A stretch of 64,000 nucleotides of DNA from a virus. The position numbers were made by a program, and so were the translations under genes. Positions 1-64,000 of this stretch are shown here, one piece after another; the stretch's first letter is position 1; each line of letters opens with the position of its first letter. The notes under the pieces are model-generated. The model saw nothing but the letters and a program-made list of their open reading frames with translations. It was not told the DNA's origin and searched no databases. The stretch lies in IMG/VR virus record IMGVR_UViG_3300014039_000004, one strand, 5' to 3'.

Positions 1-75
1 AAAATTACTAAGATTATTAACTTTATTACGAAGTTCTTTATGTTCTTTGATAATTCTTTCTACAAAATCTTTCAT
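1..75 (-). CDS. hypothetical protein, 5' part only (gene continues past the left edge)
   Basis: ATG at 75-73 on the minus strand. The frame is open to position 1 (MKDFVERIIKEHKELRNKVNNLSNF...). Co-oriented with neighbouring genes. Confidence 0.4.
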   Translation of the reverse strand, partial: MKDFVERIIKEHKELRNKVNNLSNF

Positions 76-87
76 ATCTTTAAAATT

Positions 88-534
88 TTAATTATTAATA
101 TTATTGCCTGTACTTCCAAAACCATTATCAGCTCTAGTAGTATTATTAATTACATCATTGTATTCTACTAATTTTGCTTGTTCTACTTTAGATACAACCA
201 TTTGTGCTATATAATCTCCATGACTAATAGTAACAGTTGAATTACTAAGATTACAAATAATAACTTTAATTTCACCTGTATAATCAGAATCAATAGTAGC
301 AGGTTCATTTAGAACAATTATACCAAATTTAGCAGTATTACCTGATTTAGACCTAATTTGAACTTCATATCCTTTAGGTATTCTAAGATATATACCTGTA
401 GAAATAATTGCTCTTTGTAAAGGATTCAATACAAAAGTCTTTTTATTATTACATTGTAAATCCATACCACTACTACCTTCTGTAGCATATTTAGGTAATG
501 GAAAATCACTTTTATTAATTATTCCAAGTTCCAT
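88..534 (-). CDS. dut: dUTP pyrophosphatase (dUTPase)
   Basis: 148 aa. Trimeric dUTPase motifs GSSGMDL, RSKSG and IDSDYTGEI, plus C-terminal RADNGFGSTG. Confidence 0.92.
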   Translation of the reverse strand: MELGIINKSDFPLPKYATEGSSGMDLQCNNKKTFVLNPLQRAIISTGIYLRIPKGYEVQIRSKSGNTAKFGIIVLNEPATIDSDYTGEIKVIICNLSNSTVTISHGDYIAQMVVSKVEQAKLVEYNDVINNTTRADNGFGSTGNNINN

Positions 535-599
535 ATTTTTATAACTTTAAGTAATTGCAAATATAATAACAAGTTTACAACTAACCAAGTAATTAACAT

Positions 600-616
600 T
601 TCTTCTACAGGGGAGG
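600..616 (+). repeat. 17-nt motif, forward: TTCTTCTACAGGGGAGG
   Basis: Intergenic, between 88..534 and 664..1731. Confidence 0.85.
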
Positions 617-663
617 TAGTCAAGATAAAGAAAACTTATATCAAGACTACCTATAATATAAAA

Positions 664-1731
664 CTAAGCACTAGCTAAAGAATAAGCATCTATTAATGCT
701 TTATTCATAGCTCTATTAGCTCCCCCGTAAAGAAGTGAATCTACTCGTTTTTCACCACTCATATCTACTACATTAGAATAATAACCTGTTATAGCATTAT
801 ATGCTCCCCAAGCAGTATTTCTAATATCATGTTGACCTATTCCATCATGATAATAAGAAAAAATCTTGTTAATAGTATTTATTTTACGAGAACTAATATT
901 AGTTACTTCTTTAATTGTATAGTCATTTAATAATAGTCTTTCATATCCTCGTTTACTATCATAAGCATTTAAATCTTCAATTTCTTTGTTAGTAAGTTGT
1001 GTATTAGCAATATATTTCATTACAGCTTCATCACTCATACCAATACATAAAAGACTATTATATAATTGTTCTGTATTTTTAGCATATTCACAGGCTATTC
1101 TTAATATTTGAGCACCACTTTCAAGTTTTTCTTTAGCTCCCACAGTATGCTTAATTCTGATATAAGCATCAGCTCCTTTTAAAGCACTATTAAGCATGTT
1201 TGTACAAATAACTCTTATAGGAGTAAACAAAATATTAATAGATGTACTTCCATCATGACTACTACCAAATACAAGATAGTTATCTATTTTATCTTTACCT
1301 ACAATAGTTTCTGTTGGAAGTTTAGCACTAATAAATATTTTATGTCCATGACCAAAATATCCAGCAGTATCCCAAACAGCTTTATCTTTTCCAATAGCAT
1401 CATTAAAGAAAGCAAAAGCATCTCTATTTTGAACTACTTCATATTTATCTTTAACAATACCTAAAGGAATATTATAATCTGTTCTATATGTAGCATAAGC
1501 ATTATCACAATCTCGATAAATATTACCTTTATAGGCAAAACTATCTTTATTATTAACATCATTATTACCTTTTATATTAAAAGGCATTTTAGCTACAAGA
1601 TTACACTTTTGAACATTAAAATTAAGACCTGCTGCTTCAATAGCTTCTTGTGCAGTAGTACATTTAGAAACATCTTTTCCTATACCACTTCTCCAAGGAA
1701 GTCCTTTAACATTATACTCCATATTGTTCAA
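664..1731 (-). CDS. DUF932-like phage/plasmid protein, function unknown
   Basis: 355 aa. N-terminal GLPWRSGIGKDV...TAQEAIEAAGLNFNVQK resembles the DUF932/TIGR03299 family from memory; not searched. Confidence 0.4.
   Translation of the reverse strand: MNNMEYNVKGLPWRSGIGKDVSKCTTAQEAIEAAGLNFNVQKCNLVAKMPFNIKGNNDVNNKDSFAYKGNIYRDCDNAYATYRTDYNIPLGIVKDKYEVVQNRDAFAFFNDAIGKDKAVWDTAGYFGHGHKIFISAKLPTETIVGKDKIDNYLVFGSSHDGSTSINILFTPIRVICTNMLNSALKGADAYIRIKHTVGAKEKLESGAQILRIACEYAKNTEQLYNSLLCIGMSDEAVMKYIANTQLTNKEIEDLNAYDSKRGYERLLLNDYTIKEVTNISSRKINTINKIFSYYHDGIGQHDIRNTAWGAYNAITGYYSNVVDMSGEKRVDSLLYGGANRAMNKALIDAYSLASA
719..735 (-). repeat. 17-nt motif, reverse, 1-nt deletion variant (GCTCCCCCGTAAAGAAG on the plus strand)
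   Basis: Inside 664..1731, translated as LLYGGAN. Confidence 0.55.
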
Positions 1732-2167
1732 TTTTTATATTATACTTTTTTAAAAGTTTAATACCATCATCTTTACGATATTTATCAAGATATACAACTC
1801 GTTTAATACCTGCTTGAATAATAAGTTTAGCACAATCAATACAAGGAGAATGAGTTATATAAAGAGTAGTATTTTTTGTAGCAATACCATCTTTTGCACA
1901 TTTTAAAATAGCATTAGATTCAGCATGTAAAACTTCATCTTTAGTTTTAAAGTATTTACAATTTCTACAAAATTTAACTTCGGTACAATTATCAATACCT
2001 TTAGTACATGTTTCACATGTATTATTAAAACCACTAGGAGTACCATTATAACCATCAGATATAATATGATTATCTTTAATTATAACAGCACCTACTTTAA
2101 GTTTAATAGCTGTACTTTGTTTAGCACATTGTACAGCTATATTAAGACAATATTTATCTATATCCAT
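1712..2167 (-). CDS. deoxycytidylate (dCMP) deaminase
   Basis: 151 aa. Zinc-binding signatures HAESNAI (H-A-E) and PCIDCAK (P-C-x-x-C), with VGAVII...DGYNG upstream. Confidence 0.85.
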   Translation of the reverse strand: MDIDKYCLNIAVQCAKQSTAIKLKVGAVIIKDNHIISDGYNGTPSGFNNTCETCTKGIDNCTEVKFCRNCKYFKTKDEVLHAESNAILKCAKDGIATKNTTLYITHSPCIDCAKLIIQAGIKRVVYLDKYRKDDGIKLLKKYNIKIEQYGV

Positions 2168-2353
2168 TTAAATAAAATCATAAAATATAATACTATCATT
2201 ATCTCCAATAACTGATTTAACAGTAATTTCAGATTCAGGTTCTGATTCAATAAGAACTTGAACAGGAACATTATCATTTTCACTATTCATTTGTTCAACT
2301 AGATTTTTTAAATCTTTAAAAGTTAAACCATTTTTATTATCAATTCGTACCAT
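2168..2353 (-). CDS. hypothetical protein
   Basis: 61-aa ORF tightly packed between co-oriented genes. Confidence 0.5.
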   Translation of the reverse strand: MVRIDNKNGLTFKDLKNLVEQMNSENDNVPVQVLIESEPESEITVKSVIGDNDSIIFYDFI

Positions 2354-2356
2354 AAT

Positions 2357-3091
2357 TTATTTAATATTAATATTATTTTTAGTAACTTTACTAGCATAAT
2401 TAGGAAGTTTATTTTGTTGTTTTAAAGCAAATTTATCAATATTTGCTTTAGTATTAATTAAACTAGTATAATTAAGAATATCTTTAATAAGTAATTTTCC
2501 TTTATCTGTAGTAAGAATATCTTTAATATTTACATCAAAATTCAAATTACTACTTAAAGACAATAAATCATCTTTAGTAATTTTATATTCTTCAGCAGTA
2601 AGACCTTGATTAATATAATTTATTATATCATCAATATTAAGTTCTTGTTGATTTTCAGTATTAGTATATCTAAGCCATTCAAAATAACTAATTACTTTAT
2701 TTATAGTATTATTTATTTTATCAGTATCTATATCAATAACTGTAGATTTTCTAATAGAACATTGTCCTGTTCCCCAATCAATATATTGAACTCCATTTTT
2801 CTTAGTATCTCCAAAATTAATAATAGCTGTTACTAAAATATCTTTAAGTCTATTCATAGTAGACTCTTTACTTTTTTGAAGAGCATTAAGTCTATTTTTT
2901 TCTTCTTTAATAGCATTAATATCTGTTTCAAATTGTTGAATTACTTTAGTATAATCTCTAACTTTAGTTTTAAAATTATCTTGTGTAATTTTAAGAGCAT
3001 TTTCTAATTCAGGAGTTAATTCTCCATCATTATCTTCTATTTGTTCAAAAATAGAAAGAAGATTTTGTTGAATATCATAAATATTATTCAT
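2357..3091 (-). CDS. hypothetical coiled-coil protein (possibly Sipho_Gp157-like)
   Basis: 244 aa. N-terminal heptad-rich region (LTPELENALKITQDNFKTKVRDYTKVIQQFETDINAIKEEKNRL) is reminiscent of Gp157-family proteins. Weak assignment. Confidence 0.45.
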   Translation of the reverse strand: MNNIYDIQQNLLSIFEQIEDNDGELTPELENALKITQDNFKTKVRDYTKVIQQFETDINAIKEEKNRLNALQKSKESTMNRLKDILVTAIINFGDTKKNGVQYIDWGTGQCSIRKSTVIDIDTDKINNTINKVISYFEWLRYTNTENQQELNIDDIINYINQGLTAEEYKITKDDLLSLSSNLNFDVNIKDILTTDKGKLLIKDILNYTSLINTKANIDKFALKQQNKLPNYASKVTKNNINIK

Positions 3092-3270
3092 ACTTCTACT
3101 ATAGTTTCTATTTTAGTATCTGTAAACATCCAACTACATTCATCTATATTAAAACCATAAGATTCAAGTAATTGTTCACTTTCAAGTTTTTTATCTTTAT
3201 CAGTAAGTTCTATTTGATAAATCATGCCTGTAGCATAATCTAAAATATAACAATATTTATCACCGTTCAT
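3088..3270 (-). CDS. hypothetical protein
   Basis: 60-aa ORF. Its start overlaps the upstream stop by 4 nt, suggesting translational coupling. Confidence 0.5.
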   Translation of the reverse strand: MNGDKYCYILDYATGMIYQIELTDKDKKLESEQLLESYGFNIDECSWMFTDTKIETIVEV

Positions 3271-3454
3271 GTCCGTGTTCAGTAAAGATTCTAGTTTTAT
3301 TTATTTTACCACAATTACTACATCTATTAATAATAACTTTACCAATAGGATTACCTTTTAAATCAGTAAAAATTTCTTCTTTATAAACTTCATATTTATG
3401 AAGTCCAAGAAGTTTACACCATACATTTTGATTCATATTCTTTAATTTTATCAT
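3260..3454 (-). CDS. hypothetical small protein with C-x-x-C
   Basis: 64 aa, contains RCSNCGK. Co-oriented and overlaps its neighbours. Confidence 0.5.
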   Translation of the reverse strand: MIKLKNMNQNVWCKLLGLHKYEVYKEEIFTDLKGNPIGKVIINRCSNCGKINKTRIFTEHGHER

Positions 3455-3689
3455 TTATAACTTTAGTTGATACAATACCTATAAATCTTGTAATTTCTTC
3501 ATGTTTATCATTAAACAAAATACTAGTAGGAAGACTTTTTATACTCCATTTATCAGCTTCATTAAAAATATCATCATCATCACAAGATTTAATATAAACA
3601 TTACAATTAGGTGGATTATTATTTAATTGCTTTTTAAAAGCAGTACACATACCACACCAACTAGCAGTAAATACATCTAAATCAAGCAT
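3414..3689 (-). CDS. thioredoxin-like protein
   Basis: Internal start MLDLDVFTASWCGMCTAFKK carries a W-C-x-x-C redox motif. The longer ORF to 3800 overlaps thyX and was trimmed to ATG 3689. Confidence 0.6.
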   Translation of the reverse strand: MLDLDVFTASWCGMCTAFKKQLNNNPPNCNVYIKSCDDDDIFNEADKWSIKSLPTSILFNDKHEEITRFIGIVSTKVINDKIKEYESKCMV

Positions 3690-4566
3690 TTTTACTAAGA
3701 TTTTTAGGATTGTAAAATTGATAACCACAATTTTCAAGTTCTTCTTTAACTTTAGATATAACATCTTTAGCATCAGGATGTGGTTTACCTGTAGAACCAA
3801 AATAACGAAGATTAATTATATGTCTCCAATCTTTAATAGTATAAGTATAAACTACAGTACTTATAGTATCAAGAAATAAACAAAATCTTGCATCTTCTGG
3901 TTTAAGATTAAGACCATATTTACTTCTAGCTATTCTATAAAACCATTCATCAAGTTTACACATAATATTATATAGACATTTTCTATAAATATTAGTATTA
4001 AACATCCAATGACATTTTTTAAATCGAATACCAATTTTCTTTGTAAAATCTACATATCTAGTACTTTGTTCAGCTATAGCATTAGGAGATTTACGATTAA
4101 GTTCACGAGTTATGTCAATACCTGTTTTAATAATAAAAGTATGATAAATTAAATCATGAAGATAAAATTCTTCAGTATTTTTAGCTGTATCATAATCAAC
4201 TTCATATTTATTGATTTTATCAAATAACCTAATATAATCATATCTAGTTTGCATATTACAACTAAGATAAAGATTATAATTTGAATAATAACTATTAAGA
4301 TATGTTACAGGAATTTCAAGTATATTACGTCTTAATTCTTCATCATTTTTAATATCTTTAAAAGGTATAACAAAATATAATCCAGCATGACGAAACATAC
4401 TTATATGACCTTTATTAAATAGTCTTTTACAAAAGTTGATATTACTTTGTGTATCATTTTTTATTCTATCAAGACTATTATAACAAACTCTAGCACAATA
4501 TTCAATATGATTATAAGGATTAGAATTTTGTGGAATATATTCTACACTATTAGTTATTATTTTCAT
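3682..4566 (-). CDS. thyX: flavin-dependent thymidylate synthase ThyX
   Basis: 294 aa. ThyX-type segment RELNRKSPNAIAEQSTRYVDF (S-x-R-Y signature) and N-terminal HISMFRHAGLYF. Confidence 0.85.
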   Translation of the reverse strand: MKIITNSVEYIPQNSNPYNHIEYCARVCYNSLDRIKNDTQSNINFCKRLFNKGHISMFRHAGLYFVIPFKDIKNDEELRRNILEIPVTYLNSYYSNYNLYLSCNMQTRYDYIRLFDKINKYEVDYDTAKNTEEFYLHDLIYHTFIIKTGIDITRELNRKSPNAIAEQSTRYVDFTKKIGIRFKKCHWMFNTNIYRKCLYNIMCKLDEWFYRIARSKYGLNLKPEDARFCLFLDTISTVVYTYTIKDWRHIINLRYFGSTGKPHPDAKDVISKVKEELENCGYQFYNPKNLSKNA

Positions 4567-4849
4567 CTTGTTCTTTCTTTATTTTAATTTGACGAAGTTT
4601 TTCAGTACAAATATGAATAATCTTTTTATATTTAGTTTCTTCACTTTCACCTTCTTTATGTCTACCAATACGTTTAACTATATCAGCATCCCAAGGGTCA
4701 AGATTCCAATCAAGCCATATAGACCAAGGTTGTATAGTACGTTTACTATAATCACTTGCTCCTACATTATGTTCTCTTGAATTAAAAGTTTCTTTATTGA
4801 TAATTCCAAGAGCTATAAGTTTATCAGCTAATTTATCATTAATTTCCAT
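4550..4849 (-). CDS. DUF3310-like protein
   Basis: 99 aa. GASDYSKRTIQPWSIWLDW...DADIVKRIGRHKEG resembles DUF3310 phage proteins from memory. Confidence 0.45.
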   Translation of the reverse strand: MEINDKLADKLIALGIINKETFNSREHNVGASDYSKRTIQPWSIWLDWNLDPWDADIVKRIGRHKEGESEETKYKKIIHICTEKLRQIKIKKEQDENNN

Positions 4850-4940
4850 ATTATTAATATTAGTTTTACAAAGTTAATTAAAATAATTTAAAATATTACA
4901 TTTCATATAATATTTTAATTTTTAATTTAAGCTCATAAAA

Positions 4941-4988
4941 TTATGTGGCTTTATAGTTAATCAGATTAAACTATAAAAAGCCACATAA
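4941..4988 (-). terminator. hairpin terminator downstream of 5018..5449
   Basis: ttatgtggctttatagtt (4941-4958) pairs with aactataaaaagccacataa (4969-4988), about 18 bp with a small bulge. A U-run follows on the minus strand. Confidence 0.6.
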
Positions 4989-5017
4989 CTAAAAAGAAGT
5001 ATATTCTTATTAATTTA

Positions 5018-5449
5018 TTATTCATCTATAATATTATCGTTAGTCATTTTCTTGAAAATACTTTCAAAAGCATCAACTTCATCATCAATAGTAGGTTGAA
5101 GAGCACCAAATGTTGTAGGATAACTTTTAAGAAGATTATGAAATTTCCATAGTCTCATATCATTACTATCACATTTAGCTATAAGTTCAAGTAATAAAAA
5201 ACTAACAAGTTCTACATTATCATCAAATTGTTTTAATTCATCTTTAGTAAGTTTATCCATAGCACATACTCTAAAGTATTTACTAGTCCAAACTATACTA
5301 TTCCATTCACGTTTTTCAGTAAAAGGTATTTTAACTTTAGCATCATTATGTTCATGAATCATTTTTGCAACAAGTTTACCTAAAGCACAAGCACCTACAA
5401 TAAGAGTATTAGTGAATTGATTAAGATGTTCTAATTTATTTATACACAT
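5018..5449 (-). CDS. hypothetical protein
   Basis: 143-aa ORF. Its ATG (5449) directly abuts a copy of the dispersed 17-nt motif (5450-5466). Confidence 0.6.
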   Translation of the reverse strand: MCINKLEHLNQFTNTLIVGACALGKLVAKMIHEHNDAKVKIPFTEKREWNSIVWTSKYFRVCAMDKLTKDELKQFDDNVELVSFLLLELIAKCDSNDMRLWKFHNLLKSYPTTFGALQPTIDDEVDAFESIFKKMTNDNIIDE

Positions 5450-5466
5450 TTCTTCTACAGGGGAGC
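5450..5466 (+). repeat. 17-nt motif, forward: TTCTTCTACAGGGGAGC
   Basis: Intergenic. Abuts the start codon of 5018..5449. Confidence 0.85.
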
Positions 5467-5473
5467 TAATATA

Positions 5474-5827
5474 TTAAACATCTAAATAATAAACAGTACT
5501 ATCTGTATTATCTTCAATTAACTTAATATTGATATTTATAGGTTTAGTAATATTTTTAAGAGTAGTATATTTCCATATACTTCTTACATTAATATTAAAT
5601 CTACCAAAATTATCAATATTAGTAAGTTTACAAGATTTATTGATACATTTATCTGTAAATATTAAATAATAATTTGTAGTATCATTATCTTTATTATATC
5701 TTTTACCAATATAATAATATTTACGTGTATTAAATTCTCTACTAAATAAACGATATTTACTAGGATAAATCCAAGTTTTAGTTTTATCTATTTTTTCATT
5801 TACTACATCATATAATATTAGATTCAT
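5474..5827 (-). CDS. hypothetical protein
   Basis: ORF 5474..5902 trimmed to the internal ATG at 5827 (MNLILYDVVNEK...), which lies just after the ligase stop (5829). Confidence 0.55.
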   Translation of the reverse strand: MNLILYDVVNEKIDKTKTWIYPSKYRLFSREFNTRKYYYIGKRYNKDNDTTNYYLIFTDKCINKSCKLTNIDNFGRFNINVRSIWKYTTLKNITKPININIKLIEDNTDSTVYYLDV

Positions 5828-5828
5828 A

Positions 5829-7028
5829 TTAAATTTTAATATTAATTCCTTTAGCATGAAATGGTACTTGTTTAATACCACTTCGTTCTCTATATTCAAC
5901 AAACATTAAATGACCAATATAAACTTCTTTATTTTTTAAAATATTTTCTTGATAATCTTGAGGTTTATTAAGAGTACATTCAAATGTTTCATCATTAATA
6001 TCATTTTTTAGAACAAATTTAGGAAGATGACTTCTTTTAATACCTTCAGGAATTATATCAATAATAGTAAAATAACCATCTGCAATCTTTTTAAATTTAA
6101 GCATTGCATTATTACGTTTTCCACCAAATTGATAAGAAGTATTTTCTTCTCTAATAACAAGTCCTTCAAATCCTAAAGCAATATTAATGTCTCTTACTTC
6201 TATAGCTTTATCAATATTACTAATATAACTTTGAGGTAAAAGAACAAATTGTTTCTTATTATTAAGATGTTCTTCTTTAGTATTAAATTTACCTAAATAA
6301 TCACTAAAAGAATATTCAAGTTTAGTATATCTAGCTATAGCAGACATACCTTCAATAACTAAATCATAACACCAAAATTGAAGTTGATAATGTTGAGGAA
6401 GTTCTATATTTTTAATAAAACTATTAATATCATTAATATTATAACCTGGAAGATATAATTCTCCATCAAGAGCTACATTTTCATCTATCATCATAATAAG
6501 TAAATCTCTTGGTATTTTTGGAAGAATATAATTATCAAGATATGAAAGTTTATTAGTCCAATCAATTCCAGTTCTACTACGATAATTTAATATTATTTTA
6601 TTAAATAAATCATTAGTTTTAGTAGCAGTAATTAGACATCGTTCACCATTAATTTTCCATTCTCCAAAATAATTACCTCTAAGAAAAGGTTTATTATTTT
6701 CAAGAGTTTTACAAAGCATTGGTATAAATGCTCCATTATTATCTGTATTATATTTAGGAAGATAAGTATCAAGATAACTTAGTAATCCTTTTTCATAATT
6801 TAAATAATCAGGAGCATTATCATATAAATCACTTATAGCTTTATATCCTTCTCTTCGTTTAGCAGCTATTAAAGATGTAACTTCATCTGTAATAGGTCTA
6901 TTAGTATAAATAGTTTCTGTATGTCCTACTCTACCAACAAGACCATAAGTAACTTCTATAATCAAACCTGTTGTATTTATTTTCCAAAAGATAGGTTGTC
7001 CTTTAGCATTACGTTTAAATAATTCCAT
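5829..7028 (-). CDS. ATP-dependent DNA ligase
   Basis: 399 aa. Adenylation motif EWKINGERCLI (K-x-[DN]-G-x-R) and motifs GFEGLVIRE and AMLKFKK. Confidence 0.85.
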   Translation of the reverse strand: MELFKRNAKGQPIFWKINTTGLIIEVTYGLVGRVGHTETIYTNRPITDEVTSLIAAKRREGYKAISDLYDNAPDYLNYEKGLLSYLDTYLPKYNTDNNGAFIPMLCKTLENNKPFLRGNYFGEWKINGERCLITATKTNDLFNKIILNYRSRTGIDWTNKLSYLDNYILPKIPRDLLIMMIDENVALDGELYLPGYNINDINSFIKNIELPQHYQLQFWCYDLVIEGMSAIARYTKLEYSFSDYLGKFNTKEEHLNNKKQFVLLPQSYISNIDKAIEVRDINIALGFEGLVIREENTSYQFGGKRNNAMLKFKKIADGYFTIIDIIPEGIKRSHLPKFVLKNDINDETFECTLNKPQDYQENILKNKEVYIGHLMFVEYRERSGIKQVPFHAKGINIKI

Positions 7029-7029
7029 A

Positions 7030-7527
7030 TTATTTTATAGGTTTTATATTAATACTAAGATTATTTAATTTAGCAACTTTAGCTGTAAGTTTTCTTTCAG
7101 CAACAGATTGTTTTTTAGGTTTATCAAAACCTTCAATAACAGTTTGTGTATGTTTTATATTTTTTCTTTTAGTTTTAGTTTTAGTTTTATTTTTATCATA
7201 TATTACAGGAGGATGAAGTTTTTCATATTCAAGATTATTAATATGAATACCTATAATTTTATTATAATAAGCATTTTGTTCTTTTTCGGTAAGACCATAA
7301 TTTTCTATTAAATAAATTAATTGACTTATTCTATGTCTATAAAGCCAACTAATAGTTTGAACATAAGTTTTATCATCTTTCCATATAATAGTACAATCAA
7401 TAAGGTCTATTATAAATTTAATAGCATTATGAATACCTTTTTCTTCTACTTCATGTTTTAAAAAATTAATATGTACATTATCTAAAACATGAGTATATTT
7501 ACCAATATTTTTACTAATATCAATCAT
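7030..7527 (-). CDS. hypothetical protein
   Basis: 165-aa ORF with a lysine-rich C-terminal half. Confidence 0.6.
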   Translation of the reverse strand: MIDISKNIGKYTHVLDNVHINFLKHEVEEKGIHNAIKFIIDLIDCTIIWKDDKTYVQTISWLYRHRISQLIYLIENYGLTEKEQNAYYNKIIGIHINNLEYEKLHPPVIYDKNKTKTKTKRKNIKHTQTVIEGFDKPKKQSVAERKLTAKVAKLNNLSINIKPIK

Positions 7528-7994
7528 ATTACTTTTCTAAACAATACTATACGTTCAGGTTTACCTAAACATCCATGAGCAAATTGAGCAACTATAGCAG
7601 GATTCCAAGTTTCAGTCCAACCACATCGTCTTTCAGTAGAAGTACATGTATGTTCTTTATAATTATAACCATTACGAATATGTATACCACTAAATCCTGT
7701 TAAGTAATCTAAAAAATCAAAATCTTCAATATCATACATATCATCACTTCCAGTATTAAAATCTACTTGTCCATAACAATAAGTATTATTAAGATTTATA
7801 CTAAAATTTTGATTACCTCTTATTACATCAAGTTGTTTATTAGCATCAAGAAGTTTTTCCTCTTCTTTACTAATATAAGTCATATATAATAAAACAGTTT
7901 TTCTATTAGGTTCTTTATGACTACTAAGTAAATGGTAATCCTTCATAATAGGCATTGGTATCTGAAATGCCTGTTTTGTATTTAAGTTCAACAT
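7524..7994 (-). CDS. hypothetical protein (start uncertain)
   Basis: 156-aa ORF. The first ~23 codons overlap the primase 3' end, so the true start may be an internal Met. Confidence 0.5.
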   Translation of the reverse strand: MLNLNTKQAFQIPMPIMKDYHLLSSHKEPNRKTVLLYMTYISKEEEKLLDANKQLDVIRGNQNFSINLNNTYCYGQVDFNTGSDDMYDIEDFDFLDYLTGFSGIHIRNGYNYKEHTCTSTERRCGWTETWNPAIVAQFAHGCLGKPERIVLFRKVI

Positions 7995-9138
7995 ATCTTA
8001 TAGTTTCTTTAATAAATTGATTAATTTCATTAATAGAATACTTATCGTGTAAATCAGCAAAATCTTTACAATCGTAATTATAAAGACCTAATTCACCACG
8101 AGTAATAAATATGTATGGTATATTATAAGTTTCTTTTAAATATTTAGCACCATTTCTACCTGTATTATCAAAATCAAGTAAACTTAATATTATACCATTA
8201 TCTTTAAGTTTATTTTTAAGCCATTGATATTCATTATCTTTAAGTTTATAATTTTCACTAGGAAGATTGATAATACCAATATTTAGTTTAGTATTAGCTC
8301 CCCCGTAGAAGAATATTTGACTTAAATGACTACCAATACTTAGTCTATCTTTTGTACTTTTTGTTATAAGAATATAATCATAATTATCAAGTTCTAAATT
8401 AAGAAGTCCTTCTAAAACATTTGCATTAGTTACAAATTTAAGTTCAAGACTTCTATTACGTAAAGGAAAATATAGTTTAATAAGATAAATACCTGTTCTA
8501 GTTTGACCTAACATATAAGCATAACACGGGTCTTTAGCTTTATAATAATATTTTGGTTTACTATTAACACTTCTATCTATATAATATTGGTCTACAGGTA
8601 TTACAAAATGAGTATTAAGATAATTAAGAGAAATGTTCCATCTGTTCCATATTCTTTTATCATCTTTATTCCAACTACGAGGTACTATTTCAATAATAGG
8701 CCTACGTTGTTTTGCTATTTTAATAGCACCTTTAATTAGTTCTGTTACATTTTCATCTGTTTCTTTATTATCAATAATATTACTAAAAGTATGAGCTATA
8801 TGTTTTAGAATAAAATAAAAATCTTGTTTATTATTAGGTTCTATTTTTCTACCATAAGCTAATGATAATACATAAGCTACAGTACCATAAACATCTTCAA
8901 AGAAACCAAAACCTCCAAAATCTCTAACTTTTAATCTACCTTTAGCATTATACTGAATACCCATACTTTTATTAGTATCATCATCCCTAAATACAGAATT
9001 AATAAGATGATTATTTTCAATACAATCTTTTACTATTTCAATAGGAATATCAAGATACTTACTTACTATTAATTCTTGTGAAACTTTAGATTCAATATAA
9101 TCTTTAGTAAGATTTGTAGTATAAGGATTACGCTTCAT
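7924..9138 (-). CDS. DNA primase, DnaG/TOPRIM-like
   Basis: TOPRIM-like acidic motif LLDFDNTGRNGAKYL near the C-terminus. Position upstream of the replication genes. Start set to MKRNPYTT (ATG 9138). Confidence 0.55.
   Translation of the reverse strand: MKRNPYTTNLTKDYIESKVSQELIVSKYLDIPIEIVKDCIENNHLINSVFRDDDTNKSMGIQYNAKGRLKVRDFGGFGFFEDVYGTVAYVLSLAYGRKIEPNNKQDFYFILKHIAHTFSNIIDNKETDENVTELIKGAIKIAKQRRPIIEIVPRSWNKDDKRIWNRWNISLNYLNTHFVIPVDQYYIDRSVNSKPKYYYKAKDPCYAYMLGQTRTGIYLIKLYFPLRNRSLELKFVTNANVLEGLLNLELDNYDYILITKSTKDRLSIGSHLSQIFFYGGANTKLNIGIINLPSENYKLKDNEYQWLKNKLKDNGIILSLLDFDNTGRNGAKYLKETYNIPYIFITRGELGLYNYDCKDFADLHDKYSINEINQFIKETIRYVELKYKTGISDTNAYYEGLPFT
8297..8313 (-). repeat. 17-nt motif, reverse (GCTCCCCCGTAGAAGAA on the plus strand)
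   Basis: Inside the primase gene, translated as FFYGGAN. Confidence 0.85.
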
Positions 9139-9228
9139 AAGAAGATAGCATAAAAAAAAGGAGTTAGTATTACAAGTAACACTAACTCCACGAAACAAAA
9201 CAATAATCTATTTTCTACTAATAAAAAT

Positions 9229-10173
9229 TTAGAAAGGTGTATCTACTCCAAAAGGCATTTCTGAACCTGCGGCAGCAAAAGCATCAGTATTACCAGTGTC
9301 ACCCATAGACATATTGCTAGCCATAACACCACCCATTCCTATAGGAGAACCTTGTACTCCAATAGTAGGAACTTTCTTAGTTTCTTTAGGTGTAATAGAT
9401 TCTTTAGCAAGATCAAGTCGAAGTACTGAAGGAGGACAATCTCTCTTAATAATTTCAACTACACCACTACCAATAAATCCATCAAAACCTAAATCACCAT
9501 TAGCGGTAACATTTACCCAATTAGTCTTAACTTTCTTATGTCTAAGTAATTTAAGCCAACAAGGAATCATTTTACCATCAACAGTCTTATAAACAGGCTT
9601 AGCAGTATCTCCATCTTTAAGATTAAAACTACCATTAAGCATAGCAGCAGTATTTTCAAAAATGTATTGATAAGCTGCAATTACAGTTTCAGGTTCAACT
9701 GCAATATATTCTCCAGCATCATTATAATCTTCAAAACTAAGACTAAGAGCCTCTTCTTCTGCTTCTGTTAATTCACGACCTTTAAGATAAAATACATCAA
9801 GAATATGCTTAATCCAATTAAACACATTATTAACTTTCCATTCTTCTTTACCTCCAGGAATAGTAAGAACATTACTTTCTACAGGAAATAAAGACTGATA
9901 CACATGACGTCGCTCAGATACATTAGCATGATTAGATTCAAAATGAAATGTAAGACGAGGAACAGACATTCCTGGAAAAGACTTAGATTCTTCATTTGTA
10001 GACCATTGAACAAGAACTTCTTCAAGATGTCCTACAAACAAACCATTTTGAGCTGCATCTTTTTCATGAAATTTAAGTTGAGCAACAGCTTGAGTTTTGT
10101 TACTTACACCTCTACGATGTTTCTTTGCAGCATTTTGCGCATTAATGGCTGCACCATTTGTGACTTCTGTCAT
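9229..10173 (-). CDS. putative single-stranded DNA-binding protein
   Basis: 314 aa. Visibly higher G+C than neighbours. The C-terminus ...GSEMPFGVDTPF resembles the SSB acidic ...PF tail. Weak assignment. Confidence 0.35.
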   Translation of the reverse strand: MTEVTNGAAINAQNAAKKHRRGVSNKTQAVAQLKFHEKDAAQNGLFVGHLEEVLVQWSTNEESKSFPGMSVPRLTFHFESNHANVSERRHVYQSLFPVESNVLTIPGGKEEWKVNNVFNWIKHILDVFYLKGRELTEAEEEALSLSFEDYNDAGEYIAVEPETVIAAYQYIFENTAAMLNGSFNLKDGDTAKPVYKTVDGKMIPCWLKLLRHKKVKTNWVNVTANGDLGFDGFIGSGVVEIIKRDCPPSVLRLDLAKESITPKETKKVPTIGVQGSPIGMGGVMASNMSMGDTGNTDAFAAAGSEMPFGVDTPF

Positions 10174-10278
10174 AACTTAATTAAGTTTTATTTGTTTATT
10201 ATTAGAGAAAATAAATGGGAGACCACTATTTATAAGTAATCTCCCATTATTAAGATTGTATTTAGGACAAGCTAATTA

Positions 10279-11067
10279 TTACTTCTTAGCAATACGAATA
10301 GGGTCAACATCCTTCTCAAACTCAATAGGATAAATCATAATCTTGACATTCTCCTTGCCATTATTATAATCAACCTCCTGAGCTTCATCAAGAAGAACAT
10401 TGAAATAACGATTCTTCTTATCAGCATTATCACCAAGGTCAGACTTCAAAGTAGTCCAAATAGCATTATCAGTAAAGTTCAAAGCACAACCAACACCTGT
10501 AGCATTAGATGTAGTAGCAGTCTTAGAACCACTAGCAGCATGGAACTTAGGTGACTCAACCATATCAATAGTCAACTTCTGAGCCAACTCCTCATCTGAC
10601 ATCTCACCAAAAGTCTGAATGAGAGCATCACGATTAGCATCAACAATATCCATTGCATGCTCATTAAGATACTTCTCCTTATCAGCCTTACTATAACGCT
10701 CAGATGCCATTACAGGATTACCCTTAGAATCATACTGCTTAACACCCTTAGCAATAAACCACTGACTAAAAGCATCAAGAACAGTCTGCTGACCATCACG
10801 AGAATCAAGGTCAATACCATTCTCTTCTGCATACTTAACAATATCGTCAACACGAGCCTGAATAGCTGCTTCAACACCTTGAATATTATTCAAGAACATA
10901 ATATTCTCACCTACAGCAACACCAAGTGCCTTGCTAACAGGACTTGTAATAGAGAACTTACCCTGTGTAGAATTAGCAATAAGCTGAGGATTAGCATTTA
11001 CCACAGACTTCTTCTGACCAGCGACGAGAGCATTAACACCAAACTGAATTTTGTTACCTAACTTCAT
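10279..11067 (-). CDS. hypothetical protein (codon usage suggests high expression)
   Basis: 262-aa ORF with G+C visibly above the genome background. The antisense shadow ORF 10657..11061 was rejected. Confidence 0.6.
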   Translation of the reverse strand: MKLGNKIQFGVNALVAGQKKSVVNANPQLIANSTQGKFSITSPVSKALGVAVGENIMFLNNIQGVEAAIQARVDDIVKYAEENGIDLDSRDGQQTVLDAFSQWFIAKGVKQYDSKGNPVMASERYSKADKEKYLNEHAMDIVDANRDALIQTFGEMSDEELAQKLTIDMVESPKFHAASGSKTATTSNATGVGCALNFTDNAIWTTLKSDLGDNADKKNRYFNVLLDEAQEVDYNNGKENVKIMIYPIEFEKDVDPIRIAKK

Positions 11068-11167
11068 AATTGTAAGTTTTAATAGGATTAATAAATTAAT
11101 TAATTAAAGAAATATAGAGTAAAACTCTAAGTTTATTATTTTATGGATTATTTATTTTAATACTACT

Positions 11168-12091
11168 TTAATCTTGAACTTCTTCATAAGTAGTATCTAT
11201 TACATCAGAATCGTTAATATCCATATTATTAACAATTTTGAGTTCTGTAAGCTCTTGACATCCCATAATTGCATCAGCAGCAATATCACGAGCACCAAGA
11301 GTAAAAGCTCTATGACCAATTAATACACGAGGATACTTTTTATAAGTATCTTTATCAAATAGACCAGCTACTTGTGCTTCACTAAAACTAAAATGACTAG
11401 TACAATTAACTTCATGTTCATGACCATTAATCATTTTATATCTAGTAAATTGATACTCAGTAACATAATCTATAGGTTGAGCAGCTATACGTATTACAGG
11501 AAATTTACCTTCTTTTGCAATACTAACTGCTTGTATTCTATTGATACATTTAACACATTTATCATTTATTTGAAACTCATTATAAGTATTACCTTTTAAA
11601 TCAGCATACCATTTAACAGGATAAACTCCTACAGTTTCATCATTTGTTTTTTCCTCAGCTTCTTTAGCAGTACGACATTTAACACAATATTGAGGAAGTT
11701 GTGTTTCATTATAAATCGTATTACCATCAGTATACTGATACTGAGGAGTATAATCTTTAGTACATTTCCAAACTACTCCTGCCCTTAGTAATAACGACTT
11801 TATAATATGAATATCTACGCCAGTCTTACCATTAATAACATGTATATGTTCAACGCAAGTACTAAATGGTAATCTAAGGTCTTGTGCTCTAGTAAGAATA
11901 GCTAAACCATCAGCTACACTTTTAATACCTCCTTTTTCACTTGCCATATACTTTTTAAGAAAAATCTCAGCACTAGCAAGTTGCTTTTCATCAAGAAGGT
12001 CTAGAACACGAAGATTAGTAGAGGAATCATAATGTCTTGTAGCCAATGTACGACTACTACCACTATTAGTTACTTCATTTTGCTTGTCCAT
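11168..12091 (-). CDS. putative RecT-like single-strand annealing protein
   Basis: 307 aa. Segment LRLPFSTCVEHIHVINGKTGVDIHIIKSLLLRAGVVW resembles the RecT core pattern from memory. Confidence 0.35.
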   Translation of the reverse strand: MDKQNEVTNSGSSRTLATRHYDSSTNLRVLDLLDEKQLASAEIFLKKYMASEKGGIKSVADGLAILTRAQDLRLPFSTCVEHIHVINGKTGVDIHIIKSLLLRAGVVWKCTKDYTPQYQYTDGNTIYNETQLPQYCVKCRTAKEAEEKTNDETVGVYPVKWYADLKGNTYNEFQINDKCVKCINRIQAVSIAKEGKFPVIRIAAQPIDYVTEYQFTRYKMINGHEHEVNCTSHFSFSEAQVAGLFDKDTYKKYPRVLIGHRAFTLGARDIAADAIMGCQELTELKIVNNMDINDSDVIDTTYEEVQD

Positions 12092-12143
12092 TATTTCAAA
12101 GAACTTTGTTTCGATTATCTGTTACAAATATAATACTTTCTTT

Positions 12144-13553
12144 TTAATCTGCAACACTAAAATCAAAATTATTTTCACTAAAATTATCTTTTTCTACTAT
12201 TACATGATTTTTATCTATATCTTTATTATCTAACAATTTTTCTTCTGTTGTGCTTTTACAATATATAGTATATAATACTATTTTATTATTTAAATACCTT
12301 ATATTAGATAAACGATACAAATAATTTTTTATATCTCCACATTGAGGAGAAGTTATAATAACAATATCTACATTGCCTCTAAGTTTTTTATCAGGTGCAT
12401 TACCTGTACTAAGTACATTAATAACACCTTTATTAAACAATAATTCATTATTAGTTCGTTGAGCTTGTGCTTTTAATATTTTAGGTTCACCTTTGTGTTC
12501 TCCATTTTTATAAGTTAAAAGTTGACCATTAATATCTACAGCATAAGCAGGTTCAATTTTATCATGATAATTACCACATATTATTTTTCCTTCTTGTTTA
12601 TTAATATAATCTGTAACATTATTTGCAAAATCACTTCTTTTATTTATAATAAGAATATTTTTATTTTTATTTTCTTTAACTATATTATAAATACTTCCAA
12701 GTTTAAGTTTATAATCTGATAAAAGAATTGCTCTATTATGAATAATTTCATAAGTTTTAGAAGCTCTTTCTTTTATATTACTAGGATTATAAAGATTATC
12801 AAGTTGCATATTAAATGAACTAGACATATCAAGATGTTCATTCCATCCATTTTCTTTAGCAAGTTGATTACAAATTTGAATTGCACTTATATTAAGTTTT
12901 GTATTACCTATTCTGGCTTCATCAATTTTATCAAATCCACCAAAAATAGCAATACTAGTAGAAATATAATTATTATAATATTCAAGAAGTTTAGCATCTT
13001 CAGAATTTGGTTCAATAGTTACACCAATTCTAGTTTCTTCTACGGGGGTGCTCAATCGAACTAACTCTAATTCATTAGCTTTAAATTCATCTAAAAGTGG
13101 ACAAAGTTTATAAAGTTCAATATTATCTTCTTTATTTTTAAGAAATTTATTAAGAATAGTAAGTTTAAATTTACTACTTTCATAAAAACATCTTAAATGT
13201 TTAAAAGGACTAGTAATATGATAAGCAATAAATAAAGTAGGAATACTAACAGGATGTTTAATAATAAAATCTTGTGTTACAATACTAATATGTTTACTTT
13301 TAAATAAATCTTTAAATTTATTATTAATATCTTCATCTTCTTGATGAGTTAAAAACTCCATAATACTAATTCTTTCATCAAAACTAAAAGTACATATTAG
13401 AGTTTTACAACTATTAGAATTTTGATATATTCTATTTAATATACCAGATATAAGATATTTATCATTAATAGTATTTGGTATAATAGCACTTCCTACACCT
13501 TTATTTTGTCTCCATCGTTCGATAGCTTTATCAAATAAATTATGTAAGTTCAT
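12144..13553 (-). CDS. hypothetical protein, possibly a degenerate SF2 helicase-like ATPase
   Basis: 469 aa. No clean Walker A seen. Location in the replication module only. Confidence 0.3.
   Translation of the reverse strand: MNLHNLFDKAIERWRQNKGVGSAIIPNTINDKYLISGILNRIYQNSNSCKTLICTFSFDERISIMEFLTHQEDEDINNKFKDLFKSKHISIVTQDFIIKHPVSIPTLFIAYHITSPFKHLRCFYESSKFKLTILNKFLKNKEDNIELYKLCPLLDEFKANELELVRLSTPVEETRIGVTIEPNSEDAKLLEYYNNYISTSIAIFGGFDKIDEARIGNTKLNISAIQICNQLAKENGWNEHLDMSSSFNMQLDNLYNPSNIKERASKTYEIIHNRAILLSDYKLKLGSIYNIVKENKNKNILIINKRSDFANNVTDYINKQEGKIICGNYHDKIEPAYAVDINGQLLTYKNGEHKGEPKILKAQAQRTNNELLFNKGVINVLSTGNAPDKKLRGNVDIVIITSPQCGDIKNYLYRLSNIRYLNNKIVLYTIYCKSTTEEKLLDNKDIDKNHVIVEKDNFSENNFDFSVAD
13035..13051 (+). 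repeat. 17-nt motif, forward variant: TTCTTCTACGGGGGTGC
   Basis: Inside 12144..13553, antisense to the gene. The gene reads STPVEE. Confidence 0.75.
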
Positions 13554-13559
13554 ATCTTT

Positions 13560-15881
13560 TTATTTAAATGTATCATCATTATCAAATAAAGTATTATAAC
13601 TATGAGAATATTTTTTAATAAGACTCTTACCACTTTTAGTACTTTTAATACTATTAGCTTTAAGATTAGATGAAATACCTAATTTAATAGGGTCTATAAT
13701 TTTATAACATTCATCATAGTAATATTTATAATTAATATTTCTTTCTTCTATAGGTTTATCATCTAAAGAATTAAGAATTATAACAGGTTTTCCACCAGCA
13801 AGTTTACTACGTTGTAAAGTAGTTTTTTGTCTTTTAGTTATAATAATTCCTTTAGTAGAAACATAAAATCTTACATGACGTTGTGATACAATAGTTTTAA
13901 GTTTACCATTTTCTACTTTGTCATAAACAACATCAAATTGTTTACCAACATTTTGAGTTTTACAAAAATCAAGAATATCAGTATGATTATGTAAAGTTTC
14001 CATTATTGGAGTATTATTTACAAAATATTCAAAAACAGCTTTAGCAACAATAGGCATATCATAACCTTTTTTTAAATCTTTAATATATTGTTTAGGGTCT
14101 AATGCTCCTTTAAATTCAATACTATTATCTGTTTGAATATCAAAATAATTATTTATGTCTCTACTAACAATTTCTTTATATTCTTCATAATCAGCTCCCA
14201 TTTTATTAAATTTATTCCATCTATCTGTAATATCTTTATAAACTTCAAATTTATCTTTAGGAAGTTTAATAACAATACCATCAGTATTAGCTGAAATAAC
14301 ATGAATACCATTAAGTTCAAGTTCTTCAATAAGAGTCATTGTCATTAATTGACCATTAATAGTAACTTGCATTTGAGCAAATCTATCATAAAGAAAGAAA
14401 AGTTCACTTCCAAGTTTACCATATATACTATTAATAACAATTTTAAGAGCTTCTGCACCTATTTTATTAGGTACTCCTTCCATTATATAACCTTCACTAT
14501 CTTTAGTATGTTTACATTTTACACGAGTTTCTTTAAGAAAACTAATCATTTTAACAAATACAGTTTTATTAAGATGTTTAGGTGCAATATTATAACTAAT
14601 CATAATACTAGGATAATAACTAGTATAATCATGATGTAAATAAATATATTTATCATCAGACTTACATACTCTAGGTGGGTCTTGACTATGTATGCCACCT
14701 GTAGCTATTGTATATTTAGTACCATAAAAATCAATAGTACGTTCAAAAGCTGATTTATTAGTATGATATATTACTACATTCTTAATATCATCAAGAAAAT
14801 CTTGAAGTTGTTTAGTTTTAAATTTAATATGTGGGAAAATAATCTTTTTAAAACTAAGTTTAGTTCTATTAGTACGTTCTTTTATAAATTGGTCTTTATG
14901 CAGACCACTCATATCAGAATAAAATTTAACTGTAAGTTTATCTGCAATATTTGCTCTAGCACTACATAAAACATTAACTCCAAAAGCATGAGTAATACTA
15001 TATCTAAGTTTTACTTCATCAGGTTTTTGTCTAACTATTTCACAACAAAGAAAAACATCATTCTTATTATAATATAACATAGGTTCTATATATTTTGGTA
15101 GAACATATCTATCAAAATCATTTGTAATAAGAAGATTAAGTTGTTCAATAGGCATACCACGATAATTATCTTTTTTATACCAATAAGCATTAGCTTCTTC
15201 TTCATCTATAGAAGGAAGTGTAAAATCAAGTAATTCATGCCATTTAAGATTAATAGAAGTTTGTTTAAGAGATTTACCAAATTTGATTCGTTCACCTGTA
15301 TCTTTATCTACATTTACTCCAGCAGAATTAAGACCATAAACTTTTTGTAAATCAATAGTTTGATATGGAAGACGATAATTTTTTAAAAGTTCTATAGTTT
15401 TATCATTATAAAAAGCATCTTTATCATTTTGAAGACTAATAATTTTTTTACTAAGTTCATAAAGATATTTAATTAATTCTTTAGTAGTATCAAAATGATT
15501 AAAATACATCATAAAACCTTTAATCATTAAATCATCATAACTTTGATTATTAAAACCAAATAAATCATATCTAACAGGTACTTGTACAATCATACCATCA
15601 TCAGTAGCTTTAGTTTCATAATGTGCTACCATTTGATTAATATAACTAACAAGTTCTAATAATTGATTATCATCTGTATCACTAATATAAAAAATTTTAT
15701 TTTTAACTTTATCAAGTCTTTGTTTAATATTAGCAACAGATAAACATTCAGTTAATGGTTTAGGTTTACCTTTATTATCTACACAATCTTTAAAAGTATT
15801 AAGATAATTTTGTAAATCAATAAAAGTAATACTAAATAAATTTGGAAATATTTCTACATCATAAGCTATACTATGTATCAT
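13560..15881 (-). CDS. family B DNA polymerase
   Basis: 773 aa. Exonuclease motifs YDVEIF, NNQSYDDLMI and YYNKNDV. Polymerase motifs DYTSYYPSIM (A), KIVINSIYGKLG (B) and SANTDGIVI (C). Confidence 0.92.
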   Translation of the reverse strand: MIHSIAYDVEIFPNLFSITFIDLQNYLNTFKDCVDNKGKPKPLTECLSVANIKQRLDKVKNKIFYISDTDDNQLLELVSYINQMVAHYETKATDDGMIVQVPVRYDLFGFNNQSYDDLMIKGFMMYFNHFDTTKELIKYLYELSKKIISLQNDKDAFYNDKTIELLKNYRLPYQTIDLQKVYGLNSAGVNVDKDTGERIKFGKSLKQTSINLKWHELLDFTLPSIDEEEANAYWYKKDNYRGMPIEQLNLLITNDFDRYVLPKYIEPMLYYNKNDVFLCCEIVRQKPDEVKLRYSITHAFGVNVLCSARANIADKLTVKFYSDMSGLHKDQFIKERTNRTKLSFKKIIFPHIKFKTKQLQDFLDDIKNVVIYHTNKSAFERTIDFYGTKYTIATGGIHSQDPPRVCKSDDKYIYLHHDYTSYYPSIMISYNIAPKHLNKTVFVKMISFLKETRVKCKHTKDSEGYIMEGVPNKIGAEALKIVINSIYGKLGSELFFLYDRFAQMQVTINGQLMTMTLIEELELNGIHVISANTDGIVIKLPKDKFEVYKDITDRWNKFNKMGADYEEYKEIVSRDINNYFDIQTDNSIEFKGALDPKQYIKDLKKGYDMPIVAKAVFEYFVNNTPIMETLHNHTDILDFCKTQNVGKQFDVVYDKVENGKLKTIVSQRHVRFYVSTKGIIITKRQKTTLQRSKLAGGKPVIILNSLDDKPIEERNINYKYYYDECYKIIDPIKLGISSNLKANSIKSTKSGKSLIKKYSHSYNTLFDNDDTFK

Positions 15882-16426
15882 AGTCTAAGAATATTATATT
15901 GTGTAAAATCATTATAAGTAATACTATTATACCATTTTCTAAGATAAGTTTTAAATACTTCAAATTTATTATTATCAGTATATTTAACAAGAGGAGAATA
16001 ATTAATAGAATAAATTCTACCATTATGGGAAATACAAAGATTATTAAGATTATCTTTTATATCACAATTAAGAAATCTTCTACCTGCATCACCTAATAAT
16101 AATATATGTTTAAATTGATATTTATTTATATCATTATTAAAATGATATAAACATCTATTATAAATATCATTATTAAGTTCACAAGCAATAGTTTCATTAC
16201 AGCGAATAAAAGGTAAAATATATAAGTCTGTTACCTCCCCCGTAGAAGAAATAACAGACTTAATAATCTCTACTTGATTACTATATCCAATATTACCTTT
16301 TTTATAAGCATTATAATCTACATTAGGTATTACAATACATTTACCTAAATAAGGATTACCAATACCTTGTAAATTATAATGCTTAGTATTAAAAAGTCTC
16401 ATTGGACATTCTTTACAAACATCCAT
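15878..16426 (-). CDS. uracil-DNA glycosylase-like protein (family 4-like)
   Basis: 182 aa. N-terminal CKECPMRL, and INYSPLV resembling the H-P-S-P-L motif. Adjacent to PolB, as in crAss-like phages. Confidence 0.5.
   Translation of the reverse strand: MDVCKECPMRLFNTKHYNLQGIGNPYLGKCIVIPNVDYNAYKKGNIGYSNQVEIIKSVISSTGEVTDLYILPFIRCNETIACELNNDIYNRCLYHFNNDINKYQFKHILLLGDAGRRFLNCDIKDNLNNLCISHNGRIYSINYSPLVKYTDNNKFEVFKTYLRKWYNSITYNDFTQYNILRL
16234..16250 (-). repeat. 17-nt motif, reverse (CCTCCCCCGTAGAAGAA on the plus strand)
   Basis: Inside the UDG-like gene, translated as SSTGEV. Confidence 0.85.
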
Positions 16427-16429
16427 TAA

Positions 16430-16720
16430 TTAAATATCAACATTATCAATAATTACTCTTTTTAATTGTAATTTACCGATATATCCTCTAGCTCTTAATT
16501 CAAGAATTAAATCTCTAGAACTAAAATTAGCAAAACGTTCATCTTTAGAACAATCTTCCCCTAAACAACGTTTACATACTGATCTTCTTCTAGTTCCATT
16601 AGCATATACATGAAACATATAAAGTGGAAGATGTGCACTACATTTAGAACATTTATAAGTTTTAGTGGTATCTAAAGGTTTAGGTTTTTTATAAGTTTTA
16701 TGTTTTTTATTAGTTTCCAT
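16430..16720 (-). CDS. hypothetical zinc-ribbon protein
   Basis: 96 aa with CSKCSAH...CKRCLGEDC. Confidence 0.5.
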   Translation of the reverse strand: METNKKHKTYKKPKPLDTTKTYKCSKCSAHLPLYMFHVYANGTRRRSVCKRCLGEDCSKDERFANFSSRDLILELRARGYIGKLQLKRVIIDNVDI

Positions 16721-18200
16721 AATATAAATAAAGTTTATTTTTACAACGACTACAAGCTACATAAAGTCTACGATTAACTTCTTCTACATTAGTATAAGGA
16801 TTTCCATATTTATCATAAATTATATCATTTACATCTACAAATACTGTATCAAAAGTACTTCCTTGACTTTTATGAGCAGTTAATGCAAAACCATAATCTA
16901 GGTCTCTACTAAATTCAATTTTATTTTGATTATTAATAATATTAGTAAGTAACAAACAAGATTCTTTAAAAGAATAATATTCTTTCCATCTAGCAGATAC
17001 AGTTTTACCACTAGCAGTTTTAGCAGCATTAATAAATTCTCTAGATATTTTTACATAAGTTGCAATACTAAATTTATCTTTATGGTCTACAATAAATAAA
17101 GGAGTAGTATTATCACCACCATGAATAGCAGTAAATCTTACCATAAATCCTTTAATATTATATTTAGGATGAATATAGTTTACAACATCTTTAAGAATAT
17201 ATTCTTCAGAATTTTTAATAATACAATCATTAAATTTATCAACAAGAGTACTATAACTAAGAATTAAATCATTTTTTGTAATAATAGATTTATCTGCGTC
17301 TTTAATTATTGCATTTCTAACAATTTTATTCCAATATGAAACTCTGTTATTAGTAAACGCAATAATTCTAGCATAATCGATATTACTAGTTATTTGACTA
17401 TCATTAAAATTATTATAAATTATATTATTAAAAGTTTTTGTATTACAAACAGAATAACCTTTAGTATAATCTTCATTTACTTTAGATGGATATTTACATA
17501 TATAATTTAAAAAAGAATAAGTTTTATGTTTAATATCATATCTTAATAAATCAAGAAGATAACTAACAGGATTATCTTCACCTTGTCTTACAATTTCAGA
17601 AAGTTTAGAAATTTTAATATTAGTAAAAGTACTTGAATAAGTTTCACCTACAGGTGCTAATTGACTATCATCTCCAATATAAATAATTTTACATTGTTTT
17701 TCTTTACATAATCTTTCTAAAAAAGTATAAAGACCTTTATTAATCATAGAAGATTCATCAACTATATAAAGTTTATATTCTCCTATTTTAATATTACCTT
17801 TTGGGTCAAAAGGAGGATTATTAATATCAAACTTTTCAACATCAAAATTAAGTCTAAGACCTAAATCAGATTGTAATGTATTAACTTTTACATTTCTAAT
17901 ATTAATACTTTCACTAAGAACTCTACAAGCTTTATGTGTAGGAGCAGCTAAACCTATAGTAGAATAACTCATATTACTATTTTGAATAAGAGCTTTTACT
18001 AAATAAGTCTTACCTGTTCCAGCAGCACCAATTAAGGCTCTTTTATAATCATTTTTATTATAAGGAGCATTAATAAAGCCTATAAGTTCATTATAGGCTT
18101 TACTTTGGTCATTAGTAAAATTTAATGTACTAATTGCTGTTTTACCATTTGCTGTACTGAAAGTAATATTTTCATTTAAACAACGGTTTTGATTCATCAA
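16710..18200 (-). CDS. SF1 DNA helicase (RecD/Dda-like)
   Basis: 496 aa. Walker A GAAGTGKTYLV, Walker B LYIVDESSMI, motif V/VI ALTAHKSQGSTFDTVFVDV, and RRLYVACSR. Confidence 0.85.
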   Translation of the reverse strand: MMNQNRCLNENITFSTANGKTAISTLNFTNDQSKAYNELIGFINAPYNKNDYKRALIGAAGTGKTYLVKALIQNSNMSYSTIGLAAPTHKACRVLSESINIRNVKVNTLQSDLGLRLNFDVEKFDINNPPFDPKGNIKIGEYKLYIVDESSMINKGLYTFLERLCKEKQCKIIYIGDDSQLAPVGETYSSTFTNIKISKLSEIVRQGEDNPVSYLLDLLRYDIKHKTYSFLNYICKYPSKVNEDYTKGYSVCNTKTFNNIIYNNFNDSQITSNIDYARIIAFTNNRVSYWNKIVRNAIIKDADKSIITKNDLILSYSTLVDKFNDCIIKNSEEYILKDVVNYIHPKYNIKGFMVRFTAIHGGDNTTPLFIVDHKDKFSIATYVKISREFINAAKTASGKTVSARWKEYYSFKESCLLLTNIINNQNKIEFSRDLDYGFALTAHKSQGSTFDTVFVDVNDIIYDKYGNPYTNVEEVNRRLYVACSRCKNKLYLYYGN

Positions 18201-18642
18201 TATTATAATCTTTAATAGGATTTGATGTTGGACTAAAAGCTAATACATCTTTAAAACAAAAATGTAAACGTTTAGCAGCTCTCACAATGTTACCAACAAC
18301 TACAACATTATTATAAAAAGGAATAAAATGTTCTTTACTTCCTGGAAAACTTCTAGCTTTATATTTATCTCTTATATGACAAATATATCTACCTTTATTA
18401 GTTCTATTTTTTTCAAAAACTAATTCTCTATTTTCTAGGTCATAACTATCAAAAGTAAAAGGTATAGTTACAAAAGAAGGATTGTTTGGGTCATCAAGTA
18501 GACTAACTCTACATTTAAATTCCCCATCTTCTCTTACAACTATACCTTTACACAATCTACTAACTTTTGTTAGAGCTTGTTCTCTTTTATATCGTTTACT
18601 ACTTTTTGCTATATTAATAGTAAACCCATTGTAACTTTTCAT
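18172..18642 (-). CDS. hypothetical protein
   Basis: 156-aa ORF, co-oriented. Confidence 0.55.
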   Translation of the reverse strand: MKSYNGFTINIAKSSKRYKREQALTKVSRLCKGIVVREDGEFKCRVSLLDDPNNPSFVTIPFTFDSYDLENRELVFEKNRTNKGRYICHIRDKYKARSFPGSKEHFIPFYNNVVVVGNIVRAAKRLHFCFKDVLAFSPTSNPIKDYNIDESKPLFK

Positions 18643-18938
18643 TACTTTTTCTTTTTATTAGTTTTATCACTAAGCTTAGGTTGTTTATTAGCTTTTTTAG
18701 CTACTCTTGCTTTAGGCTTATCATTATCATCATTGTTATTACGTCCTGTTGAAATAAATATTGTATTATCCCAAACAAGATGCCAACCACAATATTTAGT
18801 AAGATAATCAAGTTTACCTAAAAGTCTAATACCTACAATAGAAGACTTATTAATTTTAATAGTTTTATCACCATAATTAATACGTCCAATACGTGATACA
18901 CTAATCAAATCTTTGTTTTCATCATGTCTTTTAGCCAT
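18642..18938 (-). CDS. hypothetical protein with basic C-terminal tail
   Basis: 98-aa ORF with a K-rich C-terminus. Confidence 0.55.
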   Translation of the reverse strand: MAKRHDENKDLISVSRIGRINYGDKTIKINKSSIVGIRLLGKLDYLTKYCGWHLVWDNTIFISTGRNNNDDNDKPKARVAKKANKQPKLSDKTNKKKK

Positions 18939-18999
18939 TTTACAACAAATTTAAAAATTAATATTAAGTTTATAAATAATAACTCTAAATAGAGTTTTG

Positions 19000-19072
19000 T
19001 CTTCTCTACGAGGCTCGAACTCGTGACCCATACATTAAAAGTGTATTGCTCTACCTACTGAGCTAAGAGAAG
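19000..19072 (-). tRNA. tRNA-Lys (anticodon UUU)
   Basis: Hand-folded 73-nt cloverleaf. Acceptor CTTCTCT/AGAGAAG, D arm GCTC-AGTAGGTA-GAGC, anticodon arm ATACA-CTTTTAA-TGTAT, T arm ACGAG-TTCGAGC-CTCGT. Confidence 0.85.
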
Positions 19073-19168
19073 AATTGATATTACTATTTTCACAAACCGT
19101 AATATCATATACAATAAACCAAATAACAATTAAAGTTTATCAACTATGAAACACATTATTTTAAATAG

Positions 19169-19252
19169 TACCTACAACAGGACTCGAACCTGCACATCTT
19201 ATAAGATAATGGATTTTAAGTCCATTGTGTCTACCAATTCCACCATGTAGGC
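19169..19252 (-). tRNA. tRNA-Leu (anticodon UAA)
   Basis: Hand-folded 84-nt type II tRNA. Acceptor GCCTACA/TGTAGGT, anticodon arm ATGGA-CTTAAAA-TCCAT, long variable arm TATCTTATAAGATGT, T arm GCAGG-TTCGAGT-CCTGT. Confidence 0.85.
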
Positions 19253-19263
19253 TTACCATATTA

Positions 19264-19569
19264 TTAATCAGAAATCATATATAAAATACCACTTACAAAA
19301 ACTGTTACAATAGCAAGTACAACAATAGTAAAGGATATAACATTATTTTCTGTAATAATACCATAAATAAATACAGATTGAATTATTTGTCCAATAACAC
19401 CTCCAATACAAGTAGCAGCTATATCAAGCCAATCAAACTTACCACCATATTTTTTATCTTTAAACTCCATTCCAAGAGCTAATCCTAAAACAAATAATAT
19501 ACTACCTATAAAACCACAAGGTATAGCATATAAAAGATGTTTTGGTCTATCACTTTCTTTTAACCACAT
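19264..19569 (-). CDS. small integral membrane protein
   Basis: 101 aa with about 3 hydrophobic helices (LLYAIPCGFIGSILFVLGLALG; IAATCIGGVIGQIIQSVFIYGII; ISFTIVVLAIVTVFVSGILYMI). Confidence 0.6.
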   Translation of the reverse strand: MWLKESDRPKHLLYAIPCGFIGSILFVLGLALGMEFKDKKYGGKFDWLDIAATCIGGVIGQIIQSVFIYGIITENNVISFTIVVLAIVTVFVSGILYMISD

Positions 19570-19572
19570 AAT

Positions 19573-19592
19573 TTATTTAATATTTTAATTTT
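19573..19592 (+). promoter_or_regulatory. conserved 20-mer TTATTTAATATTTTAATTTT, orphan copy antisense to the local gene block
   Basis: Identical 20-mer at 27093 and 37268, and 18/20 at 55360. Its end plus the next base form a Bacteroides -7-like box TAATTTTG (19586-19593), followed by TATATAAG. Confidence 0.4.
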
Positions 19593-19690
19593 GTATATAA
19601 GCCTTTCTTATTAAAGAGCTAATTAACTATTCACAAAGTATATTTGAAATGAGTAGAGATTGAAAAATCTATATGTATGCTTATTTTCTA

Positions 19691-19810
19691 TTAGTCCATA
19701 TCATAATGATACTCCAATGTACTAAGTAACATATCTGCATCACACTCTTTACCATATTCTTCAATTTCATCATCACTCATATTATTAAAATAATCATCAA
19801 GTTCATTCAT
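19691..19810 (-). CDS. possible small acidic protein (39 aa)
   Basis: Hand-translated ORF below the track cutoff: MNELDDYFNNMSDDEIEEYGKECDADMLLSTLEYHYDMD. Co-oriented with the block. Confidence 0.3.
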   Translation of the reverse strand: MNELDDYFNNMSDDEIEEYGKECDADMLLSTLEYHYDMD

Positions 19811-19949
19811 AATATTAAGAGTATTAAAAAGAGATAGTATAGTTTCACAACTACTATCTCTAAAATCAATAAAATGAAAAATCTTAAACCTATTACTAAA
19901 AATTTCACAATTATTAGTAATATAACTATTTAAATTGTAAACACATAAG

Positions 19950-20408
19950 TTAGAAGAAAACTATTTTTACCATCGCTATGATAAATAAAATTGTTACTAT
20001 CAAACTATAACATTTATATCTATAAAGATTTTCAACTTTAATTTGTGTTTGAGTTACACAATTATCACAACCTTTTTGATAATCTTCAATTTCTTTTTCA
20101 AAATCATAAATATCTTTATGAGCTTTTCTTAATTCAGATTCTTGTGCATTAAGTCGATTATTTAAATCTTCAATATTTTGTTCACAAGATACAATAGTTG
20201 CTCCAAGACGTTCATTAGTTATTTTTTTATTATCTAATTCATCTTTAAGTTTATTAATTTTATCTTTAAGTTGAAGAATATCTGTATCTTTAGTTTTATC
20301 AATACTTATTTGAGATAATAATTCTTTTTCTTTTTCATCTTTTCTAAGTATAATATTAACTAACTCTGTTTTAGTCTTTTTTATAAGACTATTATTACTT
20401 GTACTCAT
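19950..20408 (-). CDS. coiled-coil protein with C-terminal transmembrane anchor
   Basis: 152 aa. Heptad-rich K/E/L sequence, then YSLIVTILFIIAMVKIVFF at the C-terminus. Confidence 0.6.
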   Translation of the reverse strand: MSTSNNSLIKKTKTELVNIILRKDEKEKELLSQISIDKTKDTDILQLKDKINKLKDELDNKKITNERLGATIVSCEQNIEDLNNRLNAQESELRKAHKDIYDFEKEIEDYQKGCDNCVTQTQIKVENLYRYKCYSLIVTILFIIAMVKIVFF

Positions 20409-20600
20409 AATTATAAAATTTAAAAGTTATTCAAATTTAATATTATTACCATAATTATCATCTGATTCTTCAAGTTTTTCACCATAAAGGTCATAACTAT
20501 CAAAATCAGATGATAAACAATCAGTATCAATATTTACAGCAATATCATCAAAATAGTCATTCATATTATTATTTATTAGATAAGTGCAAATATAATACAT

Positions 20601-20617
20601 ATCTTCTACAGGGGAGC
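20601..20617 (+). repeat. 17-nt motif, forward: ATCTTCTACAGGGGAGC
   Basis: Intergenic, 17 nt beyond the stop of 20635..21102. Confidence 0.85.
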
Positions 20618-20634
20618 TATTTTGAACTATTTAT

Positions 20635-21102
20635 TTATAATACTTTATGTTTAATTAAAAATTTAGAATTATAATTATAATCAATATAACCATTACTTTC
20701 TAATGTATCATCTTCTGAAATTACTTTATTTTTATATGTTTCATCTTTATAATATTTATAATCTTTTGTATTTTTATCATCACCATCTTTTATATATTTA
20801 TAAGGATGATATATAACAGTATAATATAAATTATTAAGAATATTATCAACAACTATATTTTTAATCTCTTTAAATACAAAATCATTATTATTTTGTATAT
20901 ATTCTTTAATCTTATCAATATCAAAATCTTCAATAGTTAATAAAACATCATCTAACTTATTAGTTAATAGTTTAATTAACTGTTGTTCGATTTTATCTTG
21001 ATTATAGGGATTACTATTAATAAAAGAAGTAATAACTAAATCTTTAACTTTACTGGCATTATCACTATGTTCAAAAAGAAAATTAATAAGTTGATTATTC
21101 AT
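20635..21102 (-). CDS. hypothetical protein (gene bracketed by inverted copies of the 17-nt motif)
   Basis: 155-aa ORF. Motif copies lie at 20601-20617 (forward) and 21143-21159 (reverse). Confidence 0.6.
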   Translation of the reverse strand: MNNQLINFLFEHSDNASKVKDLVITSFINSNPYNQDKIEQQLIKLLTNKLDDVLLTIEDFDIDKIKEYIQNNNDFVFKEIKNIVVDNILNNLYYTVIYHPYKYIKDGDDKNTKDYKYYKDETYKNKVISEDDTLESNGYIDYNYNSKFLIKHKVL

Positions 21103-21142
21103 AATATTTTTATTTTTAATAGTTTTATTGTTAGATTGATGA

Positions 21143-21159
21143 ACTCCCCTGTAGAAGAA
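21143..21159 (-). repeat. 17-nt motif, reverse (ACTCCCCTGTAGAAGAA on the plus strand)
   Basis: Intergenic, 40 nt upstream of the start of 20635..21102. Confidence 0.85.
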
Positions 21160-21213
21160 TATAGATGAGTAAGAGTATTAATAATATTACTATTACTAAT
21201 ACTCTTTTAAATA

Positions 21214-21501
21214 TTACTTAGAATATTTTCTACCCATTTTTATTTGAACTTCTTTAGGAAGATAATTTTTATAAAGTTTACCACTTTTTTTAGATAGTTT
21301 CCAAATATAATAAGCACCATTACGAGATTTATAAACTTTATATACATTATCTGTTGTTCGATAAGTATATGTTGTAGTAGTATCAGTAAATGTTACTTTA
21401 TTTTTACTAGGAGCTTTAAATTCTTGTGCATTACAAGCTGCTATTGAAGCAATAAAAATAATGCTACCAATAATAATTTTACCTAATGTATTTGCATTCA
21501 T
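21214..21501 (-). CDS. putative secreted lipoprotein
   Basis: 95 aa. Signal peptide MNANTLGKIIIGSIIFIASIAAC with an IAAC lipobox. Confidence 0.6.
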   Translation of the reverse strand: MNANTLGKIIIGSIIFIASIAACNAQEFKAPSKNKVTFTDTTTTYTYRTTDNVYKVYKSRNGAYYIWKLSKKSGKLYKNYLPKEVQIKMGRKYSK

Positions 21502-21525
21502 ATTATTTATAATTATAAGTTTATA

Positions 21526-21909
21526 TTATTTACATTCAATAAAAAGATTATCATCAAATTGTTCATATTCAGTATTAACTAATTCATCTTTACTAATACT
21601 ATCAAATCTAATATAAAAACTATCATATTGTAATATTACTATAAAAGGATATAAATTATTAACACGAACATTATTTTTATTTTTTAATGATTTAAGTAAT
21701 TTATCTTCATCGTTTTCTACTATTTTGATATTAATAACATTAATAGGTAAATAACAAGCATTAAAATTATTAATAAGATTAGCAGCTCGTCCACTAATAA
21801 GATAATCAATATCTTTATTAATGCTATTAAGTACTTTTTTAAGTTTAAAATTAATAAATCTTACAGTAGCACGATTTACAAGTCTTGATTTGTTACTAAT
21901 TTGTTCCAT
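21526..21909 (-). CDS. hypothetical protein
   Basis: ORF 21526..21969 trimmed to MEQISNKSRL (ATG 21909), because the extension overlaps a tRNA-like element. Confidence 0.5.
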   Translation of the reverse strand: MEQISNKSRLVNRATVRFINFKLKKVLNSINKDIDYLISGRAANLINNFNACYLPINVINIKIVENDEDKLLKSLKNKNNVRVNNLYPFIVILQYDSFYIRFDSISKDELVNTEYEQFDDNLFIECK

Positions 21910-21949
21910 AGTTGTATTATTTAAATGTTTATAAAGTTGATTAATTCTA

Positions 21950-22016
21950 GGGAGACATACAGGATTCAAACCTGTATCTACAATAGTAGGTTTTGCTCTA
22001 TTAAACTAATGTCCCC
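21950..22016 (-). ncRNA. tRNA-like element or degenerate tRNA with a truncated anticodon arm
   Basis: Minus-strand sequence GGGACAT-TA-GTTT-AATAGAGC-AAAC-C-CTAC-TATT-GTAG-AT-ACAGG-TTTGAAT-CCTGT-ATGTCTC. The acceptor stem, D arm and T arm with a TTTGAAT loop fold well. The anticodon arm is only a 4-bp stem with a 4-nt loop. Confidence 0.3.
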
Positions 22017-22190
22017 ATTCAACTTAATGTTGAATACCTATATTAACAGGATTTACAATATCAACAATAATACTCCAAGCAAGTTCTTGTTGACCTTGAG
22101 TTTCTGCTTTAAAAAAAGCATCTAAGTAATAACCTAATTGTTTCATAGTTTTAATATTAATAATAGTTTTATTATTTAAACTATCAATGT

Positions 22191-22238
22191 GTCCTAGACA
22201 ATTTCTAACCTTGTTACAATAGTTTTATTTACTAGGAC
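22191..22238. repeat. 48-nt structured element, copy A
   Basis: Outer stem GTCCTAG/CTAGGAC, inner stem ACAA/TTGT, loop containing TTCTAAC, invariant 17-mer TACAATAGTTTTATTTA (22215-22231). Lies 8 nt 3' of the stop of 22247..22468. Confidence 0.6.
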
Positions 22239-22246
22239 TAATAGTA

Positions 22247-22468
22247 TTATTTGAATACTATAAACAAACCATATTCATTAGAATATATATCTGTAATATC
22301 AGTATCACAAATTGTTACTATATTTTGAATTTTGACAACAGTTACATCAACATTACTTAAAATATTGATGACAGCTTTTCTTGCTAAAGTATTATTAGCA
22401 AATTTAATGTCAAGTGAGCTATTAACCATGCTACAACTTTCAACTCTTCTAAATCTAATTGTTTTCAT
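22247..22468 (-). CDS. small hypothetical protein, paralog of 22770..22991
   Basis: 73 aa. MKTIRFRRVE...ARKAVINILSNVDVTV aligns with MKQIRFSRVE...ARNTAAKILQQVDVTV. Confidence 0.6.
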   Translation of the reverse strand: MKTIRFRRVESCSMVNSSLDIKFANNTLARKAVINILSNVDVTVVKIQNIVTICDTDITDIYSNEYGLFIVFK

Positions 22469-22711
22469 ACTTGTAAATTTTAATTGTTAAAGAATTGATA
22501 ATCTATAAACCCATCAAGGATAACTTAATTATCATGAATTGTATCACTTATAATATAAGTTACAATCAAGTTTAAGAGTTTCAATTACTATTTCATTTAT
22601 GCACTCTTTAAGTTAATGAAAAGAATAGTTCTTATATACTCTGAACTATTAATATGAGGAATATTATTATTCTCACGAACCATAATATTAAAAACCATAA
22701 AAATTCTAAGT

Positions 22712-22759
22712 CTCCACTCTGAGTTCTAACCTCAGTACAATAGTTTTATTTAAGTGGAG
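22712..22759. repeat. 48-nt structured element, copy B
   Basis: Outer stem CTCCACT/AGTGGAG, inner hairpin CTGAG-TTCTAAC-CTCAG, invariant 17-mer at 22736-22752. Lies 10 nt 3' of the stop of 22770..22991. Confidence 0.6.
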
Positions 22760-22769
22760 TATTAGGATA

Positions 22770-22991
22770 TTATCTAAAAGTTATAAAATATCCTTCTTCA
22801 TTGACTTCAATGTTACAATTAAAGCCAATAGTAATCTGAACTGTAGCATTAATACGATATACAGTAACATCTACTTGCTGTAAAATTTTTGCAGCAGTAT
22901 TTCTAGCTACTGTATCATCATTAAATTTAAAAATAGCTATACCATTCTCAAATCTAAATGCTTCAACTCTTGAAAATCTAATTTGTTTCAT
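22770..22991 (-). CDS. small hypothetical protein, paralog of 22247..22468
   Basis: 73 aa; see 22247..22468. Confidence 0.6.
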   Translation of the reverse strand: MKQIRFSRVEAFRFENGIAIFKFNDDTVARNTAAKILQQVDVTVYRINATVQITIGFNCNIEVNEEGYFITFR

Positions 22992-23382
22992 ACTTTTGTT
23001 ATTTACTTATACTTATTTATTTTAATAGTTCACAGATACAGAGCCATTATTAATCATATTAATAGTTTCTCTCTGTATTTCGTCCAGTCTCATCAGTGTA
23101 AATTTTAACGTCTCCTGGATGACGACTATTATTAGACTAAATAATAGTATCTAACTCTTGAATAGTTTCTCTTATAGTCTGTTTAAGCCATTATTCAAAA
23201 GTATAAGCACTAGTTTATACGCTTATTTATGTAAGGTATCTTCTTACAATACTTTTTTCAACATTATTATTATTATAGTTTCTATATGAAGTACCATATC
23301 CATTATAATAATAAAAAAGCACACTTGTATTAATAAGCAGTTTATACACTTGCTTAGGTGTTTCTGTTTCTTAGATATTATA

Positions 23383-23790
23383 TTAAAAATCTATCTTTAA
23401 AATCTCTCTAATAACATCTGATAATTTTGATTGAAGCAAAATTGTAAGTTCTCCATCTCTCTCTAAGATAAATTTGAACTCTATTCCATTTTTTATCCAA
23501 TGTCCTGAACGATAATATATCTTATACTTGGAAAGTCTATCTTTAGAAAGAGAAGCTGCTAAAGCAAGAAGATTAATATTTTGACCTTTTGCTGCTAAAG
23601 CATTTCCTTTAGTCTTAATATTATCAATTATGCTTCCTGTATGAAAACTAAATTGCATAATTTCACCCTTACTTTTTTTTAAATAAGAGTTTGCAATTTC
23701 TAGAAATTCTTCATAAGAACTAAACTTTTCTCCAAAGAATCCAGTTCCTTCAAAACTATTTTCTATTTTAATATTTACGTAATATTCCAT
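23383..23790 (-). CDS. hypothetical protein
   Basis: 135-aa ORF. Confidence 0.6.
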   Translation of the reverse strand: MEYYVNIKIENSFEGTGFFGEKFSSYEEFLEIANSYLKKSKGEIMQFSFHTGSIIDNIKTKGNALAAKGQNINLLALAASLSKDRLSKYKIYYRSGHWIKNGIEFKFILERDGELTILLQSKLSDVIREILKIDF

Positions 23791-24144
23791 AATGTTCTTA
23801 TTTAATAATGATATTACTATTTATAATAGCTATAATATGTATTATTACTATACTAATTAGTATTATTATTAGTATGATATTTATCAGTTGTAAAAACAAC
23901 TTCAATGAGTTTGAGATTATGAGTAGGAGAATTAGAATTAACAGAAAAGTGAGATTGAGAGATAGTACCACTTACACTTCCTCTTATTTCTATACTCCTA
24001 CCATATCTTTCAGGTTCTTCAACACTTATTAGAATATTTATCTAACAAGGTAAATCACTTCCATTATTCCAAAAGTGATTATTGCTTCTATTACTAAAAG
24101 CAAACAAAATTTCAAATCGTCCATATCTTCATCTATTTTATTGT

Positions 24145-24192
24145 TCCCACTATGAGTTCTACTCTCATTACAATAGTTTTATTTAAGTGGGA
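24145..24192. repeat. 48-nt structured element, copy C
   Basis: Outer stem TCCCACT/AGTGGGA, inner hairpin ATGAG-TTCTACT-CTCAT, invariant 17-mer at 24169-24185. Lies 8 nt 3' of the stop of 24201..24452. Confidence 0.6.
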
Positions 24193-24200
24193 AAATAGTG

Positions 24201-24452
24201 TTATAGTTCAACACTAACACCAATTTCTTCAGGTTTATCAATAACATAACCTAAAGAAACATTTGTTGTATCAGTGATATAAATATCACCATCTTTTACA
24301 ACAAACTTGCCCTCAAGACCTAAATTAATAAGTCTTTCAGACTCGAACTTAGCACGAGCAGCATTACGAAAAATGATACCAAACTGCTTGTTACTCACTA
24401 CTGTACCTTGTACGTGGTATAACGTTGTGTGCTTTCTTTCTCGCATAGTCAT
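24201..24452 (-). CDS. small hypothetical protein (possibly a distant paralog of the 22247/22770 pair)
   Basis: 83-aa ORF with higher G+C. Followed by the same 48-nt element. Confidence 0.6.
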   Translation of the reverse strand: MTMRERKHTTLYHVQGTVVSNKQFGIIFRNAARAKFESERLINLGLEGKFVVKDGDIYITDTTNVSLGYVIDKPEEIGVSVEL

Positions 24453-24473
24453 ATCTTATTGTTTTGATTATTG

Positions 24474-24521
24474 TTAGAGTACTTAGTACAACATTATAAA
24501 ACATTGTACCAAATACTCTAA
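24474..24521 (-). terminator. interrupted hairpin downstream of 24534..25025
   Basis: ttagagta...tacaa (24474-24491) pairs with ttgta...tactctaa (24504-24521), with an internal mismatch block. Confidence 0.4.
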
Positions 24522-24533
24522 TATTATCTAAAT

Positions 24534-25025
24534 TTAGCCTAGCAACAACTTCATTGCTAATGCTTCAAGCATCTTTAGTCCAATAGGACTTAAACGTATA
24601 TTCACGATATGATTAATAATCACATCATGGTCATACGTTTTACCATCACCATCATTATCAGACCATGGATTATGCCAAACTTGACCTGCAGCTACAGGTT
24701 CTTGAATGACATCAAATGTAGCTCTTGACAAAAGTACTTGAAGAGCTTCTGGATGTTCAACGATATGATTAGCAGCAAAAGCTGTATTATCATCATCCTT
24801 GAATTGAGAACTAATACTAAAACTACTTACGAATACTAAAGTAGTCTTAGCAGGATTGTAAATTCCATTCTCATCTTGAACATATCCATCAACCTCAGTA
24901 TCGGTACTAAGACCAATACGAGTGTAGTTCTCTTCATGACTAATAGTCACGTTACGAATTTTAATATTGTTCACACGTTTGGCACCTTCTTTAAGAAGGG
25001 CATCAATTACTTTCTTTGTCTCCAT
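24534..25025 (-). CDS. hypothetical protein, paralog of 25618..26103
   Basis: 163 aa, with G+C well above the background. C-terminal similarity: LLSRATF...AAGQVW...HDVIINHIV...L aligns with LLRGATI...SAGEVL...HDVYIVDII...L. Confidence 0.65.
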   Translation of the reverse strand: METKKVIDALLKEGAKRVNNIKIRNVTISHEENYTRIGLSTDTEVDGYVQDENGIYNPAKTTLVFVSSFSISSQFKDDDNTAFAANHIVEHPEALQVLLSRATFDVIQEPVAAGQVWHNPWSDNDGDGKTYDHDVIINHIVNIRLSPIGLKMLEALAMKLLLG

Positions 25026-25172
25026 GATTATAATGTTTAAGTTGTTGGAGATTGTTTATAAAACTTTTAATACTAAATATTAGTGGAAGTCTTATTTGAA
25101 CACTAATATTAGGACAATATACAAATATCGAACTCTTACTTGGAGTTTGACAAATGTTTGATATTGCCAAAA

Positions 25173-25238
25173 CTTGCATTATTGAGACGAGCAGGACTTG
25201 TATTATTGAGATGAGCACTTGCTCTATTGAGATGAGCA
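25173..25238 (-). promoter_or_regulatory. three tandem 21-24 bp repeats upstream of 24534..25025
   Basis: On the plus strand: CTTGCATTATTGAGACGAGCA (25173-25193), CTTGTATTATTGAGATGAGCA (25197-25217) and CTTGCTCTATTGAGATGAGCA (25218-25238). Confidence 0.55.
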
Positions 25239-25240
25239 GA

Positions 25241-25300
25241 ATTATTTAAGTTGATTGATGCAATACTAATTAAAATATTACATCAATCAACTTAAATAAT
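25241..25300 (-). terminator. perfect 20-bp hairpin downstream of 25306..25557
   Basis: attatttaagttgattgatg (25241-25260) is the exact reverse complement of catcaatcaacttaaataat (25281-25300), with a 20-nt loop. No clear U-run follows. Confidence 0.5.
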
Positions 25301-25305
25301 CAAGA

Positions 25306-25557
25306 TTAGAGCACAGTATCAAATGGTGGTACATATTCTGCAATAAGCATAATATCTCGATTATCACCATACTCTAAACGAGCACTATAATACTGATTAC
25401 AGCAATAGTGCTTGGTGAGTTTCTCGAATCTGAGATTGTAGTTAGATTCAAGATAACTATAAAGTTCATCTTGATTATCTAATACAAAATCTGTACAGAT
25501 GATTGACACTCCGTGAAAAACATCTGCTCCTTGTAGACTGACAACAAATTTAATCAT
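25306..25557 (-). CDS. hypothetical protein
   Basis: 83-aa ORF with higher G+C. Confidence 0.6.
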   Translation of the reverse strand: MIKFVVSLQGADVFHGVSIICTDFVLDNQDELYSYLESNYNLRFEKLTKHYCCNQYYSARLEYGDNRDIMLIAEYVPPFDTVL

Positions 25558-25580
25558 TGTTTCATGTTTTAGTGATGAAA

Positions 25581-25611
25581 GAGGATAGTGAGCACTAAGC
25601 CCACTATCCTC
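25581..25611 (-). terminator. hairpin terminator downstream of 25618..26103
   Basis: gaggatagtg (25581-25590) pairs with cactatcctc (25602-25611), 10 bp perfect. CUUUCAU follows on the minus strand. Confidence 0.55.
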
Positions 25612-25617
25612 CTTGAA

Positions 25618-26103
25618 TCAGTCTTCGAGCATGGCTGCCATGACAACCTTGTCAATCAAGTCCAGACTGCGTTGTGTTAGACTACACTTGATGATGTCTA
25701 CAATGTAAACATCATGCTCAAGTGCATCCTCAGCACCTTCAAGAACTTCACCTGCACTATGCAGTGTGTAATTGAAGGTGATTGTAGCACCACGAAGTAG
25801 TGTACTCCAACGAGCCTGATTGAAAGCATGAGACTTGATACCACGAAATGTGGCAATGTCATCATTCACTGCACAAAGTTGTGCAGTAGCAGCTTTAGTG
25901 TTGAGGTTAATGAAGTCAACCTCACCATTAGCAAAAGTGCCGTCATCTTTACGAACGAAGCCTTTCAGCTTCTTATCAATGATGACATGGAGCTTGCCTC
26001 CAAACTCTTCGTCGAAAAGAGTCACTGACTGTACTGTGGCCACGATGGTCTCAGTCACGTTCTTCACTGCATTCACACTCGCATTGTTTGCTGTTTTTCC
26101 CAT
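25618..26103 (-). CDS. hypothetical protein, paralog of 24534..25025
   Basis: ORF 25618..26199 trimmed to MGKTANNASVN (ATG 26103). The highest G+C seen in the window. Confidence 0.65.
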   Translation of the reverse strand: MGKTANNASVNAVKNVTETIVATVQSVTLFDEEFGGKLHVIIDKKLKGFVRKDDGTFANGEVDFINLNTKAATAQLCAVNDDIATFRGIKSHAFNQARWSTLLRGATITFNYTLHSAGEVLEGAEDALEHDVYIVDIIKCSLTQRSLDLIDKVVMAAMLED

Positions 26104-26176
26104 TGTTGTAGAATTTTTATGGTTATTGGGAACAAGAGTTACATGAACTCTAGCAACAGACTTTCTATTGCCAAAA

Positions 26177-26236
26177 CTTGTATTATTGAGAATGAACAAT
26201 TTGACGAAGTCAAATCTTGCACTATTGAGATGAGCA
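26177..26236 (-). promoter_or_regulatory. two copies of the 21-bp repeat upstream of 25618..26103
   Basis: CTTGTATTATTGAGAATGAACA (26177-26197) and CTTGCACTATTGAGATGAGCA (26216-26236). The box ATTGCCAAAACTTG[CT]ATTATTGAGA is shared with 25163-25186. Confidence 0.55.
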
Positions 26237-26289
26237 TGACGGGGGTATTGACAATCGTTATCAGACCCAGGGGGTCTCTCGTATATAGG

Positions 26290-26540
26290 CTCACGCTTTT
26301 ACAATTACATCTTTTACTTTTTATCCTTATCCTCATTTTCACCTTCATCTTTACTCTCACTCTCACTCTCACTCTCACGCTTTCACTATTACACTTTTTA
26401 TCCTTATCTTTATCATCATACTTTTTATCTTTATTTTTATCTTTATCTTTATCTTTATCATCCTCATTCTCATCTTTATTCTTACTTTACTTTTTACTTT
26501 TTACTTTTTTACTTTTACTCTTACTTTCACTCTCTCATAA
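26290..26540. repeat. pyrimidine-rich low-complexity array (left arm of an inverted purine/pyrimidine-rich pair)
   Basis: An ~85-bp direct repeat (ctcacgctttt acaattaca... and ctcacgctttc actattaca...), (CTCACT)4 at ~26355-26378, (ATCTTT)n at ~26425-26460 and (TACTTTT)n at ~26483-26520. Confidence 0.7.
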
Positions 26541-26772
26541 TTATATTATTATATTATTTATAAGTTTATAAAACTTATTATTAGTATTTGTTCCATTATT
26601 ATCAATTTTATTATTTATAAAAGCTCCAAGTTCTATATCTTCAAGTTTATAAAGTTCTACAAATTTTAAAATACTATCAATATGTCTTAAATTATATCAA
26701 ATACTACCAATAAGTTTATTAAGTTTATCTTTTCTATTATTTTTAATTCTATTAGTTTGATTAGATTTATTA

Positions 26773-26789
26773 GCTCCCCCGTAGAAGAA
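26773..26789 (-). repeat. 17-nt motif, reverse (GCTCCCCCGTAGAAGAA on the plus strand)
   Basis: In the centre of the divergent non-coding region. Confidence 0.85.
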
Positions 26790-26939
26790 TTGTATGATTA
26801 TAAATCACTTTACTATTAATACTATTACTTATATTATTACTTGGAGTATTATATTAAAATAAAATATTAAATTAATTATAATGTTTTAAGTAATATTAGA
26901 ACTGATAATAAAGAAAGTGTAGATTGTATTGTAATTAAT

Positions 26940-27090
26940 GGTAGAAGAGATGTTAATAAACTTGTAGAGTGTGATAAGAATGATAAGAGAAATAGTGAAA
27001 GAAGTGATAGAAGTGATAGTGCAACTAATGTTGATAAAGCTAAAAGTGATAGTGAAAGAAATAGTAAAGCTAATAGTGAATCTTATATTA
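26940..27090. repeat. purine-rich iteron-like array (right arm)
   Basis: Reiterated AGTGATAG / AGTGAAAG / TAATAGTGAA units. Roughly the reverse complement in composition of 26290-26540. Confidence 0.65.
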
Positions 27091-27092
27091 TT

Positions 27093-27112
27093 TTATTTAA
27101 TATTTTAATTTT
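27093..27112 (+). promoter_or_regulatory. conserved 20-mer TTATTTAATATTTTAATTTT (candidate promoter element at the head of the plus-strand block)
   Basis: Identical to 19573-19592 and 37268-37287. Overlaps the 26-nt palindrome. Confidence 0.4.
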
Positions 27113-27132
27113 ATATCTATAGATATAAAATT
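27107..27132. repeat. 26-nt perfect palindrome
   Basis: aattttatatctatagatataaaatt is its own reverse complement. Confidence 0.8.
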
Positions 27133-27171
27133 TATATATTATATAATTAATAATAATCTTCTATTTACGCC

Positions 27172-27205
27172 TATGTGTGTGCGTATGTGTGCGTATATGC
27201 GCACG
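27172..27205. other. 34-nt perfectly alternating pyrimidine-purine tract (Z-DNA-prone), G+C-rich island
   Basis: tatgtgtgtgcgtatgtgtgcgtatatgcgcacg. Contains the direct repeat gtgtgcgtat twice. Confidence 0.7.
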
Positions 27206-27414
27206 AAGATGATATATCATTATATATTCTCCCCTCAGTGAGCAGACATTTCAGCAGCAAGGAATTTGGTGCTCCAAGACATGGTAGAAGTGATGGTGAA
27301 AGAAATGATAAAACTGATACTGCAACTGATGTTATAAGTAAAAGATAATTTATTAATAAATGTTAAAATTTTACATTTATTAGCTTTTTACTTGGCACTT
27401 TATTACTAATACTT

Positions 27415-27422
27415 TATATTTG
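27415..27422 (+). promoter_or_regulatory. Bacteroides-type -7 box TATATTTG upstream of 27469
   Basis: Matches TAnnTTTG, 47 nt upstream of the ATG. No clean -33 TTTG. Confidence 0.3.
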
Positions 27423-27468
27423 TAGTGATAATAAACATAGTCATAAACTTAATATTAAACATTGTATT

Positions 27469-27981
27469 ATGTTACAGTTTGAAGTAAATGGTAAAGCAGG
27501 TAAACAAGTAGTAAAGTTTCCAACAACATTAACTGAACTTAGTGGAGATTTTCTTACTTCTATTTGTAAAGATATAGAAGTAGCAGATAATCATGCTATT
27601 GTATGTTTATGTTATCGTGAAACTATTGCTAATGTTTTATTTACTGCTAGTAGTAAAAAGAAAAATAGTATTACTACAGCAGTTGTTCCTAAGTTTGTAA
27701 AAGCTGGTAATACTGATAATGATTTTATTAAAGGTATCATGTCTGGAAACACTCTTGTAGTTCCGGCTAGTGATTTAGCTCTTGGTTATCATGTAACAGG
27801 TACTAATAATCCTTATACTATTAATTATCTTTTAAAAGTATCTGATGGTGATACTACTCTTTATCAAAAAGCTTTAAAGTTTGAAGATGTAGTTTATTTT
27901 ATTGAATTTAAAATTATTCCTACTTGTAATATTAAAGGTTATTATTCTAGTACTAAAGTATGTGCTAACAGTAACAATTAA
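27469..27981 (+). CDS. hypothetical protein
   Basis: 170-aa ORF, the first gene of the plus-strand block. Confidence 0.6.
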   Translation: MLQFEVNGKAGKQVVKFPTTLTELSGDFLTSICKDIEVADNHAIVCLCYRETIANVLFTASSKKKNSITTAVVPKFVKAGNTDNDFIKGIMSGNTLVVPASDLALGYHVTGTNNPYTINYLLKVSDGDTTLYQKALKFEDVVYFIEFKIIPTCNIKGYYSSTKVCANSNN

Positions 27982-27996
27982 AATTGCAATAGTAAT

Positions 27997-28013
27997 ATCT
28001 TCTACGGGGGAGC
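27997..28013 (+). repeat. 17-nt motif, forward: ATCTTCTACGGGGGAGC
   Basis: Intergenic. ATCTTCTAC pairs with GTAGAAGAT at 28045-28053. Confidence 0.85.
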
Positions 28014-28068
28014 TAGTCAGTTAAATCTTACTAGTCATCCTCTAGTAGAAGATTAACATAATAGTTTT

Positions 28069-28599
28069 ATGGCTGAAATATTTAAATTTCCTAATGGTTA
28101 TAATGTACCTGTTTATCGTAAAAAAGATATTCTAGATTGTATAGATAAAAATATTATTGATAAAGATGTTGCTCTTTTATTAGTAGAATATTGTGAGAAA
28201 CAGGCTAATGAAATCATTAAAAATGGAGGTTGGGCTAGTATTCCATTTATGGGTAATATAAGAATTCCTCCTCATATTAAAAAGAATAATAGTGAAGAAA
28301 CTCAACATCTTCTTGCTGATGCTAAAGATGTAATGTCTGAGGAAAGTTATGTAATATTTAGAAAACAAGTATTTAATGCTAATGCTGCAAAAGTTAAATT
28401 TGAAAAGATTTATAGATATATTTTATATTTAGCTGTTGCTCATAATAAAAAGCTATATAAGAAGTTAATTGAAGAAAAAGGTGAACTTTATGCTAATATA
28501 CTTCTTTATACTTGTAAGAATATTACTCAATCTAATCAATATTATGATGAAAATGGTTTTCCTATTGATAGACTAGATTTAAATGAAAAACAAACTTAA
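28069..28599 (+). CDS. hypothetical protein
   Basis: 176-aa ORF. Confidence 0.6.
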   Translation: MAEIFKFPNGYNVPVYRKKDILDCIDKNIIDKDVALLLVEYCEKQANEIIKNGGWASIPFMGNIRIPPHIKKNNSEETQHLLADAKDVMSEESYVIFRKQVFNANAAKVKFEKIYRYILYLAVAHNKKLYKKLIEEKGELYANILLYTCKNITQSNQYYDENGFPIDRLDLNEKQT

Positions 28600-29197
28600 T
28601 ATAGATACTCTTATTACTATTGACGATACAGGTATGCCTAAACCTCCTAATACTAGACAACTTTTAGATTTAGATATTAGAGAACTTTATCGACGAGATA
28701 AAACTCCAGATAAAAAAGGTTATATATCTGATTGTATAGTTATTTATTATTTAGGAGACCCTAAATCTCCTGCTAGACAAGCTGGTCTTAGCGATGCAGA
28801 AGCTCTTAAATTAGCTATTAAACAAGCCGGTCTTAAAGATGATTATATACCTGATGTATTAGTTCTTAGATTAATTAAACGTTATTATGAAGAAAATATT
28901 ACTGAAGCTGGTAGAGTAGTTGAAAATATTCTTAAAGGTATTCATAATATTAATCTTAGTATTGATGCTATTAATAGTCTTCTTAATGAAAAACTTAAAA
29001 CATCTCCAACACTTGAAGATTTGCCTAATATTCTAGCAATGATGAAAAGTGTTAATGACCAAGCTAATGCTCTTCCTAGTATGTTGAAAAAACTAGAAGA
29101 AGCTAAACAAAATCTTATGTATGAAAAAGAAACTGAAATTAGTAGAGGTGGCCAAACAGTACTTAGTAGTATGGATGCCGAAAGTTATGAAATTTAA
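28583..29197 (+). CDS. hypothetical protein
   Basis: 204-aa ORF overlapping the upstream gene by 17 nt. Confidence 0.55.
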   Translation: MKNKLNIDTLITIDDTGMPKPPNTRQLLDLDIRELYRRDKTPDKKGYISDCIVIYYLGDPKSPARQAGLSDAEALKLAIKQAGLKDDYIPDVLVLRLIKRYYEENITEAGRVVENILKGIHNINLSIDAINSLLNEKLKTSPTLEDLPNILAMMKSVNDQANALPSMLKKLEEAKQNLMYEKETEISRGGQTVLSSMDAESYEI

Positions 29198-29230
29198 ATT
29201 AATACATCTATTAGGTGGTTATACTGCATT

Positions 29231-29407
29231 ATGATAAACATTAAAGGTACTATTATTTTTCATCCAAAAGATTGTTGTCCTATTTGTACTGAATCTGTCT
29301 GGTATAATGAAAATGAAGTAGAAACTATTAACAATGATGGTTTTATAACTTGTCCTTGTTGTGGTAATACTATTAAAATAAATAAGTATGAGAGATACTC
29401 GTTATGA
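29231..29407 (+). CDS. possible small zinc-ribbon protein (58 aa)
   Basis: Hand-translated: MINIKGTIIFHPKDCCPICTESVWYNENEVETINNDGFITCPCCGNTIKINKYERYSL. Two C-x-x-C pairs. Below the track cutoff. Confidence 0.45.
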   Translation: MINIKGTIIFHPKDCCPICTESVWYNENEVETINNDGFITCPCCGNTIKINKYERYSL

Positions 29408-30386
29408 TAACAACTTTTTATACTTTCAAGAAGAAGGTCATAAATATAATGATACGAATGGTAATAGATATTTATCCGTTACTACTCTTATTCATGATAA
29501 TTATGTTCCTAAGTTTGACAAAAAGTATTGGTTACATAAAAAAAGTCGTGAACTTGGTGTTAGTGAAAAAACACTTGAAAAACAATGGCAAGCTATAACA
29601 GATGAAGCTTGTTCTAGAGGAACTGCTACTCATAATGGTATTGAAGATGCTATTAAAGATGTTAGTATGTTTAAAAATGCAATTAAATATTTAACTGATA
29701 TAAAAAGTGGTAGGGTTGTTACTGTTGCTGATATACCTAATATGTCTATTAAGCCTCTTGATGTTGAGGCATTTAAACAGTCTACAGGTAATAAATATTC
29801 AGAAATATATAGAGTATTTCAATATTATACAGATTACGGTTATACTATTTATTCTGAAATTGGTGCTTATCTTATTGACTACTTAATTAGTGGAACTATC
29901 GATATTCTTTGTATTCGTGATACAGATTTTGTAATACTTGATTGGAAAACTAATCGTAATGGTCTTCAATTTGAAAGTGGATATTTTAAAAAAGATAAAA
30001 CTACTAAACCTGCACAACTTACTAATGAATATGTTCATAAAGATGAATTTATGCTTCCTCCTTTAAATCATCTTCCTAATTGTAATGGTAGTCATTATAC
30101 AATGCAATTAAGTATGTATGCTAAGATGGTTGAACTTATTCTTGGTATTCCTTGTACAGGTTTAGGTCTTTGTCATATAGGTAGTCCTTTTGTAAAGAAT
30201 GCTTATGGTATGCCTTATAGAGATGAAAATAATCAATATCCTATTGACCCTAATGGAAAAGAAACTGTTCATTGGTATAAGATTAATTATAAAAAAGCTG
30301 AAGCTGAAGCTATTTTAAAAGATAGACTTGTTAAACTTAAAAGTGATAATGTGAAAACTGAACAACAACTTAATTTATTTAATTGA
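29388..30386 (+). CDS. PD-(D/E)XK nuclease (RecB/Cas4-like exonuclease fold)
   Basis: 332 aa. GTIDILCIRDTDFVILDWKT (D...[DE]-x-K) and YTMQLSMYAKM (Q-x-x-x-Y). Confidence 0.6.
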   Translation: MRDTRYDNNFLYFQEEGHKYNDTNGNRYLSVTTLIHDNYVPKFDKKYWLHKKSRELGVSEKTLEKQWQAITDEACSRGTATHNGIEDAIKDVSMFKNAIKYLTDIKSGRVVTVADIPNMSIKPLDVEAFKQSTGNKYSEIYRVFQYYTDYGYTIYSEIGAYLIDYLISGTIDILCIRDTDFVILDWKTNRNGLQFESGYFKKDKTTKPAQLTNEYVHKDEFMLPPLNHLPNCNGSHYTMQLSMYAKMVELILGIPCTGLGLCHIGSPFVKNAYGMPYRDENNQYPIDPNGKETVHWYKINYKKAEAEAILKDRLVKLKSDNVKTEQQLNLFN

Positions 30387-30387
30387 T

Positions 30388-31002
30388 ATGAAAGTTAGTT
30401 TATATACAAAATGTGCTAGTTATGATTTTAAAAAACTATTTGAATCAAAAGGTTATGCTTGGTTTGATAAAGGTTTTTATAATTTGAATATTATTGGTGT
30501 TCGTAAAAATAATAAGAATAAAGTTACAAACATGTATGATGATATTCTTATTGTAGATTATAATACTGAATGTGGGCATAAACGTAATATTTATAATATT
30601 ACTACTGAACCAGGTCTTTATTATATGCAAAATGTTATTAATGATAAAGGCTGTGCTATTCTTGTTCCTGGTCAATATAGAGGATGTTTTCATATAGGTC
30701 TTCATAAAAATAAATATAAAGCTCTTTGTCAAAATAAACCTGTTAAAGTTTATAGAGATAATAATAAAGATGATATTTATGATTTAGACCCAACTACCAT
30801 TCAAAATGGTATGTATGGTATTAATATTCATAGAAGTAATGCTACTTGGACTAGAAACACTATAGATAAATATTCTGCTGGTTGTCAAGTATTTAATCAA
30901 CCTACTCAATATAGTGCTTTTATTAGACTTTGTGATAAACAACGTGAACTTTATGGTAATAGTTTTACATATACTCTTTTAAATGAAGATGAACTGGTAT
31001 AA
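30388..31002 (+). CDS. putative peptidoglycan hydrolase (endolysin candidate)
   Basis: 204 aa. INIHRSN...YSAGCQVF resembles a YkuD-like H...S-x-G-C catalytic signature. Followed by two membrane-protein genes. Tentative. Confidence 0.35.
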   Translation: MKVSLYTKCASYDFKKLFESKGYAWFDKGFYNLNIIGVRKNNKNKVTNMYDDILIVDYNTECGHKRNIYNITTEPGLYYMQNVINDKGCAILVPGQYRGCFHIGLHKNKYKALCQNKPVKVYRDNNKDDIYDLDPTTIQNGMYGINIHRSNATWTRNTIDKYSAGCQVFNQPTQYSAFIRLCDKQRELYGNSFTYTLLNEDELV

Positions 31003-31273
31003 ATATTTATTAGTTGTACTATTATTATCAATTATAATATTAGGTATACAAATAATGATTATACTTGATTTAGGAACACATATTAAATATAATCCTACTA
31101 TAAATCCTAAAGATTATAATTATACGATTGATAGTTTGAAAAAAGAGAATGTTGATATTGTAATAGATATTAATAAATTAGATAGTATTAAAGATGAAGA
31201 AATGGATAAAGCTACAAAAGTTGATAATGATAGTGCTCTTAGGATGTTCTATAAATTGCTTGGCAAGGAATAA
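30983..31273 (+). CDS. single-pass membrane protein (holin or i-spanin candidate)
   Basis: 96 aa. N-terminal TM YKYLLVVLLLSIIILGIQIMIILDL followed by a charged tail. Confidence 0.45.
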   Translation: MKMNWYKYLLVVLLLSIIILGIQIMIILDLGTHIKYNPTINPKDYNYTIDSLKKENVDIVIDINKLDSIKDEEMDKATKVDNDSALRMFYKLLGKE

Positions 31274-31547
31274 TGTAGATTTTTCTACGGGGGAGCGAGA
31301 TTCAACTTATATATCTTATAATGATTTACGTATTGTAAATAGTAAACTTATTGAACTTGATTATACTAAACAAATTAATAATAAACTTAAAACTATAATT
31401 TATAATGATAGTATTGTTATTAATGAATATAAAGTAATGAATAATAGTTTAGTTAAATCAAATAATAAACTTAAACGTAAATCTAAAATTGGTTTTATTA
31501 CTGCTCTTGTTGCTATTATTGGACTTAGTATATCATTAATAAAATAG
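31194..31547 (+). CDS. lipobox plus C-terminal TM protein (unimolecular spanin-like)
   Basis: 117 aa. MKKWIKLQKLIMIVLLGCS (LLGC lipobox) and C-terminal IGFITALVAIIGLSISLIK. Overlaps 30983..31273 by 80 nt in another frame. Confidence 0.4.
   Translation: MKKWIKLQKLIMIVLLGCSINCLARNNVDFSTGERDSTYISYNDLRIVNSKLIELDYTKQINNKLKTIIYNDSIVINEYKVMNNSLVKSNNKLKRKSKIGFITALVAIIGLSISLIK
31280..31296 (+). repeat. 17-nt motif, forward variant: TTTTTCTACGGGGGAGC
   Basis: Inside 31194..31547, translated as DFSTGER. Confidence 0.75.
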
Positions 31548-31548
31548 T

Positions 31549-33831
31549 ATGGCTAAACTTGAAACTAATGTCGAGGATACTATTAAAAATTATCCTTTTC
31601 TTAATTATATAAATGAAGATAAATTTAATTATAAACATGCTAAAGATGCTGGTTATGATGACCCTGATGATTTATTTTTAATAGGTGATAGTGGAGGTTT
31701 TCTTCTTAATATAAATCCTGGTGATAAGTTTATTAATACTCATCTTTTTACAGAGATGGCTGATTTTTATCGTAAGTATAAAACTTATACTACATTTAGA
31801 GAAGATAGTATTCCTTATCGTCAATTAAGAAAAAGAGAAGAGTATAGACGTAAATATGGATTTAGTGCTCCTTGTTTATTAAGAAATGGAGTTGTACAAA
31901 ATATTCGTATTACTGGAAATCATTATAATTTTCTTAATTATACTATGATGGAACAGCTTAATACACGTAGTACTAAAAGTAGTCATAAAGCTAGTGTTGG
32001 TTCTAAGTTTTATGACTTTTCTAAGTTTATAGATGCTCAATTTTGGACTTGGCATTGTTTAGAGTTTGCTAAACGTAATGGTTTTCATTTTATTATTGAT
32101 AAAACTAGACGTGGTGGTTTTAGTTATATGATGGCTGCTAAAACTGCTAATACTTTAAATCTTGAACCTCGTAAAGTTGTTATTCATGTAGCTGCTGATA
32201 AAAAGTTTCTTACTGCTACAGGTGGTTTAACTGATTTTACTATTAATGATTTAAGATTTTTTGAAACTAAAACTCCTTTTGTTAGAGGTATTCTTTCAAC
32301 AGATAAAGAAAACTTTAGATTAGGTTTTAAACTTCCTAATGGTATTGTATCTCCTAAATCTTGGCAGTCTGCATTATTTAGTGTATCTGCAATGAATAAT
32401 CCTGATTGTGCTATTGGTAAAGACGCTATTGAAGTTAATGTAGAGGAGCTTTCTACTATGGAAAACTTTGATGATTTTATGTCTGTTACTGAACCTGCAA
32501 TGAGAACTGGTAGTTATGTTACAGGTAATCTTTGTTGTTGGGGTACTGCTACTAGTGGAAATATGCAAGTTTTTGAACAAAACTTTTATTCTCCTAAAGC
32601 ATTTAATTTTATGCCTTTTGAAAATGTTTGGGATAAAGATTGCAGAAATGAAATATGTGGTTATTTTAAACCTTATTGTTGGGGACTTCAAGGACAAATA
32701 GGAGATAGATATGCAATGGACGAAGATGGTAATTCTGATTTAGAATTAGGTATTCAAATTGCATATAAAGAAAGACAAAAGAAAAAAGATACTGCTAAAA
32801 CTTTTGCTGATTATATTAATTATCTTGGACAATATGCTTTAATGCCCGCTGAAAGTTTTAGTAGTGCTACTGAAAATTTATTTAGTAGTGAAGAATTATT
32901 AGCTTGGGAAGAAAGACTTAGAACAGATAATAGTTTTAAATTTTATGTTGATGGTTGGTTATTTGATAATCATGGTAAAGTAGAATTTAAAACTAATGCT
33001 AGAATACAAGCTGAAGGTGGTAAACTTAATCAAGATTATTGGGATTGGATTGAAGGTGTTCCTCGTAAAGGACATGAACATCCTCACGGATGCATTCGTA
33101 AATGGTTTAATCCAATGAAAGTTCCTTATTTTGATAAAGATGGAAAACAAGTAATTGGAATTCCTCCTGGTTTGTATTCTATTAGTTATGACCCTGTAGG
33201 TGTTAATAAGGAAAATAAAGCTATTACTTTAAAACATTCTCATAATAGTATTAAGGTATGGATGAATCCTTGTTCTTATAACGGTTTTAAAACAGCTCTT
33301 GTTTGTGCTTATTATGGAAGACCTGAAAAACTAGAAGAAGCTGATAAAGTATGTTTACTTCTTGCTAAATATTATAATTGTATTGGAACTACTGGAGTTG
33401 AGATTAACCGTGGTGAAACTGTAAGTAATTTTACTAAATGGAAAGCTCTTAAATATTTAATGCGTGACCCTGTTCAAATTTGGGATACTAGTATTAAAGG
33501 AGCAGTAGTAGGTAGTTATGGTGTTAACATGGGAGATGGGGCTAAAAAACTTGAAGGTCTTCGACTGCTTAAAGAAATGCTTTATAGTGTTATTGGTAAG
33601 AATGATTTAGGTGAAGATATTTATTTATTTCAAACTATATATGATTATCAATCTATTCTTGAACTTAAAAAATGGAATAGTTTAGGTAACTTTGATAGAG
33701 TTTCTGAAATGATTATTAGAGCACTTCAATGGAAACTTACTGATATAGAAGCAGCTAAAGAATTAGCTCATCGTAAAAAACTTAAAGAAGTTAATAATAC
33801 TAGAGATATTTTACATAGAGATTGGTTTTAA
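31549..33831 (+). CDS. terL: terminase large subunit (TerL)
   Basis: 760 aa, immediately upstream of the portal-sized ORF. P-loop-like DKTRRGGFSYMMAAK. Assigned by synteny and size; not searched. Confidence 0.65.
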   Translation: MAKLETNVEDTIKNYPFLNYINEDKFNYKHAKDAGYDDPDDLFLIGDSGGFLLNINPGDKFINTHLFTEMADFYRKYKTYTTFREDSIPYRQLRKREEYRRKYGFSAPCLLRNGVVQNIRITGNHYNFLNYTMMEQLNTRSTKSSHKASVGSKFYDFSKFIDAQFWTWHCLEFAKRNGFHFIIDKTRRGGFSYMMAAKTANTLNLEPRKVVIHVAADKKFLTATGGLTDFTINDLRFFETKTPFVRGILSTDKENFRLGFKLPNGIVSPKSWQSALFSVSAMNNPDCAIGKDAIEVNVEELSTMENFDDFMSVTEPAMRTGSYVTGNLCCWGTATSGNMQVFEQNFYSPKAFNFMPFENVWDKDCRNEICGYFKPYCWGLQGQIGDRYAMDEDGNSDLELGIQIAYKERQKKKDTAKTFADYINYLGQYALMPAESFSSATENLFSSEELLAWEERLRTDNSFKFYVDGWLFDNHGKVEFKTNARIQAEGGKLNQDYWDWIEGVPRKGHEHPHGCIRKWFNPMKVPYFDKDGKQVIGIPPGLYSISYDPVGVNKENKAITLKHSHNSIKVWMNPCSYNGFKTALVCAYYGRPEKLEEADKVCLLLAKYYNCIGTTGVEINRGETVSNFTKWKALKYLMRDPVQIWDTSIKGAVVGSYGVNMGDGAKKLEGLRLLKEMLYSVIGKNDLGEDIYLFQTIYDYQSILELKKWNSLGNFDRVSEMIIRALQWKLTDIEAAKELAHRKKLKEVNNTRDILHRDWF

Positions 33832-33849
33832 TTTAAACTTGATAATATA

Positions 33850-36267
33850 ATGCAACCTAATTATAATGCTCAATTTCCTCAACAACGAGTAGGTAAATCT
33901 GATAAACTTAAAGCAGAATGGTATACTAATTGCATTGATTATGTTATAGATGCTGGTTTAAGTTTTAATGATAGAACTGAAACTGAAACTAAACTTAGAA
34001 TTTTAAGAGGTGATATTCCTGATTCTTTTTATAAGAAAACTCTTAATCCTTATAATAGTAATAATGAAAAATATACAAGATTTCCTGCTACTATGCGTAA
34101 TCTTGATATTATGTCAGATATTATTAGACGTTATGTTTCAGAATATTTTAAAGGTGTTCATGAATTTATTGTTGGTGCTAATAATCCAGATATTGTAGCT
34201 AATAAGAATGCTAAACTTAAAGCTAAGATGATGGAACTAGCTGAACAAGCATTTCAACAAGAACTTCAAAAACAACAACAAGCTGCACAACAACAAGCTG
34301 TTCAACAAGGTCAAGACCCTAATACTGTTAATCCACAAGATAATATGCCAGACCCTGAACAGTTCATTAAAGAATTTAATGAAAAATATATTGATGATGA
34401 AAGTAGACAAGGTCAAGATATGTTAGATTATATTCGAGCTATGACTCAAGATAATCTTATATATCTTACTTCTTTTTTTAATTTTGTTTCTCTTGGAGAA
34501 TGTTATTCATATTGTGATATTAGAGGAAGTAAAATAATTAAAGAAGCTATTCCTGTTATTGATGCTTTTCCAATACCTAATGGCAATTTTTTTGTTGAAG
34601 ACCATGATATGTTTGCTAGAAGAATGATGTTGTCTTATCAACAAATTCTTGATATGTTTGATAATAATCTTAGTGAAACAGATAAAAAGTTTCTTGAAAC
34701 ATATTATAGTCATCATTCTAGTCCTAACGGTATTGTAAGACTTTCTTATAATCAATATTTTGAATCTTATCCAGATGTTTGTAGTAAGTTTACTAGTGAA
34801 GAAAGAAAATTGTTTCAATCTGAACCTGTAAGTGTTTATGAAGGAAATAATAATCTTTATGAAGTATGGCATGTAGTTTGGAGGGGTGAAGCTAGACGTG
34901 GTGTTCTTACTTATGTTAATGAAATAGGAATGACTACTACTAAAATAGTAGATGAAGATTACGAACTTGATAAATCTAAAGGAGATATAAGTATTGAATG
35001 GGAATATGAACCACAAGTTTATGAAGGTTATAGAATAGGTAATAGATATACTGCTATTTATCCTATTAAAGCAAGACCTATAGCATTTAATCGTAACGGT
35101 AAACTTCCTTATAATGGTATTATGGAAGTACTTCCTATGATGGGTAAATTTAGTATTATTAAACTTGTTACTCCATATCAGATTATGCGAAATATTTTTG
35201 CTTATCATAGAGAAATGATTATTGCTAAAAATAAAATGCTTATTCTTCTTCTTCCTGAAAGTCTTATTGCTTCAAATACTGAAGATAAGATTTATAAAAT
35301 GGCAGCAGATGGTGTTCTTCTTGTAGATGATAGTGAGGATGCAAATAGTCAAAAAATGGCTAATATTAGATTACTTAATGCTAATATGGGTCAATATATA
35401 ACTGAACTTACTAATCTTATAGAAGCTACTAAACAAGAAGCTCGTGAAATGGTAGATATGAATATGCAACGATATGGTGAAATTACACAATCTGCTGGAG
35501 CTGCTACTACACAAGAAGCTATTGCTCGTTCCAGTATGGGTATGGTTATTCTAGTTCAAATGTTTGATGAATTTAGAAAAGCTGATTATAATCGAGATTT
35601 AGATTATTGTAAACTCGCTTATATTGATGGACTTGATACTTCTTATTGGGATGAACTTGGTAAACGTAGATTTATAAGTCTTGATGTTAATAGTTTTGTT
35701 AATTCAGATTATTCTACTACAGTTCGTAACGATTCTAAAGAACTTGATAAAATTCAACAACTTCGTCAATGGGCATTTAGTGCTGCTCAAAATGGTGATT
35801 TAGATATGGCACTTGCAGCTATTACAGGTGATAATGTTTCTCAAATTAAAGCTACTGTTACTAAATTTAATGCTATTAAACAACAGCATGAAGAACAAAT
35901 GAAACAGATGGAGCAGATGATTAAACAAGAAGAAATTGAGAATAAACTTAAAGAAATAGCTGCTAAAGGTGAACAAGATAGACTTACTGAACAACTTAAA
36001 TATCAATATGAACTTCAACTTAAATATGTTGATGTTGATATGGGCATATTAAATAATACTGCTAGTGATAATAATGCTGCTAAAAATAGACTTACAGAAT
36101 TAGCTGAACAAAATAAAGCTAATATTGAACAACAAAAAATTCAACTTGCTCGTGAACAAATGATGGCTGATAGTTATTCAAAAGCAGCTGATAGACAAGT
36201 TAAACGAGAAGATATGAAATCTAAAGAAAAAATTGCTAAAACTAATAAGAATAAATATGATAAATAA
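33850..36267 (+). CDS. portal protein
   Basis: 805 aa, follows TerL. Q-rich insert and a long charged coiled-coil C-terminus, as recalled for crAss-like portals. Confidence 0.65.
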   Translation: MQPNYNAQFPQQRVGKSDKLKAEWYTNCIDYVIDAGLSFNDRTETETKLRILRGDIPDSFYKKTLNPYNSNNEKYTRFPATMRNLDIMSDIIRRYVSEYFKGVHEFIVGANNPDIVANKNAKLKAKMMELAEQAFQQELQKQQQAAQQQAVQQGQDPNTVNPQDNMPDPEQFIKEFNEKYIDDESRQGQDMLDYIRAMTQDNLIYLTSFFNFVSLGECYSYCDIRGSKIIKEAIPVIDAFPIPNGNFFVEDHDMFARRMMLSYQQILDMFDNNLSETDKKFLETYYSHHSSPNGIVRLSYNQYFESYPDVCSKFTSEERKLFQSEPVSVYEGNNNLYEVWHVVWRGEARRGVLTYVNEIGMTTTKIVDEDYELDKSKGDISIEWEYEPQVYEGYRIGNRYTAIYPIKARPIAFNRNGKLPYNGIMEVLPMMGKFSIIKLVTPYQIMRNIFAYHREMIIAKNKMLILLLPESLIASNTEDKIYKMAADGVLLVDDSEDANSQKMANIRLLNANMGQYITELTNLIEATKQEAREMVDMNMQRYGEITQSAGAATTQEAIARSSMGMVILVQMFDEFRKADYNRDLDYCKLAYIDGLDTSYWDELGKRRFISLDVNSFVNSDYSTTVRNDSKELDKIQQLRQWAFSAAQNGDLDMALAAITGDNVSQIKATVTKFNAIKQQHEEQMKQMEQMIKQEEIENKLKEIAAKGEQDRLTEQLKYQYELQLKYVDVDMGILNNTASDNNAAKNRLTELAEQNKANIEQQKIQLAREQMMADSYSKAADRQVKREDMKSKEKIAKTNKNKYDK

Positions 36268-36273
36268 TATATT

Positions 36274-36540
36274 ATGCCTAGAAATATAACATTAGAAGAT
36301 ATTGGTAGATTATATAAAGATACTATAGTACAACACAATGATAATACTAGAGTATTAAATGTACCTCATAGAGTATATAATCAAGCACTTCAAAGAAGAT
36401 TTCAAAATGGTGCTAAACAAAATGCTGCTTGGGATAAAGATCCTAATGTTGAAGTATTTAAACGTGGACCTTTTGGTATAACTCTTAAAATGAATAAAAG
36501 AAAACTTATTAATCAACATAATAAATATAATGGTAACTAA
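36274..36540 (+). CDS. hypothetical protein
   Basis: 88-aa ORF. Confidence 0.55.
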   Translation: MPRNITLEDIGRLYKDTIVQHNDNTRVLNVPHRVYNQALQRRFQNGAKQNAAWDKDPNVEVFKRGPFGITLKMNKRKLINQHNKYNGN

Positions 36541-36679
36541 TTTTAATCCGAATTATTGTACTTATCCTGGTACAATAGAAATTATTAATAGTCTTAAAAA
36601 CTATAATAATCAATTTGTAGAAGATAAAGGATATAAAACAATGACTTATGCTTTAGATAATTTAAAAAGTAAATATTAA
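36530..36679 (+). CDS. possible small protein (49 aa)
   Basis: Hand-translated: MVTNFNPNYCTYPGTIEIINSLKNYNNQFVEDKGYKTMTYALDNLKSKY. Its ATG overlaps the upstream stop. Confidence 0.4.
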   Translation: MVTNFNPNYCTYPGTIEIINSLKNYNNQFVEDKGYKTMTYALDNLKSKY

Positions 36680-36695
36680 TTTAATAAAAGTAATT

Positions 36696-37045
36696 ATGAA
36701 AAATTTTATTTTAAATGTTAGTACTAATAGTACAAAAAAAAAAACAATGTTGATACTAATGGAAATATAATATTAGCACAAATCAAATCGCCTGTTATAG
36801 AAGACCATTATAGTGAAACTATAGTATATGTTAATGATAATGATTTTGTTGTAGAATGTAAACAAGGACTTGAATCAGAATATAATAATCAGCATTATGA
36901 TGAGCATACCCGTTTTACATTTAATTCTAATGGTATTAATATTTATGATATAAATAAAGGTTATCATGGTTTTTATAAATTTGATGAAGAGGGTTTTCTT
37001 CATGATGCAGGTGTAAACTGGAAAGGTGAAAAAGCAAATGTTTAA
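36696..37045 (+). CDS. hypothetical protein interrupted at an A11 tract (needs a -1 shift, or reflects an assembly indel)
   Basis: ATG 36696 opens frame 0 (MKNFILNVSTNSTKKK), which stops at 36768-36770. A ~100-codon ATG-less ORF (NNVDTNGNIILAQIKSP...NWKGEKANV*) is open from 36731 in the -1 frame. The A-run at 36734-36744 joins the two. Confidence 0.45.
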
Positions 37046-37066
37046 TAAATATATAAATAATATATT

Positions 37067-37267
37067 ATGGGACAAAGATTTATTGATAATTTATTAAAGA
37101 AACAAATTAAAAGTAACTCAAGTAGTTCAGCTACTGCTACTATTCCTGATGGAAGTATTACAACTGCTAAATTAGGAACTAAAGCAGTAACAGCAAGTAA
37201 AATAGCAGATGGTACTATTACATTAGCTAATTTATCATCTGAAGTTAAAGCTAAACTTAATAGTTAA
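37067..37267 (+). CDS. small protein with tail-fibre-like DG[ST]IT..KL repeats
   Basis: 66 aa: IPDGSITTAKLGTKAVTASKIADGTITLANLSSEV. Confidence 0.55.
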   Translation: MGQRFIDNLLKKQIKSNSSSSATATIPDGSITTAKLGTKAVTASKIADGTITLANLSSEVKAKLNS

Positions 37268-37287
37268 TTATTTAATATTTTAATTTT
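37268..37287 (+). promoter_or_regulatory. conserved 20-mer TTATTTAATATTTTAATTTT
   Basis: Identical to 19573 and 27093. Starts immediately after the stop of 37067..37267. Confidence 0.4.
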
Positions 37288-37326
37288 ACTGTCATAAGTA
37301 TTTTTTCTCAAACTGATATAGTTAAT

Positions 37327-37378
37327 AACCCATTTTATTTGAAGCCCACAGGCCAAAAATAAAGTGGGTTTTCGTTTA
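37327..37378 (+). terminator. rho-independent terminator
   Basis: aacccattttattt (37327-37340) pairs with aaataaagtgggtt (37357-37370), 14 bp with one G-U pair. ttcgttt follows. Confidence 0.6.
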
Positions 37379-37522
37379 TGTTTAAGGATAAAAGACTATT
37401 ATATAAATCAGATGATTAATTGATACTATATAATAAGGAGAAAATGCTAAAACTAATAGTAGCTTTAATTAAAATATTAGTGTTCATAGAAGTGTTGAAA
37501 TTAATAAAAATACAATAATTAC

Positions 37523-37554
37523 TTTGTGTGCTAATAATAAAATTTCTATTTTTG
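37523..37554 (+). promoter_or_regulatory. canonical Bacteroides-type promoter (TTTG-N20-TATTTTTG)
   Basis: -33 TTTG at 37523-37526 and -7 TATTTTTG at 37547-37554. Lies 55 nt upstream of ATG 37610, the start of the head gene block. Confidence 0.5.
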
Positions 37555-37609
37555 TATAACTAATATTAATCAAAATATTAATAATAATAATAATAATAAA
37601 TTTAAAAGT

Positions 37610-38917
37610 ATGGCTTTTGAAAATATTGATTTTGAAGGAACTAATCAAAGTGTAAATACAAACACTAATGCTCCTAAAGATGAACCAGCTAATCAACAAC
37701 AAGATGCTACAGCACTTGATGGTTCACAAACACATGATGATATTACTGGTAAAGATGGTAATAATCAAGAACCTACTACAGCTCCTACTACAGAACCTGA
37801 CAATCATTCTGATAATAATGACAATCAAAATGATAATGCAGATTCTTCTACAGGGGAGCTATCAGAAGGTGATACTATTGAGTTTGATGGTGCTACTTAT
37901 ATAGTAGATAAAGATGGTAATCTTGTAGATAATAAAGGTAATATTTTTAAAGAAGCTAAAGATGTTAAATCTTGGATTGCTTCTATGGATGTTGCCGATG
38001 ATAAAAATAATGATGAACTTAATCTTACTTCTATTCAAGAGGCATTAGGTGTTATAGTAACTGATGATAAAGGTAATCCTGTAGAATTTACAAATGATGC
38101 TGAAGGTATTAAATCTTATGTTAATTCAGTTATTGATTTGAAATCTAATGATATTCGTGAAGCAACTATTAATAAGTTATTTAGTGATAATCCTCTTCTT
38201 AAAGAATTTACTGATTATGTGCAATTAACAGGAAGTCCTCAAGGTTTTGGAGATATACCTGATAGAAGTGGAATTGAAGTTGAAAAAGATAATATTATTC
38301 AACAAGAAGCTATCATTAGAATGGCTGCACAAGAATTTGGTAATAAGAGTTTTAATGAGAATTATATTAAATATCTTAAAGATAGTGGAGGTCTTTATGA
38401 TGAGGCTAAAGCTCAACTTGCAGCATTAGCTGAAAAAGATAATCAAGTTCGTCAAAATATTGAAGCTCAAGCTGCTCAACAAAGACAAGAGGAACAAGCT
38501 AGAGTTCAAGAATATTGGAATAATGTTAGTAAAGTTATCGAAGGCAGAAATATTGCAGGATATAAACTTCCTGAAAGTTTTACTAAGGAAGTTAATGGTC
38601 AGAAAGTAGTTTATACTCCTAATGATTTTTATAATTATCTAAATAAAGCAATAGAACAAGATGCTGATGGTAATATTGTTACTGGATATCAAAGAGATTT
38701 AAGTAAACTTACAGATGAAGAATATCTTAATCGTGAATTACTTGATGCTTGGCTTATGTTTACAGGAGGTACTTATAAAGATTTAGTAGACATGGCAATT
38801 AAAGAAGATAATGTTCGTAAACTTAAAATTAAATCTAAAGAACAAAGAACTGCAAAGTCTATCAAAGTAGTTAAAAAGTCAAGTGGTAAAGTTGATATGA
38901 ACGATATTATACTTTAA
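37610..38917 (+). CDS. putative scaffolding or head-assembly protein
   Basis: 435 aa. Acidic, low-complexity N-terminus and a Q/E-rich coiled coil (AQAAQQRQEEQARVQEYW). Immediately upstream of MCP. Confidence 0.3.
   Translation: MAFENIDFEGTNQSVNTNTNAPKDEPANQQQDATALDGSQTHDDITGKDGNNQEPTTAPTTEPDNHSDNNDNQNDNADSSTGELSEGDTIEFDGATYIVDKDGNLVDNKGNIFKEAKDVKSWIASMDVADDKNNDELNLTSIQEALGVIVTDDKGNPVEFTNDAEGIKSYVNSVIDLKSNDIREATINKLFSDNPLLKEFTDYVQLTGSPQGFGDIPDRSGIEVEKDNIIQQEAIIRMAAQEFGNKSFNENYIKYLKDSGGLYDEAKAQLAALAEKDNQVRQNIEAQAAQQRQEEQARVQEYWNNVSKVIEGRNIAGYKLPESFTKEVNGQKVVYTPNDFYNYLNKAIEQDADGNIVTGYQRDLSKLTDEEYLNRELLDAWLMFTGGTYKDLVDMAIKEDNVRKLKIKSKEQRTAKSIKVVKKSSGKVDMNDIIL
37843..37859 (+). repeat. 17-nt motif, forward: TTCTTCTACAGGGGAGC
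   Basis: Inside 37610..38917, translated as DSSTGEL. Confidence 0.85.
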
Positions 38918-38950
38918 TCTCATAATATTTAAATTTTTAATAATATAATT

Positions 38951-40426
38951 ATGTACAAGCTTAGAGAAGTATCTCGTGGTAATTATGATGACCGTGGTTA
39001 TTCTAATGAAGAAACTATCGCTCATTTAATGCTTAGTAAACCAGAGGAAATTAACAACATTCTTACTTATACTTATGGTATGGATGATGATAGATTTCCT
39101 CTTACATTTTTAACTGAAGGTCAAGGTAGTGCTGGTGTAGTTGATATTAATACTATTCAGTGGACTTGGAAAACTATGGGTCGTATGAAGTTTAACGATT
39201 ATGTTCTGTGGTTTGATTCAAGTAATACTACTCCTGGTAAAGGTGGTTCTTTATTTGAAGTTGAGTTTAAAACTCATTGGCTTATTGAACAGTATGGTTT
39301 GATTGCTCCTGATGGTGTTACTCAGGTTCGTATTATGAAAGATCTTGGTGAAGGTGCTCATGGTGGTTATCTTTATAGGTTAAAGTTGACCAATCCTAAT
39401 CCTAATGCCTATGTTGATGTTGACAATCTTAAACAAGGTATGTATTGGTCAATGAGTGCTCCTACTATCAGTGAGAGTTATTCTAAGGGTAATCGTTCTA
39501 ATGTTATAGGGCCGGGTAAGATGACTAGTCAGCTTGAGTTCCATAGATATAGTAAAGAAATTGCTGGTAATATTTCTAATGTAGTGGTTACGTATGAGTT
39601 CCAAACTAAGGGTGGTGGTCATACTAATCTTTGGATTAATGAAGAAATGCGTCAGCATGATATTACTTGTCGTATTATGGATGAAGAACGACTTTGGATT
39701 GCTGAATATAATCGTGATGTTAATGGTGAAATTTCACTTATTGACCCTGATAATGGTCAGCCTATTCCTCATACAGCAGGTATGATGCAGATTTGTCGAG
39801 AATCTAATTATGATACTTATGGTGAAGTTCTTACTTTGAATAAGATTGAACGTACTATTGGTGATGTTCTTGATAAAGACACTGATACTGGTTCAATGGA
39901 AGTTGTATTGATGGGTGGTAAGGGCTTTATGGAAGATTTTGATAAAGCTATGCGTGATGATGCACGTAGTGAAGGTTTTGCTACTCCTCTTGGTGATAAG
40001 ATGATTGAGGATTATAATGGTGGTCTTTCTTATGGTAAATATTTCCGTCGTTATAAGACTGTTGATGGTCATGTTATTACTGTTCAGCATCTTCCTTTCT
40101 TAGACCATGGTACTCTTGCAGAAAATGCTAAGTCTAATGGTATGATTCATCCTCGTTCTGGTCGTCCTATTACTTCGCATCAGGCATTCTTAATTGATAT
40201 GTCTACTTATCAAGGTGTTCGTAATGTTCGTAAAGTTCGTCAGAAGAATCAAATTTATAAGTGTGGTGTTTTAAAAGGTCTTACTGATATTCCTGCTGCA
40301 TGGGGTGCTGTTCCTACTAATTCTATTTCTACTGAGATTGATATGTCTCGTTATGAAATTAAGAATAGTTATGGTTTGCAAGTAAATAATGCAACAAAGA
40401 TGTTCCAGTTAAAGTGTGTCCTTTAA
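38951..40426 (+). CDS. major capsid protein
   Basis: 491 aa. G+C and codon bias somewhat above neighbours. Size and position match crAss-like HK97-fold MCP. Not searched. Confidence 0.7.
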   Translation: MYKLREVSRGNYDDRGYSNEETIAHLMLSKPEEINNILTYTYGMDDDRFPLTFLTEGQGSAGVVDINTIQWTWKTMGRMKFNDYVLWFDSSNTTPGKGGSLFEVEFKTHWLIEQYGLIAPDGVTQVRIMKDLGEGAHGGYLYRLKLTNPNPNAYVDVDNLKQGMYWSMSAPTISESYSKGNRSNVIGPGKMTSQLEFHRYSKEIAGNISNVVVTYEFQTKGGGHTNLWINEEMRQHDITCRIMDEERLWIAEYNRDVNGEISLIDPDNGQPIPHTAGMMQICRESNYDTYGEVLTLNKIERTIGDVLDKDTDTGSMEVVLMGGKGFMEDFDKAMRDDARSEGFATPLGDKMIEDYNGGLSYGKYFRRYKTVDGHVITVQHLPFLDHGTLAENAKSNGMIHPRSGRPITSHQAFLIDMSTYQGVRNVRKVRQKNQIYKCGVLKGLTDIPAAWGAVPTNSISTEIDMSRYEIKNSYGLQVNNATKMFQLKCVL

Positions 40427-40452
40427 TAATTAATGATTAAAATATTAAAACT

Positions 40453-41550
40453 ATGGATTTAAATATACCTAATAAGGATAATTCAATAAAGGTTAACAAT
40501 ACTACTACTAAGGTATCAGCTTTTGAAGAAGATGATAATGATTTGAATAAAGAATATATTGATAAAAGAATTATTACAATTAGTCTTGTTCATAACTATT
40601 CTAATTATCGTAAAGTTAATTTAAAAGTTCTTGGACAACGTAAAGAAACTATTGGTAGTTCCATTATATCTTGTAGAGTTCTTTCTTCTAATAAAGGTGA
40701 AGTCGAAGCATATTTTCCTGCACTTATAGGTCTTTCTCCTAATAATCCTGAATTTATTACTCGTGTTAAAGCATGGCTTAGTAATATTAAATTTACAGTA
40801 AATGATAATGATGCAAATCTTGATATTTCATTTATTTATAATACTAAGAAGGATTATTTAGATTTTAAGAAACGTGAAGATGCTATTGATGCAGAATATG
40901 CTAAAGTAGATAGAGCTAATATTAGTGCAATTAAAGATGCTATTAAAAAGCGAGTTGATGCACTTAATGCTCTTGAATCTGAAAAGTATAAATATGGTCG
41001 ACCTCTTAATTTAGAACAATACATTATTTATCGTCATTGTCTTCTTTATAAAGATGTAGCTAAAGACACAGCTCTTATTAATTCAGATACTAGTCTTCGT
41101 TTTTATATTAAAGATGAAGCTAAAGAAGCTGAAAAGAAGAAGAAACTTACTGAAGAAAAAGTTAAAGCTATGCGTAATTTCCTCGAACTTAATGGTTCTG
41201 AAGAAAAGCTTAATGCTGTTTATATTGCAATTGTTTCTTCTCGTAATGGAAATGTTAATGAGGCTCTTCTTAAAGAAAGAAGTGAAAAGGTTGCCACTAT
41301 TATGGATTTTGTAAATACTAGTCCTGATAAGTTTAATAAATATTATAATGATAAGAATCTTATTACTAAAGCATTTATTGAAACTTTAATTATTCGTGGT
41401 GAACTTGTTCGTGCTGAATATAATCAACAGATTAGTAGTGCAGATGGTACATTTATTGGTAGTAATATTAATGAAGCAGTAGCTTATTTTAATAATCCTA
41501 CAAATAAAGATATTCGTACTGTTTATGAAAATAAATTAAAAATGTTTTAA
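40453..41550 (+). CDS. virion protein (possibly auxiliary capsid protein)
   Basis: 365-aa ORF directly after MCP. Confidence 0.3.
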   Translation: MDLNIPNKDNSIKVNNTTTKVSAFEEDDNDLNKEYIDKRIITISLVHNYSNYRKVNLKVLGQRKETIGSSIISCRVLSSNKGEVEAYFPALIGLSPNNPEFITRVKAWLSNIKFTVNDNDANLDISFIYNTKKDYLDFKKREDAIDAEYAKVDRANISAIKDAIKKRVDALNALESEKYKYGRPLNLEQYIIYRHCLLYKDVAKDTALINSDTSLRFYIKDEAKEAEKKKKLTEEKVKAMRNFLELNGSEEKLNAVYIAIVSSRNGNVNEALLKERSEKVATIMDFVNTSPDKFNKYYNDKNLITKAFIETLIIRGELVRAEYNQQISSADGTFIGSNINEAVAYFNNPTNKDIRTVYENKLKMF

Positions 41551-41561
41551 TTGATATTGAT

Positions 41562-42392
41562 ATGACTATTACTGAAATGCACGTTTGGTTTCGTCAATAT
41601 GCTCAACAAATGGGTATGCAAAATGTTCGAGCTATTCTTCCAGAGCAAATTGACTTATTAATCAATACGAGTATTACAGATACGATTAATCAAATCATTA
41701 CACAAAATATAGGAGTGACCAATGATAGAGTTATCACTGATAACTCTAAAATTGGTCAAATTAATGCTCTTAGAAGTTTATATAAAGTATGTGAAGTCAT
41801 AGCAGACCCAGATAATGGTGATGAACCATTTAGTAAAGGTAATATTGATACTATTTATAATATTACAGCAAATATAAATTCTATAGATGCTGAACCCGGA
41901 AAAGGTTTTGATTACTTATATTTAGTAGATTTAGCTTTAAATTATAAAACACAAGCTAATAAAATTACTAATTATTTTCCTGTTAGACTTATAGATGATG
42001 CTTTTCTTGCAGATACTCTTAATGATTTTATTTTAAAACCTAGAGTAAGAACTCCTATTGCTGTTATTTATAATGGTACAATTCATTTATATATTAATGA
42101 TATAATAAATGATAAACTTCCACAAAATCTAACTCCTAATAATTTAAGAATTAGTTATATTGGAAAACCTGCTAAAGTAGCATATCTTGCAGATGTTGGA
42201 GGTAATAATGTTGATTGTGATTTACCTGAATATATGCACGTTGATATTCTAAAGCATGCAGTTGATTTATATCGTATTTCTGTAAGTGGTGCTTTGAGTA
42301 CAGCTCAATCTAATGCTCAAGCTCAACAACAAGAAAATGTGAGAAATAATTATCGTAATGATGGTTATCAACCTCAAACTCAACAACAATAA
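41562..42392 (+). CDS. hypothetical virion protein
   Basis: 276-aa ORF in the head module. Confidence 0.5.
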   Translation: MTITEMHVWFRQYAQQMGMQNVRAILPEQIDLLINTSITDTINQIITQNIGVTNDRVITDNSKIGQINALRSLYKVCEVIADPDNGDEPFSKGNIDTIYNITANINSIDAEPGKGFDYLYLVDLALNYKTQANKITNYFPVRLIDDAFLADTLNDFILKPRVRTPIAVIYNGTIHLYINDIINDKLPQNLTPNNLRISYIGKPAKVAYLADVGGNNVDCDLPEYMHVDILKHAVDLYRISVSGALSTAQSNAQAQQQENVRNNYRNDGYQPQTQQQ

Positions 42393-42410
42393 ATAAATAA
42401 ATAAAATAAT

Positions 42411-43280
42411 ATGAAACAGCTTTTAATTGTAAGCAATTCAGATATTAATAGTGGTGTTACTAAGCCTACTGATTTATCTACTTTAGCTAAAGGTAGTATT
42501 GCTTTTTTTCAACTTGATAATATGTCTGCTTTTTTAGCAGATGCCCCAACTAATAATTTTGGTATTGCTTTAGGTCGTGGTACTAATCTTTTACCTTTTA
42601 TTATTCCTGAAGTAGATATTAAATCTTTGATGGTTAGTAAAGCACCTCCTACTACAGGAGCTAATAAAGTAGTTACTTTTACTTTTCCAACTCCTGTTGT
42701 TGGTAAAGAATATACAGTAATTATTGTTAAGAAAGGAGTAGTATTTAACGAAAGGTCTAATTGGACTTCTGATGTAGTAGCAAAAACTACTACTGTTGCT
42801 ACAGAAGCAGGTAATTTGGTTAGTGCTATCAATGCTAATATTTCAGTTCATGGTGTTAAGGCTACTGCATCTGGTGCTACTGTAACTCTTACAGGCACAA
42901 ATGAACAGGATTTTGAAGTAAAATTAGTTGATAATCTTTCTAATGTAGCAACTAATGTTACAACTGCTTATAAGAAATCAATGGGTCAGCCTGCTGATAT
43001 TGCTGAATTAGCTCTTGCTTGTGCAGCTGGTAAAGGTGTAGAATATCTTGCTGATGAAGGTAAAGAAATTTATCCTAATTTCCCAGAAGCTGTTGGTACT
43101 GATTCTTATTATGTTTATACTCTTAGATTTAAAGTAGGTCGTGAAGCTGCTAAACAGCGTGATGAACAAGTTTGGCAAACTGTTCATATTGCAGTTCCTA
43201 AGAATACTGCAAATGATACTGCATCTACAGGTCTTGTAGCTAAACTTGATAAGATTCTTGCACTTAGTACAGGAGAGTAA
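42411..43280 (+). CDS. hypothetical virion protein (codon usage suggests high expression)
   Basis: 289-aa ORF with higher G+C, followed by a hairpin. Confidence 0.55.
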   Translation: MKQLLIVSNSDINSGVTKPTDLSTLAKGSIAFFQLDNMSAFLADAPTNNFGIALGRGTNLLPFIIPEVDIKSLMVSKAPPTTGANKVVTFTFPTPVVGKEYTVIIVKKGVVFNERSNWTSDVVAKTTTVATEAGNLVSAINANISVHGVKATASGATVTLTGTNEQDFEVKLVDNLSNVATNVTTAYKKSMGQPADIAELALACAAGKGVEYLADEGKEIYPNFPEAVGTDSYYVYTLRFKVGREAAKQRDEQVWQTVHIAVPKNTANDTASTGLVAKLDKILALSTGE

Positions 43281-43295
43281 CTAACTACTTCTAAT

Positions 43296-43345
43296 AAGGT
43301 TCAAGATTTCTTCTACAGGGGAGGGAGAAGAAACTCTTGAACCTT
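43296..43345 (+). terminator. hairpin presenting the 17-nt motif core in its loop
   Basis: aaggttcaagatttcttc (43296-43313) pairs with gaagaaactcttgaacctt (43327-43345). Loop is tacaggggaggga. Weak T-run (aatttgttt). Confidence 0.5.
43308..43324 (+). repeat. 17-nt motif, forward: TTCTTCTACAGGGGAGG
   Basis: Intergenic, within hairpin 43296-43345. Confidence 0.85.
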
Positions 43346-43358
43346 AATTTGTTTAAAG

Positions 43359-43982
43359 ATGGATGATTTACAAGCAGTAAATAATATTATAAGTAATGCA
43401 GTTAAAAATTCATCTTATATTACAGTTTTAATTAGTAGTGGTGTTTTTATTATTTATACTATTATTATTAAAATTGTAGATTATTTTAAAGCTAAAAATA
43501 AAAGCAAGCCATTATATGAAATGGCTAATGCTATTAAACAAATTAGTGAAAATGTAGTTAAACTTAATCAAGTACTTGATAAGACTTTTCAAGATGCTGA
43601 AACTAAAGAAGTAAATAGAATAAATAATATAATTACAACTACATTTAATAGTTTTAAAGCTAGTATTATTTCTTATTGTATTGATGTTATTATTCACAAT
43701 AATGTTGAACACAATAAAGATACTATTAAAGAAAATTTATATAAAACTATTAGTACTGAGTATTATAAAGTTTATTCTATTTTTTCAGCTTATGAACATG
43801 ATACAGTTAATGTTGCTACTAAAATAAAAGAAGAATGGATAGACTCTATTACACAAGAATGTCTTCAAATTATATTTAATGGTAATTCTGCATTAGATAG
43901 AATACGCCAACTTAATAATAAACTTACAATTATATCTGAAGAATATTCTATATATACAAGTAATAAAATTTTTAATCATTAA
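43359..43982 (+). CDS. hypothetical protein with N-terminal TM
   Basis: 207 aa, with SSYITVLISSGVFIIYTIIIKIV. Confidence 0.55.
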   Translation: MDDLQAVNNIISNAVKNSSYITVLISSGVFIIYTIIIKIVDYFKAKNKSKPLYEMANAIKQISENVVKLNQVLDKTFQDAETKEVNRINNIITTTFNSFKASIISYCIDVIIHNNVEHNKDTIKENLYKTISTEYYKVYSIFSAYEHDTVNVATKIKEEWIDSITQECLQIIFNGNSALDRIRQLNNKLTIISEEYSIYTSNKIFNH

Positions 43983-43994
43983 TAAGATGTTCTT

Positions 43995-44216
43995 ATGAAT
44001 AATGATGAACTTATAGATAGCCTTGAAAGGTCTAAAGTTAATAGTGTTAATACTATTATAACTTTGACTTTTCAAGGTTATTTAGTTAATACTAAGAAGT
44101 TAACTAAATTAAATTATAATACAATTCTTACGAATATAGTTAGACACTTGTCTCCAGTATGTGATGAAAGTGTGGAACTTATTAATAGTTTTTATAATAA
44201 TCTTATTATATTATGA
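43995..44216 (+). CDS. hypothetical protein
   Basis: 73-aa ORF. Confidence 0.5.
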   Translation: MNNDELIDSLERSKVNSVNTIITLTFQGYLVNTKKLTKLNYNTILTNIVRHLSPVCDESVELINSFYNNLIIL

Positions 44217-44911
44217 ATAATCAAATAGTAAATAATAATCTAATATATCTTACAATACCTAAAGATTGGATTAATACTTATTATAAACTTCTATATTTAC
44301 TTAGTATTGAAGGTAAAAATATAATTGATGATTGTAATTATAATTGTTCTAATAAGGGACATAACGTATTTACTTGTTGGAACTTGTTTCAATCAGCTTT
44401 GGCTGCTTATGCAATAAAGGACTATAAGAAGGCTAATTTATTTTTAGAGTATATTGATAAGCAATTAGAAATTTATGCCAACAGAGACAAAATTAAAATA
44501 TTAGATTTTAAGGATATTGAACCTAGATGTGCTTATGAAATTCAATCTGATGGTACATATAAAGTTATAATTAGTATGATAATTGATGGTAAAGAAGTAG
44601 TTAAAACTTTAGATATGTCTACAGTTAGTGCTCATATTTTATATTATGGTTGGTTAAATACTTCTGATTATACTAATGTAAATATTGAAGTATTAACTAA
44701 AAAAGAGCTTAATAGTATAGATGAAACCATAACTGTACATCCAGATGAAACTAATAAATATGTTTGGTTTGTTTCAGATGTAGAACTTGAATTTACTGAA
44801 AGTAATTTTCCTGTAGATTTAAATAAAAATGTTATAGGTAATTTATATTATTATCATACAGATGCTTTAAATGCAGGTACTAGTACTTATAAAGTTAAAC
44901 AAAAAGAATAA
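44213..44911 (+). CDS. hypothetical protein
   Basis: 232-aa ORF with a 4-nt overlap with the upstream gene. Confidence 0.55.
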   Translation: MNNQIVNNNLIYLTIPKDWINTYYKLLYLLSIEGKNIIDDCNYNCSNKGHNVFTCWNLFQSALAAYAIKDYKKANLFLEYIDKQLEIYANRDKIKILDFKDIEPRCAYEIQSDGTYKVIISMIIDGKEVVKTLDMSTVSAHILYYGWLNTSDYTNVNIEVLTKKELNSIDETITVHPDETNKYVWFVSDVELEFTESNFPVDLNKNVIGNLYYYHTDALNAGTSTYKVKQKE

Positions 44912-44914
44912 ATT

Positions 44915-45349
44915 ATGGAACAACGTTATAGTAATACTTTAGTATCTAGTAGAGAAGATAAAAAACTTATTTATACTGATGATGCTTTTGACAAAAGTTT
45001 AAATCAACATCAAGATGAAATTAATAAAGAACTTACTAATTTAATTACAGAACTTAAAGATGTTCAAGATAATCTTCAATCTACAGATAAAATTAAACCT
45101 TTATCTGCAAATCAAGGTAGATTACTTAAAAATCTTATAGATAATAAAGTTATTCAAGTTCAAGGTATAGTTTGGGATGCTGAACCTACTAAAGGAAATA
45201 TTGACCATATTGTTTCATCAGATGCTCTTTATGAAAAGTTTAAAGCTATCGACGATAGTGCAGTATATCTTACGGAGGACGAATTTAATGCCTTGGTTAA
45301 TCAAGGGGCTATAAAAGAAGATGTTAATTATTATATTTATGAAGATTAA
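44915..45349 (+). CDS. hypothetical protein
   Basis: 144-aa ORF. Confidence 0.55.
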   Translation: MEQRYSNTLVSSREDKKLIYTDDAFDKSLNQHQDEINKELTNLITELKDVQDNLQSTDKIKPLSANQGRLLKNLIDNKVIQVQGIVWDAEPTKGNIDHIVSSDALYEKFKAIDDSAVYLTEDEFNALVNQGAIKEDVNYYIYED

Positions 45350-45352
45350 AAT

Positions 45353-45526
45353 ATGCTTTATAAAGGTCTAAAAGAAGTAACTAGTATTTATAAAGGTAAT
45401 AAAACTATTATTACTGTTTATAGAGGAGTAAGAACTGTTTGGAGTTCTATACTTAATTGTTATACTAGTTTTTGGAATAATATTAAATTTTGGAGTAATA
45501 ATAATTATTGGAAAAATAGTAATTAA
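45353..45526 (+). CDS. possible small protein (57 aa)
   Basis: Hand-translated: MLYKGLKEVTSIYKGNKTIITVYRGVRTVWSSILNCYTSFWNNIKFWSNNNYWKNSN. Fills the gap before 45528. Confidence 0.45.
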   Translation: MLYKGLKEVTSIYKGNKTIITVYRGVRTVWSSILNCYTSFWNNIKFWSNNNYWKNSN

Positions 45527-45527
45527 T

Positions 45528-48500
45528 ATGGCACAAAAAGTAACTAAAGATAATCTTACTAGCATTAATCAAGATTGGGCTGGTAATGGTAAAGATATAG
45601 AAATTAAAAATGGTAATGATGTTATTAGAACTGTAACTAATCCTTTTGAAGCTACTTCTGATAATTTACCTTTTAGTGGTCTTGATATTCAAAAATGGAT
45701 TAAAGATAATACTATTGCTGCTTATGGATTTTATGATTTAGCAAGTGATGGTTATTATTTTTTATGTGGTTTTGCTTCTAAAGAAGATAAAGCAGCTTTT
45801 GATAAAGATAATAATAAAATTGAACTGATTAAAGTTCAAGCCAAACTTATGATTAGAGAAAGTACTACTTTAATGACTGCTGTAAATGTAATTATTCAAG
45901 AAGAAGAAAAACCTATTATAGTAGCTAAAGATAATGCTTTAGATATTCATGTTAGAATTACATCTGTTGAAACTAATTCTGTTACTCTTGAAAAAAGAGA
46001 TACACTTGAACAAGTAAATGTAATTGTCTCTTATAGAGTTGCAGGTTCTGGTAGTACTTGGACTGATATTCAAGAAATTAATAATGTAGATACTCAAAGT
46101 TATTCAACTACATCATATCCTCTTACTATTAATTTATATGATAAACTTAGTAATGGTACTTATGAAATTAGAGTAAGAGCTACAGGTAATGAAACAACTA
46201 AAGTTGGAACTAAGATTTTATCACAAGTTGCTAAAGCTTCTCTTTCTTTGACTACTGCTGGTAGTTATTCATGGCAACAACCTGAAGCTGGATATGAAAC
46301 TCTTAGACTTAAATATTATATTGATGGTGGAGGTATTAATAAAGATTTAGTAATTAAAATTGATACTTATGATCCTATTACTGTTAATATTGGTACTAAA
46401 ACTTATACTGGTGAAAATATTTATATTTATAATTTACCTAGTGACTATAGTACCTGGTTAACAGATGGTGTTCATACTATTGAATCATATATTTGTCTTC
46501 ATGATGATTCTACTACTAGAACAGATATTATTAAAAATGAAGTATATTATAAAACAGGAGAATCTGGTACAACTAATATAGTTATTCAAAATCTTGTTAA
46601 TACTATTCAACCTTATGTTTATACTACTCCTATATTTAAATATGCTATATTACCTAAAACTACTACTGATACTTATGTAAATATTAAAATTGAATTTGCT
46701 AAAGGTGATACAGTTCTTACAAGTCAAGAACTTAATAATATTAAAATAGGAGAACAATATGATTATAATGGTCAACTTGAAATAGATGATTCAGGAATAT
46801 TTCCTGCTTATATTAGATTTTATATTTGGAATAGTACTGATAGTGTATGGACACTATTATCTACTAGAACTATTACAATAGATGCTAGTGTTTCTTATGG
46901 TCCAGTACCTCTTCTTTCTACTGATTTTTATCTTAATCCTAGAGTTCGTTCAAATAATGAAACTACTAAAAATATATTATATAATGCAGTTAATAATAAT
47001 GTAGTTGCATCATCATTTGAAAATTTTGGTTTTAATAATGACGGTTGGGTTAAAGATGATAATAATGTATCAATACTTAGAATACCTGCTGGTAGAAAAC
47101 TTACTATTAGAGGATATGATGTATTTTCTGATTTCAGACCTTCAACATCTAGTAGCAATGTTACTATAGATATTGATTATAAGATTAGAAATATTCGTAG
47201 CTATGATGCTGAATCTTTACCTATTATACAAATTGGTACTAGAGATTCTAATGGTATTATTCATGGTTATGAAAAACTTCCTCTTAAATCTTATTTATGT
47301 ACTAGTAAAAATAAAACTATTACACTTCAAGATATTCAAGGAGTAGAAGATGTTAGAATACATGAAACAATTAATATTGTTAGTAATCTTGCTGAACGTG
47401 GTAGAAATTATGTTAGATTTTTTCAAAATAATGTAATTCAAAGAGAATTTCTTTATGAAGATGGTGAAAGTTTTACAGCAAATACTGAAGAAGCAAAATA
47501 TATAACTATTGGTAGTGAAGGTGCTGATATTGATATTTATGAAATTAAAGTTTATAAACATCAATTATCTACTACTGATATTGAACAAAATTATGTAGCT
47601 AGTCTTAATACTATTGAAGAAAAGAAAGCTTATAGAGCTAAAAATGATATATTTGAAAGTAATCTTATTAAATATGATAAGGTTAAAGCTAATGGTATTA
47701 ATACTCTTAGATGGTATGTTGGTACTACAACAGAAGAAGATACAGGAGGTATTCCTACTAAAGCAATAGAAGTTGATGAAGACCATTGGATTCCTTCTTA
47801 TGCTAATCAAGATTCAGGATTACCAAAAGGAACTCTTGAAATGATTGTTTATGATAGTAATAAAAAACCTATTCCTAAATATTGTCAAAGACTTACTAAT
47901 ATGAAACAAAAAGGTCAAGGAACTAGTTCTAAGACTTATTGGAAATGGAATATTAGTTGGTCTCCTACTGATAATACTAGAAGATATGTCATGGATTCTA
48001 AAGATGAAAATAAATGGATTCTTGATGAAGAAGCTATAGGTAGCGATGCTTATATGATATATCCTAATGGTAATTCTAATAGAACAGATGTTAAAGCAGT
48101 TAAACATGTAGCTAAACTTAATTGGGCTAGTAGTATGCAAACCCATAAGATTGGTTGGTGTAATATGTATTCTGATTTGTATTGGGAAGTTGTAGGTGAA
48201 AGTGCTACTAATAAGCAAAGTGGTTATGAACATACTCGTAAGAGTACAACTCAACTTCCAATGTTATTTTTTAAAGGTGGTGCTACTGATCCTATATTTA
48301 GTTCTCAAATGACATTTGGGCCAGCTAAATATGATAAATATACATTTGGACTTAATGCTAAATCTGAATATTATAATAATAAAAAATGGGCTACATGTCT
48401 TGAAGGAAGTGCTAATGGAGAACCTCTTCCAATGAGACTTATTCCTTGGATAAAAGATGAAATATTCTATTATCTTAATCGTAATGACGATGCTGATAGA

Positions 48501-51500
48501 TTAAATGAAACTCTTGTTTATAAAAATAGTGGTAACTGGGCTGCACAGCTTGATGTAGATAAATCTCCTACTAATGTTTATGATGAAGGTCTTAAAACTG
48601 AATATGAAATTCCTAAAGGTTTCTCCCCTGTAGAAGGAAATAGTAATCTTTGGCAAGAAACTGAAGATACTGAATTTGATAGTAATGACCCAACAGATAC
48701 TACTAATTTTTATAAATGTAATGGAGGTAATACTATTAAATTTTTTAGAAGAGCTTATAATAATGATTATCTTCATTCTCCTTGGATTAAATGTTTTAGA
48801 GGTACTATAGATGAGTTAAAGAAAGCTGTTAATCTTAATAATCAATATCAATATTGGATTTATGCTGCTAATAGTAATGCAGCTATGTTTGATTTATATA
48901 GATGGGATTATATTACAAGTAGTTGGGTTAATGCAGGTATAACTAAAGATTCCTCTACTTCTGATGGTTATGCTGTACTTAATATTTATGATCAATGTAA
49001 TCCATGGTATAATACCAAGAATGGTATAAATATTAATAAAAATGATTCTATTGAAAATATTACTGCACAGTTTATAGAAGCTCGTCTTTATAATTATGCT
49101 AATGGTAATACTATTGGTAATTCTAGTAATTATTATAATGAAGATGATTGTTGCTATGACCAAGCTTTTAGAAAAATTGCAGCACTTAGTGATAACTGGT
49201 GTAAAAATACTTATGAAAGACTTGATATTAATGGTAAAATTACTACAGATTCTGATGATAATGATACTAGTGGAGACCTTGATAATGTAGGTAAAAGTGC
49301 TAAACCTTATTGGGTTGAAGAACATGATAGATATAACTCTTCTACAGGGAAGTTCTCTAAAACAGGTGATGCTACTTATTTTAATTCTGAAACTAATGTT
49401 AGATATTGTTTACTTGAACAAGCTAGAACTGTAGCACTTAGAGATAAAGTACAAGGTATTCTTAATGCTATGCTTACTCTTTATGGAAGTCCTATTGCTG
49501 CTATGCAAAAGTATTTCTTTAATGTAAGTGATTATTTTCCTGCTAGTAGTTATAATGAACAAGCTAGACTTTGTTATGAAGATGCTTCTGTAGCTATGAA
49601 AAATGGTAAATATTCAAGTGATACTGACCCTCTTTCTCAAAGTTTAGGTAATCATTATCTTGCAGAACTTCAATATTGGACTAAACGAATGATTTATCTT
49701 AGTTCTTATAGTAGAGCTAATGATTATACTAATGCTCCTTATAAAGGTTCATTTAGTTTTCGTATTCCTAAAGCTGCTTTAATTAAATTTACTGTAACTG
49801 CTGCACAAGCCATTTATCCAGTTATTCGTTCAGAAGCTGTAATGAATAATGAAAGAACTAGATTACTCCCTGGTGAATCTTGTACTATTAGTATTCAAGG
49901 AGCAGCTGATAAAGACATTTATCTTTGTTATGTAGATTATTATAGTAATATTGGTTCTCTTGCTGATATACCTATTGCTGCTACTTCTAGACTTACATTA
50001 AATGCACAAAGACTTACATCATTTAATACTGATGGTAGTTCTAAAATATTTACTCCTGCTAATATAGTATTTAATACTCCTATATTACAAGAAATGCATC
50101 TTACTAATGTAGCTAGTTTAAATGGTGCAGTAGATTTAAATTCATGTATTGCAATTAACGATGTTAATTTAGCTGGTTCAAGTAATACTAGTGTAGTACT
50201 TCCTGAATCTTATAGTTTAACTACATTACATTTAGGTTCTAATATTAATGAACTTAATTTAACTAATTTACCAAATCTTACTACTTTTGAAATAGATGCA
50301 GTAGATAAACTTCATAGTTTAAGTTTAATTAATATTCAAAATAGTTATAATATTTTTAATAATCTTTATAATAAAGGTCTTAGAAATTTAACTACAGTTA
50401 CTATTAATAATATTAATTGGAATAATTTAAGTTTAGATTTATTTAATATTTTACTTAACGCTACTACTAGTAATATTACAGGTACTATATCTATTATAGA
50501 TATTATTGATGGAAATACTAAAGCTAAAATGCTTAATGTATGGGGTAATATAGATAATATTGATAATGCTTTATATGTAGATTATACTAAAGTTAAAACC
50601 ATTACTTGTAGTATTTCTGTTCCTTATAGAATACGAGATTTAGGTATTAATACCGAATGTAAAATTACATCAGCAGGTAATGATTTTACTTCTGTTAAAT
50701 GGGAAATAGTTTCTGATGAAACTTATGGAAATTGGTCTGATTATTGTACTATAAATAGTAAAACAGGAGCTATTACTGTATCTAAACTTTGGGAAGATGA
50801 TTTAAAATATTCTGATAATAAGATTACTATTAAATGTACTTTAAATAATAATTATAGTGGAACAGGAGAAACCATTTTGTATGAAACTGATTATTATTAT
50901 ATAGACCAAAGATATAATAATAATGATACTATAATAATAACAGGTTGGCATAATGGACAAAATGATATAATTAATTATATACAAAATAATAATAAAGCTT
51001 ATGTAGGTTTTTTTGAAAAAGAAACAAATATTTTAAAATTACAACAATTAAATGATAATGATATTACTACATTTATAGATGGTACAGATGCTACAAATTA
51101 TATTTCAAATTTAGAATATGATGTATTTATTAAACTTCCTTCTTTTTATATTAAAATAGAAGAAATAGAAACAGATTTATATAGAGTATCTTTTAGTAAA
51201 GATTATAAAGCTAATTATACTTATTTAAACAATTTACCATTAATTGCAGCTTATAATAGTGTTTATACTATAGATGGTATTGTACAAACAGCTAATATCT
51301 CGCATCCCTCAGATACTACAGGTATATTACATAGTATAATGGGTTATAATCATTTAACTAATAGTAGTACTTATACTAGTAGAAGAGGACTTAGTATATT
51401 TTCAGCTAGAAATGCTGCTAGAAATAAAGGTAAAGGTTTTAGACTTATAACTAAAGAAGTATATGATATTCTTACTTTTATTTTTTGGGGTACTTTTAAT

Positions 51501-52028
51501 GAGTTAACTTTTAGAAAAGTATATAATCCTACAATTTATAGTTCTTCAATTGGTAAAGCAGCAAAACAATCTATTCATATAAATATAATACAAAATGATT
51601 ATAATACTTTCTTAGGATTAGAAAATATAGTACAACCTAGACAAAATATCGAATGTAATATAGATAATATAATACAAACTTATAATAATGGTACTGATAT
51701 AACTATTACAGACATTAATGATGTTCCTATATATACTTATAGTACTAAAAATATTATAACAGATAAAGAGTTAACTTATAATTTACAATCCTTAAATCTT
51801 AAAAAATTTAGTATAGTAAATAATATAATAATGCCTAAAGAACTAAATAGTAAAACAAATAATAATATGAGTTATAATTTATGTAGTGCATCAAATAATA
51901 GTAATAAAACATTAGCAGGACGAATAAGAGAAACACAATCTTTTGAAATGCACAATTTATATGATGCTTATCCAGGTTATTATGAAAATAGAATTATTTA
52001 TCAAGGAGATTATAAAATTATTGATTAA
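45528..52028 (+). CDS. giant tail or receptor-binding protein with an LRR-like segment
   Basis: 2166 aa. Leucine-rich repeats at ~50100-50480 (LHLTNVASLNGAVDLNSC...LNLTNLPNLTTFEIDAVDKLHSLSLINIQN). An Ig-like segment follows (ITCSISVPYRIRDLG...VKWEIVSDETYGNW). Confidence 0.5.
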   Translation: MAQKVTKDNLTSINQDWAGNGKDIEIKNGNDVIRTVTNPFEATSDNLPFSGLDIQKWIKDNTIAAYGFYDLASDGYYFLCGFASKEDKAAFDKDNNKIELIKVQAKLMIRESTTLMTAVNVIIQEEEKPIIVAKDNALDIHVRITSVETNSVTLEKRDTLEQVNVIVSYRVAGSGSTWTDIQEINNVDTQSYSTTSYPLTINLYDKLSNGTYEIRVRATGNETTKVGTKILSQVAKASLSLTTAGSYSWQQPEAGYETLRLKYYIDGGGINKDLVIKIDTYDPITVNIGTKTYTGENIYIYNLPSDYSTWLTDGVHTIESYICLHDDSTTRTDIIKNEVYYKTGESGTTNIVIQNLVNTIQPYVYTTPIFKYAILPKTTTDTYVNIKIEFAKGDTVLTSQELNNIKIGEQYDYNGQLEIDDSGIFPAYIRFYIWNSTDSVWTLLSTRTITIDASVSYGPVPLLSTDFYLNPRVRSNNETTKNILYNAVNNNVVASSFENFGFNNDGWVKDDNNVSILRIPAGRKLTIRGYDVFSDFRPSTSSSNVTIDIDYKIRNIRSYDAESLPIIQIGTRDSNGIIHGYEKLPLKSYLCTSKNKTITLQDIQGVEDVRIHETINIVSNLAERGRNYVRFFQNNVIQREFLYEDGESFTANTEEAKYITIGSEGADIDIYEIKVYKHQLSTTDIEQNYVASLNTIEEKKAYRAKNDIFESNLIKYDKVKANGINTLRWYVGTTTEEDTGGIPTKAIEVDEDHWIPSYANQDSGLPKGTLEMIVYDSNKKPIPKYCQRLTNMKQKGQGTSSKTYWKWNISWSPTDNTRRYVMDSKDENKWILDEEAIGSDAYMIYPNGNSNRTDVKAVKHVAKLNWASSMQTHKIGWCNMYSDLYWEVVGESATNKQSGYEHTRKSTTQLPMLFFKGGATDPIFSSQMTFGPAKYDKYTFGLNAKSEYYNNKKWATCLEGSANGEPLPMRLIPWIKDEIFYYLNRNDDADRLNETLVYKNSGNWAAQLDVDKSPTNVYDEGLKTEYEIPKGFSPVEGNSNLWQETEDTEFDSNDPTDTTNFYKCNGGNTIKFFRRAYNNDYLHSPWIKCFRGTIDELKKAVNLNNQYQYWIYAANSNAAMFDLYRWDYITSSWVNAGITKDSSTSDGYAVLNIYDQCNPWYNTKNGININKNDSIENITAQFIEARLYNYANGNTIGNSSNYYNEDDCCYDQAFRKIAALSDNWCKNTYERLDINGKITTDSDDNDTSGDLDNVGKSAKPYWVEEHDRYNSSTGKFSKTGDATYFNSETNVRYCLLEQARTVALRDKVQGILNAMLTLYGSPIAAMQKYFFNVSDYFPASSYNEQARLCYEDASVAMKNGKYSSDTDPLSQSLGNHYLAELQYWTKRMIYLSSYSRANDYTNAPYKGSFSFRIPKAALIKFTVTAAQAIYPVIRSEAVMNNERTRLLPGESCTISIQGAADKDIYLCYVDYYSNIGSLADIPIAATSRLTLNAQRLTSFNTDGSSKIFTPANIVFNTPILQEMHLTNVASLNGAVDLNSCIAINDVNLAGSSNTSVVLPESYSLTTLHLGSNINELNLTNLPNLTTFEIDAVDKLHSLSLINIQNSYNIFNNLYNKGLRNLTTVTINNINWNNLSLDLFNILLNATTSNITGTISIIDIIDGNTKAKMLNVWGNIDNIDNALYVDYTKVKTITCSISVPYRIRDLGINTECKITSAGNDFTSVKWEIVSDETYGNWSDYCTINSKTGAITVSKLWEDDLKYSDNKITIKCTLNNNYSGTGETILYETDYYYIDQRYNNNDTIIITGWHNGQNDIINYIQNNNKAYVGFFEKETNILKLQQLNDNDITTFIDGTDATNYISNLEYDVFIKLPSFYIKIEEIETDLYRVSFSKDYKANYTYLNNLPLIAAYNSVYTIDGIVQTANISHPSDTTGILHSIMGYNHLTNSSTYTSRRGLSIFSARNAARNKGKGFRLITKEVYDILTFIFWGTFNELTFRKVYNPTIYSSSIGKAAKQSIHINIIQNDYNTFLGLENIVQPRQNIECNIDNIIQTYNNGTDITITDINDVPIYTYSTKNIITDKELTYNLQSLNLKKFSIVNNIIMPKELNSKTNNNMSYNLCSASNNSNKTLAGRIRETQSFEMHNLYDAYPGYYENRIIYQGDYKIID
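48622..48638 (-). repeat. 17-nt motif, reverse variant (TCTCCCCTGTAGAAGGA on the plus strand)
   Basis: Inside 45528..52028, translated as FSPVEG. Confidence 0.65.
49337..49353 (+). repeat. 17-nt motif, forward, degenerate: CTCTTCTACAGGGAAGT
   Basis: Inside 45528..52028, translated as NSSTGKF. Confidence 0.45.
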
Positions 52029-52054
52029 TGTTTTATAATTTAGATTAAATTTGT

Positions 52055-52062
52055 TATATTTG
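52055..52062 (+). promoter_or_regulatory. -7-like box TATATTTG upstream of 52083
   Basis: Matches TAnnTTTG. No -33 element. Confidence 0.25.
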
Positions 52063-52082
52063 CTCACATAAATAATAAACTT

Positions 52083-52490
52083 ATGATTGAATATACTTAT
52101 CAAGCAAAACCTCAATCAAAAAGACAATATTATCTTGAAAGAGGTCTTCGTAAAACTTATCTTAATTTTAAACAAGAAAAACTTACTGATGATGATTTAG
52201 AAACTCTTGCTAAACAATTAGGTATAGAATGTGATGACTATTTTAAGCAGTGTTATACTTATAGATATTATTCTATTGAAATGCCATTAGGAATTGATGA
52301 TTATGATTCAGAAGTTAATACTATAGTTACTGCTAAATATCCATCAAATGTTATGCAATCTGTTATTAATAATTATCTTTTAGACCCTACTAATGATAAA
52401 GCTAAAAGAGAATTTGAAGATATGCAACAATGGAGAAAAGAAGCTAAAGAATTTGCTAGTGATATTAAAACTTTAAATGATGTATTATGA
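52083..52490 (+). CDS. hypothetical protein
   Basis: 135-aa ORF. Confidence 0.55.
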   Translation: MIEYTYQAKPQSKRQYYLERGLRKTYLNFKQEKLTDDDLETLAKQLGIECDDYFKQCYTYRYYSIEMPLGIDDYDSEVNTIVTAKYPSNVMQSVINNYLLDPTNDKAKREFEDMQQWRKEAKEFASDIKTLNDVL

Positions 52491-52831
52491 ATAACAAAGA
52501 AAGTGAATTATATAGATTATTAGATATTGCAATACAATGTTGTGCTACTACTAATAAAGACGGAAGTTATTCTATTACTAAAGAAGATATTCTTGGTAAA
52601 ACTAGAGTAGAAAATGTTGTTATGACAAGATGTGTTCTAATATGTCTTATTCTTCATTCTGGTTATTCAATTACAACTGCTGCTAAATTTCTTAATAGAA
52701 CTATTCCTGCTATTAGATATTTAGAAAAACTTTCTGATAATCTTTTTAAAACTTCTAGAGCTTATAGAATAGCTATGGCAGAAGCTACTATTGAAGTAGA
52801 AAAAGAAAAAGAAGAAGAAAATAAAAAATAA
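52487..52831 (+). CDS. putative HTH DNA-binding protein (DnaA C-terminal-like)
   Basis: 114 aa. ILGKTRVENVVMTRCVLICLILHSGYSITTAAKFLNRTIPAIRYLEK resembles the DnaA domain IV pattern from memory. Confidence 0.35.
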   Translation: MNNKESELYRLLDIAIQCCATTNKDGSYSITKEDILGKTRVENVVMTRCVLICLILHSGYSITTAAKFLNRTIPAIRYLEKLSDNLFKTSRAYRIAMAEATIEVEKEKEEENKK

Positions 52832-52860
52832 ATATTCCTTTTTGTTTTACAATAATTATT

Positions 52861-52899
52861 AGATGTCAATTAGATAATAATCTAATTGACATCTTTTTT
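52861..52899 (+). terminator. rho-independent terminator
   Basis: agatgtcaattagat (52861-52875) pairs with atctaattgacatct (52880-52894), 15 bp perfect with a 4-nt loop, followed by T5. Confidence 0.75.
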
Positions 52900-52919
52900 A
52901 TTATATTAAAAATCATTCT

Positions 52920-52927
52920 TAACTTTG
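52920..52927 (+). promoter_or_regulatory. -7-like box TAACTTTG upstream of 52990
   Basis: Matches TAnnTTTG just after the terminator. Confidence 0.3.
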
Positions 52928-52989
52928 TATTATACTTAATCTAGATAAAGTGTGTAATTAATGTTATTAATTTTATTAATTAAAAAGTT

Positions 52990-53844
52990 ATGAGTGATTC
53001 TAAAGTTTTTATGTTTCCTGATGGTAATAGTAATCATGGAAATAATTTTGACCCTGCTAGTGTTATGGCTATGATGAACAATGGTGGTTTTGGCAATGGT
53101 AATTGGATTTGGCTTATATTTATGTTATTTCTTTGGGGTAGAAATGGTATGTATGGAAATGATAATTTAGGTAGTACTGCTGAACGTGATATGTTAATGC
53201 AAGCCATTAATGGTAATGGTGATGCAATTAGAAATTTAGCTACTAATCTTAATTGTGATATTAATTCTGTTAAGAATGCTATCAATTCTGTTCAACAGGC
53301 TATTTGCAATGTAGGTAATCAAGTAGGTCTTACAGGTCAACAAGTTATTAATGCTATTCAGCAAGGTAATATGAGTCTTGCTCAGCAATTTGCACAATGT
53401 TGTTGTGATAATAAACTTCTTGTAACTCAAATGGGTTATGATGGTCAACTTCGTGATATGCAAAATACTGCTACTATTACTAATGGTATTAATACTGTTA
53501 ATACAGGACTTGAAAGAGGTTTTTCTTCTGTAGCTTATGAAACTGCTCAGCAAACTTGTGCTATTCAGAATAGTATGAAGAGTCAGACTCAGACTATTAT
53601 TGATAAACTTGCTAATATGGAAGCTAATGCTCAACAAGATAAAATTAATACTCTTACTGCTCAACTTACAGCTGCTAATAGTAGAGCAGAACGAGCTGCT
53701 GAACTTAAACCTATTCTTGATGAACTTAATGCAATTAAAGCTAGTCAGCCTAATACTGTTGCTGTACAATATCCTAATTTAACAGTTATGCCAAATTACG
53801 GAGGTAATTGTGGTTGTAATTGTAATAATGGGTTTTGGTTTTAA
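52990..53844 (+). CDS. hypothetical membrane-associated protein with a Cys/Gly/Asn-rich C-terminus
   Basis: 284 aa. TM segment NWIWLIFMLFLWG, N/Q-rich coiled region, and the ending NYGGNCGCNCNNGFWF. Confidence 0.55.
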   Translation: MSDSKVFMFPDGNSNHGNNFDPASVMAMMNNGGFGNGNWIWLIFMLFLWGRNGMYGNDNLGSTAERDMLMQAINGNGDAIRNLATNLNCDINSVKNAINSVQQAICNVGNQVGLTGQQVINAIQQGNMSLAQQFAQCCCDNKLLVTQMGYDGQLRDMQNTATITNGINTVNTGLERGFSSVAYETAQQTCAIQNSMKSQTQTIIDKLANMEANAQQDKINTLTAQLTAANSRAERAAELKPILDELNAIKASQPNTVAVQYPNLTVMPNYGGNCGCNCNNGFWF

Positions 53845-53857
53845 TAATTTAGAAGCT

Positions 53858-54193
53858 ATGAATGGAAACGTACAAATTGGTAATAGAGCTGGTATACCAG
53901 TAGTTATTACTAGTCCAAAAATTGATACGAGTAATGTCAGCATTACTCTTCCGAATCATATTTTTCGATTTCTTGGTCAAAAAGGTATTATTATTATTAA
54001 TTTTAACTCTGTTATTCCTAGTGGAACAACAACTACTCTACCACTTGTTATATCAGTCAACGGACAAACTCTTCCTCTTACTGATGCAACAGGTACAGCA
54101 ATAACAGTAGCTAATATTAGTAATACTCTTACATTTCAAGTTTATTTTGATAAACAACTTAATGTTATAAGAGTTGTTTCTCCAATTTCTTAA
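53858..54193 (+). CDS. hypothetical protein
   Basis: ORF 53810..54193 trimmed to MNGNVQIGNRAG (ATG 53858), after the upstream stop. Confidence 0.5.
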   Translation: MNGNVQIGNRAGIPVVITSPKIDTSNVSITLPNHIFRFLGQKGIIIINFNSVIPSGTTTTLPLVISVNGQTLPLTDATGTAITVANISNTLTFQVYFDKQLNVIRVVSPIS

Positions 54194-54211
54194 TATTTAA
54201 ATTATAATACT

Positions 54212-54433
54212 ATGAAAATGATTATAACAGAAGAAAAATCTAATGATATGCTTAATAAACTTTATAATGTTGTAGAAACTATTAAAGATATAGCAGAATG
54301 TATAGAACATTGTGAAGAAGATAAAGATTTTAGAGAAGATAAATATCGTAATGAATATAAATATCGAAGAGATAGAGATTATGACGAAGATGAAAGAGAA
54401 CCTCGTCGTAAATCTAAATGGTCTAGATATTAA
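54212..54433 (+). CDS. hypothetical highly charged protein
   Basis: 73 aa, R/D/E/K-rich C-terminal half. Confidence 0.5.
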   Translation: MKMIITEEKSNDMLNKLYNVVETIKDIAECIEHCEEDKDFREDKYRNEYKYRRDRDYDEDEREPRRKSKWSRY

Positions 54434-54449
54434 TAATTAAAATACTATT

Positions 54450-54872
54450 ATGAAAAGAGATAGTCTTGATATATATGATACTCTACCTGAAGATATGATT
54501 AATTATCTTAAATATAATGGTAGACATTTTAATCATAAACTATGTGATTATGCAATAAGTAAAATGAAGTATGCAGATTCTTCTACGGGGGAGCTAATTA
54601 AACTACAACCTTTTACTAAAGAAGAAATAGATAATATTCTTCATAATTATAATATTACTATAAATAATAATGAGCTTTATGATTATGTTTATGTAGCTAA
54701 TATGTGTAAAGCTGATTTCTTTCATAGTAGTATTATAGATGAGCAACATCTTGGATTATATATTAAAGATGTTATTGATGATGTAGATGCTTACGATGGT
54801 ATAGTATTTAATCGTTGGTATGCTGATATGTGTAGAAAAGGCATTCCTATTGATTGGGAAGAATATATTTAA
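54450..54872 (+). CDS. hypothetical protein
   Basis: 140-aa ORF. Contains a motif copy translated as DSSTGEL. Confidence 0.55.
   Translation: MKRDSLDIYDTLPEDMINYLKYNGRHFNHKLCDYAISKMKYADSSTGELIKLQPFTKEEIDNILHNYNITINNNELYDYVYVANMCKADFFHSSIIDEQHLGLYIKDVIDDVDAYDGIVFNRWYADMCRKGIPIDWEEYI
54578..54594 (+). repeat. 17-nt motif, forward: TTCTTCTACGGGGGAGC
   Basis: Inside 54450..54872, translated as DSSTGEL. Confidence 0.85.
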
Positions 54873-54896
54873 ATAAATAATATTCTTAATAATTAT

Positions 54897-54950
54897 AATA
54901 GCAATAGTGATAATAATTATATTATTACTATTGCTATTATTTTATTTTTA
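54897..54950 (+). terminator. rho-independent terminator
   Basis: aatagcaatagtgataata (54897-54915) pairs with tattattactattgctatt (54920-54938), 19 bp with one G-U pair. attttattttt follows. Confidence 0.65.
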
Positions 54951-55035
54951 AATGTTATAGTTAATTTTATTCAATTCTCAAAATATAAATAGTAAAGATT
55001 GTATTTTTATAAGTGTAACTAAACTTAATATTGAT

Positions 55036-55362
55036 ATGTTTGAAGAAGCAATTAGTAATGCAATTAATACTACTATTCAAAGTTTTGATTTAACTTATTG
55101 TATAGTAGTAAATATTTTAACTTATCTTGTAATTAAAAGATGGGATAATACTATTGAATCTTATAATATTAATACTTGGCAAAAACGTTTAGCATTTGGT
55201 ATTGTTAGTATTATAGTAGCTGTTGTTTATTATCTTACAGGTAATGATATTAAAACTATTTTTAATAGTATTATTCTTGCACCTGTTTCTTGGTCTTGGA
55301 TATTTAAACCTCTTTGTAATAAATTTAATATTGGTTATAATAAAGATAATGATATTAAATAA
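55036..55362 (+). CDS. small multi-pass membrane protein (holin-like)
   Basis: 108 aa with 2-3 hydrophobic segments (LTYCIVVNILTYLVI; LAFGIVSIIVAVVYYLTG; SIILAPVSWSWIF). Confidence 0.45.
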   Translation: MFEEAISNAINTTIQSFDLTYCIVVNILTYLVIKRWDNTIESYNINTWQKRLAFGIVSIIVAVVYYLTGNDIKTIFNSIILAPVSWSWIFKPLCNKFNIGYNKDNDIK

Positions 55363-55379
55363 TTTAATATTTTATTTTT
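55360..55379 (+). promoter_or_regulatory. variant (18/20) of the conserved 20-mer, with -7 box TATTTTTG
   Basis: TAATTTAATATTTTATTTTT. The box TATTTTTG lies at 55373-55380, followed by CATATAAG as at 19594. Confidence 0.4.
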
Positions 55380-55497
55380 GCATATAAGAGGCTATTTATT
55401 GATAGATGATTAATCTATTTACTCAAATATTAAAAACCTACAGACACAAAATATAGTAGGTATCAAGCAAAGTTGATTATCCAAGTTAGGTTAATCA

Positions 55498-55514
55498 GCT
55501 CCCCTGTAGAAGAA
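55498..55514 (-). repeat. 17-nt motif, reverse (GCTCCCCTGTAGAAGAA on the plus strand)
   Basis: In the leader, 37 nt upstream of ATG 55551. Confidence 0.85.
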
Positions 55515-55550
55515 TATAGTAATAGTAAACTTAATAATAAAAATAATAAT

Positions 55551-56234
55551 ATGGCTAGTATTGCAATGCTTGTATCAGAGTTTGCACATTCTCTTAAACA
55601 GCCTAATAATAAAGCTCTTAGAGAAAATATTAAAACTCTTATTATTCATACTCGTAGTGAAATAATTCGACGAAGTTATGAAAATCATGGTTATATTGAT
55701 AAAGGATTGACACAACGATTTAAAGTTAGTTTAACTGAATTTTTAGATGGAGATGTAGAACTTCCAGATAATTATGATTGGCATGATAAAGTTAAACGTA
55801 CTGTACAAAAAGTTCCACGTCCTGTAAGATTGACTAATAATTTACCATTTGATAGAGTTAGTAGTGTAGGTTATAGAACTAATAAAGAATTTCCTTTTAT
55901 TAAAGAAACTTCTGCTAGATTTAGAAATAGTGTTCCTGGTCTTTGTAATATGCCTTGTTATGATTATATAAATGGTTATATTTATATATTTCCACCAGAA
56001 GGTAAACCATTTGTTCTTAATAATATTTGTATTGAATCTGTATTTGAACATCCAACAGAAATAGAACTTATGAATAATGAAGTTGATGGTATGAAAGTTT
56101 TGACAGATGATAATGAATGGCTTTTAAGTGAAGATATGATTGGTCAAATTAAAGATATTATTTATAAAAGAGATTTATTAAATACAATTAGAGAAACTAA
56201 TGAAATTCCAAATACTGTAAAATTTAATGGTTAA
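55551..56234 (+). CDS. hypothetical virion/tail protein
   Basis: ORF 55473..56234 trimmed to MASIAMLVSEF (ATG 55551). The extension covers a motif copy. Confidence 0.55.
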   Translation: MASIAMLVSEFAHSLKQPNNKALRENIKTLIIHTRSEIIRRSYENHGYIDKGLTQRFKVSLTEFLDGDVELPDNYDWHDKVKRTVQKVPRPVRLTNNLPFDRVSSVGYRTNKEFPFIKETSARFRNSVPGLCNMPCYDYINGYIYIFPPEGKPFVLNNICIESVFEHPTEIELMNNEVDGMKVLTDDNEWLLSEDMIGQIKDIIYKRDLLNTIRETNEIPNTVKFNG

Positions 56235-56237
56235 ATC

Positions 56238-57185
56238 ATGGGAATAAAAGAAGCTCCAATAGGTATTAAAACCTATTATAAATGTATAAAACGAGATTAT
56301 GCTAATATTAAAGAAGATACTCTTCAAGTTATAGATAAACTCAAAACTGAAATAAATGTTGATACTGAGGATATTAAAAATAATTTAGATGTATATAAAA
56401 ATAAATTCAATATTAATCTTATGAATTATGATGAATTTGTTAATAAACGATATACTACAGGTAAGTTTAATAAAATGGCTAAAGGCTTATATTTAAATCG
56501 TAATAATAATTATGAACTTACTGGAGAACTTTATAATCTTGTCAAACTTTCTACTAAACAAAAAGAACTTAAAGAATATGAAGAAGGACTTGATGTTTGT
56601 AATAAAATAGAAGGACTTAATCTTAAAGATTTTACTAATATTCTTAAAGTATTTTATACTAAGGTTCATGAAAAGATGATTAAAGAAGGAGCAGGTTATG
56701 TTCTTGAAGGTAATTTAGGTTGGCTTTGTATTAATAGATGTGTTATTGATAAGCAACGACCTATGCTTGATTTTAATGCTACTAAAAAAAGAGAACAAGA
56801 ACTTAAAGCTGCTGGTAAAAAGATTTGGAATAAAGAAGAAGCTGATTGGTGTGCAGCTAAAGGTATTGAATATAAAGCAGAAGATAAACGAGTATTTAGA
56901 AATGATGCTTGCTGTTATGAAATACCTATTATTGGAAGTACAATAAAAGGTCGTTCTAGTCTTAGATTTACAAGTGCTGTTTATGTAGGAAGTAGCATTA
57001 AACATCAAGGTTATGATGATTGGCTTAAATTAGTTAATAATGTTGATGATGCTTTAAAACTTCCTTTAGATATTCGTAAAAAACTTTATATGTGTCTTAA
57101 ATTAGATAAAGATTTATATATTAAATTTATTAGAAATGAACATCAAAAACCAATTATCTCTCCAAAGATTAATAGGAAAGATTGA
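56238..57185 (+). CDS. hypothetical protein
   Basis: 315-aa ORF. Confidence 0.55.
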   Translation: MGIKEAPIGIKTYYKCIKRDYANIKEDTLQVIDKLKTEINVDTEDIKNNLDVYKNKFNINLMNYDEFVNKRYTTGKFNKMAKGLYLNRNNNYELTGELYNLVKLSTKQKELKEYEEGLDVCNKIEGLNLKDFTNILKVFYTKVHEKMIKEGAGYVLEGNLGWLCINRCVIDKQRPMLDFNATKKREQELKAAGKKIWNKEEADWCAAKGIEYKAEDKRVFRNDACCYEIPIIGSTIKGRSSLRFTSAVYVGSSIKHQGYDDWLKLVNNVDDALKLPLDIRKKLYMCLKLDKDLYIKFIRNEHQKPIISPKINRKD

Positions 57186-57876
57186 TAATGATTTTAATAT
57201 TAGTGAATCTGATTGGATTCCTAGAGTAGCTGCTTGGACTATTGATGCTTTATCTCAACTTAATTGTTTGCCTATGATTAAAAAACATAGACAACTTGAA
57301 GTTAGTGATAAAATTGCACAATTTCCTTGTAAACTAAATACTAAAGATATTAAAGTATATGATAAGAATGGTTGTGAAATACCTGAATTAGATGATAATA
57401 TTTCTTGTGGATGTACTAATATTAAAAATAGTACTTCACAAGAAATTGCTGTTATAGATACTACTAATAAAAGTGGTATTAATTTTATGCAAGTTGGAAC
57501 TATTATTAATAATAATAATCATAATTATATTATTCAAGATAATACTATAGAACTTAATTTTGATACTGAATATATTATAGTAGAATCTTATGAAGTAGCT
57601 ACATATTATGATGAATATTATGATTGTGAAGTTCCTTATATTTATGATGATGGTTTATTACTTGAAGCTCTTGCTTGGTATTGTTTATTTAAATATTTAA
57701 GTAGAGGTAGTAAACATCCTGTTTATGATTTAAAAAGTAATAGTCCTGTTACAAATCCTTTTCTTCAATGGAATACTCTTAAAACTAAAGCAGCTGCTTC
57801 TGTTAAGATTAAACTTAATAGAGATAAAGGATGGAATAATTTCTTTTATAATAGTACTTTTATACCAAGAAACTAA
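57136..57876 (+). CDS. hypothetical protein
   Basis: 246-aa ORF with a 50-nt overlap with the upstream gene. Confidence 0.5.
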   Translation: MNIKNQLSLQRLIGKIDNDFNISESDWIPRVAAWTIDALSQLNCLPMIKKHRQLEVSDKIAQFPCKLNTKDIKVYDKNGCEIPELDDNISCGCTNIKNSTSQEIAVIDTTNKSGINFMQVGTIINNNNHNYIIQDNTIELNFDTEYIIVESYEVATYYDEYYDCEVPYIYDDGLLLEALAWYCLFKYLSRGSKHPVYDLKSNSPVTNPFLQWNTLKTKAAASVKIKLNRDKGWNNFFYNSTFIPRN

Positions 57877-57879
57877 ATT

Positions 57880-60800
57880 ATGTCTAATATAGTTCCTAAA
57901 TTAAATCTTAATAAAACTCCTAATTTAGTAGATACTAATAGTTTAGTGTTTGCTAAAAATATTCGTGTTGATATTGATGGTAGTTTACATAAAGATTATG
58001 GCATTAAACCTTTTTTGGGAATTGATGATGCTGGAGATGTTTGTGATTATAGAACTATAATTTATAAAATACTTAATGATTTTGATGATATTATAAATGA
58101 TGAAACTATATCACAAAATGAAAAAGTTATTACTACTACATATAAAACTATAGTAGAAAATATTCTTAAACAAATTAATAATAATAATCCTAGTATTTTA
58201 CATATTATTGATGTAATTCCTTATAATGATGAATTTTATTGTTTATTTAATGCTATAACTAAATATACAATAGAAGGTAAAGAAACTTATAAAACAAATG
58301 ATTTTATATTTTGTTATAAGGAAAAAGAAGATAAGTTTTATCCATGTGATACAGCTTGGAGTTATCATTATGGTAAAATTGAAGGATGTATTCTTAATAA
58401 TATAGTTGGTGAAAAAATATTAGTAATAGCTGAATATGATACTGATGAAAAAGTTCCATTAAAATGTATAAATCTTAGTAAAGCTTCATCTACTGATGAT
58501 GAAAGTATTTATACTCAAATGCCTATAATACCTATTACTAATTTAAATTATAGTGGTACTTTTAATTATGTTATTCCTAATGGTTCTTATCAATTTTTTA
58601 TAAGATATAAAATTAGAGATAATTTTTATACTGATTGGTTTCCTGCTAGTAAAGAAGTTTTTACAGGTAATACTAATAATGTAATAACAAATTTTGGTAC
58701 ACTTAAATATGTAAATACTCATACTGATTCAGATAATAGTTTTGTATTTAATGTTGAACATTTAAATATTGAAAATACTAAATATTATAAAAAATTTCAA
58801 ATTGGTTTTATTTGTTCACATGATGATACTATTGTAGCTAGAGCTTGGAAACATTTTGATATTAATACACAAGTTATACAATTTGATTATAAAACAGAAG
58901 ATGGAGAAGAAATTGAAGTTACAGATTTAACTAAAGTTAGTTATAATATTTATAATGTTGGAAATGTTACTAGTTTTAAAAATAAAGTATATATTTCTAA
59001 TTATGAAGAAAGTAATCTTAATGAACAATTTCAAAATATAGCTAATAAAGTTAATATAACTATTAAAGAAAAATCAGAATTTAATGGTTATGATAAATGG
59101 AATACTGCAAATACTACAATAGGTAATAAAACTTATATAACTGCTATTAATAATATTCCTATTGCTTATGCTGGAACTGAAAAAGATAGTATTATAAAAA
59201 ATCTTATTAATAATATAACTAGCATATTATCTGAAAGTACTAGTAATAATCAAACTGAAAATAATTATTATGACAGTAGTGTAAATAAAACATCTATTTA
59301 TGGTACTGATATTAGATTAACTAGAGATAACCTTTCTACTTTACAAAATAATATAATTGCTAGATTAAAACAATTAGGTGAAAACAAAGCTGTTGGTAAT
59401 ATAAAGTTTGATACTGATGTAGATTATATATCAATAGATGATAAAACAGTATCTACTTCAACAGATTCTGCTAATGCTAATATAAATAAAGCAATTGATG
59501 TTATTTATAATACTATAAAAGGTATAAATGATAATGGTACTTTTGTAAATAATTCATATCTTACAAAAAATACATTTACTATAAGAATTTGGCGTAATTA
59601 TAATTACACTGTTACAGTTAATAATCCTGGAACTATAATAGATAAAGAAATTAATCCAGATATAAGTATTCAAAATATAGATGATATAAATAATACAGGT
59701 ACTGCTTTTAAAACTATTACAGAAAGTTATGAACAAAAAATTATTATAAATCTTATTGCTTATAAAAACAAAATAAGTAATAATAATGTTAGTAAACTTA
59801 CATCTTATACTACATTAATACCTTTTCAACATTATAAATTTTATATACATTTTGTTAAAAATAATGGTGAAATAACTAATGGTTATTATTGTGGAGGAGA
59901 TAATGCTGGTGAAATAATTCCAGAATATAAAGCAAGTTGTAATACTATTATTTATCCTAGTTTTATTAATATTAATATTCCTGATGGGTATTCAGCTTGT
60001 TTCTTTTCAATATTTCATAATGCTATTGATTCAGCAACTATTTATGATGTTCAAGCATTAAAAAACTCAACTACTGTTTTATGTTATGAAGGCAGTTGTT
60101 TAGATATAGACCTTAGACTTGTACCTGGTTATAAAAATATTAATATTAAATATCAAGATACTATTCTTAATGTTGAAGGAGAAACAACTACTACTGAAAT
60201 TAAAGATACAACTGGAGACTATTATTATAGTAGTAATTCTACTTATGGTAGATATTTTGGAGCTAGAGGTATTATTAAAATAAATAATACTTCTCCTAAT
60301 ATAAATGGTTTAATGTATGTTACTACAGACTATGAATTTAGTCAAATAGATAATATTAAACTTGTTAAATGTACTCCTTTTATAAATGATACAATTTTTG
60401 ATGATTATAATGATTTAGATTTACAAGGTTATATTTGTGAAATAAGCCCATTAGATAAAAATAGAAGTATTAATTATTATTCTGATGGTAGTAGTGTTTG
60501 GAAAAAACAAAATATTGATGATTTAAATAATACTAATAATACAATTCATATTAGTTTAGATGAATTAGGTAAATATAATGATAGTACTGCAAAAATTGCT
60601 GATTTTGACCTTATGACAACAAATAAGGTTTATATTTATTCTAATTATAATCTTAATTATTTAAGTTTATCTAGTGAGCCTATTCAAGTTAATAAAACTT
60701 ATTATAATACAAATAGTGATGGCAAAATAACAGATGATGTTACTAAAATAATTATTTGGAGATTATTAACTAGTCTTACACTTAGTGAAGTTTATAAACT

Positions 60801-62163
60801 AGATTCTATGTATAAAAATACTACTAGAAAAATATATTCAGTTTATAATGAAAATGATGTTGTAAGATTTGATAATACTATTAGAAGTAGTAAATTAGAA
60901 AGTGATGAAAGTAGAATAAATGTATTCAAATTTGATCCAGATGATTATTATAATGTTCCTACAAATAGAGGTATTATAACTAATCTTAAAGGTATAGGTG
61001 ATAATATAATTGTACATACTAAAGATAGTATGTTTAAATTTACAGGAAGTAATAATCTTCAAAGTAGTACTGGAGAAATACAACCTACTGAAACAGATGT
61101 TTTTCAAACAGGTATTAGTGAAGTTTTTGGTTCAGATTTTGGATATGCTGGATTGCAAAATAAACAAAATAGCATAATAACAGAAACAGGATATATCTTT
61201 TATGATAAAGATTCTAATGTTATTTATATGTATTCTGGACAAGGTCAAATAATTAAACTTAGTGATAACATAGAACGTTTATTTAATCATGCTCCTGTTG
61301 AAGATGTAAGATTTGCTAATGACTATTATAATAATCGTATATTTATTTGTATATGGTTTAAATATAATAATGGTCTTAAACCTGTGACTCTAAGTTTTTA
61401 TCTTAATCAAAATAATAGAAATTTTATAAGTCTTCATGATTTCTATTTTACTAAAGCTTTTAATACTAAAGTTAATTGTTATTTTCTTAATAATAGAGAA
61501 ACTAATATTTGTAAAATAGATAAATCTGATTTTAATAGATATATGGGTATTACTATTGAAAATTCAGATGATATATATCCTAGAAGTGTAGAATTTGATA
61601 AAGAAGAATTTAAAATTTATAGAAATGATGGTGGAGATTATGATAATATTGAATTAGATGTAGCAAATATAGATTCTATTATAGATATTATATATAATGT
61701 AAATTACGAAACAGTTAAAACTTTAAATAGTATATCATGGTATAGTAAAATCATCAAAGATGTATTTCCTTTAGCTACTAATATGGTATATGAAAATATG
61801 GCTGAAAGTATAGATACTGATATTCCTGCTATGCAAATTATGATTTATACTGATACATGTTGTTCAGATATTATTCATGCTGATATTAAATCTAATGATT
61901 ATTCTATTAAGAATCCTAATTCATATCAATTACCTAGATATAATCAAGGTTATTGGAGTTTAAGTTATTTTAGAAATATAATTAATAATAATAATGCTTT
62001 TAAATATTTAGATAATTATAATGATGGTAGAAAAAAAGCTTCTTTTATAAATGATGAAAATTCTCTTATAGAAGGTAAATATTTTGTAGTTAGATTTATA
62101 TTTAGAGCAGGTAAAGATTTTAAACTTGAAAGTATTAATTTTAATTATTCTAATAAATTATGA
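57880..62163 (+). CDS. large virion/tail structural protein
   Basis: 1427-aa ORF in the tail module. No motif recognised. Confidence 0.5.
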   Translation: MSNIVPKLNLNKTPNLVDTNSLVFAKNIRVDIDGSLHKDYGIKPFLGIDDAGDVCDYRTIIYKILNDFDDIINDETISQNEKVITTTYKTIVENILKQINNNNPSILHIIDVIPYNDEFYCLFNAITKYTIEGKETYKTNDFIFCYKEKEDKFYPCDTAWSYHYGKIEGCILNNIVGEKILVIAEYDTDEKVPLKCINLSKASSTDDESIYTQMPIIPITNLNYSGTFNYVIPNGSYQFFIRYKIRDNFYTDWFPASKEVFTGNTNNVITNFGTLKYVNTHTDSDNSFVFNVEHLNIENTKYYKKFQIGFICSHDDTIVARAWKHFDINTQVIQFDYKTEDGEEIEVTDLTKVSYNIYNVGNVTSFKNKVYISNYEESNLNEQFQNIANKVNITIKEKSEFNGYDKWNTANTTIGNKTYITAINNIPIAYAGTEKDSIIKNLINNITSILSESTSNNQTENNYYDSSVNKTSIYGTDIRLTRDNLSTLQNNIIARLKQLGENKAVGNIKFDTDVDYISIDDKTVSTSTDSANANINKAIDVIYNTIKGINDNGTFVNNSYLTKNTFTIRIWRNYNYTVTVNNPGTIIDKEINPDISIQNIDDINNTGTAFKTITESYEQKIIINLIAYKNKISNNNVSKLTSYTTLIPFQHYKFYIHFVKNNGEITNGYYCGGDNAGEIIPEYKASCNTIIYPSFININIPDGYSACFFSIFHNAIDSATIYDVQALKNSTTVLCYEGSCLDIDLRLVPGYKNINIKYQDTILNVEGETTTTEIKDTTGDYYYSSNSTYGRYFGARGIIKINNTSPNINGLMYVTTDYEFSQIDNIKLVKCTPFINDTIFDDYNDLDLQGYICEISPLDKNRSINYYSDGSSVWKKQNIDDLNNTNNTIHISLDELGKYNDSTAKIADFDLMTTNKVYIYSNYNLNYLSLSSEPIQVNKTYYNTNSDGKITDDVTKIIIWRLLTSLTLSEVYKLDSMYKNTTRKIYSVYNENDVVRFDNTIRSSKLESDESRINVFKFDPDDYYNVPTNRGIITNLKGIGDNIIVHTKDSMFKFTGSNNLQSSTGEIQPTETDVFQTGISEVFGSDFGYAGLQNKQNSIITETGYIFYDKDSNVIYMYSGQGQIIKLSDNIERLFNHAPVEDVRFANDYYNNRIFICIWFKYNNGLKPVTLSFYLNQNNRNFISLHDFYFTKAFNTKVNCYFLNNRETNICKIDKSDFNRYMGITIENSDDIYPRSVEFDKEEFKIYRNDGGDYDNIELDVANIDSIIDIIYNVNYETVKTLNSISWYSKIIKDVFPLATNMVYENMAESIDTDIPAMQIMIYTDTCCSDIIHADIKSNDYSIKNPNSYQLPRYNQGYWSLSYFRNIINNNNAFKYLDNYNDGRKKASFINDENSLIEGKYFVVRFIFRAGKDFKLESINFNYSNKL

Positions 62164-64000
62164 GATATAAATTAAAATGTGGTGGTAAACCTCGTAGAAA
62201 AGCTTTTGCCGGAGCTGATGGTGCTATTATGGCAGCTGCAACTCTTGCTGCTTCTGCTGCTAATGTTGCAGCTCAAAATAAATCAGCTTCTACACAAGCT
62301 AAAGCTATAGAGTCTAATGCTAAAGCTCAAGCACAAGCTATTCAACAACAAACAACTAATAATAATCAATTACAAAATGAATATATTCAATTTAGTAAAG
62401 AACAAAATAAATTGATGAGAGACCAACAACAAGAAATGCAAACTACTTTACAAGAACTTGCAGGTAAAGAAAATATGAATAGTAGACTTGATGCTGGTAA
62501 AATAATTCTTAGAAATGGAGGAATTGGTAACAAACGTAGATTATCAGATTTCTTCTACAGGGGAGGTAATATGCCTTTCAGAGTTACTGATGGAGGTGGA
62601 GTTCTTCCTATTCAAACAGATAATAATGGTTATGGTCTTTATGAAATTAGAGGTAATGATCATGAACATTATCATAAAACTTCTGGTGGTAAACATAAAT
62701 CAGGAGTTGGTATTAAATTTAATGATGGTAGTGTAGTTGAAGGTGAAGGAAATCAAAATACTAATCAAGGAGAATTACTTTATGTAACTCCACAAGATGC
62801 TATGTTTATTAGTAAGCATAGCATTAGTGGTTTTAATCCTACTAAAGCAGTCCAACAAGGTATGCACCCTCAACAAGCATTTAATATTCAACAAAATATT
62901 AAAAATATGAATAGTATAGCTGATGACGGAGGTAAGCTCCCCCGTAGAAGAAGTATAGCAAGTAAAGGAGATTGGATAGATTTAGTTAATTCTCTTACTA
63001 CTAGAAAAGGTATTGCTAGAGGTATTAGAGAATTTAGTCAAGGCGTTCCTTTTATAAGTGGAAGTTTGGATCCTGTTGCTGATTATATTGAAGGACCAGA
63101 TAGACAACCTATTTATGAAATAGATGCTAATGGTAATCAACATTTTATAGGCTATGCTCCTAATAATTATAATGAAAATGCTTTATTTAGTATTTTAAGT
63201 GGACCTGGTAGTAAAATGGTTAAACCTATTAAAGCTGTTAATACTAGTAGAATGTCTGCTAAATATAAAGAAGTTATGGAATATTTAGATAAAATAAGTA
63301 ATAAACTTAAAGATACAGCTCCTACTTTGTTTGAAAATAAAGCTACTAATGTATTTAAAAATGCTGGTTCTAATTTTGGTATTAGAACTAAAATGCCTAT
63401 TGACCTTAGATATTTAGCAAAAGTTAGAAGAGGTATTAGAACAGGTGAAATAATGACACCTGAAAATGAACATATAGCACAAGCAGCTGCTGATGCAACT
63501 AAAGGTGCAACTGAGGCCGCTAGAACAATTGCAGCTAATAGTAGATTGTTACATGGACGATCTGTAACTAAGGCTAAAAAAGCTTTATCTAATATAATAC
63601 AAAAAGCTAAAAATAGACAAGAATTAAGACGTAATAAAGCTCAATGGAATGAAGCTGCAAGAGAATGGCAAGAAGCAGGAGTAACTAGTGATGCTTATAA
63701 TAGAGTAAATCCTACTATATCTAATAATACTAGAATTAGTTTAAGAACTATAGATAAAAATGCTAAAAATGCTATTCGTGGAGGATTAGGCTTATTAGGT
63801 ACAGGTGTAGGAGGATATTTACTTAATAGTGTATATAATCAAATACAAGAATCTAATAATTCTAATAATATTCCTGTTAATAATAATTTAACACATCCTT
63901 ATATTGATAGTTATAAACAATCTCAACAAATAAAACAAGATAGTATTAAAAATGATACTATTAAACAAATACAACAAACTTCTAATAATACTTCTAAAAA
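62160..64000 (+). CDS. virion protein, 5' part (open to the right edge)
   Basis: ATG 62160 overlaps the upstream stop (ATGA). Hand-translated with no stop through 64000 (MRYKLKCGGKPRRKAFAGADG...). Not in the ORF track because it is unterminated. Confidence 0.6.
   Translation, partial: MRYKLKCGGKPRRKAFAGADGAIMAAATLAASAANVAAQNKSASTQAKAIESNAKAQAQAIQQQTTNNNQLQNEYIQFSKEQNKLMRDQQQEMQTTLQELAGKENMNSRLDAGKIILRNGGIGNKRRLSDFFYRGGNMPFRVTDGGGVLPIQTDNNGYGLYEIRGNDHEHYHKTSGGKHKSGVGIKFNDGSVVEGEGNQNTNQGELLYVTPQDAMFISKHSISGFNPTKAVQQGMHPQQAFNIQQNIKNMNSIADDGGKLPRRRSIASKGDWIDLVNSLTTRKGIARGIREFSQGVPFISGSLDPVADYIEGPDRQPIYEIDANGNQHFIGYAPNNYNENALFSILSGPGSKMVKPIKAVNTSRMSAKYKEVMEYLDKISNKLKDTAPTLFENKATNVFKNAGSNFGIRTKMPIDLRYLAKVRRGIRTGEIMTPENEHIAQAAADATKGATEAARTIAANSRLLHGRSVTKAKKALSNIIQKAKNRQELRRNKAQWNEAAREWQEAGVTSDAYNRVNPTISNNTRISLRTIDKNAKNAIRGGLGLLGTGVGGYLLNSVYNQIQESNNSNNIPVNNNLTHPYIDSYKQSQQIKQDSIKNDTIKQIQQTSNNTSK
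62550..62566 (+). repeat. 17-nt motif, forward: TTCTTCTACAGGGGAGG
   Basis: Inside 62160..>64000, translated as DFFYRGGN. Confidence 0.85.
62936..62952 (-). repeat. 17-nt motif, reverse (GCTCCCCCGTAGAAGAA on the plus strand)
   Basis: Inside 62160..>64000, translated as KLPRRRS. Confidence 0.85.

Follow-up and report, generated by a model that had tools for sequence, protein, structure and literature searches.

A 17-base motif, TTCTTCTACRGGGGAG(C/G)TA, was found 19 times, as 17 strong and 2 degenerate copies, in the 64,000-nucleotide stretch of viral DNA analyzed here (the window), which comes from an Obtuvirinae crAss-like phage of the family Intestiviridae. On sequence comparison, these copies form part of a set of DNA sites, not described before, that is deeply conserved in crAss-like gut phages, the prototype crAssphage included. 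We tentatively regard the motif as a cis-acting DNA signal of the Intestiviridae crAss-like phages, neither an RNA nor a coding feature, and the reading that we favor, with equal caution, is a strand-specific DNA-processing signal for nicking or priming that would be read by a phage enzyme.

Motif Copies in the Window

The first-pass annotation of this DNA had reported about 19 dispersed copies as being beyond chance. This was borne out by a search for TTCTTCTACRGGGGAGS with up to 3 mismatches, which returned 18 matches at the positions of these copies against 0.04 ± 0.2 in 100 dinucleotide shuffles. A position weight matrix (PWM) scan against a Markov background, also proposed there, was carried out with a matrix built from the strong window copies. 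At ≥8 bits it returned exactly the 19 sites and no others in the window, while each of 20 Markov simulations gave 0–3 matches, all much weaker than the window copies. The 11-mers of the motif were the top-repeated non-simple 11-mers of the window, and a recount agreed with the reported division into 8 intergenic copies and 11 copies in ORFs. As for the TAAT flank described earlier, the 3' part is indeed conserved, although as (C/G)T(A) and not as a strict TAAT; at the 5' side, (C)ACAT is common in the copies of relatives. The copies are listed below with the strand on which the motif reads.

600..616, +: motif TTCTTCTACAGGGGAGG (37.5 bits), intergenic between the dUTPase gene (88-534, -) and ORF 664-1731 (-), followed by hairpin 615-651; equivalent intergenic place and orientation at cr271_1 68765+ and ctcc615 16529+.
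719..734, -: degenerate copy TTCTT-TACGGGGGAGC with a 1-nt deletion (12 bits), sense in ORF 664-1731 (LLYGGAN); motif intact at this place in L048 and ctcc615 16632-.
5450..5466, +: copy in a 24-nt gap separating ORFs 5018-5449 and 5474-5902 (both -); equivalent-position copies at cr271_1 74321+ and ctcc615 22565+.
8297..8313, -: copy in the DNA primase gene (7924-9198, -), sense (FFYGGAN), between two stretches matching the primase profile.
13035..13051, +: GGGGGTGC variant in the SNF2-type ATPase gene (12144-13553, -), antisense (STPVEE).
16234..16250, -: copy in the uracil-DNA glycosylase gene (15878-16426, -), sense (SSTGE), within the long hairpin 16224-16261 in this genome; orthologues at cr271_1 86387- and ctcc615 33878-.
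20601..20617, +: ATCTTC... variant, intergenic, 18 nt downstream of ORF 20635-21102 (-); aligned counterparts at cr271_1 90832+ and in L058.
21143..21159, -: intergenic copy between ORFs 20635-21102 and 21214-21501 (both -), opposite-strand neighbor of the 20601 copy.
26773..26789, -: copy at the non-coding divergence point of the minus-strand and plus-strand gene blocks; aligned counterparts in L091, L071 and L068.
27997..28013, +: ATCTTC... variant, intergenic, 16 nt after ORF 27469-27981, forming with an imperfect inverted copy (28036-28053) a 57-nt hairpin (-28.4 kcal/mol, z -4.8); arrangement repeated at cr271_1 3520+ and ctcc615 44925+.
31280..31296, +: TTTTTC variant upstream of the terminase gene, in ORF 31194-31547 (5' part) and 7 nt past the stop of ORF 30983-31273; aligned with cr271_1 7005+, L038, L016 and L091, equivalent position at ctcc615 48021+.
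37843..37859, +: copy in ORF 37610-38917 (upstream of the major capsid gene), sense (DSSTGEL), terminating a low-complexity N-terminal region; aligned with cr271_1 14927+, L038, L061 and L009, equivalent position at ctcc615 53963+.
43308..43324, +: intergenic copy between ORFs 42411-43280 and 43359-43982, inside hairpin 43298-43343 (z -4.5); in cr271_1 the motif is decayed and the hairpin retained.
48622..48638, -: weaker copy TCCTTCTACAGGGGAGA with 2 mismatches (25.6 bits), antisense (SPVEG) in the 2166-aa ORF 45528-52028.
49337..49353, +: degenerate copy CTCTTCTACAGGGAAGT with 3 mismatches (18.1 bits), sense (SSTGK) in the same 2166-aa ORF.
54578..54594, +: copy in ORF 54450-54872, sense (DSSTGEL); present in L085, L063 and L055, decayed in cr271_1, missing in L065, equivalent position at ctcc615 69715+.
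55498..55514, -: intergenic copy located 41 nt upstream of the crAss tail ring protein 2 gene (ORF 55551-56234), opposite-strand neighbor of the 54578 copy; the region has copies at cr271_1 31904- (with an extra one at 31984+) and ctcc615 70671-, and in L063 and L085.
62550..62566, +: copy in the ORF running from 62160 past the window end, sense (FFYRGG); aligned with cr271_1 39076+, L085 and L013, where indels abound near the motif; in ctcc615, 77746+ is similarly far into the corresponding ORF.
62936..62952, -: copy in the ORF from 62160, antisense (LPRRR; 35.2 bits), opposite-strand neighbor of the 62550 copy.

Conservation in Related Phages

Variants of the motif sharing the core YACGGGG occur in five related genomes with 15–31 copies each, namely cr271_1 (15–17), ctcc615 (16–22), cr8_1 (27), cr3_1 (30; variant TTCCTYTACGGGGGAR) and the prototype crAssphage (31; variant CCATCCTCYACGGGGRGT), while crAss001, whose host is also Bacteroides, has zero YACGGGG. 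The outer bases vary between lineages yet are uniform inside each genome, orthologous sites included, which points to co-evolution with a trans-acting reader.

The same motif was recovered at the same places in independent GenBank, IMG/VR and GTDB assemblies, thus ruling out an assembly artefact. Scanning GTDB genomes with a 19-mer returned only low-GC contigs of about 80–97 kb, apparently crAss-like genomes binned into MAGs, and one match in a 49%-GC cyanobacterial contig, which looks like chance. Nothing in Rfam, host-genome repeats or the literature matched the motif, in agreement with the earlier remark that no described element has this sequence; judged by these searches, the motif is not a host repeat.

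Coding copies are read in three sense and two antisense frames, i.e., in every stop-free frame, and the motif is also found in non-coding DNA. The peptide readings given by the first-pass annotation were all reproduced: an SSTGE type at 16234, 31280 (FSTGE), 37843, 49337 (SSTGK) and 54578, [FL][FL]Y(R)GG at 719, 8297 and 62550, and the antisense PVE[EG] at 13035 and 48622 and LPRRR at 62936. At orthologous coding sites the motif columns were 82% identical compared with 64% for the flanks. The use of five frames, the non-coding copies and this difference in identity upheld the view that the constraint acts on nucleotides and not on a shared peptide.

Conservation in related phages, suggested earlier as a check, was found at many sites, with orthologous positions spanning genera and subfamilies while the flanks diverge and carry indels. 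In ctcc615, cr3_1 and the prototype crAssphage the primase copy falls in an identical column of the alignment and is read in the same frame, and in cr271_1 LYGG is kept with a divergent motif copy. The SNF2 copy has an identical column and antisense orientation in 5/5 genomes (motif 94% identical, flanks 59%). Among 120 uracil-DNA glycosylase homologues of at least 61% identity, nearly all have STGE or a one-residue variant, with indels adjoining it. The positions of the copies are largely fixed and ancient, in intergenic spacers and variable protein loops that can tolerate the sequence.

Orientation and Spacing of the Copies

Pooled intergenic copies were sense to transcription in 16 cases and antisense in 17, and pooled coding copies in 49 and 31 cases, respectively, near the 3:2 expectation that follows from the TAG stop codon in one of the antisense frames. 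Orientation is therefore independent of transcription, which argues for excluding promoters, terminators and mRNA elements and sustains the earlier statement that the motif is no simple promoter or terminator.

Orientation did depend on neighboring copies. Adjacent copies less than 1 kb apart lay on opposite strands in 30 cases and on the same strand in none, those 1–5 kb apart in 58 and 18 cases, and beyond 5 kb the ratio was near 1:1; these pooled counts are non-independent across genomes, as the sites are partly orthologous. The F,R,F,R,F,R,F,R order noted across the minus-strand block was confirmed, and alternation emerged as a statistically supported rule in the six genomes. The suggested convergent pairs did not hold, since a tally of the site lists showed close pairs to be both convergent and divergent, the rule being opposite strands. 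As other exact repeats of at least 13 nt within 5 kb were mostly direct (333 versus 86 inverted), alternation is no general property of these genomes. Same-strand copies were regularly spaced, about 3–9 kb apart, with minimum gaps of 1.2–3.5 kb and a CV of 0.38–0.54, random placement giving about 0.95; label shuffling returned P = 0.07 for the window and P ≤ 0.003 for each of the other five genomes. Part of this regularity could stem from direct repeats excluding one another and not from a need for coverage.

A Candidate Strand-Specific DNA-Processing Signal

The alternating strands, the density of one copy per about 3–9 kb per strand and the disregard of gene direction suggest that an enzyme of DNA metabolism may read the signal strand-specifically. 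We infer all three parts of this proposal, i.e., the phage-encoded reader, the strand-specific recognition and a nick or primer as the event. The reader would be a lineage-specific factor, most probably encoded by the phage. It might be a site- and strand-specific nickase, which would introduce localized single-strand interruptions in both strands; alternatively, the motif might be a site-specific priming signal that becomes active where single strands are exposed. Primases are known to recognize sites much shorter than 17 nt. Some opposite-strand pairs are only 29–120 bp apart, so close that nicking both strands at once would leave staggered, fragile breaks. Enzymes able to act on nicks or primers are available to these phages, which encode a DNA ligase, a primase, a family B polymerase and an SF1 helicase. 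Pfam searches of about 40 window ORFs, and additional PHROGs searches of the 9 motif-bearing ones, returned no domain of a candidate reader, whether nickase-like, HUH or other.

Alternative Explanations

It is conceivable, if doubtful, that the copies are double-stranded-DNA binding sites for a phage-encoded architectural, partition-like or silencing/protecting protein with genome-wide cover. They would act as loading or nucleation sites every few kb, their orientation being functionally irrelevant and neighbors being inverted solely through selection against close direct repeats, between which the encoded single-strand-annealing recombination proteins (RecT, exonuclease) could delete. Partition sites would be required if the prototype crAssphage is a phage-plasmid, as has been proposed (PMC10983915). 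A largest gap of about 7 kb in 4/5 genomes, an all-site gap CV of 0.67 versus 0.95 for random placement, independence from transcription, concerted and lineage-specific motif change, and copies in any context tolerating them are all consistent with such a protein. However, the motif is asymmetric, whereas most proteins of this kind bind palindromes as dimers; the excess of direct over inverted repeats shows that direct repeats are not generally avoided; opposite orientation holds to about 5 kb; and the ORFs scanned contained neither a ParB-like nor another DNA-binding domain, apart from one sub-threshold helix-turn-helix match.

An improbable reading is a Chi-like or KOPS-like polar signal controlling a DNA-translocating helicase-nuclease, a phage "self" mark that would halt degradation and promote recombination from any break in either direction. 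Polar signals need both orientations and bounded spacing, and here about one copy per 6–7 kb is available on each strand, with a G-rich 3' half, independence from genes and absence from bacterial genomes, by which the motif could mark self; a RecD/PIF1-like SF1 helicase and a Gam-like protein are encoded, and relatives are annotated with a PD-(D/E)XK exonuclease. Known Chi and KOPS motifs, in contrast, are 5–8 nt long, host-specified and abundant in host DNA, while this motif is 17–25 nt, phage-lineage-specific and lacking in the Bacteroides phage crAss001, and no phage enzyme is known to be controlled by a Chi-like site of its own.

We consider it still less probable that the motif acts in transcripts as an RNA hairpin (6-bp stem with G.U pairs and a UACG tetraloop) for processing, stability or protein binding. 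Folding of the motif strand as UUCUUC(UACG)GGGGAG is possible and is better in cr3_1, as GUUCCUC(UACG)GGGGAAC; the left arm has only C/U opposite invariant G residues, one outer pair changes from T.G to A-T in the prototype crAssphage, and some intergenic copies lie just past stop codons beside terminator-like hairpins. Nevertheless, the 16:17 intergenic orientation and the equal conservation of antisense and sense coding copies do not fit a transcript element, the stem is not extended by the flanks and is disrupted in roughly half of the copies in each of the prototype crAssphage and cr8_1, covariation is absent at pairs 4 and 5, and no copy had an Rfam match even at E ≤ 5.

A promoter or sequence-specific terminator for a T7-style phage RNA polymerase, a virion RNA polymerase, or the host polymerase with a phage factor is highly improbable and already largely refuted by the orientation statistics. 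The motif resembles T7-group promoters in length, copy number and lineage-specific consensus, contains a GGGGAG-type stretch and lies 30–60 nt upstream of start codons in several copies, but orientation is unrelated to genes, 70% of copies are in coding sequence, many deep within essential genes, and no second element occurs at a fixed distance. The crAss-like middle/late promoters described to date are sigma70-like and tripartite, and the early virion-polymerase transcripts of phi14:2 share no common motif (10.1101/2020.03.07.982082).

Equally improbable are the remnants or ends of a MITE- or REP-like miniature mobile element, an earlier proposal that would explain the dispersal in both orientations, the frequent inverted pairs and a CTAC/GTAG core recalling REP elements, but is contradicted by orthologous positions across genera and subfamilies, mutually dissimilar flanks without duplicated sequence (similarity ends at about 19–25 nt), frame-compatible copies within essential genes, inverted neighbors enclosing such genes (e.g., part of SNF2, the polymerase and part of UDG) and the lack of a transposase or RAYT-like gene in about 40 window ORFs (Pfam) and 9 motif-bearing ORFs (PHROGs).

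Comparison with Known Systems

For the favored strand-specific processing signal, the nearest counterpart known is the localized-nick motif found in the T5, phiKMV and tf phages. The Intestiviridae motif differs from it and is present on both strands, whereas in all phage groups with known localized nicks the sites lie on a single strand only (PMC3517423). A like pattern of lineage-specific outer bases has been reported for the tf/LUZ24 nick motif (PMC3517423).

Occurrence of the motif in the window

A search of the window for TTCTTCTACRGGGGAGS at up to three mismatches returned 18 matches, compared with 0.04 +/- 0.2 in dinucleotide shuffles, and a weight matrix derived from the strong copies of the 17-nt G-core repeat (the motif) recovered, at 8 bits or more, exactly 19 sites and nothing else, the weak copies 719(-) and 49337(+) being included (copies are named by start and strand). 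These are the 19 sites located in the first-pass annotation, which was made by inspection of the sequence, and the counts in Markov simulations scored with the same matrix were not similar (0-3 marginal matches). The division into 8 intergenic and 11 in-ORF copies given in that annotation was found again, and the peptides it quoted proved correct when the translations were checked.

Eleven copies lie on the plus strand and eight on the minus strand. The G+C content of the window is 23-31%, and the sign of the GC skew reverses near 27 kb, at the junction of a minus-strand replication block and a plus-strand structural block. In GenBank, the window is closest to two crAss-like phages of the subfamily Obtuvirinae (family Intestiviridae), cr271_1 and ctcc615, and cr271_1, which derives from pig faeces, aligns in collinear blocks at about 65-80% nucleotide identity. 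According to gene assignments from synteny and from PHROGs and Pfam matches, the motif occurs in the genes for DNA primase, a SNF2-type ATPase and uracil-DNA glycosylase (UDG), in the gene that precedes the major capsid gene and in genes for large virion proteins. Three copies coincide with the ends of BLAST blocks against cr271_1, which was judged to be an effect of alignment seeding and no sign of recombination. Three of the coding copies are the following.

8297 (-), copy in the DNA primase gene
13035 (+), copy in the SNF2-type ATPase gene
16234 (-), copy in the UDG gene

Further features were observed in the window.

13560-15881, family B DNA polymerase, one intact 773-aa ORF
18999-19072 (-), tRNA-Lys(ttt), syntenic with the tRNA-Lys of cr271_1
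19168-19252 (-), tRNA-Leu(taa), syntenic with the tRNA-Leu of cr271_1
21951-22015 (-), tRNA-like Rfam match, 37.3 bits, not called by ARAGORN
22640-22735 (-), sub-threshold match to Prevotella-2 RNA, 35.9 bits, E 0.32
23030-23125 (-), RAGATH-1 hammerhead ribozyme (Rfam RF03152), full-length, 63.4 bits against a gathering threshold of 56.3, in a part of the early region with few genes
about 26200-27470, some 1.2 kb of non-coding DNA between diverging gene blocks, with the change of GC skew sign and copy 26773(-)

The stretch at about 21.9-23.4 kb, which contains short ORFs only, may hold non-coding RNAs, and the segment at about 26200-27470 could be a replication origin or an early control region. 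In cr271_1 (83336-86033), the annotation splits the family B DNA polymerase into two CDS about 390 nt apart, and a homing endonuclease gene lies between two polymerase CDS in cr3_1, another member of the family.

Lineage variants of the motif

When IMG/VR was scanned for exact matches to a 16-mer, 94 loci were obtained, mostly on crAss-like contigs of about 90 kb sharing 67-83% identity with the window. In whole-genome scans of the five Intestiviridae genomes listed below, the 11-mers of the motif were the most repeated non-simple 11-mers in every genome. A pyrimidine tract followed by YACGGGG is common to all variants, while the outer positions are uniform inside one genome and different among lineages.

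Motif variants in related genomes (genome; subfamily and genus or species; copies; variant)
cr271_1; Obtuvirinae, Hacihdavirus; 15-17; as in the window
ctcc615; Obtuvirinae, Wotdevirus; 16-22; YYTTCTACGGGGGAG[CG]T
cr8_1; Obtuvirinae, Fohxhuevirus; 27; ACATACCTTTTACGGGGSGGCT
cr3_1; Crudevirinae, Diorhovirus; 30; TTCCTYTACGGGGGAR
prototype crAssphage; Crudevirinae, Carjivirus communis; 31; CCATCCTCYACGGGGRGT

The genome of crAss001 (Steigviridae, MH675552) has no YACGGGG anywhere. It carries 27 exact copies of CTTCTGGAG, against about 0.4 expected from a hand estimate on base composition; these occur on both strands with regular same-strand spacing, and no two plus-strand copies are adjacent. 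CTTCT...GGAG is common to CTTCTGGAG and the window motif, and CTTCTGGAG may be the Steigviridae counterpart of the motif. In phi14:2 no comparable over-represented motif was found, and the phenomenon is therefore not universal in Crassvirales.

Positional conservation

When the window sites were aligned with those of the relatives, the motif was intact within flanks that are about 50-65% identical and rich in indels, in coding and non-coding DNA alike. At the coding sites, identity in the motif columns was 82%, compared with 64% in the flanking 30 nt on either side. The antisense copy in the SNF2 gene, which encodes PVEE, occupies one column, frame and strand of the protein alignment in the window, cr271_1, ctcc615, cr3_1 and prototype crAssphage. 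The sense copy in the primase gene, encoding YGG, likewise keeps its column, frame and strand, and at this place cr271_1 reads LYGG and has a more divergent copy of the motif. In UDG, STGE or a one-residue variant of it is present in nearly all of 120 homologues of at least 61% identity, with length variation directly adjoining. Orthology of both position and sequence thus extends across genera and subfamilies, which answers the check for conservation in related phages proposed at first inspection.

At the orthologous SNF2 and primase sites each genome carries its own variant of the motif. Such a change in concert with the other copies of the same genome argues for co-evolution with a trans-acting factor that recognises the motif (the reader) and against recent mobile spread. 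Individual lineages lack some copies or carry them in decayed form, and others possess additional ones; sites do turn over, but slowly. The YGG, PVEE and STGE peptides are encoded by the DNA motif in indel-rich loops, and their conservation is probably imposed by the DNA; seemingly conserved peptides of this kind in crAss proteins should be read with this warning in mind.

Arrangement on the two strands

The orientation of neighbouring copies was tabulated against the distance between them.

Strand of neighbouring copies by gap (pooled over six genomes; many sites are orthologous among genomes, so that pooled counts overstate independence and per-genome tests are safer)
below 1 kb; 30 on opposite strands, 0 on the same strand
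1-2.5 kb; 15 opposite, 6 same
2.5-5 kb; 43 opposite, 12 same
above 5 kb; 18 opposite, 16 same

Same-strand gaps have a minimum of 1.2-3.5 kb, most being 3-9 kb, and their coefficient of variation is 0.38-0.54, compared with about 0.95 for random placement, although much of this regularity would follow from a simple exclusion zone around copies on the same strand. Shuffling of the strand labels over the observed positions returned P values, for the minimum gap or the coefficient of variation, that ranged among genomes from 0.07 to <0.0002. In four of five genomes, the widest interval between copies measures about 7 kb. Convergent pairs had been suggested in the first-pass annotation; the alternating orientation held, and the convergence did not, since a tally of the site lists showed both convergent and divergent close pairs.

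In the same genomes, other exact repeats of at least 13 nt lying no more than 5 kb apart comprised 333 direct and 86 inverted cases and, as they are mostly direct, the alternation is a property of the motif and not of the genomes. For the same reason, avoidance of direct repeats is not a general force here and was rejected as the sole cause of the alternation; acting specifically on a repeat of 17-25 nt, it retains some plausibility.

Relation to genes

Over five genomes, 34 of 119 copies are intergenic and 85 are coding (51 sense and 34 antisense), which corresponds to an approximately 3-4-fold enrichment in intergenic DNA, these genomes being 90-93% coding. The coding copies use all three sense frames and two antisense frames only, because the third antisense frame reads TAG, and the sense excess of about 60:40 is what coding feasibility alone predicts from this frame usage. 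Between co-directional genes, 16 intergenic copies are sense and 17 antisense.

Proposed role of the motif

Taken together, the data point to a signal acting at the level of DNA, which both strands would require at intervals of limited length and which would be indifferent to genes. The factor recognising it would be lineage-specific and is probably encoded by the phage. As the best guess at its mechanism, we tentatively put forward a strand-specific DNA transaction, which would be nicking or else the site-specific priming of single strands when these are exposed. In the priming version, the motif would act on the exposed strand and would resemble ssi or light-strand-origin signals, with sites on opposite strands. 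The main rivals are the binding of the motif as a double-stranded site by an architectural or partition-like protein, and a Chi-like signal for a translocase.

A further, slightly more doubtful proposal is that of a strand 'barcode' in Crassvirales genomes, in which the alternating, long and lineage-specific motif would mark each strand every few kilobases and would be read by a phage enzyme tracking along single strands; enzyme and mechanism would both be new, and we regard the proposal as rather unlikely. Such a 'barcode' might serve to initiate strand-specific DNA synthesis at multiple sites or to discriminate self from non-self DNA, and it would differ by lineage, being of the YACGGGG type in Intestiviridae and CTTCTGGAG in crAss001.

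A search for the reader, with Pfam on about 40 ORFs of the window and PHROGs on 9 motif-bearing ORFs, returned no candidate. The matches were to standard enzymes of replication and nucleotide metabolism, plus one sub-threshold helix-turn-helix match; no repressor or integrase domain was present among the ORFs scanned, and the UDG and SNF2 proteins had no matches when searched by sequence against the PDB. The helix-turn-helix match is as follows.

52487-52831 (+), 114-aa ORF, weak match to Bac_DnaA_C, E 0.002, below the Pfam cut-off

This ORF is the sole hint of a sequence-specific DNA-binding domain among the approximately 40 ORFs scanned with Pfam.

Transcription signals and RNA structures

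The motif strand can fold into a stem of 6 bp, with many G.U pairs and a UACG sequence as its loop, and the stem is cleaner in cr3_1. The flanks fail to lengthen it, and it is broken in about half of the copies of both prototype crAssphage and cr8_1. Covariation was confined to a double change at one outer pair (T.G to A-T, in prototype crAssphage), with none at two other pairs. The motif hairpin is therefore unproven and was not adopted as a hypothesis.

Four window copies, those at 600, 16234, 27997 and 43308, lie inside or abut unusually stable local hairpins (z -3.4 to -4.9).

615-651, local hairpin
16224-16261, local hairpin
27997-28053, local hairpin, in which the motif pairs with an imperfect inverted copy of itself; the same layout occurs in cr271_1 and ctcc615
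43298-43343, local hairpin

Location in or next to long hairpins is not general among the copies, and terminator-like hairpins near copies were modestly enriched downstream, in two genomes only out of five. A search of the whole window against Rfam, at the gathering threshold and at E<=5, returned no family at any copy. An intrinsic terminator or structured RNA was thus rejected, given the often broken stem, the single covarying pair, the lack of an evident U-tract after the motif, the random orientation and the negative Rfam search.

A second conserved element at a fixed distance was absent within 45 nt on either side over 217 instances, so that the Bacteroidetes -7 box noticed by eye beside two copies is not a general feature. 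The crAss-like promoters described to date are sigma70-like (10.1101/2020.03.07.982082). Both a promoter of a T7-type phage RNA polymerase and a host-type crAss promoter were rejected on the basis of the 16:17 orientation of the intergenic copies and the coding location of 85 of 119 copies. Random orientation and the lack of a second element make promoters, terminators and mRNA elements very unlikely, in agreement with the initial view that the motif is not a simple promoter or terminator, its orientation being unrelated to transcription.

Host repeats and mobile elements

A 19-mer scan of 185,579 bacterial and archaeal species genomes (GTDB, one per species) returned eight loci. Seven are on low-GC contigs of 79-97 kb, apparently crAss-like genomes binned into MAGs, and the remaining one is a single match on a 49%-GC cyanobacterial contig that looks like chance. 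The motif-bearing low-GC contigs, JAFRAK010000011.1, JAGCWW010000084.1 and CABUVO010000015.1 among them, sit in MAGs labelled Bacilli, Acholeplasmatales and Porphyromonadaceae. The presence of such phage-like contigs in bacterial MAGs probably reflects binning artefacts rather than host assignments. A host repeat or a host Chi or KOPS signal was rejected, since the scan with the full 19-mer found only these apparently crAss-like contigs and the likely chance match; a Chi or KOPS signal of a Bacteroides host is further opposed by crAss001, another Bacteroides phage, which is devoid of YACGGGG. Remnants of a mobile element, one of the origins initially considered, are contradicted by the positional orthology among relatives, and a MITE or REP-like element was rejected on this ground together with the confinement of information to about 19 nt and the lack of a transposase-like domain in the scanned ORFs.

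Significance of the motif

In the literature searched by sequence string and by topic, including Yutin 2021 on genomics and the preprints Drobysheva 2020 on transcription and Schmidtke 2024 on the culturing of crAssphage, with incomplete coverage, no description of the motif was found. Together with the negative Rfam search, and within the same limits of literature coverage, this is in line with the first impression that no described element has this sequence. A signal with 31 copies in prototype crAssphage thus appears to be undescribed so far.

The crAss-like phages are the most abundant human gut viruses. A signal of 17-25 nt that is kept at fixed places throughout a family over long evolutionary periods, essential genes included, with strict strand alternation, offers a testable handle on crAss DNA metabolism and a route to the protein that reads it. 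The motif could also be used as a lineage-diagnostic signature for Intestiviridae contigs, including those mis-binned into bacterial MAGs, and its positions should be respected in the engineering of these phages.

Comparison with known systems

REP and BIME elements are short CTAC/GTAG repeats, often of alternating orientation, which form extragenic imperfect palindromes in hundreds of copies at variable positions and are associated with a RAYT gene. The motif differs from them in its occurrence within genes, in its orthologous positions and in the lack of a RAYT gene in the scanned ORFs. The stoperators of Cluster A mycobacteriophages (L5 gp71 repressor sites) are tens of dispersed, asymmetric 13-14-bp sites recognised by one phage protein, located mainly in short intergenic spaces and oriented with transcription, in temperate phages with a repressor. 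By comparison, 70% of the motif copies are coding, the copies are not oriented with respect to transcription and the scanned ORFs yielded no repressor.

Chi and KOPS sites are G-rich, polar, gene-independent signals that recur every few kilobases and steer a DNA translocase; they measure 5-8 nt, are host-encoded, abundant in host DNA and skewed with the direction of replication. The motif is 17-25 nt long, specific to phage lineages and strand-alternating instead of skewed, and the 19-mer scan did not find it in bacterial genomes beyond the apparently crAss-like contigs and the likely chance match. The ssi and light-strand-origin sites (RSF1010 ssiA/ssiB, the phage G4 complementary-strand origin, mitochondrial OL) are long and specific, occur on both strands in opposite orientation and are recognised by a dedicated primase when exposed as single strands, with an essential, well-paired hairpin and one or two sites per replicon at the origin. 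Hairpin potential is common to these sites and the motif, but the motif stem is weak and often broken, and the 15-31 copies are spread over about 90 kb rather than being one or two at an origin.

Phages with localized nicks encode a DNA ligase, as do these crAss-like phages. The localized-nick motifs of T5/BF23, phiKMV-like and tf/LUZ24-like phages have a consensus of 7-19 nt and several to 14 dispersed sites in any gene context, at similar positions in related phages and, in all known cases, on one strand, and the shift of their consensus among lineages has been read as co-evolution of nickase and site (PMC3517423). They are the only documented phage elements of similar profile. The motif, as judged here from sequence alone, is like them dispersed and gene-independent, with positions kept among relatives and a consensus that shifts with lineage; unlike them, it alternates between strands, is regularly spaced on each strand, exceeds them in length and is shared by a whole family. 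Since the restriction to one strand fails here, the motif was not assigned to the localized-nick family. If the strand 'barcode' were true, the motif would represent a new class of phage cis-element and not a variant of the T5-like nick sites.

Follow-up and report, generated by a model that had tools for sequence, protein, structure and literature searches.

A 64,000-nt stretch of DNA from a crAss-like gut phage (IMG/VR record IMGVR_UViG_3300014039_000004; hereafter the window) carries three short structured elements between small genes. An earlier note, made from the sequence alone, had placed three 48-nt elements of one architecture at 22191-22238 (A), 22712-22759 (B) and 24145-24192 (C), and our analysis confirmed both positions and layout. 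On the plus strand, all three share the order 7-nt outer arm, 5-nt inner arm, 7-nt loop, 5-nt inner arm, 17-mer and 7-nt outer arm. The outer stems were fully paired (7/7), and the inner stems had 5/5 pairs in B and C and 4/5 in A, whose hairpin had been described as the weaker one. The 17-mer TACAATAGTTTTATTTA was, as claimed, identical in the three copies; its three exact occurrences in the window were confined to A, B and C, and seven further matches, each with three mismatches, were at chance level in number. A covariance model built from seven copies scored the three elements at 71-81 bits (E 1e-13 to 1e-16) in a scan of the window, and the next-best match reached 14 bits.

The minus strand, read 5' to 3', gives an outer stem (P1) enclosing a linker and an inner hairpin (P2), followed by a trailer AC. 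Element A (22189..22238; 48 nt plus the trailer; covariance-model score 71 bits) has its P1 5' arm at 22238-22232, linker at 22231-22215, P2 5' arm at 22214-22210, loop at 22209-22203, P2 3' arm at 22202-22198, P1 3' arm at 22197-22191 and trailer at 22190-22189; its P2 contains one G.A mismatch. For element B (22710..22759; 81.5 bits), P1 is formed by 22759-22753 with 22718-22712 and P2 by 22735-22731 with 22723-22719, the linker UAAAUAAAACUAUUGUA occupies 22752-22736, the loop GUUAGAA 22730-22724 and the trailer 22711-22710, and P1 plus P2 is the minimum-free-energy fold. Element C (24143..24192; 76 bits) has P1 at 24192-24186 with 24151-24145, linker at 24185-24169, P2 at 24168-24164 with 24156-24152, loop AGUAGAA at 24163-24157 and trailer at 24144-24143.

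The earlier note had staked its structural claim on the existence of further, covarying homologs. Related copies were found in about 30 distinct contexts on crAss-like phage contigs, and covariation was counted over 22 distinct sequences and 15 base pairs. Double (compensatory) changes occurred at 13 of the 15 pairs, and 98.2% of the cells were paired, against 71.5% for shuffled sequences and 27-43% when the partners were slid. P1 had 7 bp in every copy and all seven pairs covaried. P2 had 5 bp and a 7-nt loop in all copies, with no nucleotide between P2 and the P1 3' arm; the CUGAG of its stem is replaced elsewhere by GUGAG, UCAAG or ACAAG. The 17-mer, previously taken as unpaired, proved mostly so: nucleotides 10-12 of the linker form a 3-bp pseudoknot with nucleotides 3-5 of the hairpin loop, a pairing absent from the earlier account. 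In B, it joins CUA (22743-22741) to UAG (22728-22726), and in C the loop-linker pairing can be extended to 5 bp (CUAUU/AGUAG). The variants seen were CUA/UAG, GCA/UGU, ACA/UGU, GUA/UAC and AUA/UAU; pairing in the pseudoknot was complete (100%) across the 22 sequences, and one position showed four pair types, another two. Covariation thus demonstrates the fold, and there is good support for the view that these are functional nucleic-acid structures, with stems that covary and single-stranded parts that are conserved. The linker was near-invariant (URAAU...A.UGUA), the loops GUUAGAA, GUUGUAA, AUUACAA, AUUAUAA, AGUAGAA, GGUAGAA and AUUAGAA followed the pattern NNU-NN-AA, and roughly 20 unpaired nucleotides were invariant or near-invariant. 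The N-C after the outer stem is part of the element, with C at +2 in 29 of 30 contexts. In 23 of 30 contexts, positions -1 and +1 allow one further pair (U-A 13, A-U 9, U.G 1), so that P1 is often 8 bp long.

In a 16-sequence alignment, the gene strand gave 10 G.U cells and 5 non-pairs, whereas a recount of the same cells on the opposite strand gave 13 non-pairs; the commonest form of the type-2 pseudoknot requires a G.U pair. All copies lie on the gene strand (minus in the window), and their orientation is constant relative to genes and hammerhead ribozymes. Because of the G.U pairs and this constant orientation, we read the element on the gene strand, and the plus-strand reading that had been offered finds no support. 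The loop had also been described as an anticodon-like CUA, or as displaying UAG. Other copies have UGU, UAC or UAU in place of that triplet, and in every case the linker has changed to match; therefore, it is a pairing partner, one strand of the pseudoknot, and not a codon signal.

The elements are intergenic. The earlier note had them begin 8-10 nt past the stop of a small gene, and the distances on the minus strand were indeed 8, 10 and 8 nt. The gene before A encodes 73 aa (22247..22468, minus), as does that before B (22770..22991, minus; no family match); they are distant paralogs, as suggested, with 42% identity. Element C follows an 83-aa ORF (24201..24452, minus) for which no IMG/VR relatives were found. 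On the downstream side, a 40-aa ORF (22024..22146, minus) starts 44 nt past A, a putative 33-aa gene (22597..22698, minus) 13 nt past B, and a putative gene for a hydrophobic 28-aa product (24038..24124, minus) 20 nt past C. Among all copies, the distance from the upstream stop to the element varied from 2 to 33 nt; some copies had only tiny upstream reading frames, and one phage subgroup carried about 200 nt of conserved non-coding sequence there instead. A start codon followed within 13-77 nt in all copies but one, whose sequence ends 75 nt downstream. Upstream and downstream flanking ORFs fell into many unrelated small clusters, and the window's ORFs had no Pfam or PHROG match, so we rejected a tie to one gene family. 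We also rejected a readthrough or frameshift stimulator: a spacing of 7-10 nt occurs in some copies only, sometimes there is no upstream ORF, and readthrough past the gene upstream of B would meet a UAA in the linker.

The slot in front of the downstream gene is shared with a ribozyme. A RAGATH-1 hammerhead (Rfam RF03152) lies at 23030..23125 on the minus strand (63.4 bits; gathering score 56.3). Its predicted cleavage, after GUAUC between 23035 and 23034, leaves a 43-nt leader to the ATG at 22991, so the 73-aa gene 22770..22991 is bracketed by the hammerhead on its 5' side and element B on its 3' side. In contig L136, a 107-aa gene and its leader come after a hammerhead; the ortholog in L044 has the same leader but comes after a type-1 element. 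In a second set of orthologs, encoding 63 aa, the preceding feature is a hammerhead in L300, a type-1 element in L027, L073 and L079, and a type-2 element in L044. The leader ACAAAACAAAGUA was present in 10 non-redundant copies, directly after a hammerhead in six and after an element in four; none of the 10 was preceded by a true tRNA. The order hammerhead-cargo-element, with the hammerhead 260-600 nt upstream on the same strand, was found in the window and in L027, L073, L079, L127, L129, L136, L139, L150, L157 and L233. Hammerhead cores occurred only on the same strand as the elements.

Element and hammerhead can therefore stand in for each other at the 5' edge of the leader that precedes the downstream gene, and the window hammerhead is the functional counterpart of the element. 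These swaps, the variable stop distance and the occasional lack of a real upstream ORF speak against a 3'-UTR element of the upstream gene; of the roles listed earlier, a processing element is the one that the comparative data favour. The element is probably an RNA processing or punctuation signal equivalent to the hammerhead. Since a self-cleaving hammerhead occupies these positions in sister phages, the element most likely directs the cutting of multi-gene phage transcripts, as a signal not described before.

Database searches placed the element outside the described families. No Rfam family covers it, and at E<=10 no tRNA (RF00005), HDV-family, twister, pistol, hatchet or twister-sister match fell on the elements. 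A match to the Prevotella-2 RNA (RF03043) at 22640-22735 on the minus strand was rejected, since its 35.9 bits are under the gathering threshold of 72.1; it overlaps just the inner hairpin and 3' outer-stem arm of B and then runs into downstream sequence. In a metagenome scan, two of the 119 matches listed were real copies and the others were due to chance, and blastn against INPHARED phages gave no match to the element. The closest annotated relative of the window, MH552500 (terminase 83% identical), has neither element nor hammerhead in its syntenic half, and the distribution is patchy overall. One identical 48-mer occurred in at least five different contexts, and contigs otherwise unrelated to the window have the element alone in common with it. 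A look-alike, AGCACTT-TAAATAAAACGATTGTA-CAAAG..., was set aside as stemless; its other strand resembles a gene start. Judged by sequence comparison, the element is a well-supported RNA family not in Rfam.

The dimensions of the element are those of the "top half" of a tRNA, in which a 7-bp stem stacks on a hairpin with a 5-bp stem and a 7-nt loop, and no nucleotide separates the hairpin from the 3' strand. Its 3' trailer, N-C-(A/U), is also that found after the phages' own tRNA genes: C74 was present in 106 of 112 phage tRNA genes, CCA was encoded in only 6, and the window tRNAs end in A-C-A/U. Type-1 elements have U(-1)/A(+1), as do the tRNAs in 77/111 (U-1) and 91/111 (A+1) cases. The copies are located in tRNA-rich regions, and ORFs start at similar distances, mostly 13-45 nt, after tRNAs, hammerheads and elements. 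The hairpin loops did not match the T-loop consensus UUCRANY (GGTTCRANYCC), and ARAGORN in standard mode found no tRNA at the elements; its metazoan-mitochondrial mode returned a forced D-loop 'tRNA-Leu(tag)' that overlaps B only partly. A degenerate tRNA-like gene, missed by ARAGORN, lies at 21951..22015 on the minus strand (37 bits). Its acceptor, D and T arms are intact, its anticodon arm is cut to a 4-bp/4-nt hairpin, and it is followed by C-C and, 41 nt later, by the ATG at 21909; this gene probably serves as a further punctuation mark. The string AAAAC..CUAUUGUA is common to this gene, just 5' of its T arm, and the element linker; homology is no more than suggested, as the 8-mer occurs 16 times in the window (5.5 expected).

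We give a probability of roughly 0.4 to the reading that best fits these data as a whole, a tRNA-like punctuation signal on the gene strand that is cut by tRNA-end-processing RNases. Such a signal would punctuate polycistronic phage transcripts, both marking and creating the 5' end of the downstream cistron's short A-rich leader, a job that RAGATH-1 hammerhead self-cleavage would do at the same positions in sister phages. The acceptor-like 7-bp stem, set directly on the 5-bp/7-nt hairpin, would form a 12-bp helix; the 17-nt linker, locked to the hairpin loop via the 3-bp pseudoknot, may supply an elbow-like cap; and N73-C74-like nucleotides would come after the stem. Host tRNA-end-processing endonucleases would then excise this mini "top half", with RNase P making the cut on the 5' side and an RNase Z-type enzyme the one on the 3' side. 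We infer both the cleavage and the enzymes responsible, and we hold the tRNA-mimic route specifically as tentative, at somewhat less than even odds. Several features tell against it. The hairpin loops depart from the T-loop consensus, the Rfam tRNA model gives no match on the elements, no true tRNA stands before any of the 10 conserved leaders, and the likeness to the adjacent tRNA-like gene depends on a frequent 8-mer. A near-invariant linker and invariant loop bases are unneeded in a substrate recognised by shape, and they fit a catalytic core or a specific protein site better; moreover, positions -1 and +1 covary, so the "discriminator" is often paired.

Reduced tRNA-like signals at mRNA ends have precedents in the mitochondrial tRNA punctuation model and in mascRNA at the MALAT1 3' end. 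RNase III sites lie between the early genes of phage T7, where endonucleolytic cuts separate cistrons; the proposed role of the element would be analogous, although its 12-bp helix is too short for a standard RNase III site. In plant mitochondria, t-elements and acceptor-stem-like hairpins direct the RNase P/Z cuts that make mRNA ends (PMC1920247). Like t-elements, the element is a reduced tRNA-like fold between or beside mRNAs, alongside true tRNAs and with no decoding, and its edges, like theirs, would define mRNA 5' and 3' ends. Unlike t-elements, which keep the T-arm motif GGTTCRANYCC, it lacks that motif; it is also a bacteriophage element of smaller size (50 nt) whose conserved 17-nt linker engages in a pseudoknot, and its cleavage by RNase P/Z is putative. 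If host tRNA-processing enzymes do cut it, we know of no smaller, pseudoknot-capped tRNA mimic that serves as an mRNA processing signal, and of none in phage.

These arrangements suggest a testable role for the hammerhead ribozymes of bacteriophage genomes. That the element, a hammerhead and a degenerate tRNA occupy equivalent slots before gene leaders supports the notion that RNA cleavage punctuates the small-gene operons of crAss-like phages. Should host tRNA-processing enzymes cut the element, it could serve as a compact part with which to separate cistrons in Bacteroidota; self-cleavage would instead make it a new ribozyme class. Either way, an RNA family absent from Rfam is present in the most abundant group of human gut viruses.

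Self-cleavage is the main rival, although we consider it doubtful. A 50-nt pseudoknotted core, consisting of the closing stem, the conserved 17-nt strand and the hairpin loop with its 3-bp pseudoknot, would cut its own backbone just upstream of gene leaders, probably near the 3' edge, replacing the hammerhead. Association with hammerhead and twister neighbourhoods was the criterion that yielded twister-sister, pistol and hatchet, and the element takes the place of a self-cleaving ribozyme upstream of orthologous genes. Its size of about 50 nt, its pseudoknot, the roughly 20 near-invariant unpaired nucleotides and the freely covarying closing stem are typical of a small ribozyme core, and the near-invariant unpaired C after P1 (29/30 contexts) is consistent with one. 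On the other hand, earlier ribozyme-associated motifs have, to our knowledge, mostly failed to cleave when assayed. The exact 7/5/7 dimensions and the tRNA-like trailer are more simply explained otherwise, the core is very A/U-rich and its tertiary helix has only 3 bp. Neither Rfam nor a topology comparison revealed a resemblance in sequence or topology to any known class. The element shares with the RAGATH-1 hammerhead the phages, the strand, the slot immediately 5' of the same leaders and orthologous genes, and a similar leader length; unlike the hammerhead, it lacks the core CUGANGA / GAAA / NUH and the three-way junction, and its self-cleavage is only hypothetical. Membership of the hammerhead class was rejected, as its topology differs and the Rfam match covers only the separate ribozyme at 23030-23125. 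Twister, pistol, hatchet and twister-sister were also rejected: a closing stem with a one-sided 17-nt linker and a hairpin fits none of their structures, nor the permutation of pistol that was worked through. The closest HDV-type comparison is with the theta (minimal HDV-like) ribozymes of gut phages (PMC10879173). Like these, the element is a small pseudoknotted RNA, about 50 nt long, in which a hairpin abuts the 3' arm of a 7-bp P1; both lie in tRNA-rich parts of Bacteroidota gut phages in which most tRNA genes do not encode CCA. Unlike theta ribozymes, it has no conserved downstream P1.1, catalytic C (J4/2) or P2 3' strand, its hairpin stem has 5 bp rather than 3 bp, and it does not stand at tRNA 3' ends; its loop, unlike that of the HDV fold, pairs with the linker. 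An HDV-like or theta fold was rejected, as the complements to the linker read downstream of A, B and C agree in neither register nor spacing and nothing past N-C is conserved.

Conserved unpaired bases in a defined scaffold could also mark a specific binding site for a phage or host protein, which we regard as unlikely. The protein might be a dedicated endoribonuclease, or the site a translational operator of the downstream gene or a nut/put-like antitermination signal, with a hammerhead equivalence that is merely positional. In agreement with this proposal, each genome has several copies, which stand 13-77 nt ahead of start codons in a region whose small genes are probably early ones. However, no co-occurring protein family was found beside the copies, whose flanking genes are unrelated; among the 10 larger window ORFs scanned, none was recognised as an RNA-binding or RNase gene; and a protein site leaves the ribozyme swap and the tRNA-like trailer unexplained.

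It is quite improbable that the element acts as DNA, whether it were a cassette junction, a hot spot of recombination or an N4-like hairpin promoter for a phage RNA polymerase. Homology blocks between phages often begin or end at the element, and the cassettes differ between phages, as would be expected of the cassette array suggested earlier; RNA-type covariation argues for a role in RNA. The 48-mer repeated across contexts, the contigs that share only the element and the patchy distribution, with MH552500 lacking it, also fit this reading; mosaic junctions, however, are a possible by-product of any repeated sequence. Folding as RNA is indicated by the G.U asymmetry and by the five covarying variants of the pseudoknot between loop and linker, and the orientation relative to genes is constant. 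In the sequence as read, the Bacteroidota -33/-7 promoter motif is absent from the element (no TTTG or TAnnTTTG), so a host promoter was rejected. We found no recombinase or promoter linked to the element. PeSLs are the promoter-early stem-loops that border cassettes in T4-type phages. Like them, the element is a repeated structured intergenic signal beside small accessory genes in a plastic region and coincides with mosaic junctions; unlike them, it has no recognisable promoter and keeps a conserved sequence core and pseudoknot. The early promoters of phi14:2, a crAss-like phage, showed no motif in common (bioRxiv 10.1101/2020.03.07.982082).

The compact pseudoknot closed by a variable stem could also suggest a ligand-binding aptamer (riboswitch), for which we see only a slim chance. 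The core would be a circular permutation of the preQ1-I H-type pseudoknot, with the A-rich strand followed by CUA pairing with loop UAG; the linker AUAAAACUA with loop UAG resembles the aptamer tail (AUAAAAAACUA) and loop UAG of Bacillus subtilis preQ1-I. The element has in common with preQ1-I and luteovirus-type H-type pseudoknots a 5-bp stem, a 3-bp loop-tail helix (UAG/CUA in type 1) and an adjoining A-rich strand. Unlike preQ1-I, its strand order is circularly permuted, it has an extra closing stem, and the segment that holds the ligand-pairing C is just AA. Rfam gave no preQ1-I (RF00522) match on the elements, the pseudoknot sequence itself varies, and there is no expression platform, with nothing conserved downstream; preQ1-I controls queuosine-related genes, and the genes downstream of the element are unrelated small ORFs. 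Finally, an armless tRNA-like RNA or amber-suppressor mimic with anticodon CUA on the plus strand is barely credible: the loop UUCUAAC resembles an anticodon loop or T-loop and some related phages have suppressor tRNA-CUA genes, but the plus-strand triplet varies (CUA, ACA, GUA, AUA) and covaries with the linker, mismatches are more numerous on that strand, the hairpin sits against the 5' arm, on the opposite side from that in a tRNA, and the window is translated with the standard code.

Re-examination of the window sequence bore out the coordinates and common architecture of three 48-nt elements on the minus (gene) strand, A (22191-22238), B (22712-22759) and C (24145-24192), each built of a 7-bp outer stem (P1), a 17-nt linker and a 5-bp inner stem (P2) with a 7-nt loop. 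The linker 17-mer had three exact occurrences in the window, all inside the elements, and a covariance model scored the three copies at 71-81 bits, compared with at most 14 bits for the rest of the 64 kb. The source of the window is a crAss-like phage, with a terminase that shares 83% identity with its counterpart in crAssphage ctcc615 (Wotdevirus murinus), PHROG matches to terminase, portal and DNA polymerase, a GC content of 26% and a fit to the standard genetic code. All neighbouring genes lie on the minus strand, together with two tRNA genes (18999-19072 and 19168-19252), a degenerate tRNA-like gene (21951-22015) and a complete RAGATH-1 hammerhead, a self-cleaving ribozyme (23030-23125; Rfam 63.4 bits, gathering score 56.3), located 38 nt 5' of a 73-aa gene (22991..22770, minus strand). 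The hammerhead was absent from the earlier note. The 65-nt tRNA-like gene scored 37 bits with the Rfam tRNA model; its acceptor, D and T arms are good, its anticodon arm is reduced to a 4-bp/4-nt hairpin, and ARAGORN made no call for it. It is unable to decode and may be a processing signal only; an ATG lies 41 nt downstream.

Across pattern scans and model searches, about 30 distinct contexts proved to contain this element, representing 22 distinct element sequences. The copies came from IMG/VR contigs, mostly of 40-190 kb and many out of one metagenome, from two metagenome contigs among the matches listed and from four MAG-binned contigs; the whole analysis is a sequence comparison inside one narrow phage clade. 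On the gene strand, the order is P1 5' arm (7 nt), linker (17 nt; consensus U-R-A-A-U-(AAAA)-N-N-A-Y-U-G-U-A), P2 5' arm (5 nt), loop (7 nt; N-N-U-N-N-A-A), P2 3' arm (5 nt), P1 3' arm (7 nt) and an N-C trailer. Paired cells reached 98.2% in the 22 sequences, against 71.5% after shuffling and 27-43% with partners slid; the copies share ancestry, and the shuffle statistics therefore exaggerate how independent they are. Changes on both sides were seen in 7/7 P1 and 4/5 P2 pairs; the stem covariation proposed from the three window copies held in the additional homologs.

Linker nt 10-12 pair with loop nt 3-5 in all 22 sequences, forming a 3-bp pseudoknot (CUA/UAG, GCA/UGU, ACA/UGU, GUA/UAC or AUA/UAU). 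In type 1 elements, linker nt 10-12 are CUA and the loop is GUUAGAA; type 2 has GCA (also ACA or GUA) with GUUGUAA (AUUACAA when GUA); type 3 has AUA with AUUAUAA. The pseudoknot was invisible to the earlier note, which had only three identical copies in hand. The 17-mer is indeed identical in these copies but not wholly unpaired as described there, and the loop triplet read as anticodon-like is instead the pairing partner of the linker. At the edges, nt -1 and +1 are able to pair in 23/30 contexts, and position +2 is C in 29/30. G.U pairs are common on the gene strand, also in the commonest type 2 pseudoknot, and most become A.C mismatches on the opposite strand; all copies also point the same way with respect to genes and hammerheads. 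We therefore favour an RNA of the gene strand.

The copies sit in regions rich in tRNA genes, beside small, unrelated ORFs for which no family match was found. The upstream stop lies 2-33 nt before the element, with only tiny reading frames upstream of some copies, and a start codon follows 13-77 nt after every copy but one, whose sequence stops 75 nt downstream. Many element-bearing contigs also have RAGATH-1-type hammerheads on the gene strand. A same-strand hammerhead core was located 260-600 nt upstream in about 12 loci, the window among them, and no opposite-strand core was found near element loci.

At the 5' edge of gene leaders, element and ribozyme can replace each other, as judged by two sets of orthologous genes and ten leaders (L numbers denote loci on other contigs). 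A 107-aa gene with a near-identical leader is preceded by a hammerhead in L136 (junction ...GUC/UGUGA followed by AACAAAACAAAGUAAAAAUG) and by a type 1 element in L044. A 63-aa gene follows a hammerhead in L300, a type 1 element in L027, L073 and L079, and a type 2 element in L044. The leader ACAAAACAAAGUA(A/G)..AUG, a conserved, A/C-rich translation leader common to unrelated small genes, directly followed a hammerhead (6) or an element (4) in 10/10 non-redundant occurrences of ACAAAACAAAGUA (L027, L044, L073, L079, L127, L136). Cleavage by the hammerhead falls 5 nt short of its 3' end, so that the downstream product starts with a 22-43-nt leader; cutting the RNA at the element's 3' edge would yield one about as long. 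Among 62 phage tRNAs without another tRNA next in line, an ORF start came next at similar distances in 32, mostly 13-33 nt. Most simply, the task common to element and hammerhead would be RNA cleavage between cistrons, separating them and setting the downstream 5' end.

The cut could be the work of tRNA-processing enzymes. In size and layout (7 bp, 5 bp, 7-nt loop, with no break along the 3' side), the element matches the acceptor/T-arm stack of a tRNA. RNase P and RNase Z recognise tRNAs by this stack, and minihelices of the kind are substrates for them. It also shares an unusual C-containing trailer with the phages' own tRNA genes, which at the element-bearing loci encode C74 in 106/112 and full CCA in 6/112 cases (usual trailers CTA, CAA, CTT and CAT), and type 1 copies share their U(-1) (77/111) and A73 (91/111). 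In theta-ribozyme phages, CCA is encoded in 4.5% of tRNAs (PMC10879173), and the nearest precedent is offered by the t-elements of plant mitochondria (PMC1920247). However, the loop differs from a T-loop, the element escapes detection by tRNA models, the near-invariant linker exceeds the needs of a shape mimic, and the "discriminator" is often paired. For these reasons, a new self-cleaving ribozyme remains a serious rival, although a categorically new ribozyme class is unlikely. Less weight goes to a specific protein-binding site, and a DNA-level primary function, suggested by homology blocks that break at the element and by its patchy distribution, is less likely still.

An Rfam search found no family covering the element, and it lacks the defining features of tRNA, HDV-like, hammerhead, twister, pistol and preQ1-I RNAs. 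On comparative grounds, we rate it as a probable RNA processing signal of an undescribed family; its closest functional counterparts would be t-elements or punctuation marks of the ribozyme type. In eukaryotic RNA viruses, cleavage by a hammerhead within the 5'-UTR can drive the initiation of translation (bioRxiv 10.1101/2024.05.16.594327, preprint); this is one possible, for bacteria speculative, reason for such cuts to matter.

In one phage subgroup, a conserved non-coding region of about 190-200 nt lies directly 5' of type 2 elements (gene-sense coordinates: L124 1767-1956, L127 9336-9531, L129 7571-7760, L135 1186-1375, L139 10090-10277, L154 9593-9783); the window lacks it. It starts with GUGGA-UAAAUAAAAUCAUAAUACAAG-UCCAC, repeating the element's UAAAUAAAA, and has several predicted hairpins and a few compensatory changes (alignment A3). 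A hammerhead core lies immediately 5' of it in L139, and the region is a candidate ncRNA bracketed by ribozyme and element.

Directly 3' of element A, a linker-like stretch without stems (UUUAAAUAAUAAAACUAUUAUUA; 22160-22187, minus strand; 12 bits, model R1) may be left over from a decayed copy. A sub-threshold Prevotella-2 RNA match (22640-22735, minus strand; 35.9 bits against 72.1) begins in the inner hairpin of element B and takes in a downstream GUGA-loop hairpin, UAUUAUGGUUC-GUGA-GAAUAAUAAUA. Four phage-like contigs with the element (L279, L281, L290, L291) were binned into MAGs assigned to Bacilli, Clostridium, Anaeroplasmataceae and Prevotellaceae; at least the L279 contig is probably a mis-binned phage contig, since it matches the IMG/VR contig of L124 in size (111,025 nt) and element-containing sequence. 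A suppressor tRNA with anticodon CUA (tRNA-Pyl in ARAGORN) on the related contigs of L027, L064, L073, L079, L136, L139 and L157 suggests TAG recoding in those phages; in the 64-kb window, recoding added no ORF coverage and no such tRNA was found. The crAss-like contig of L136 also carries an abiF RNA motif (13403-13440, plus strand) at 50.1 bits, above the gathering score of 37.
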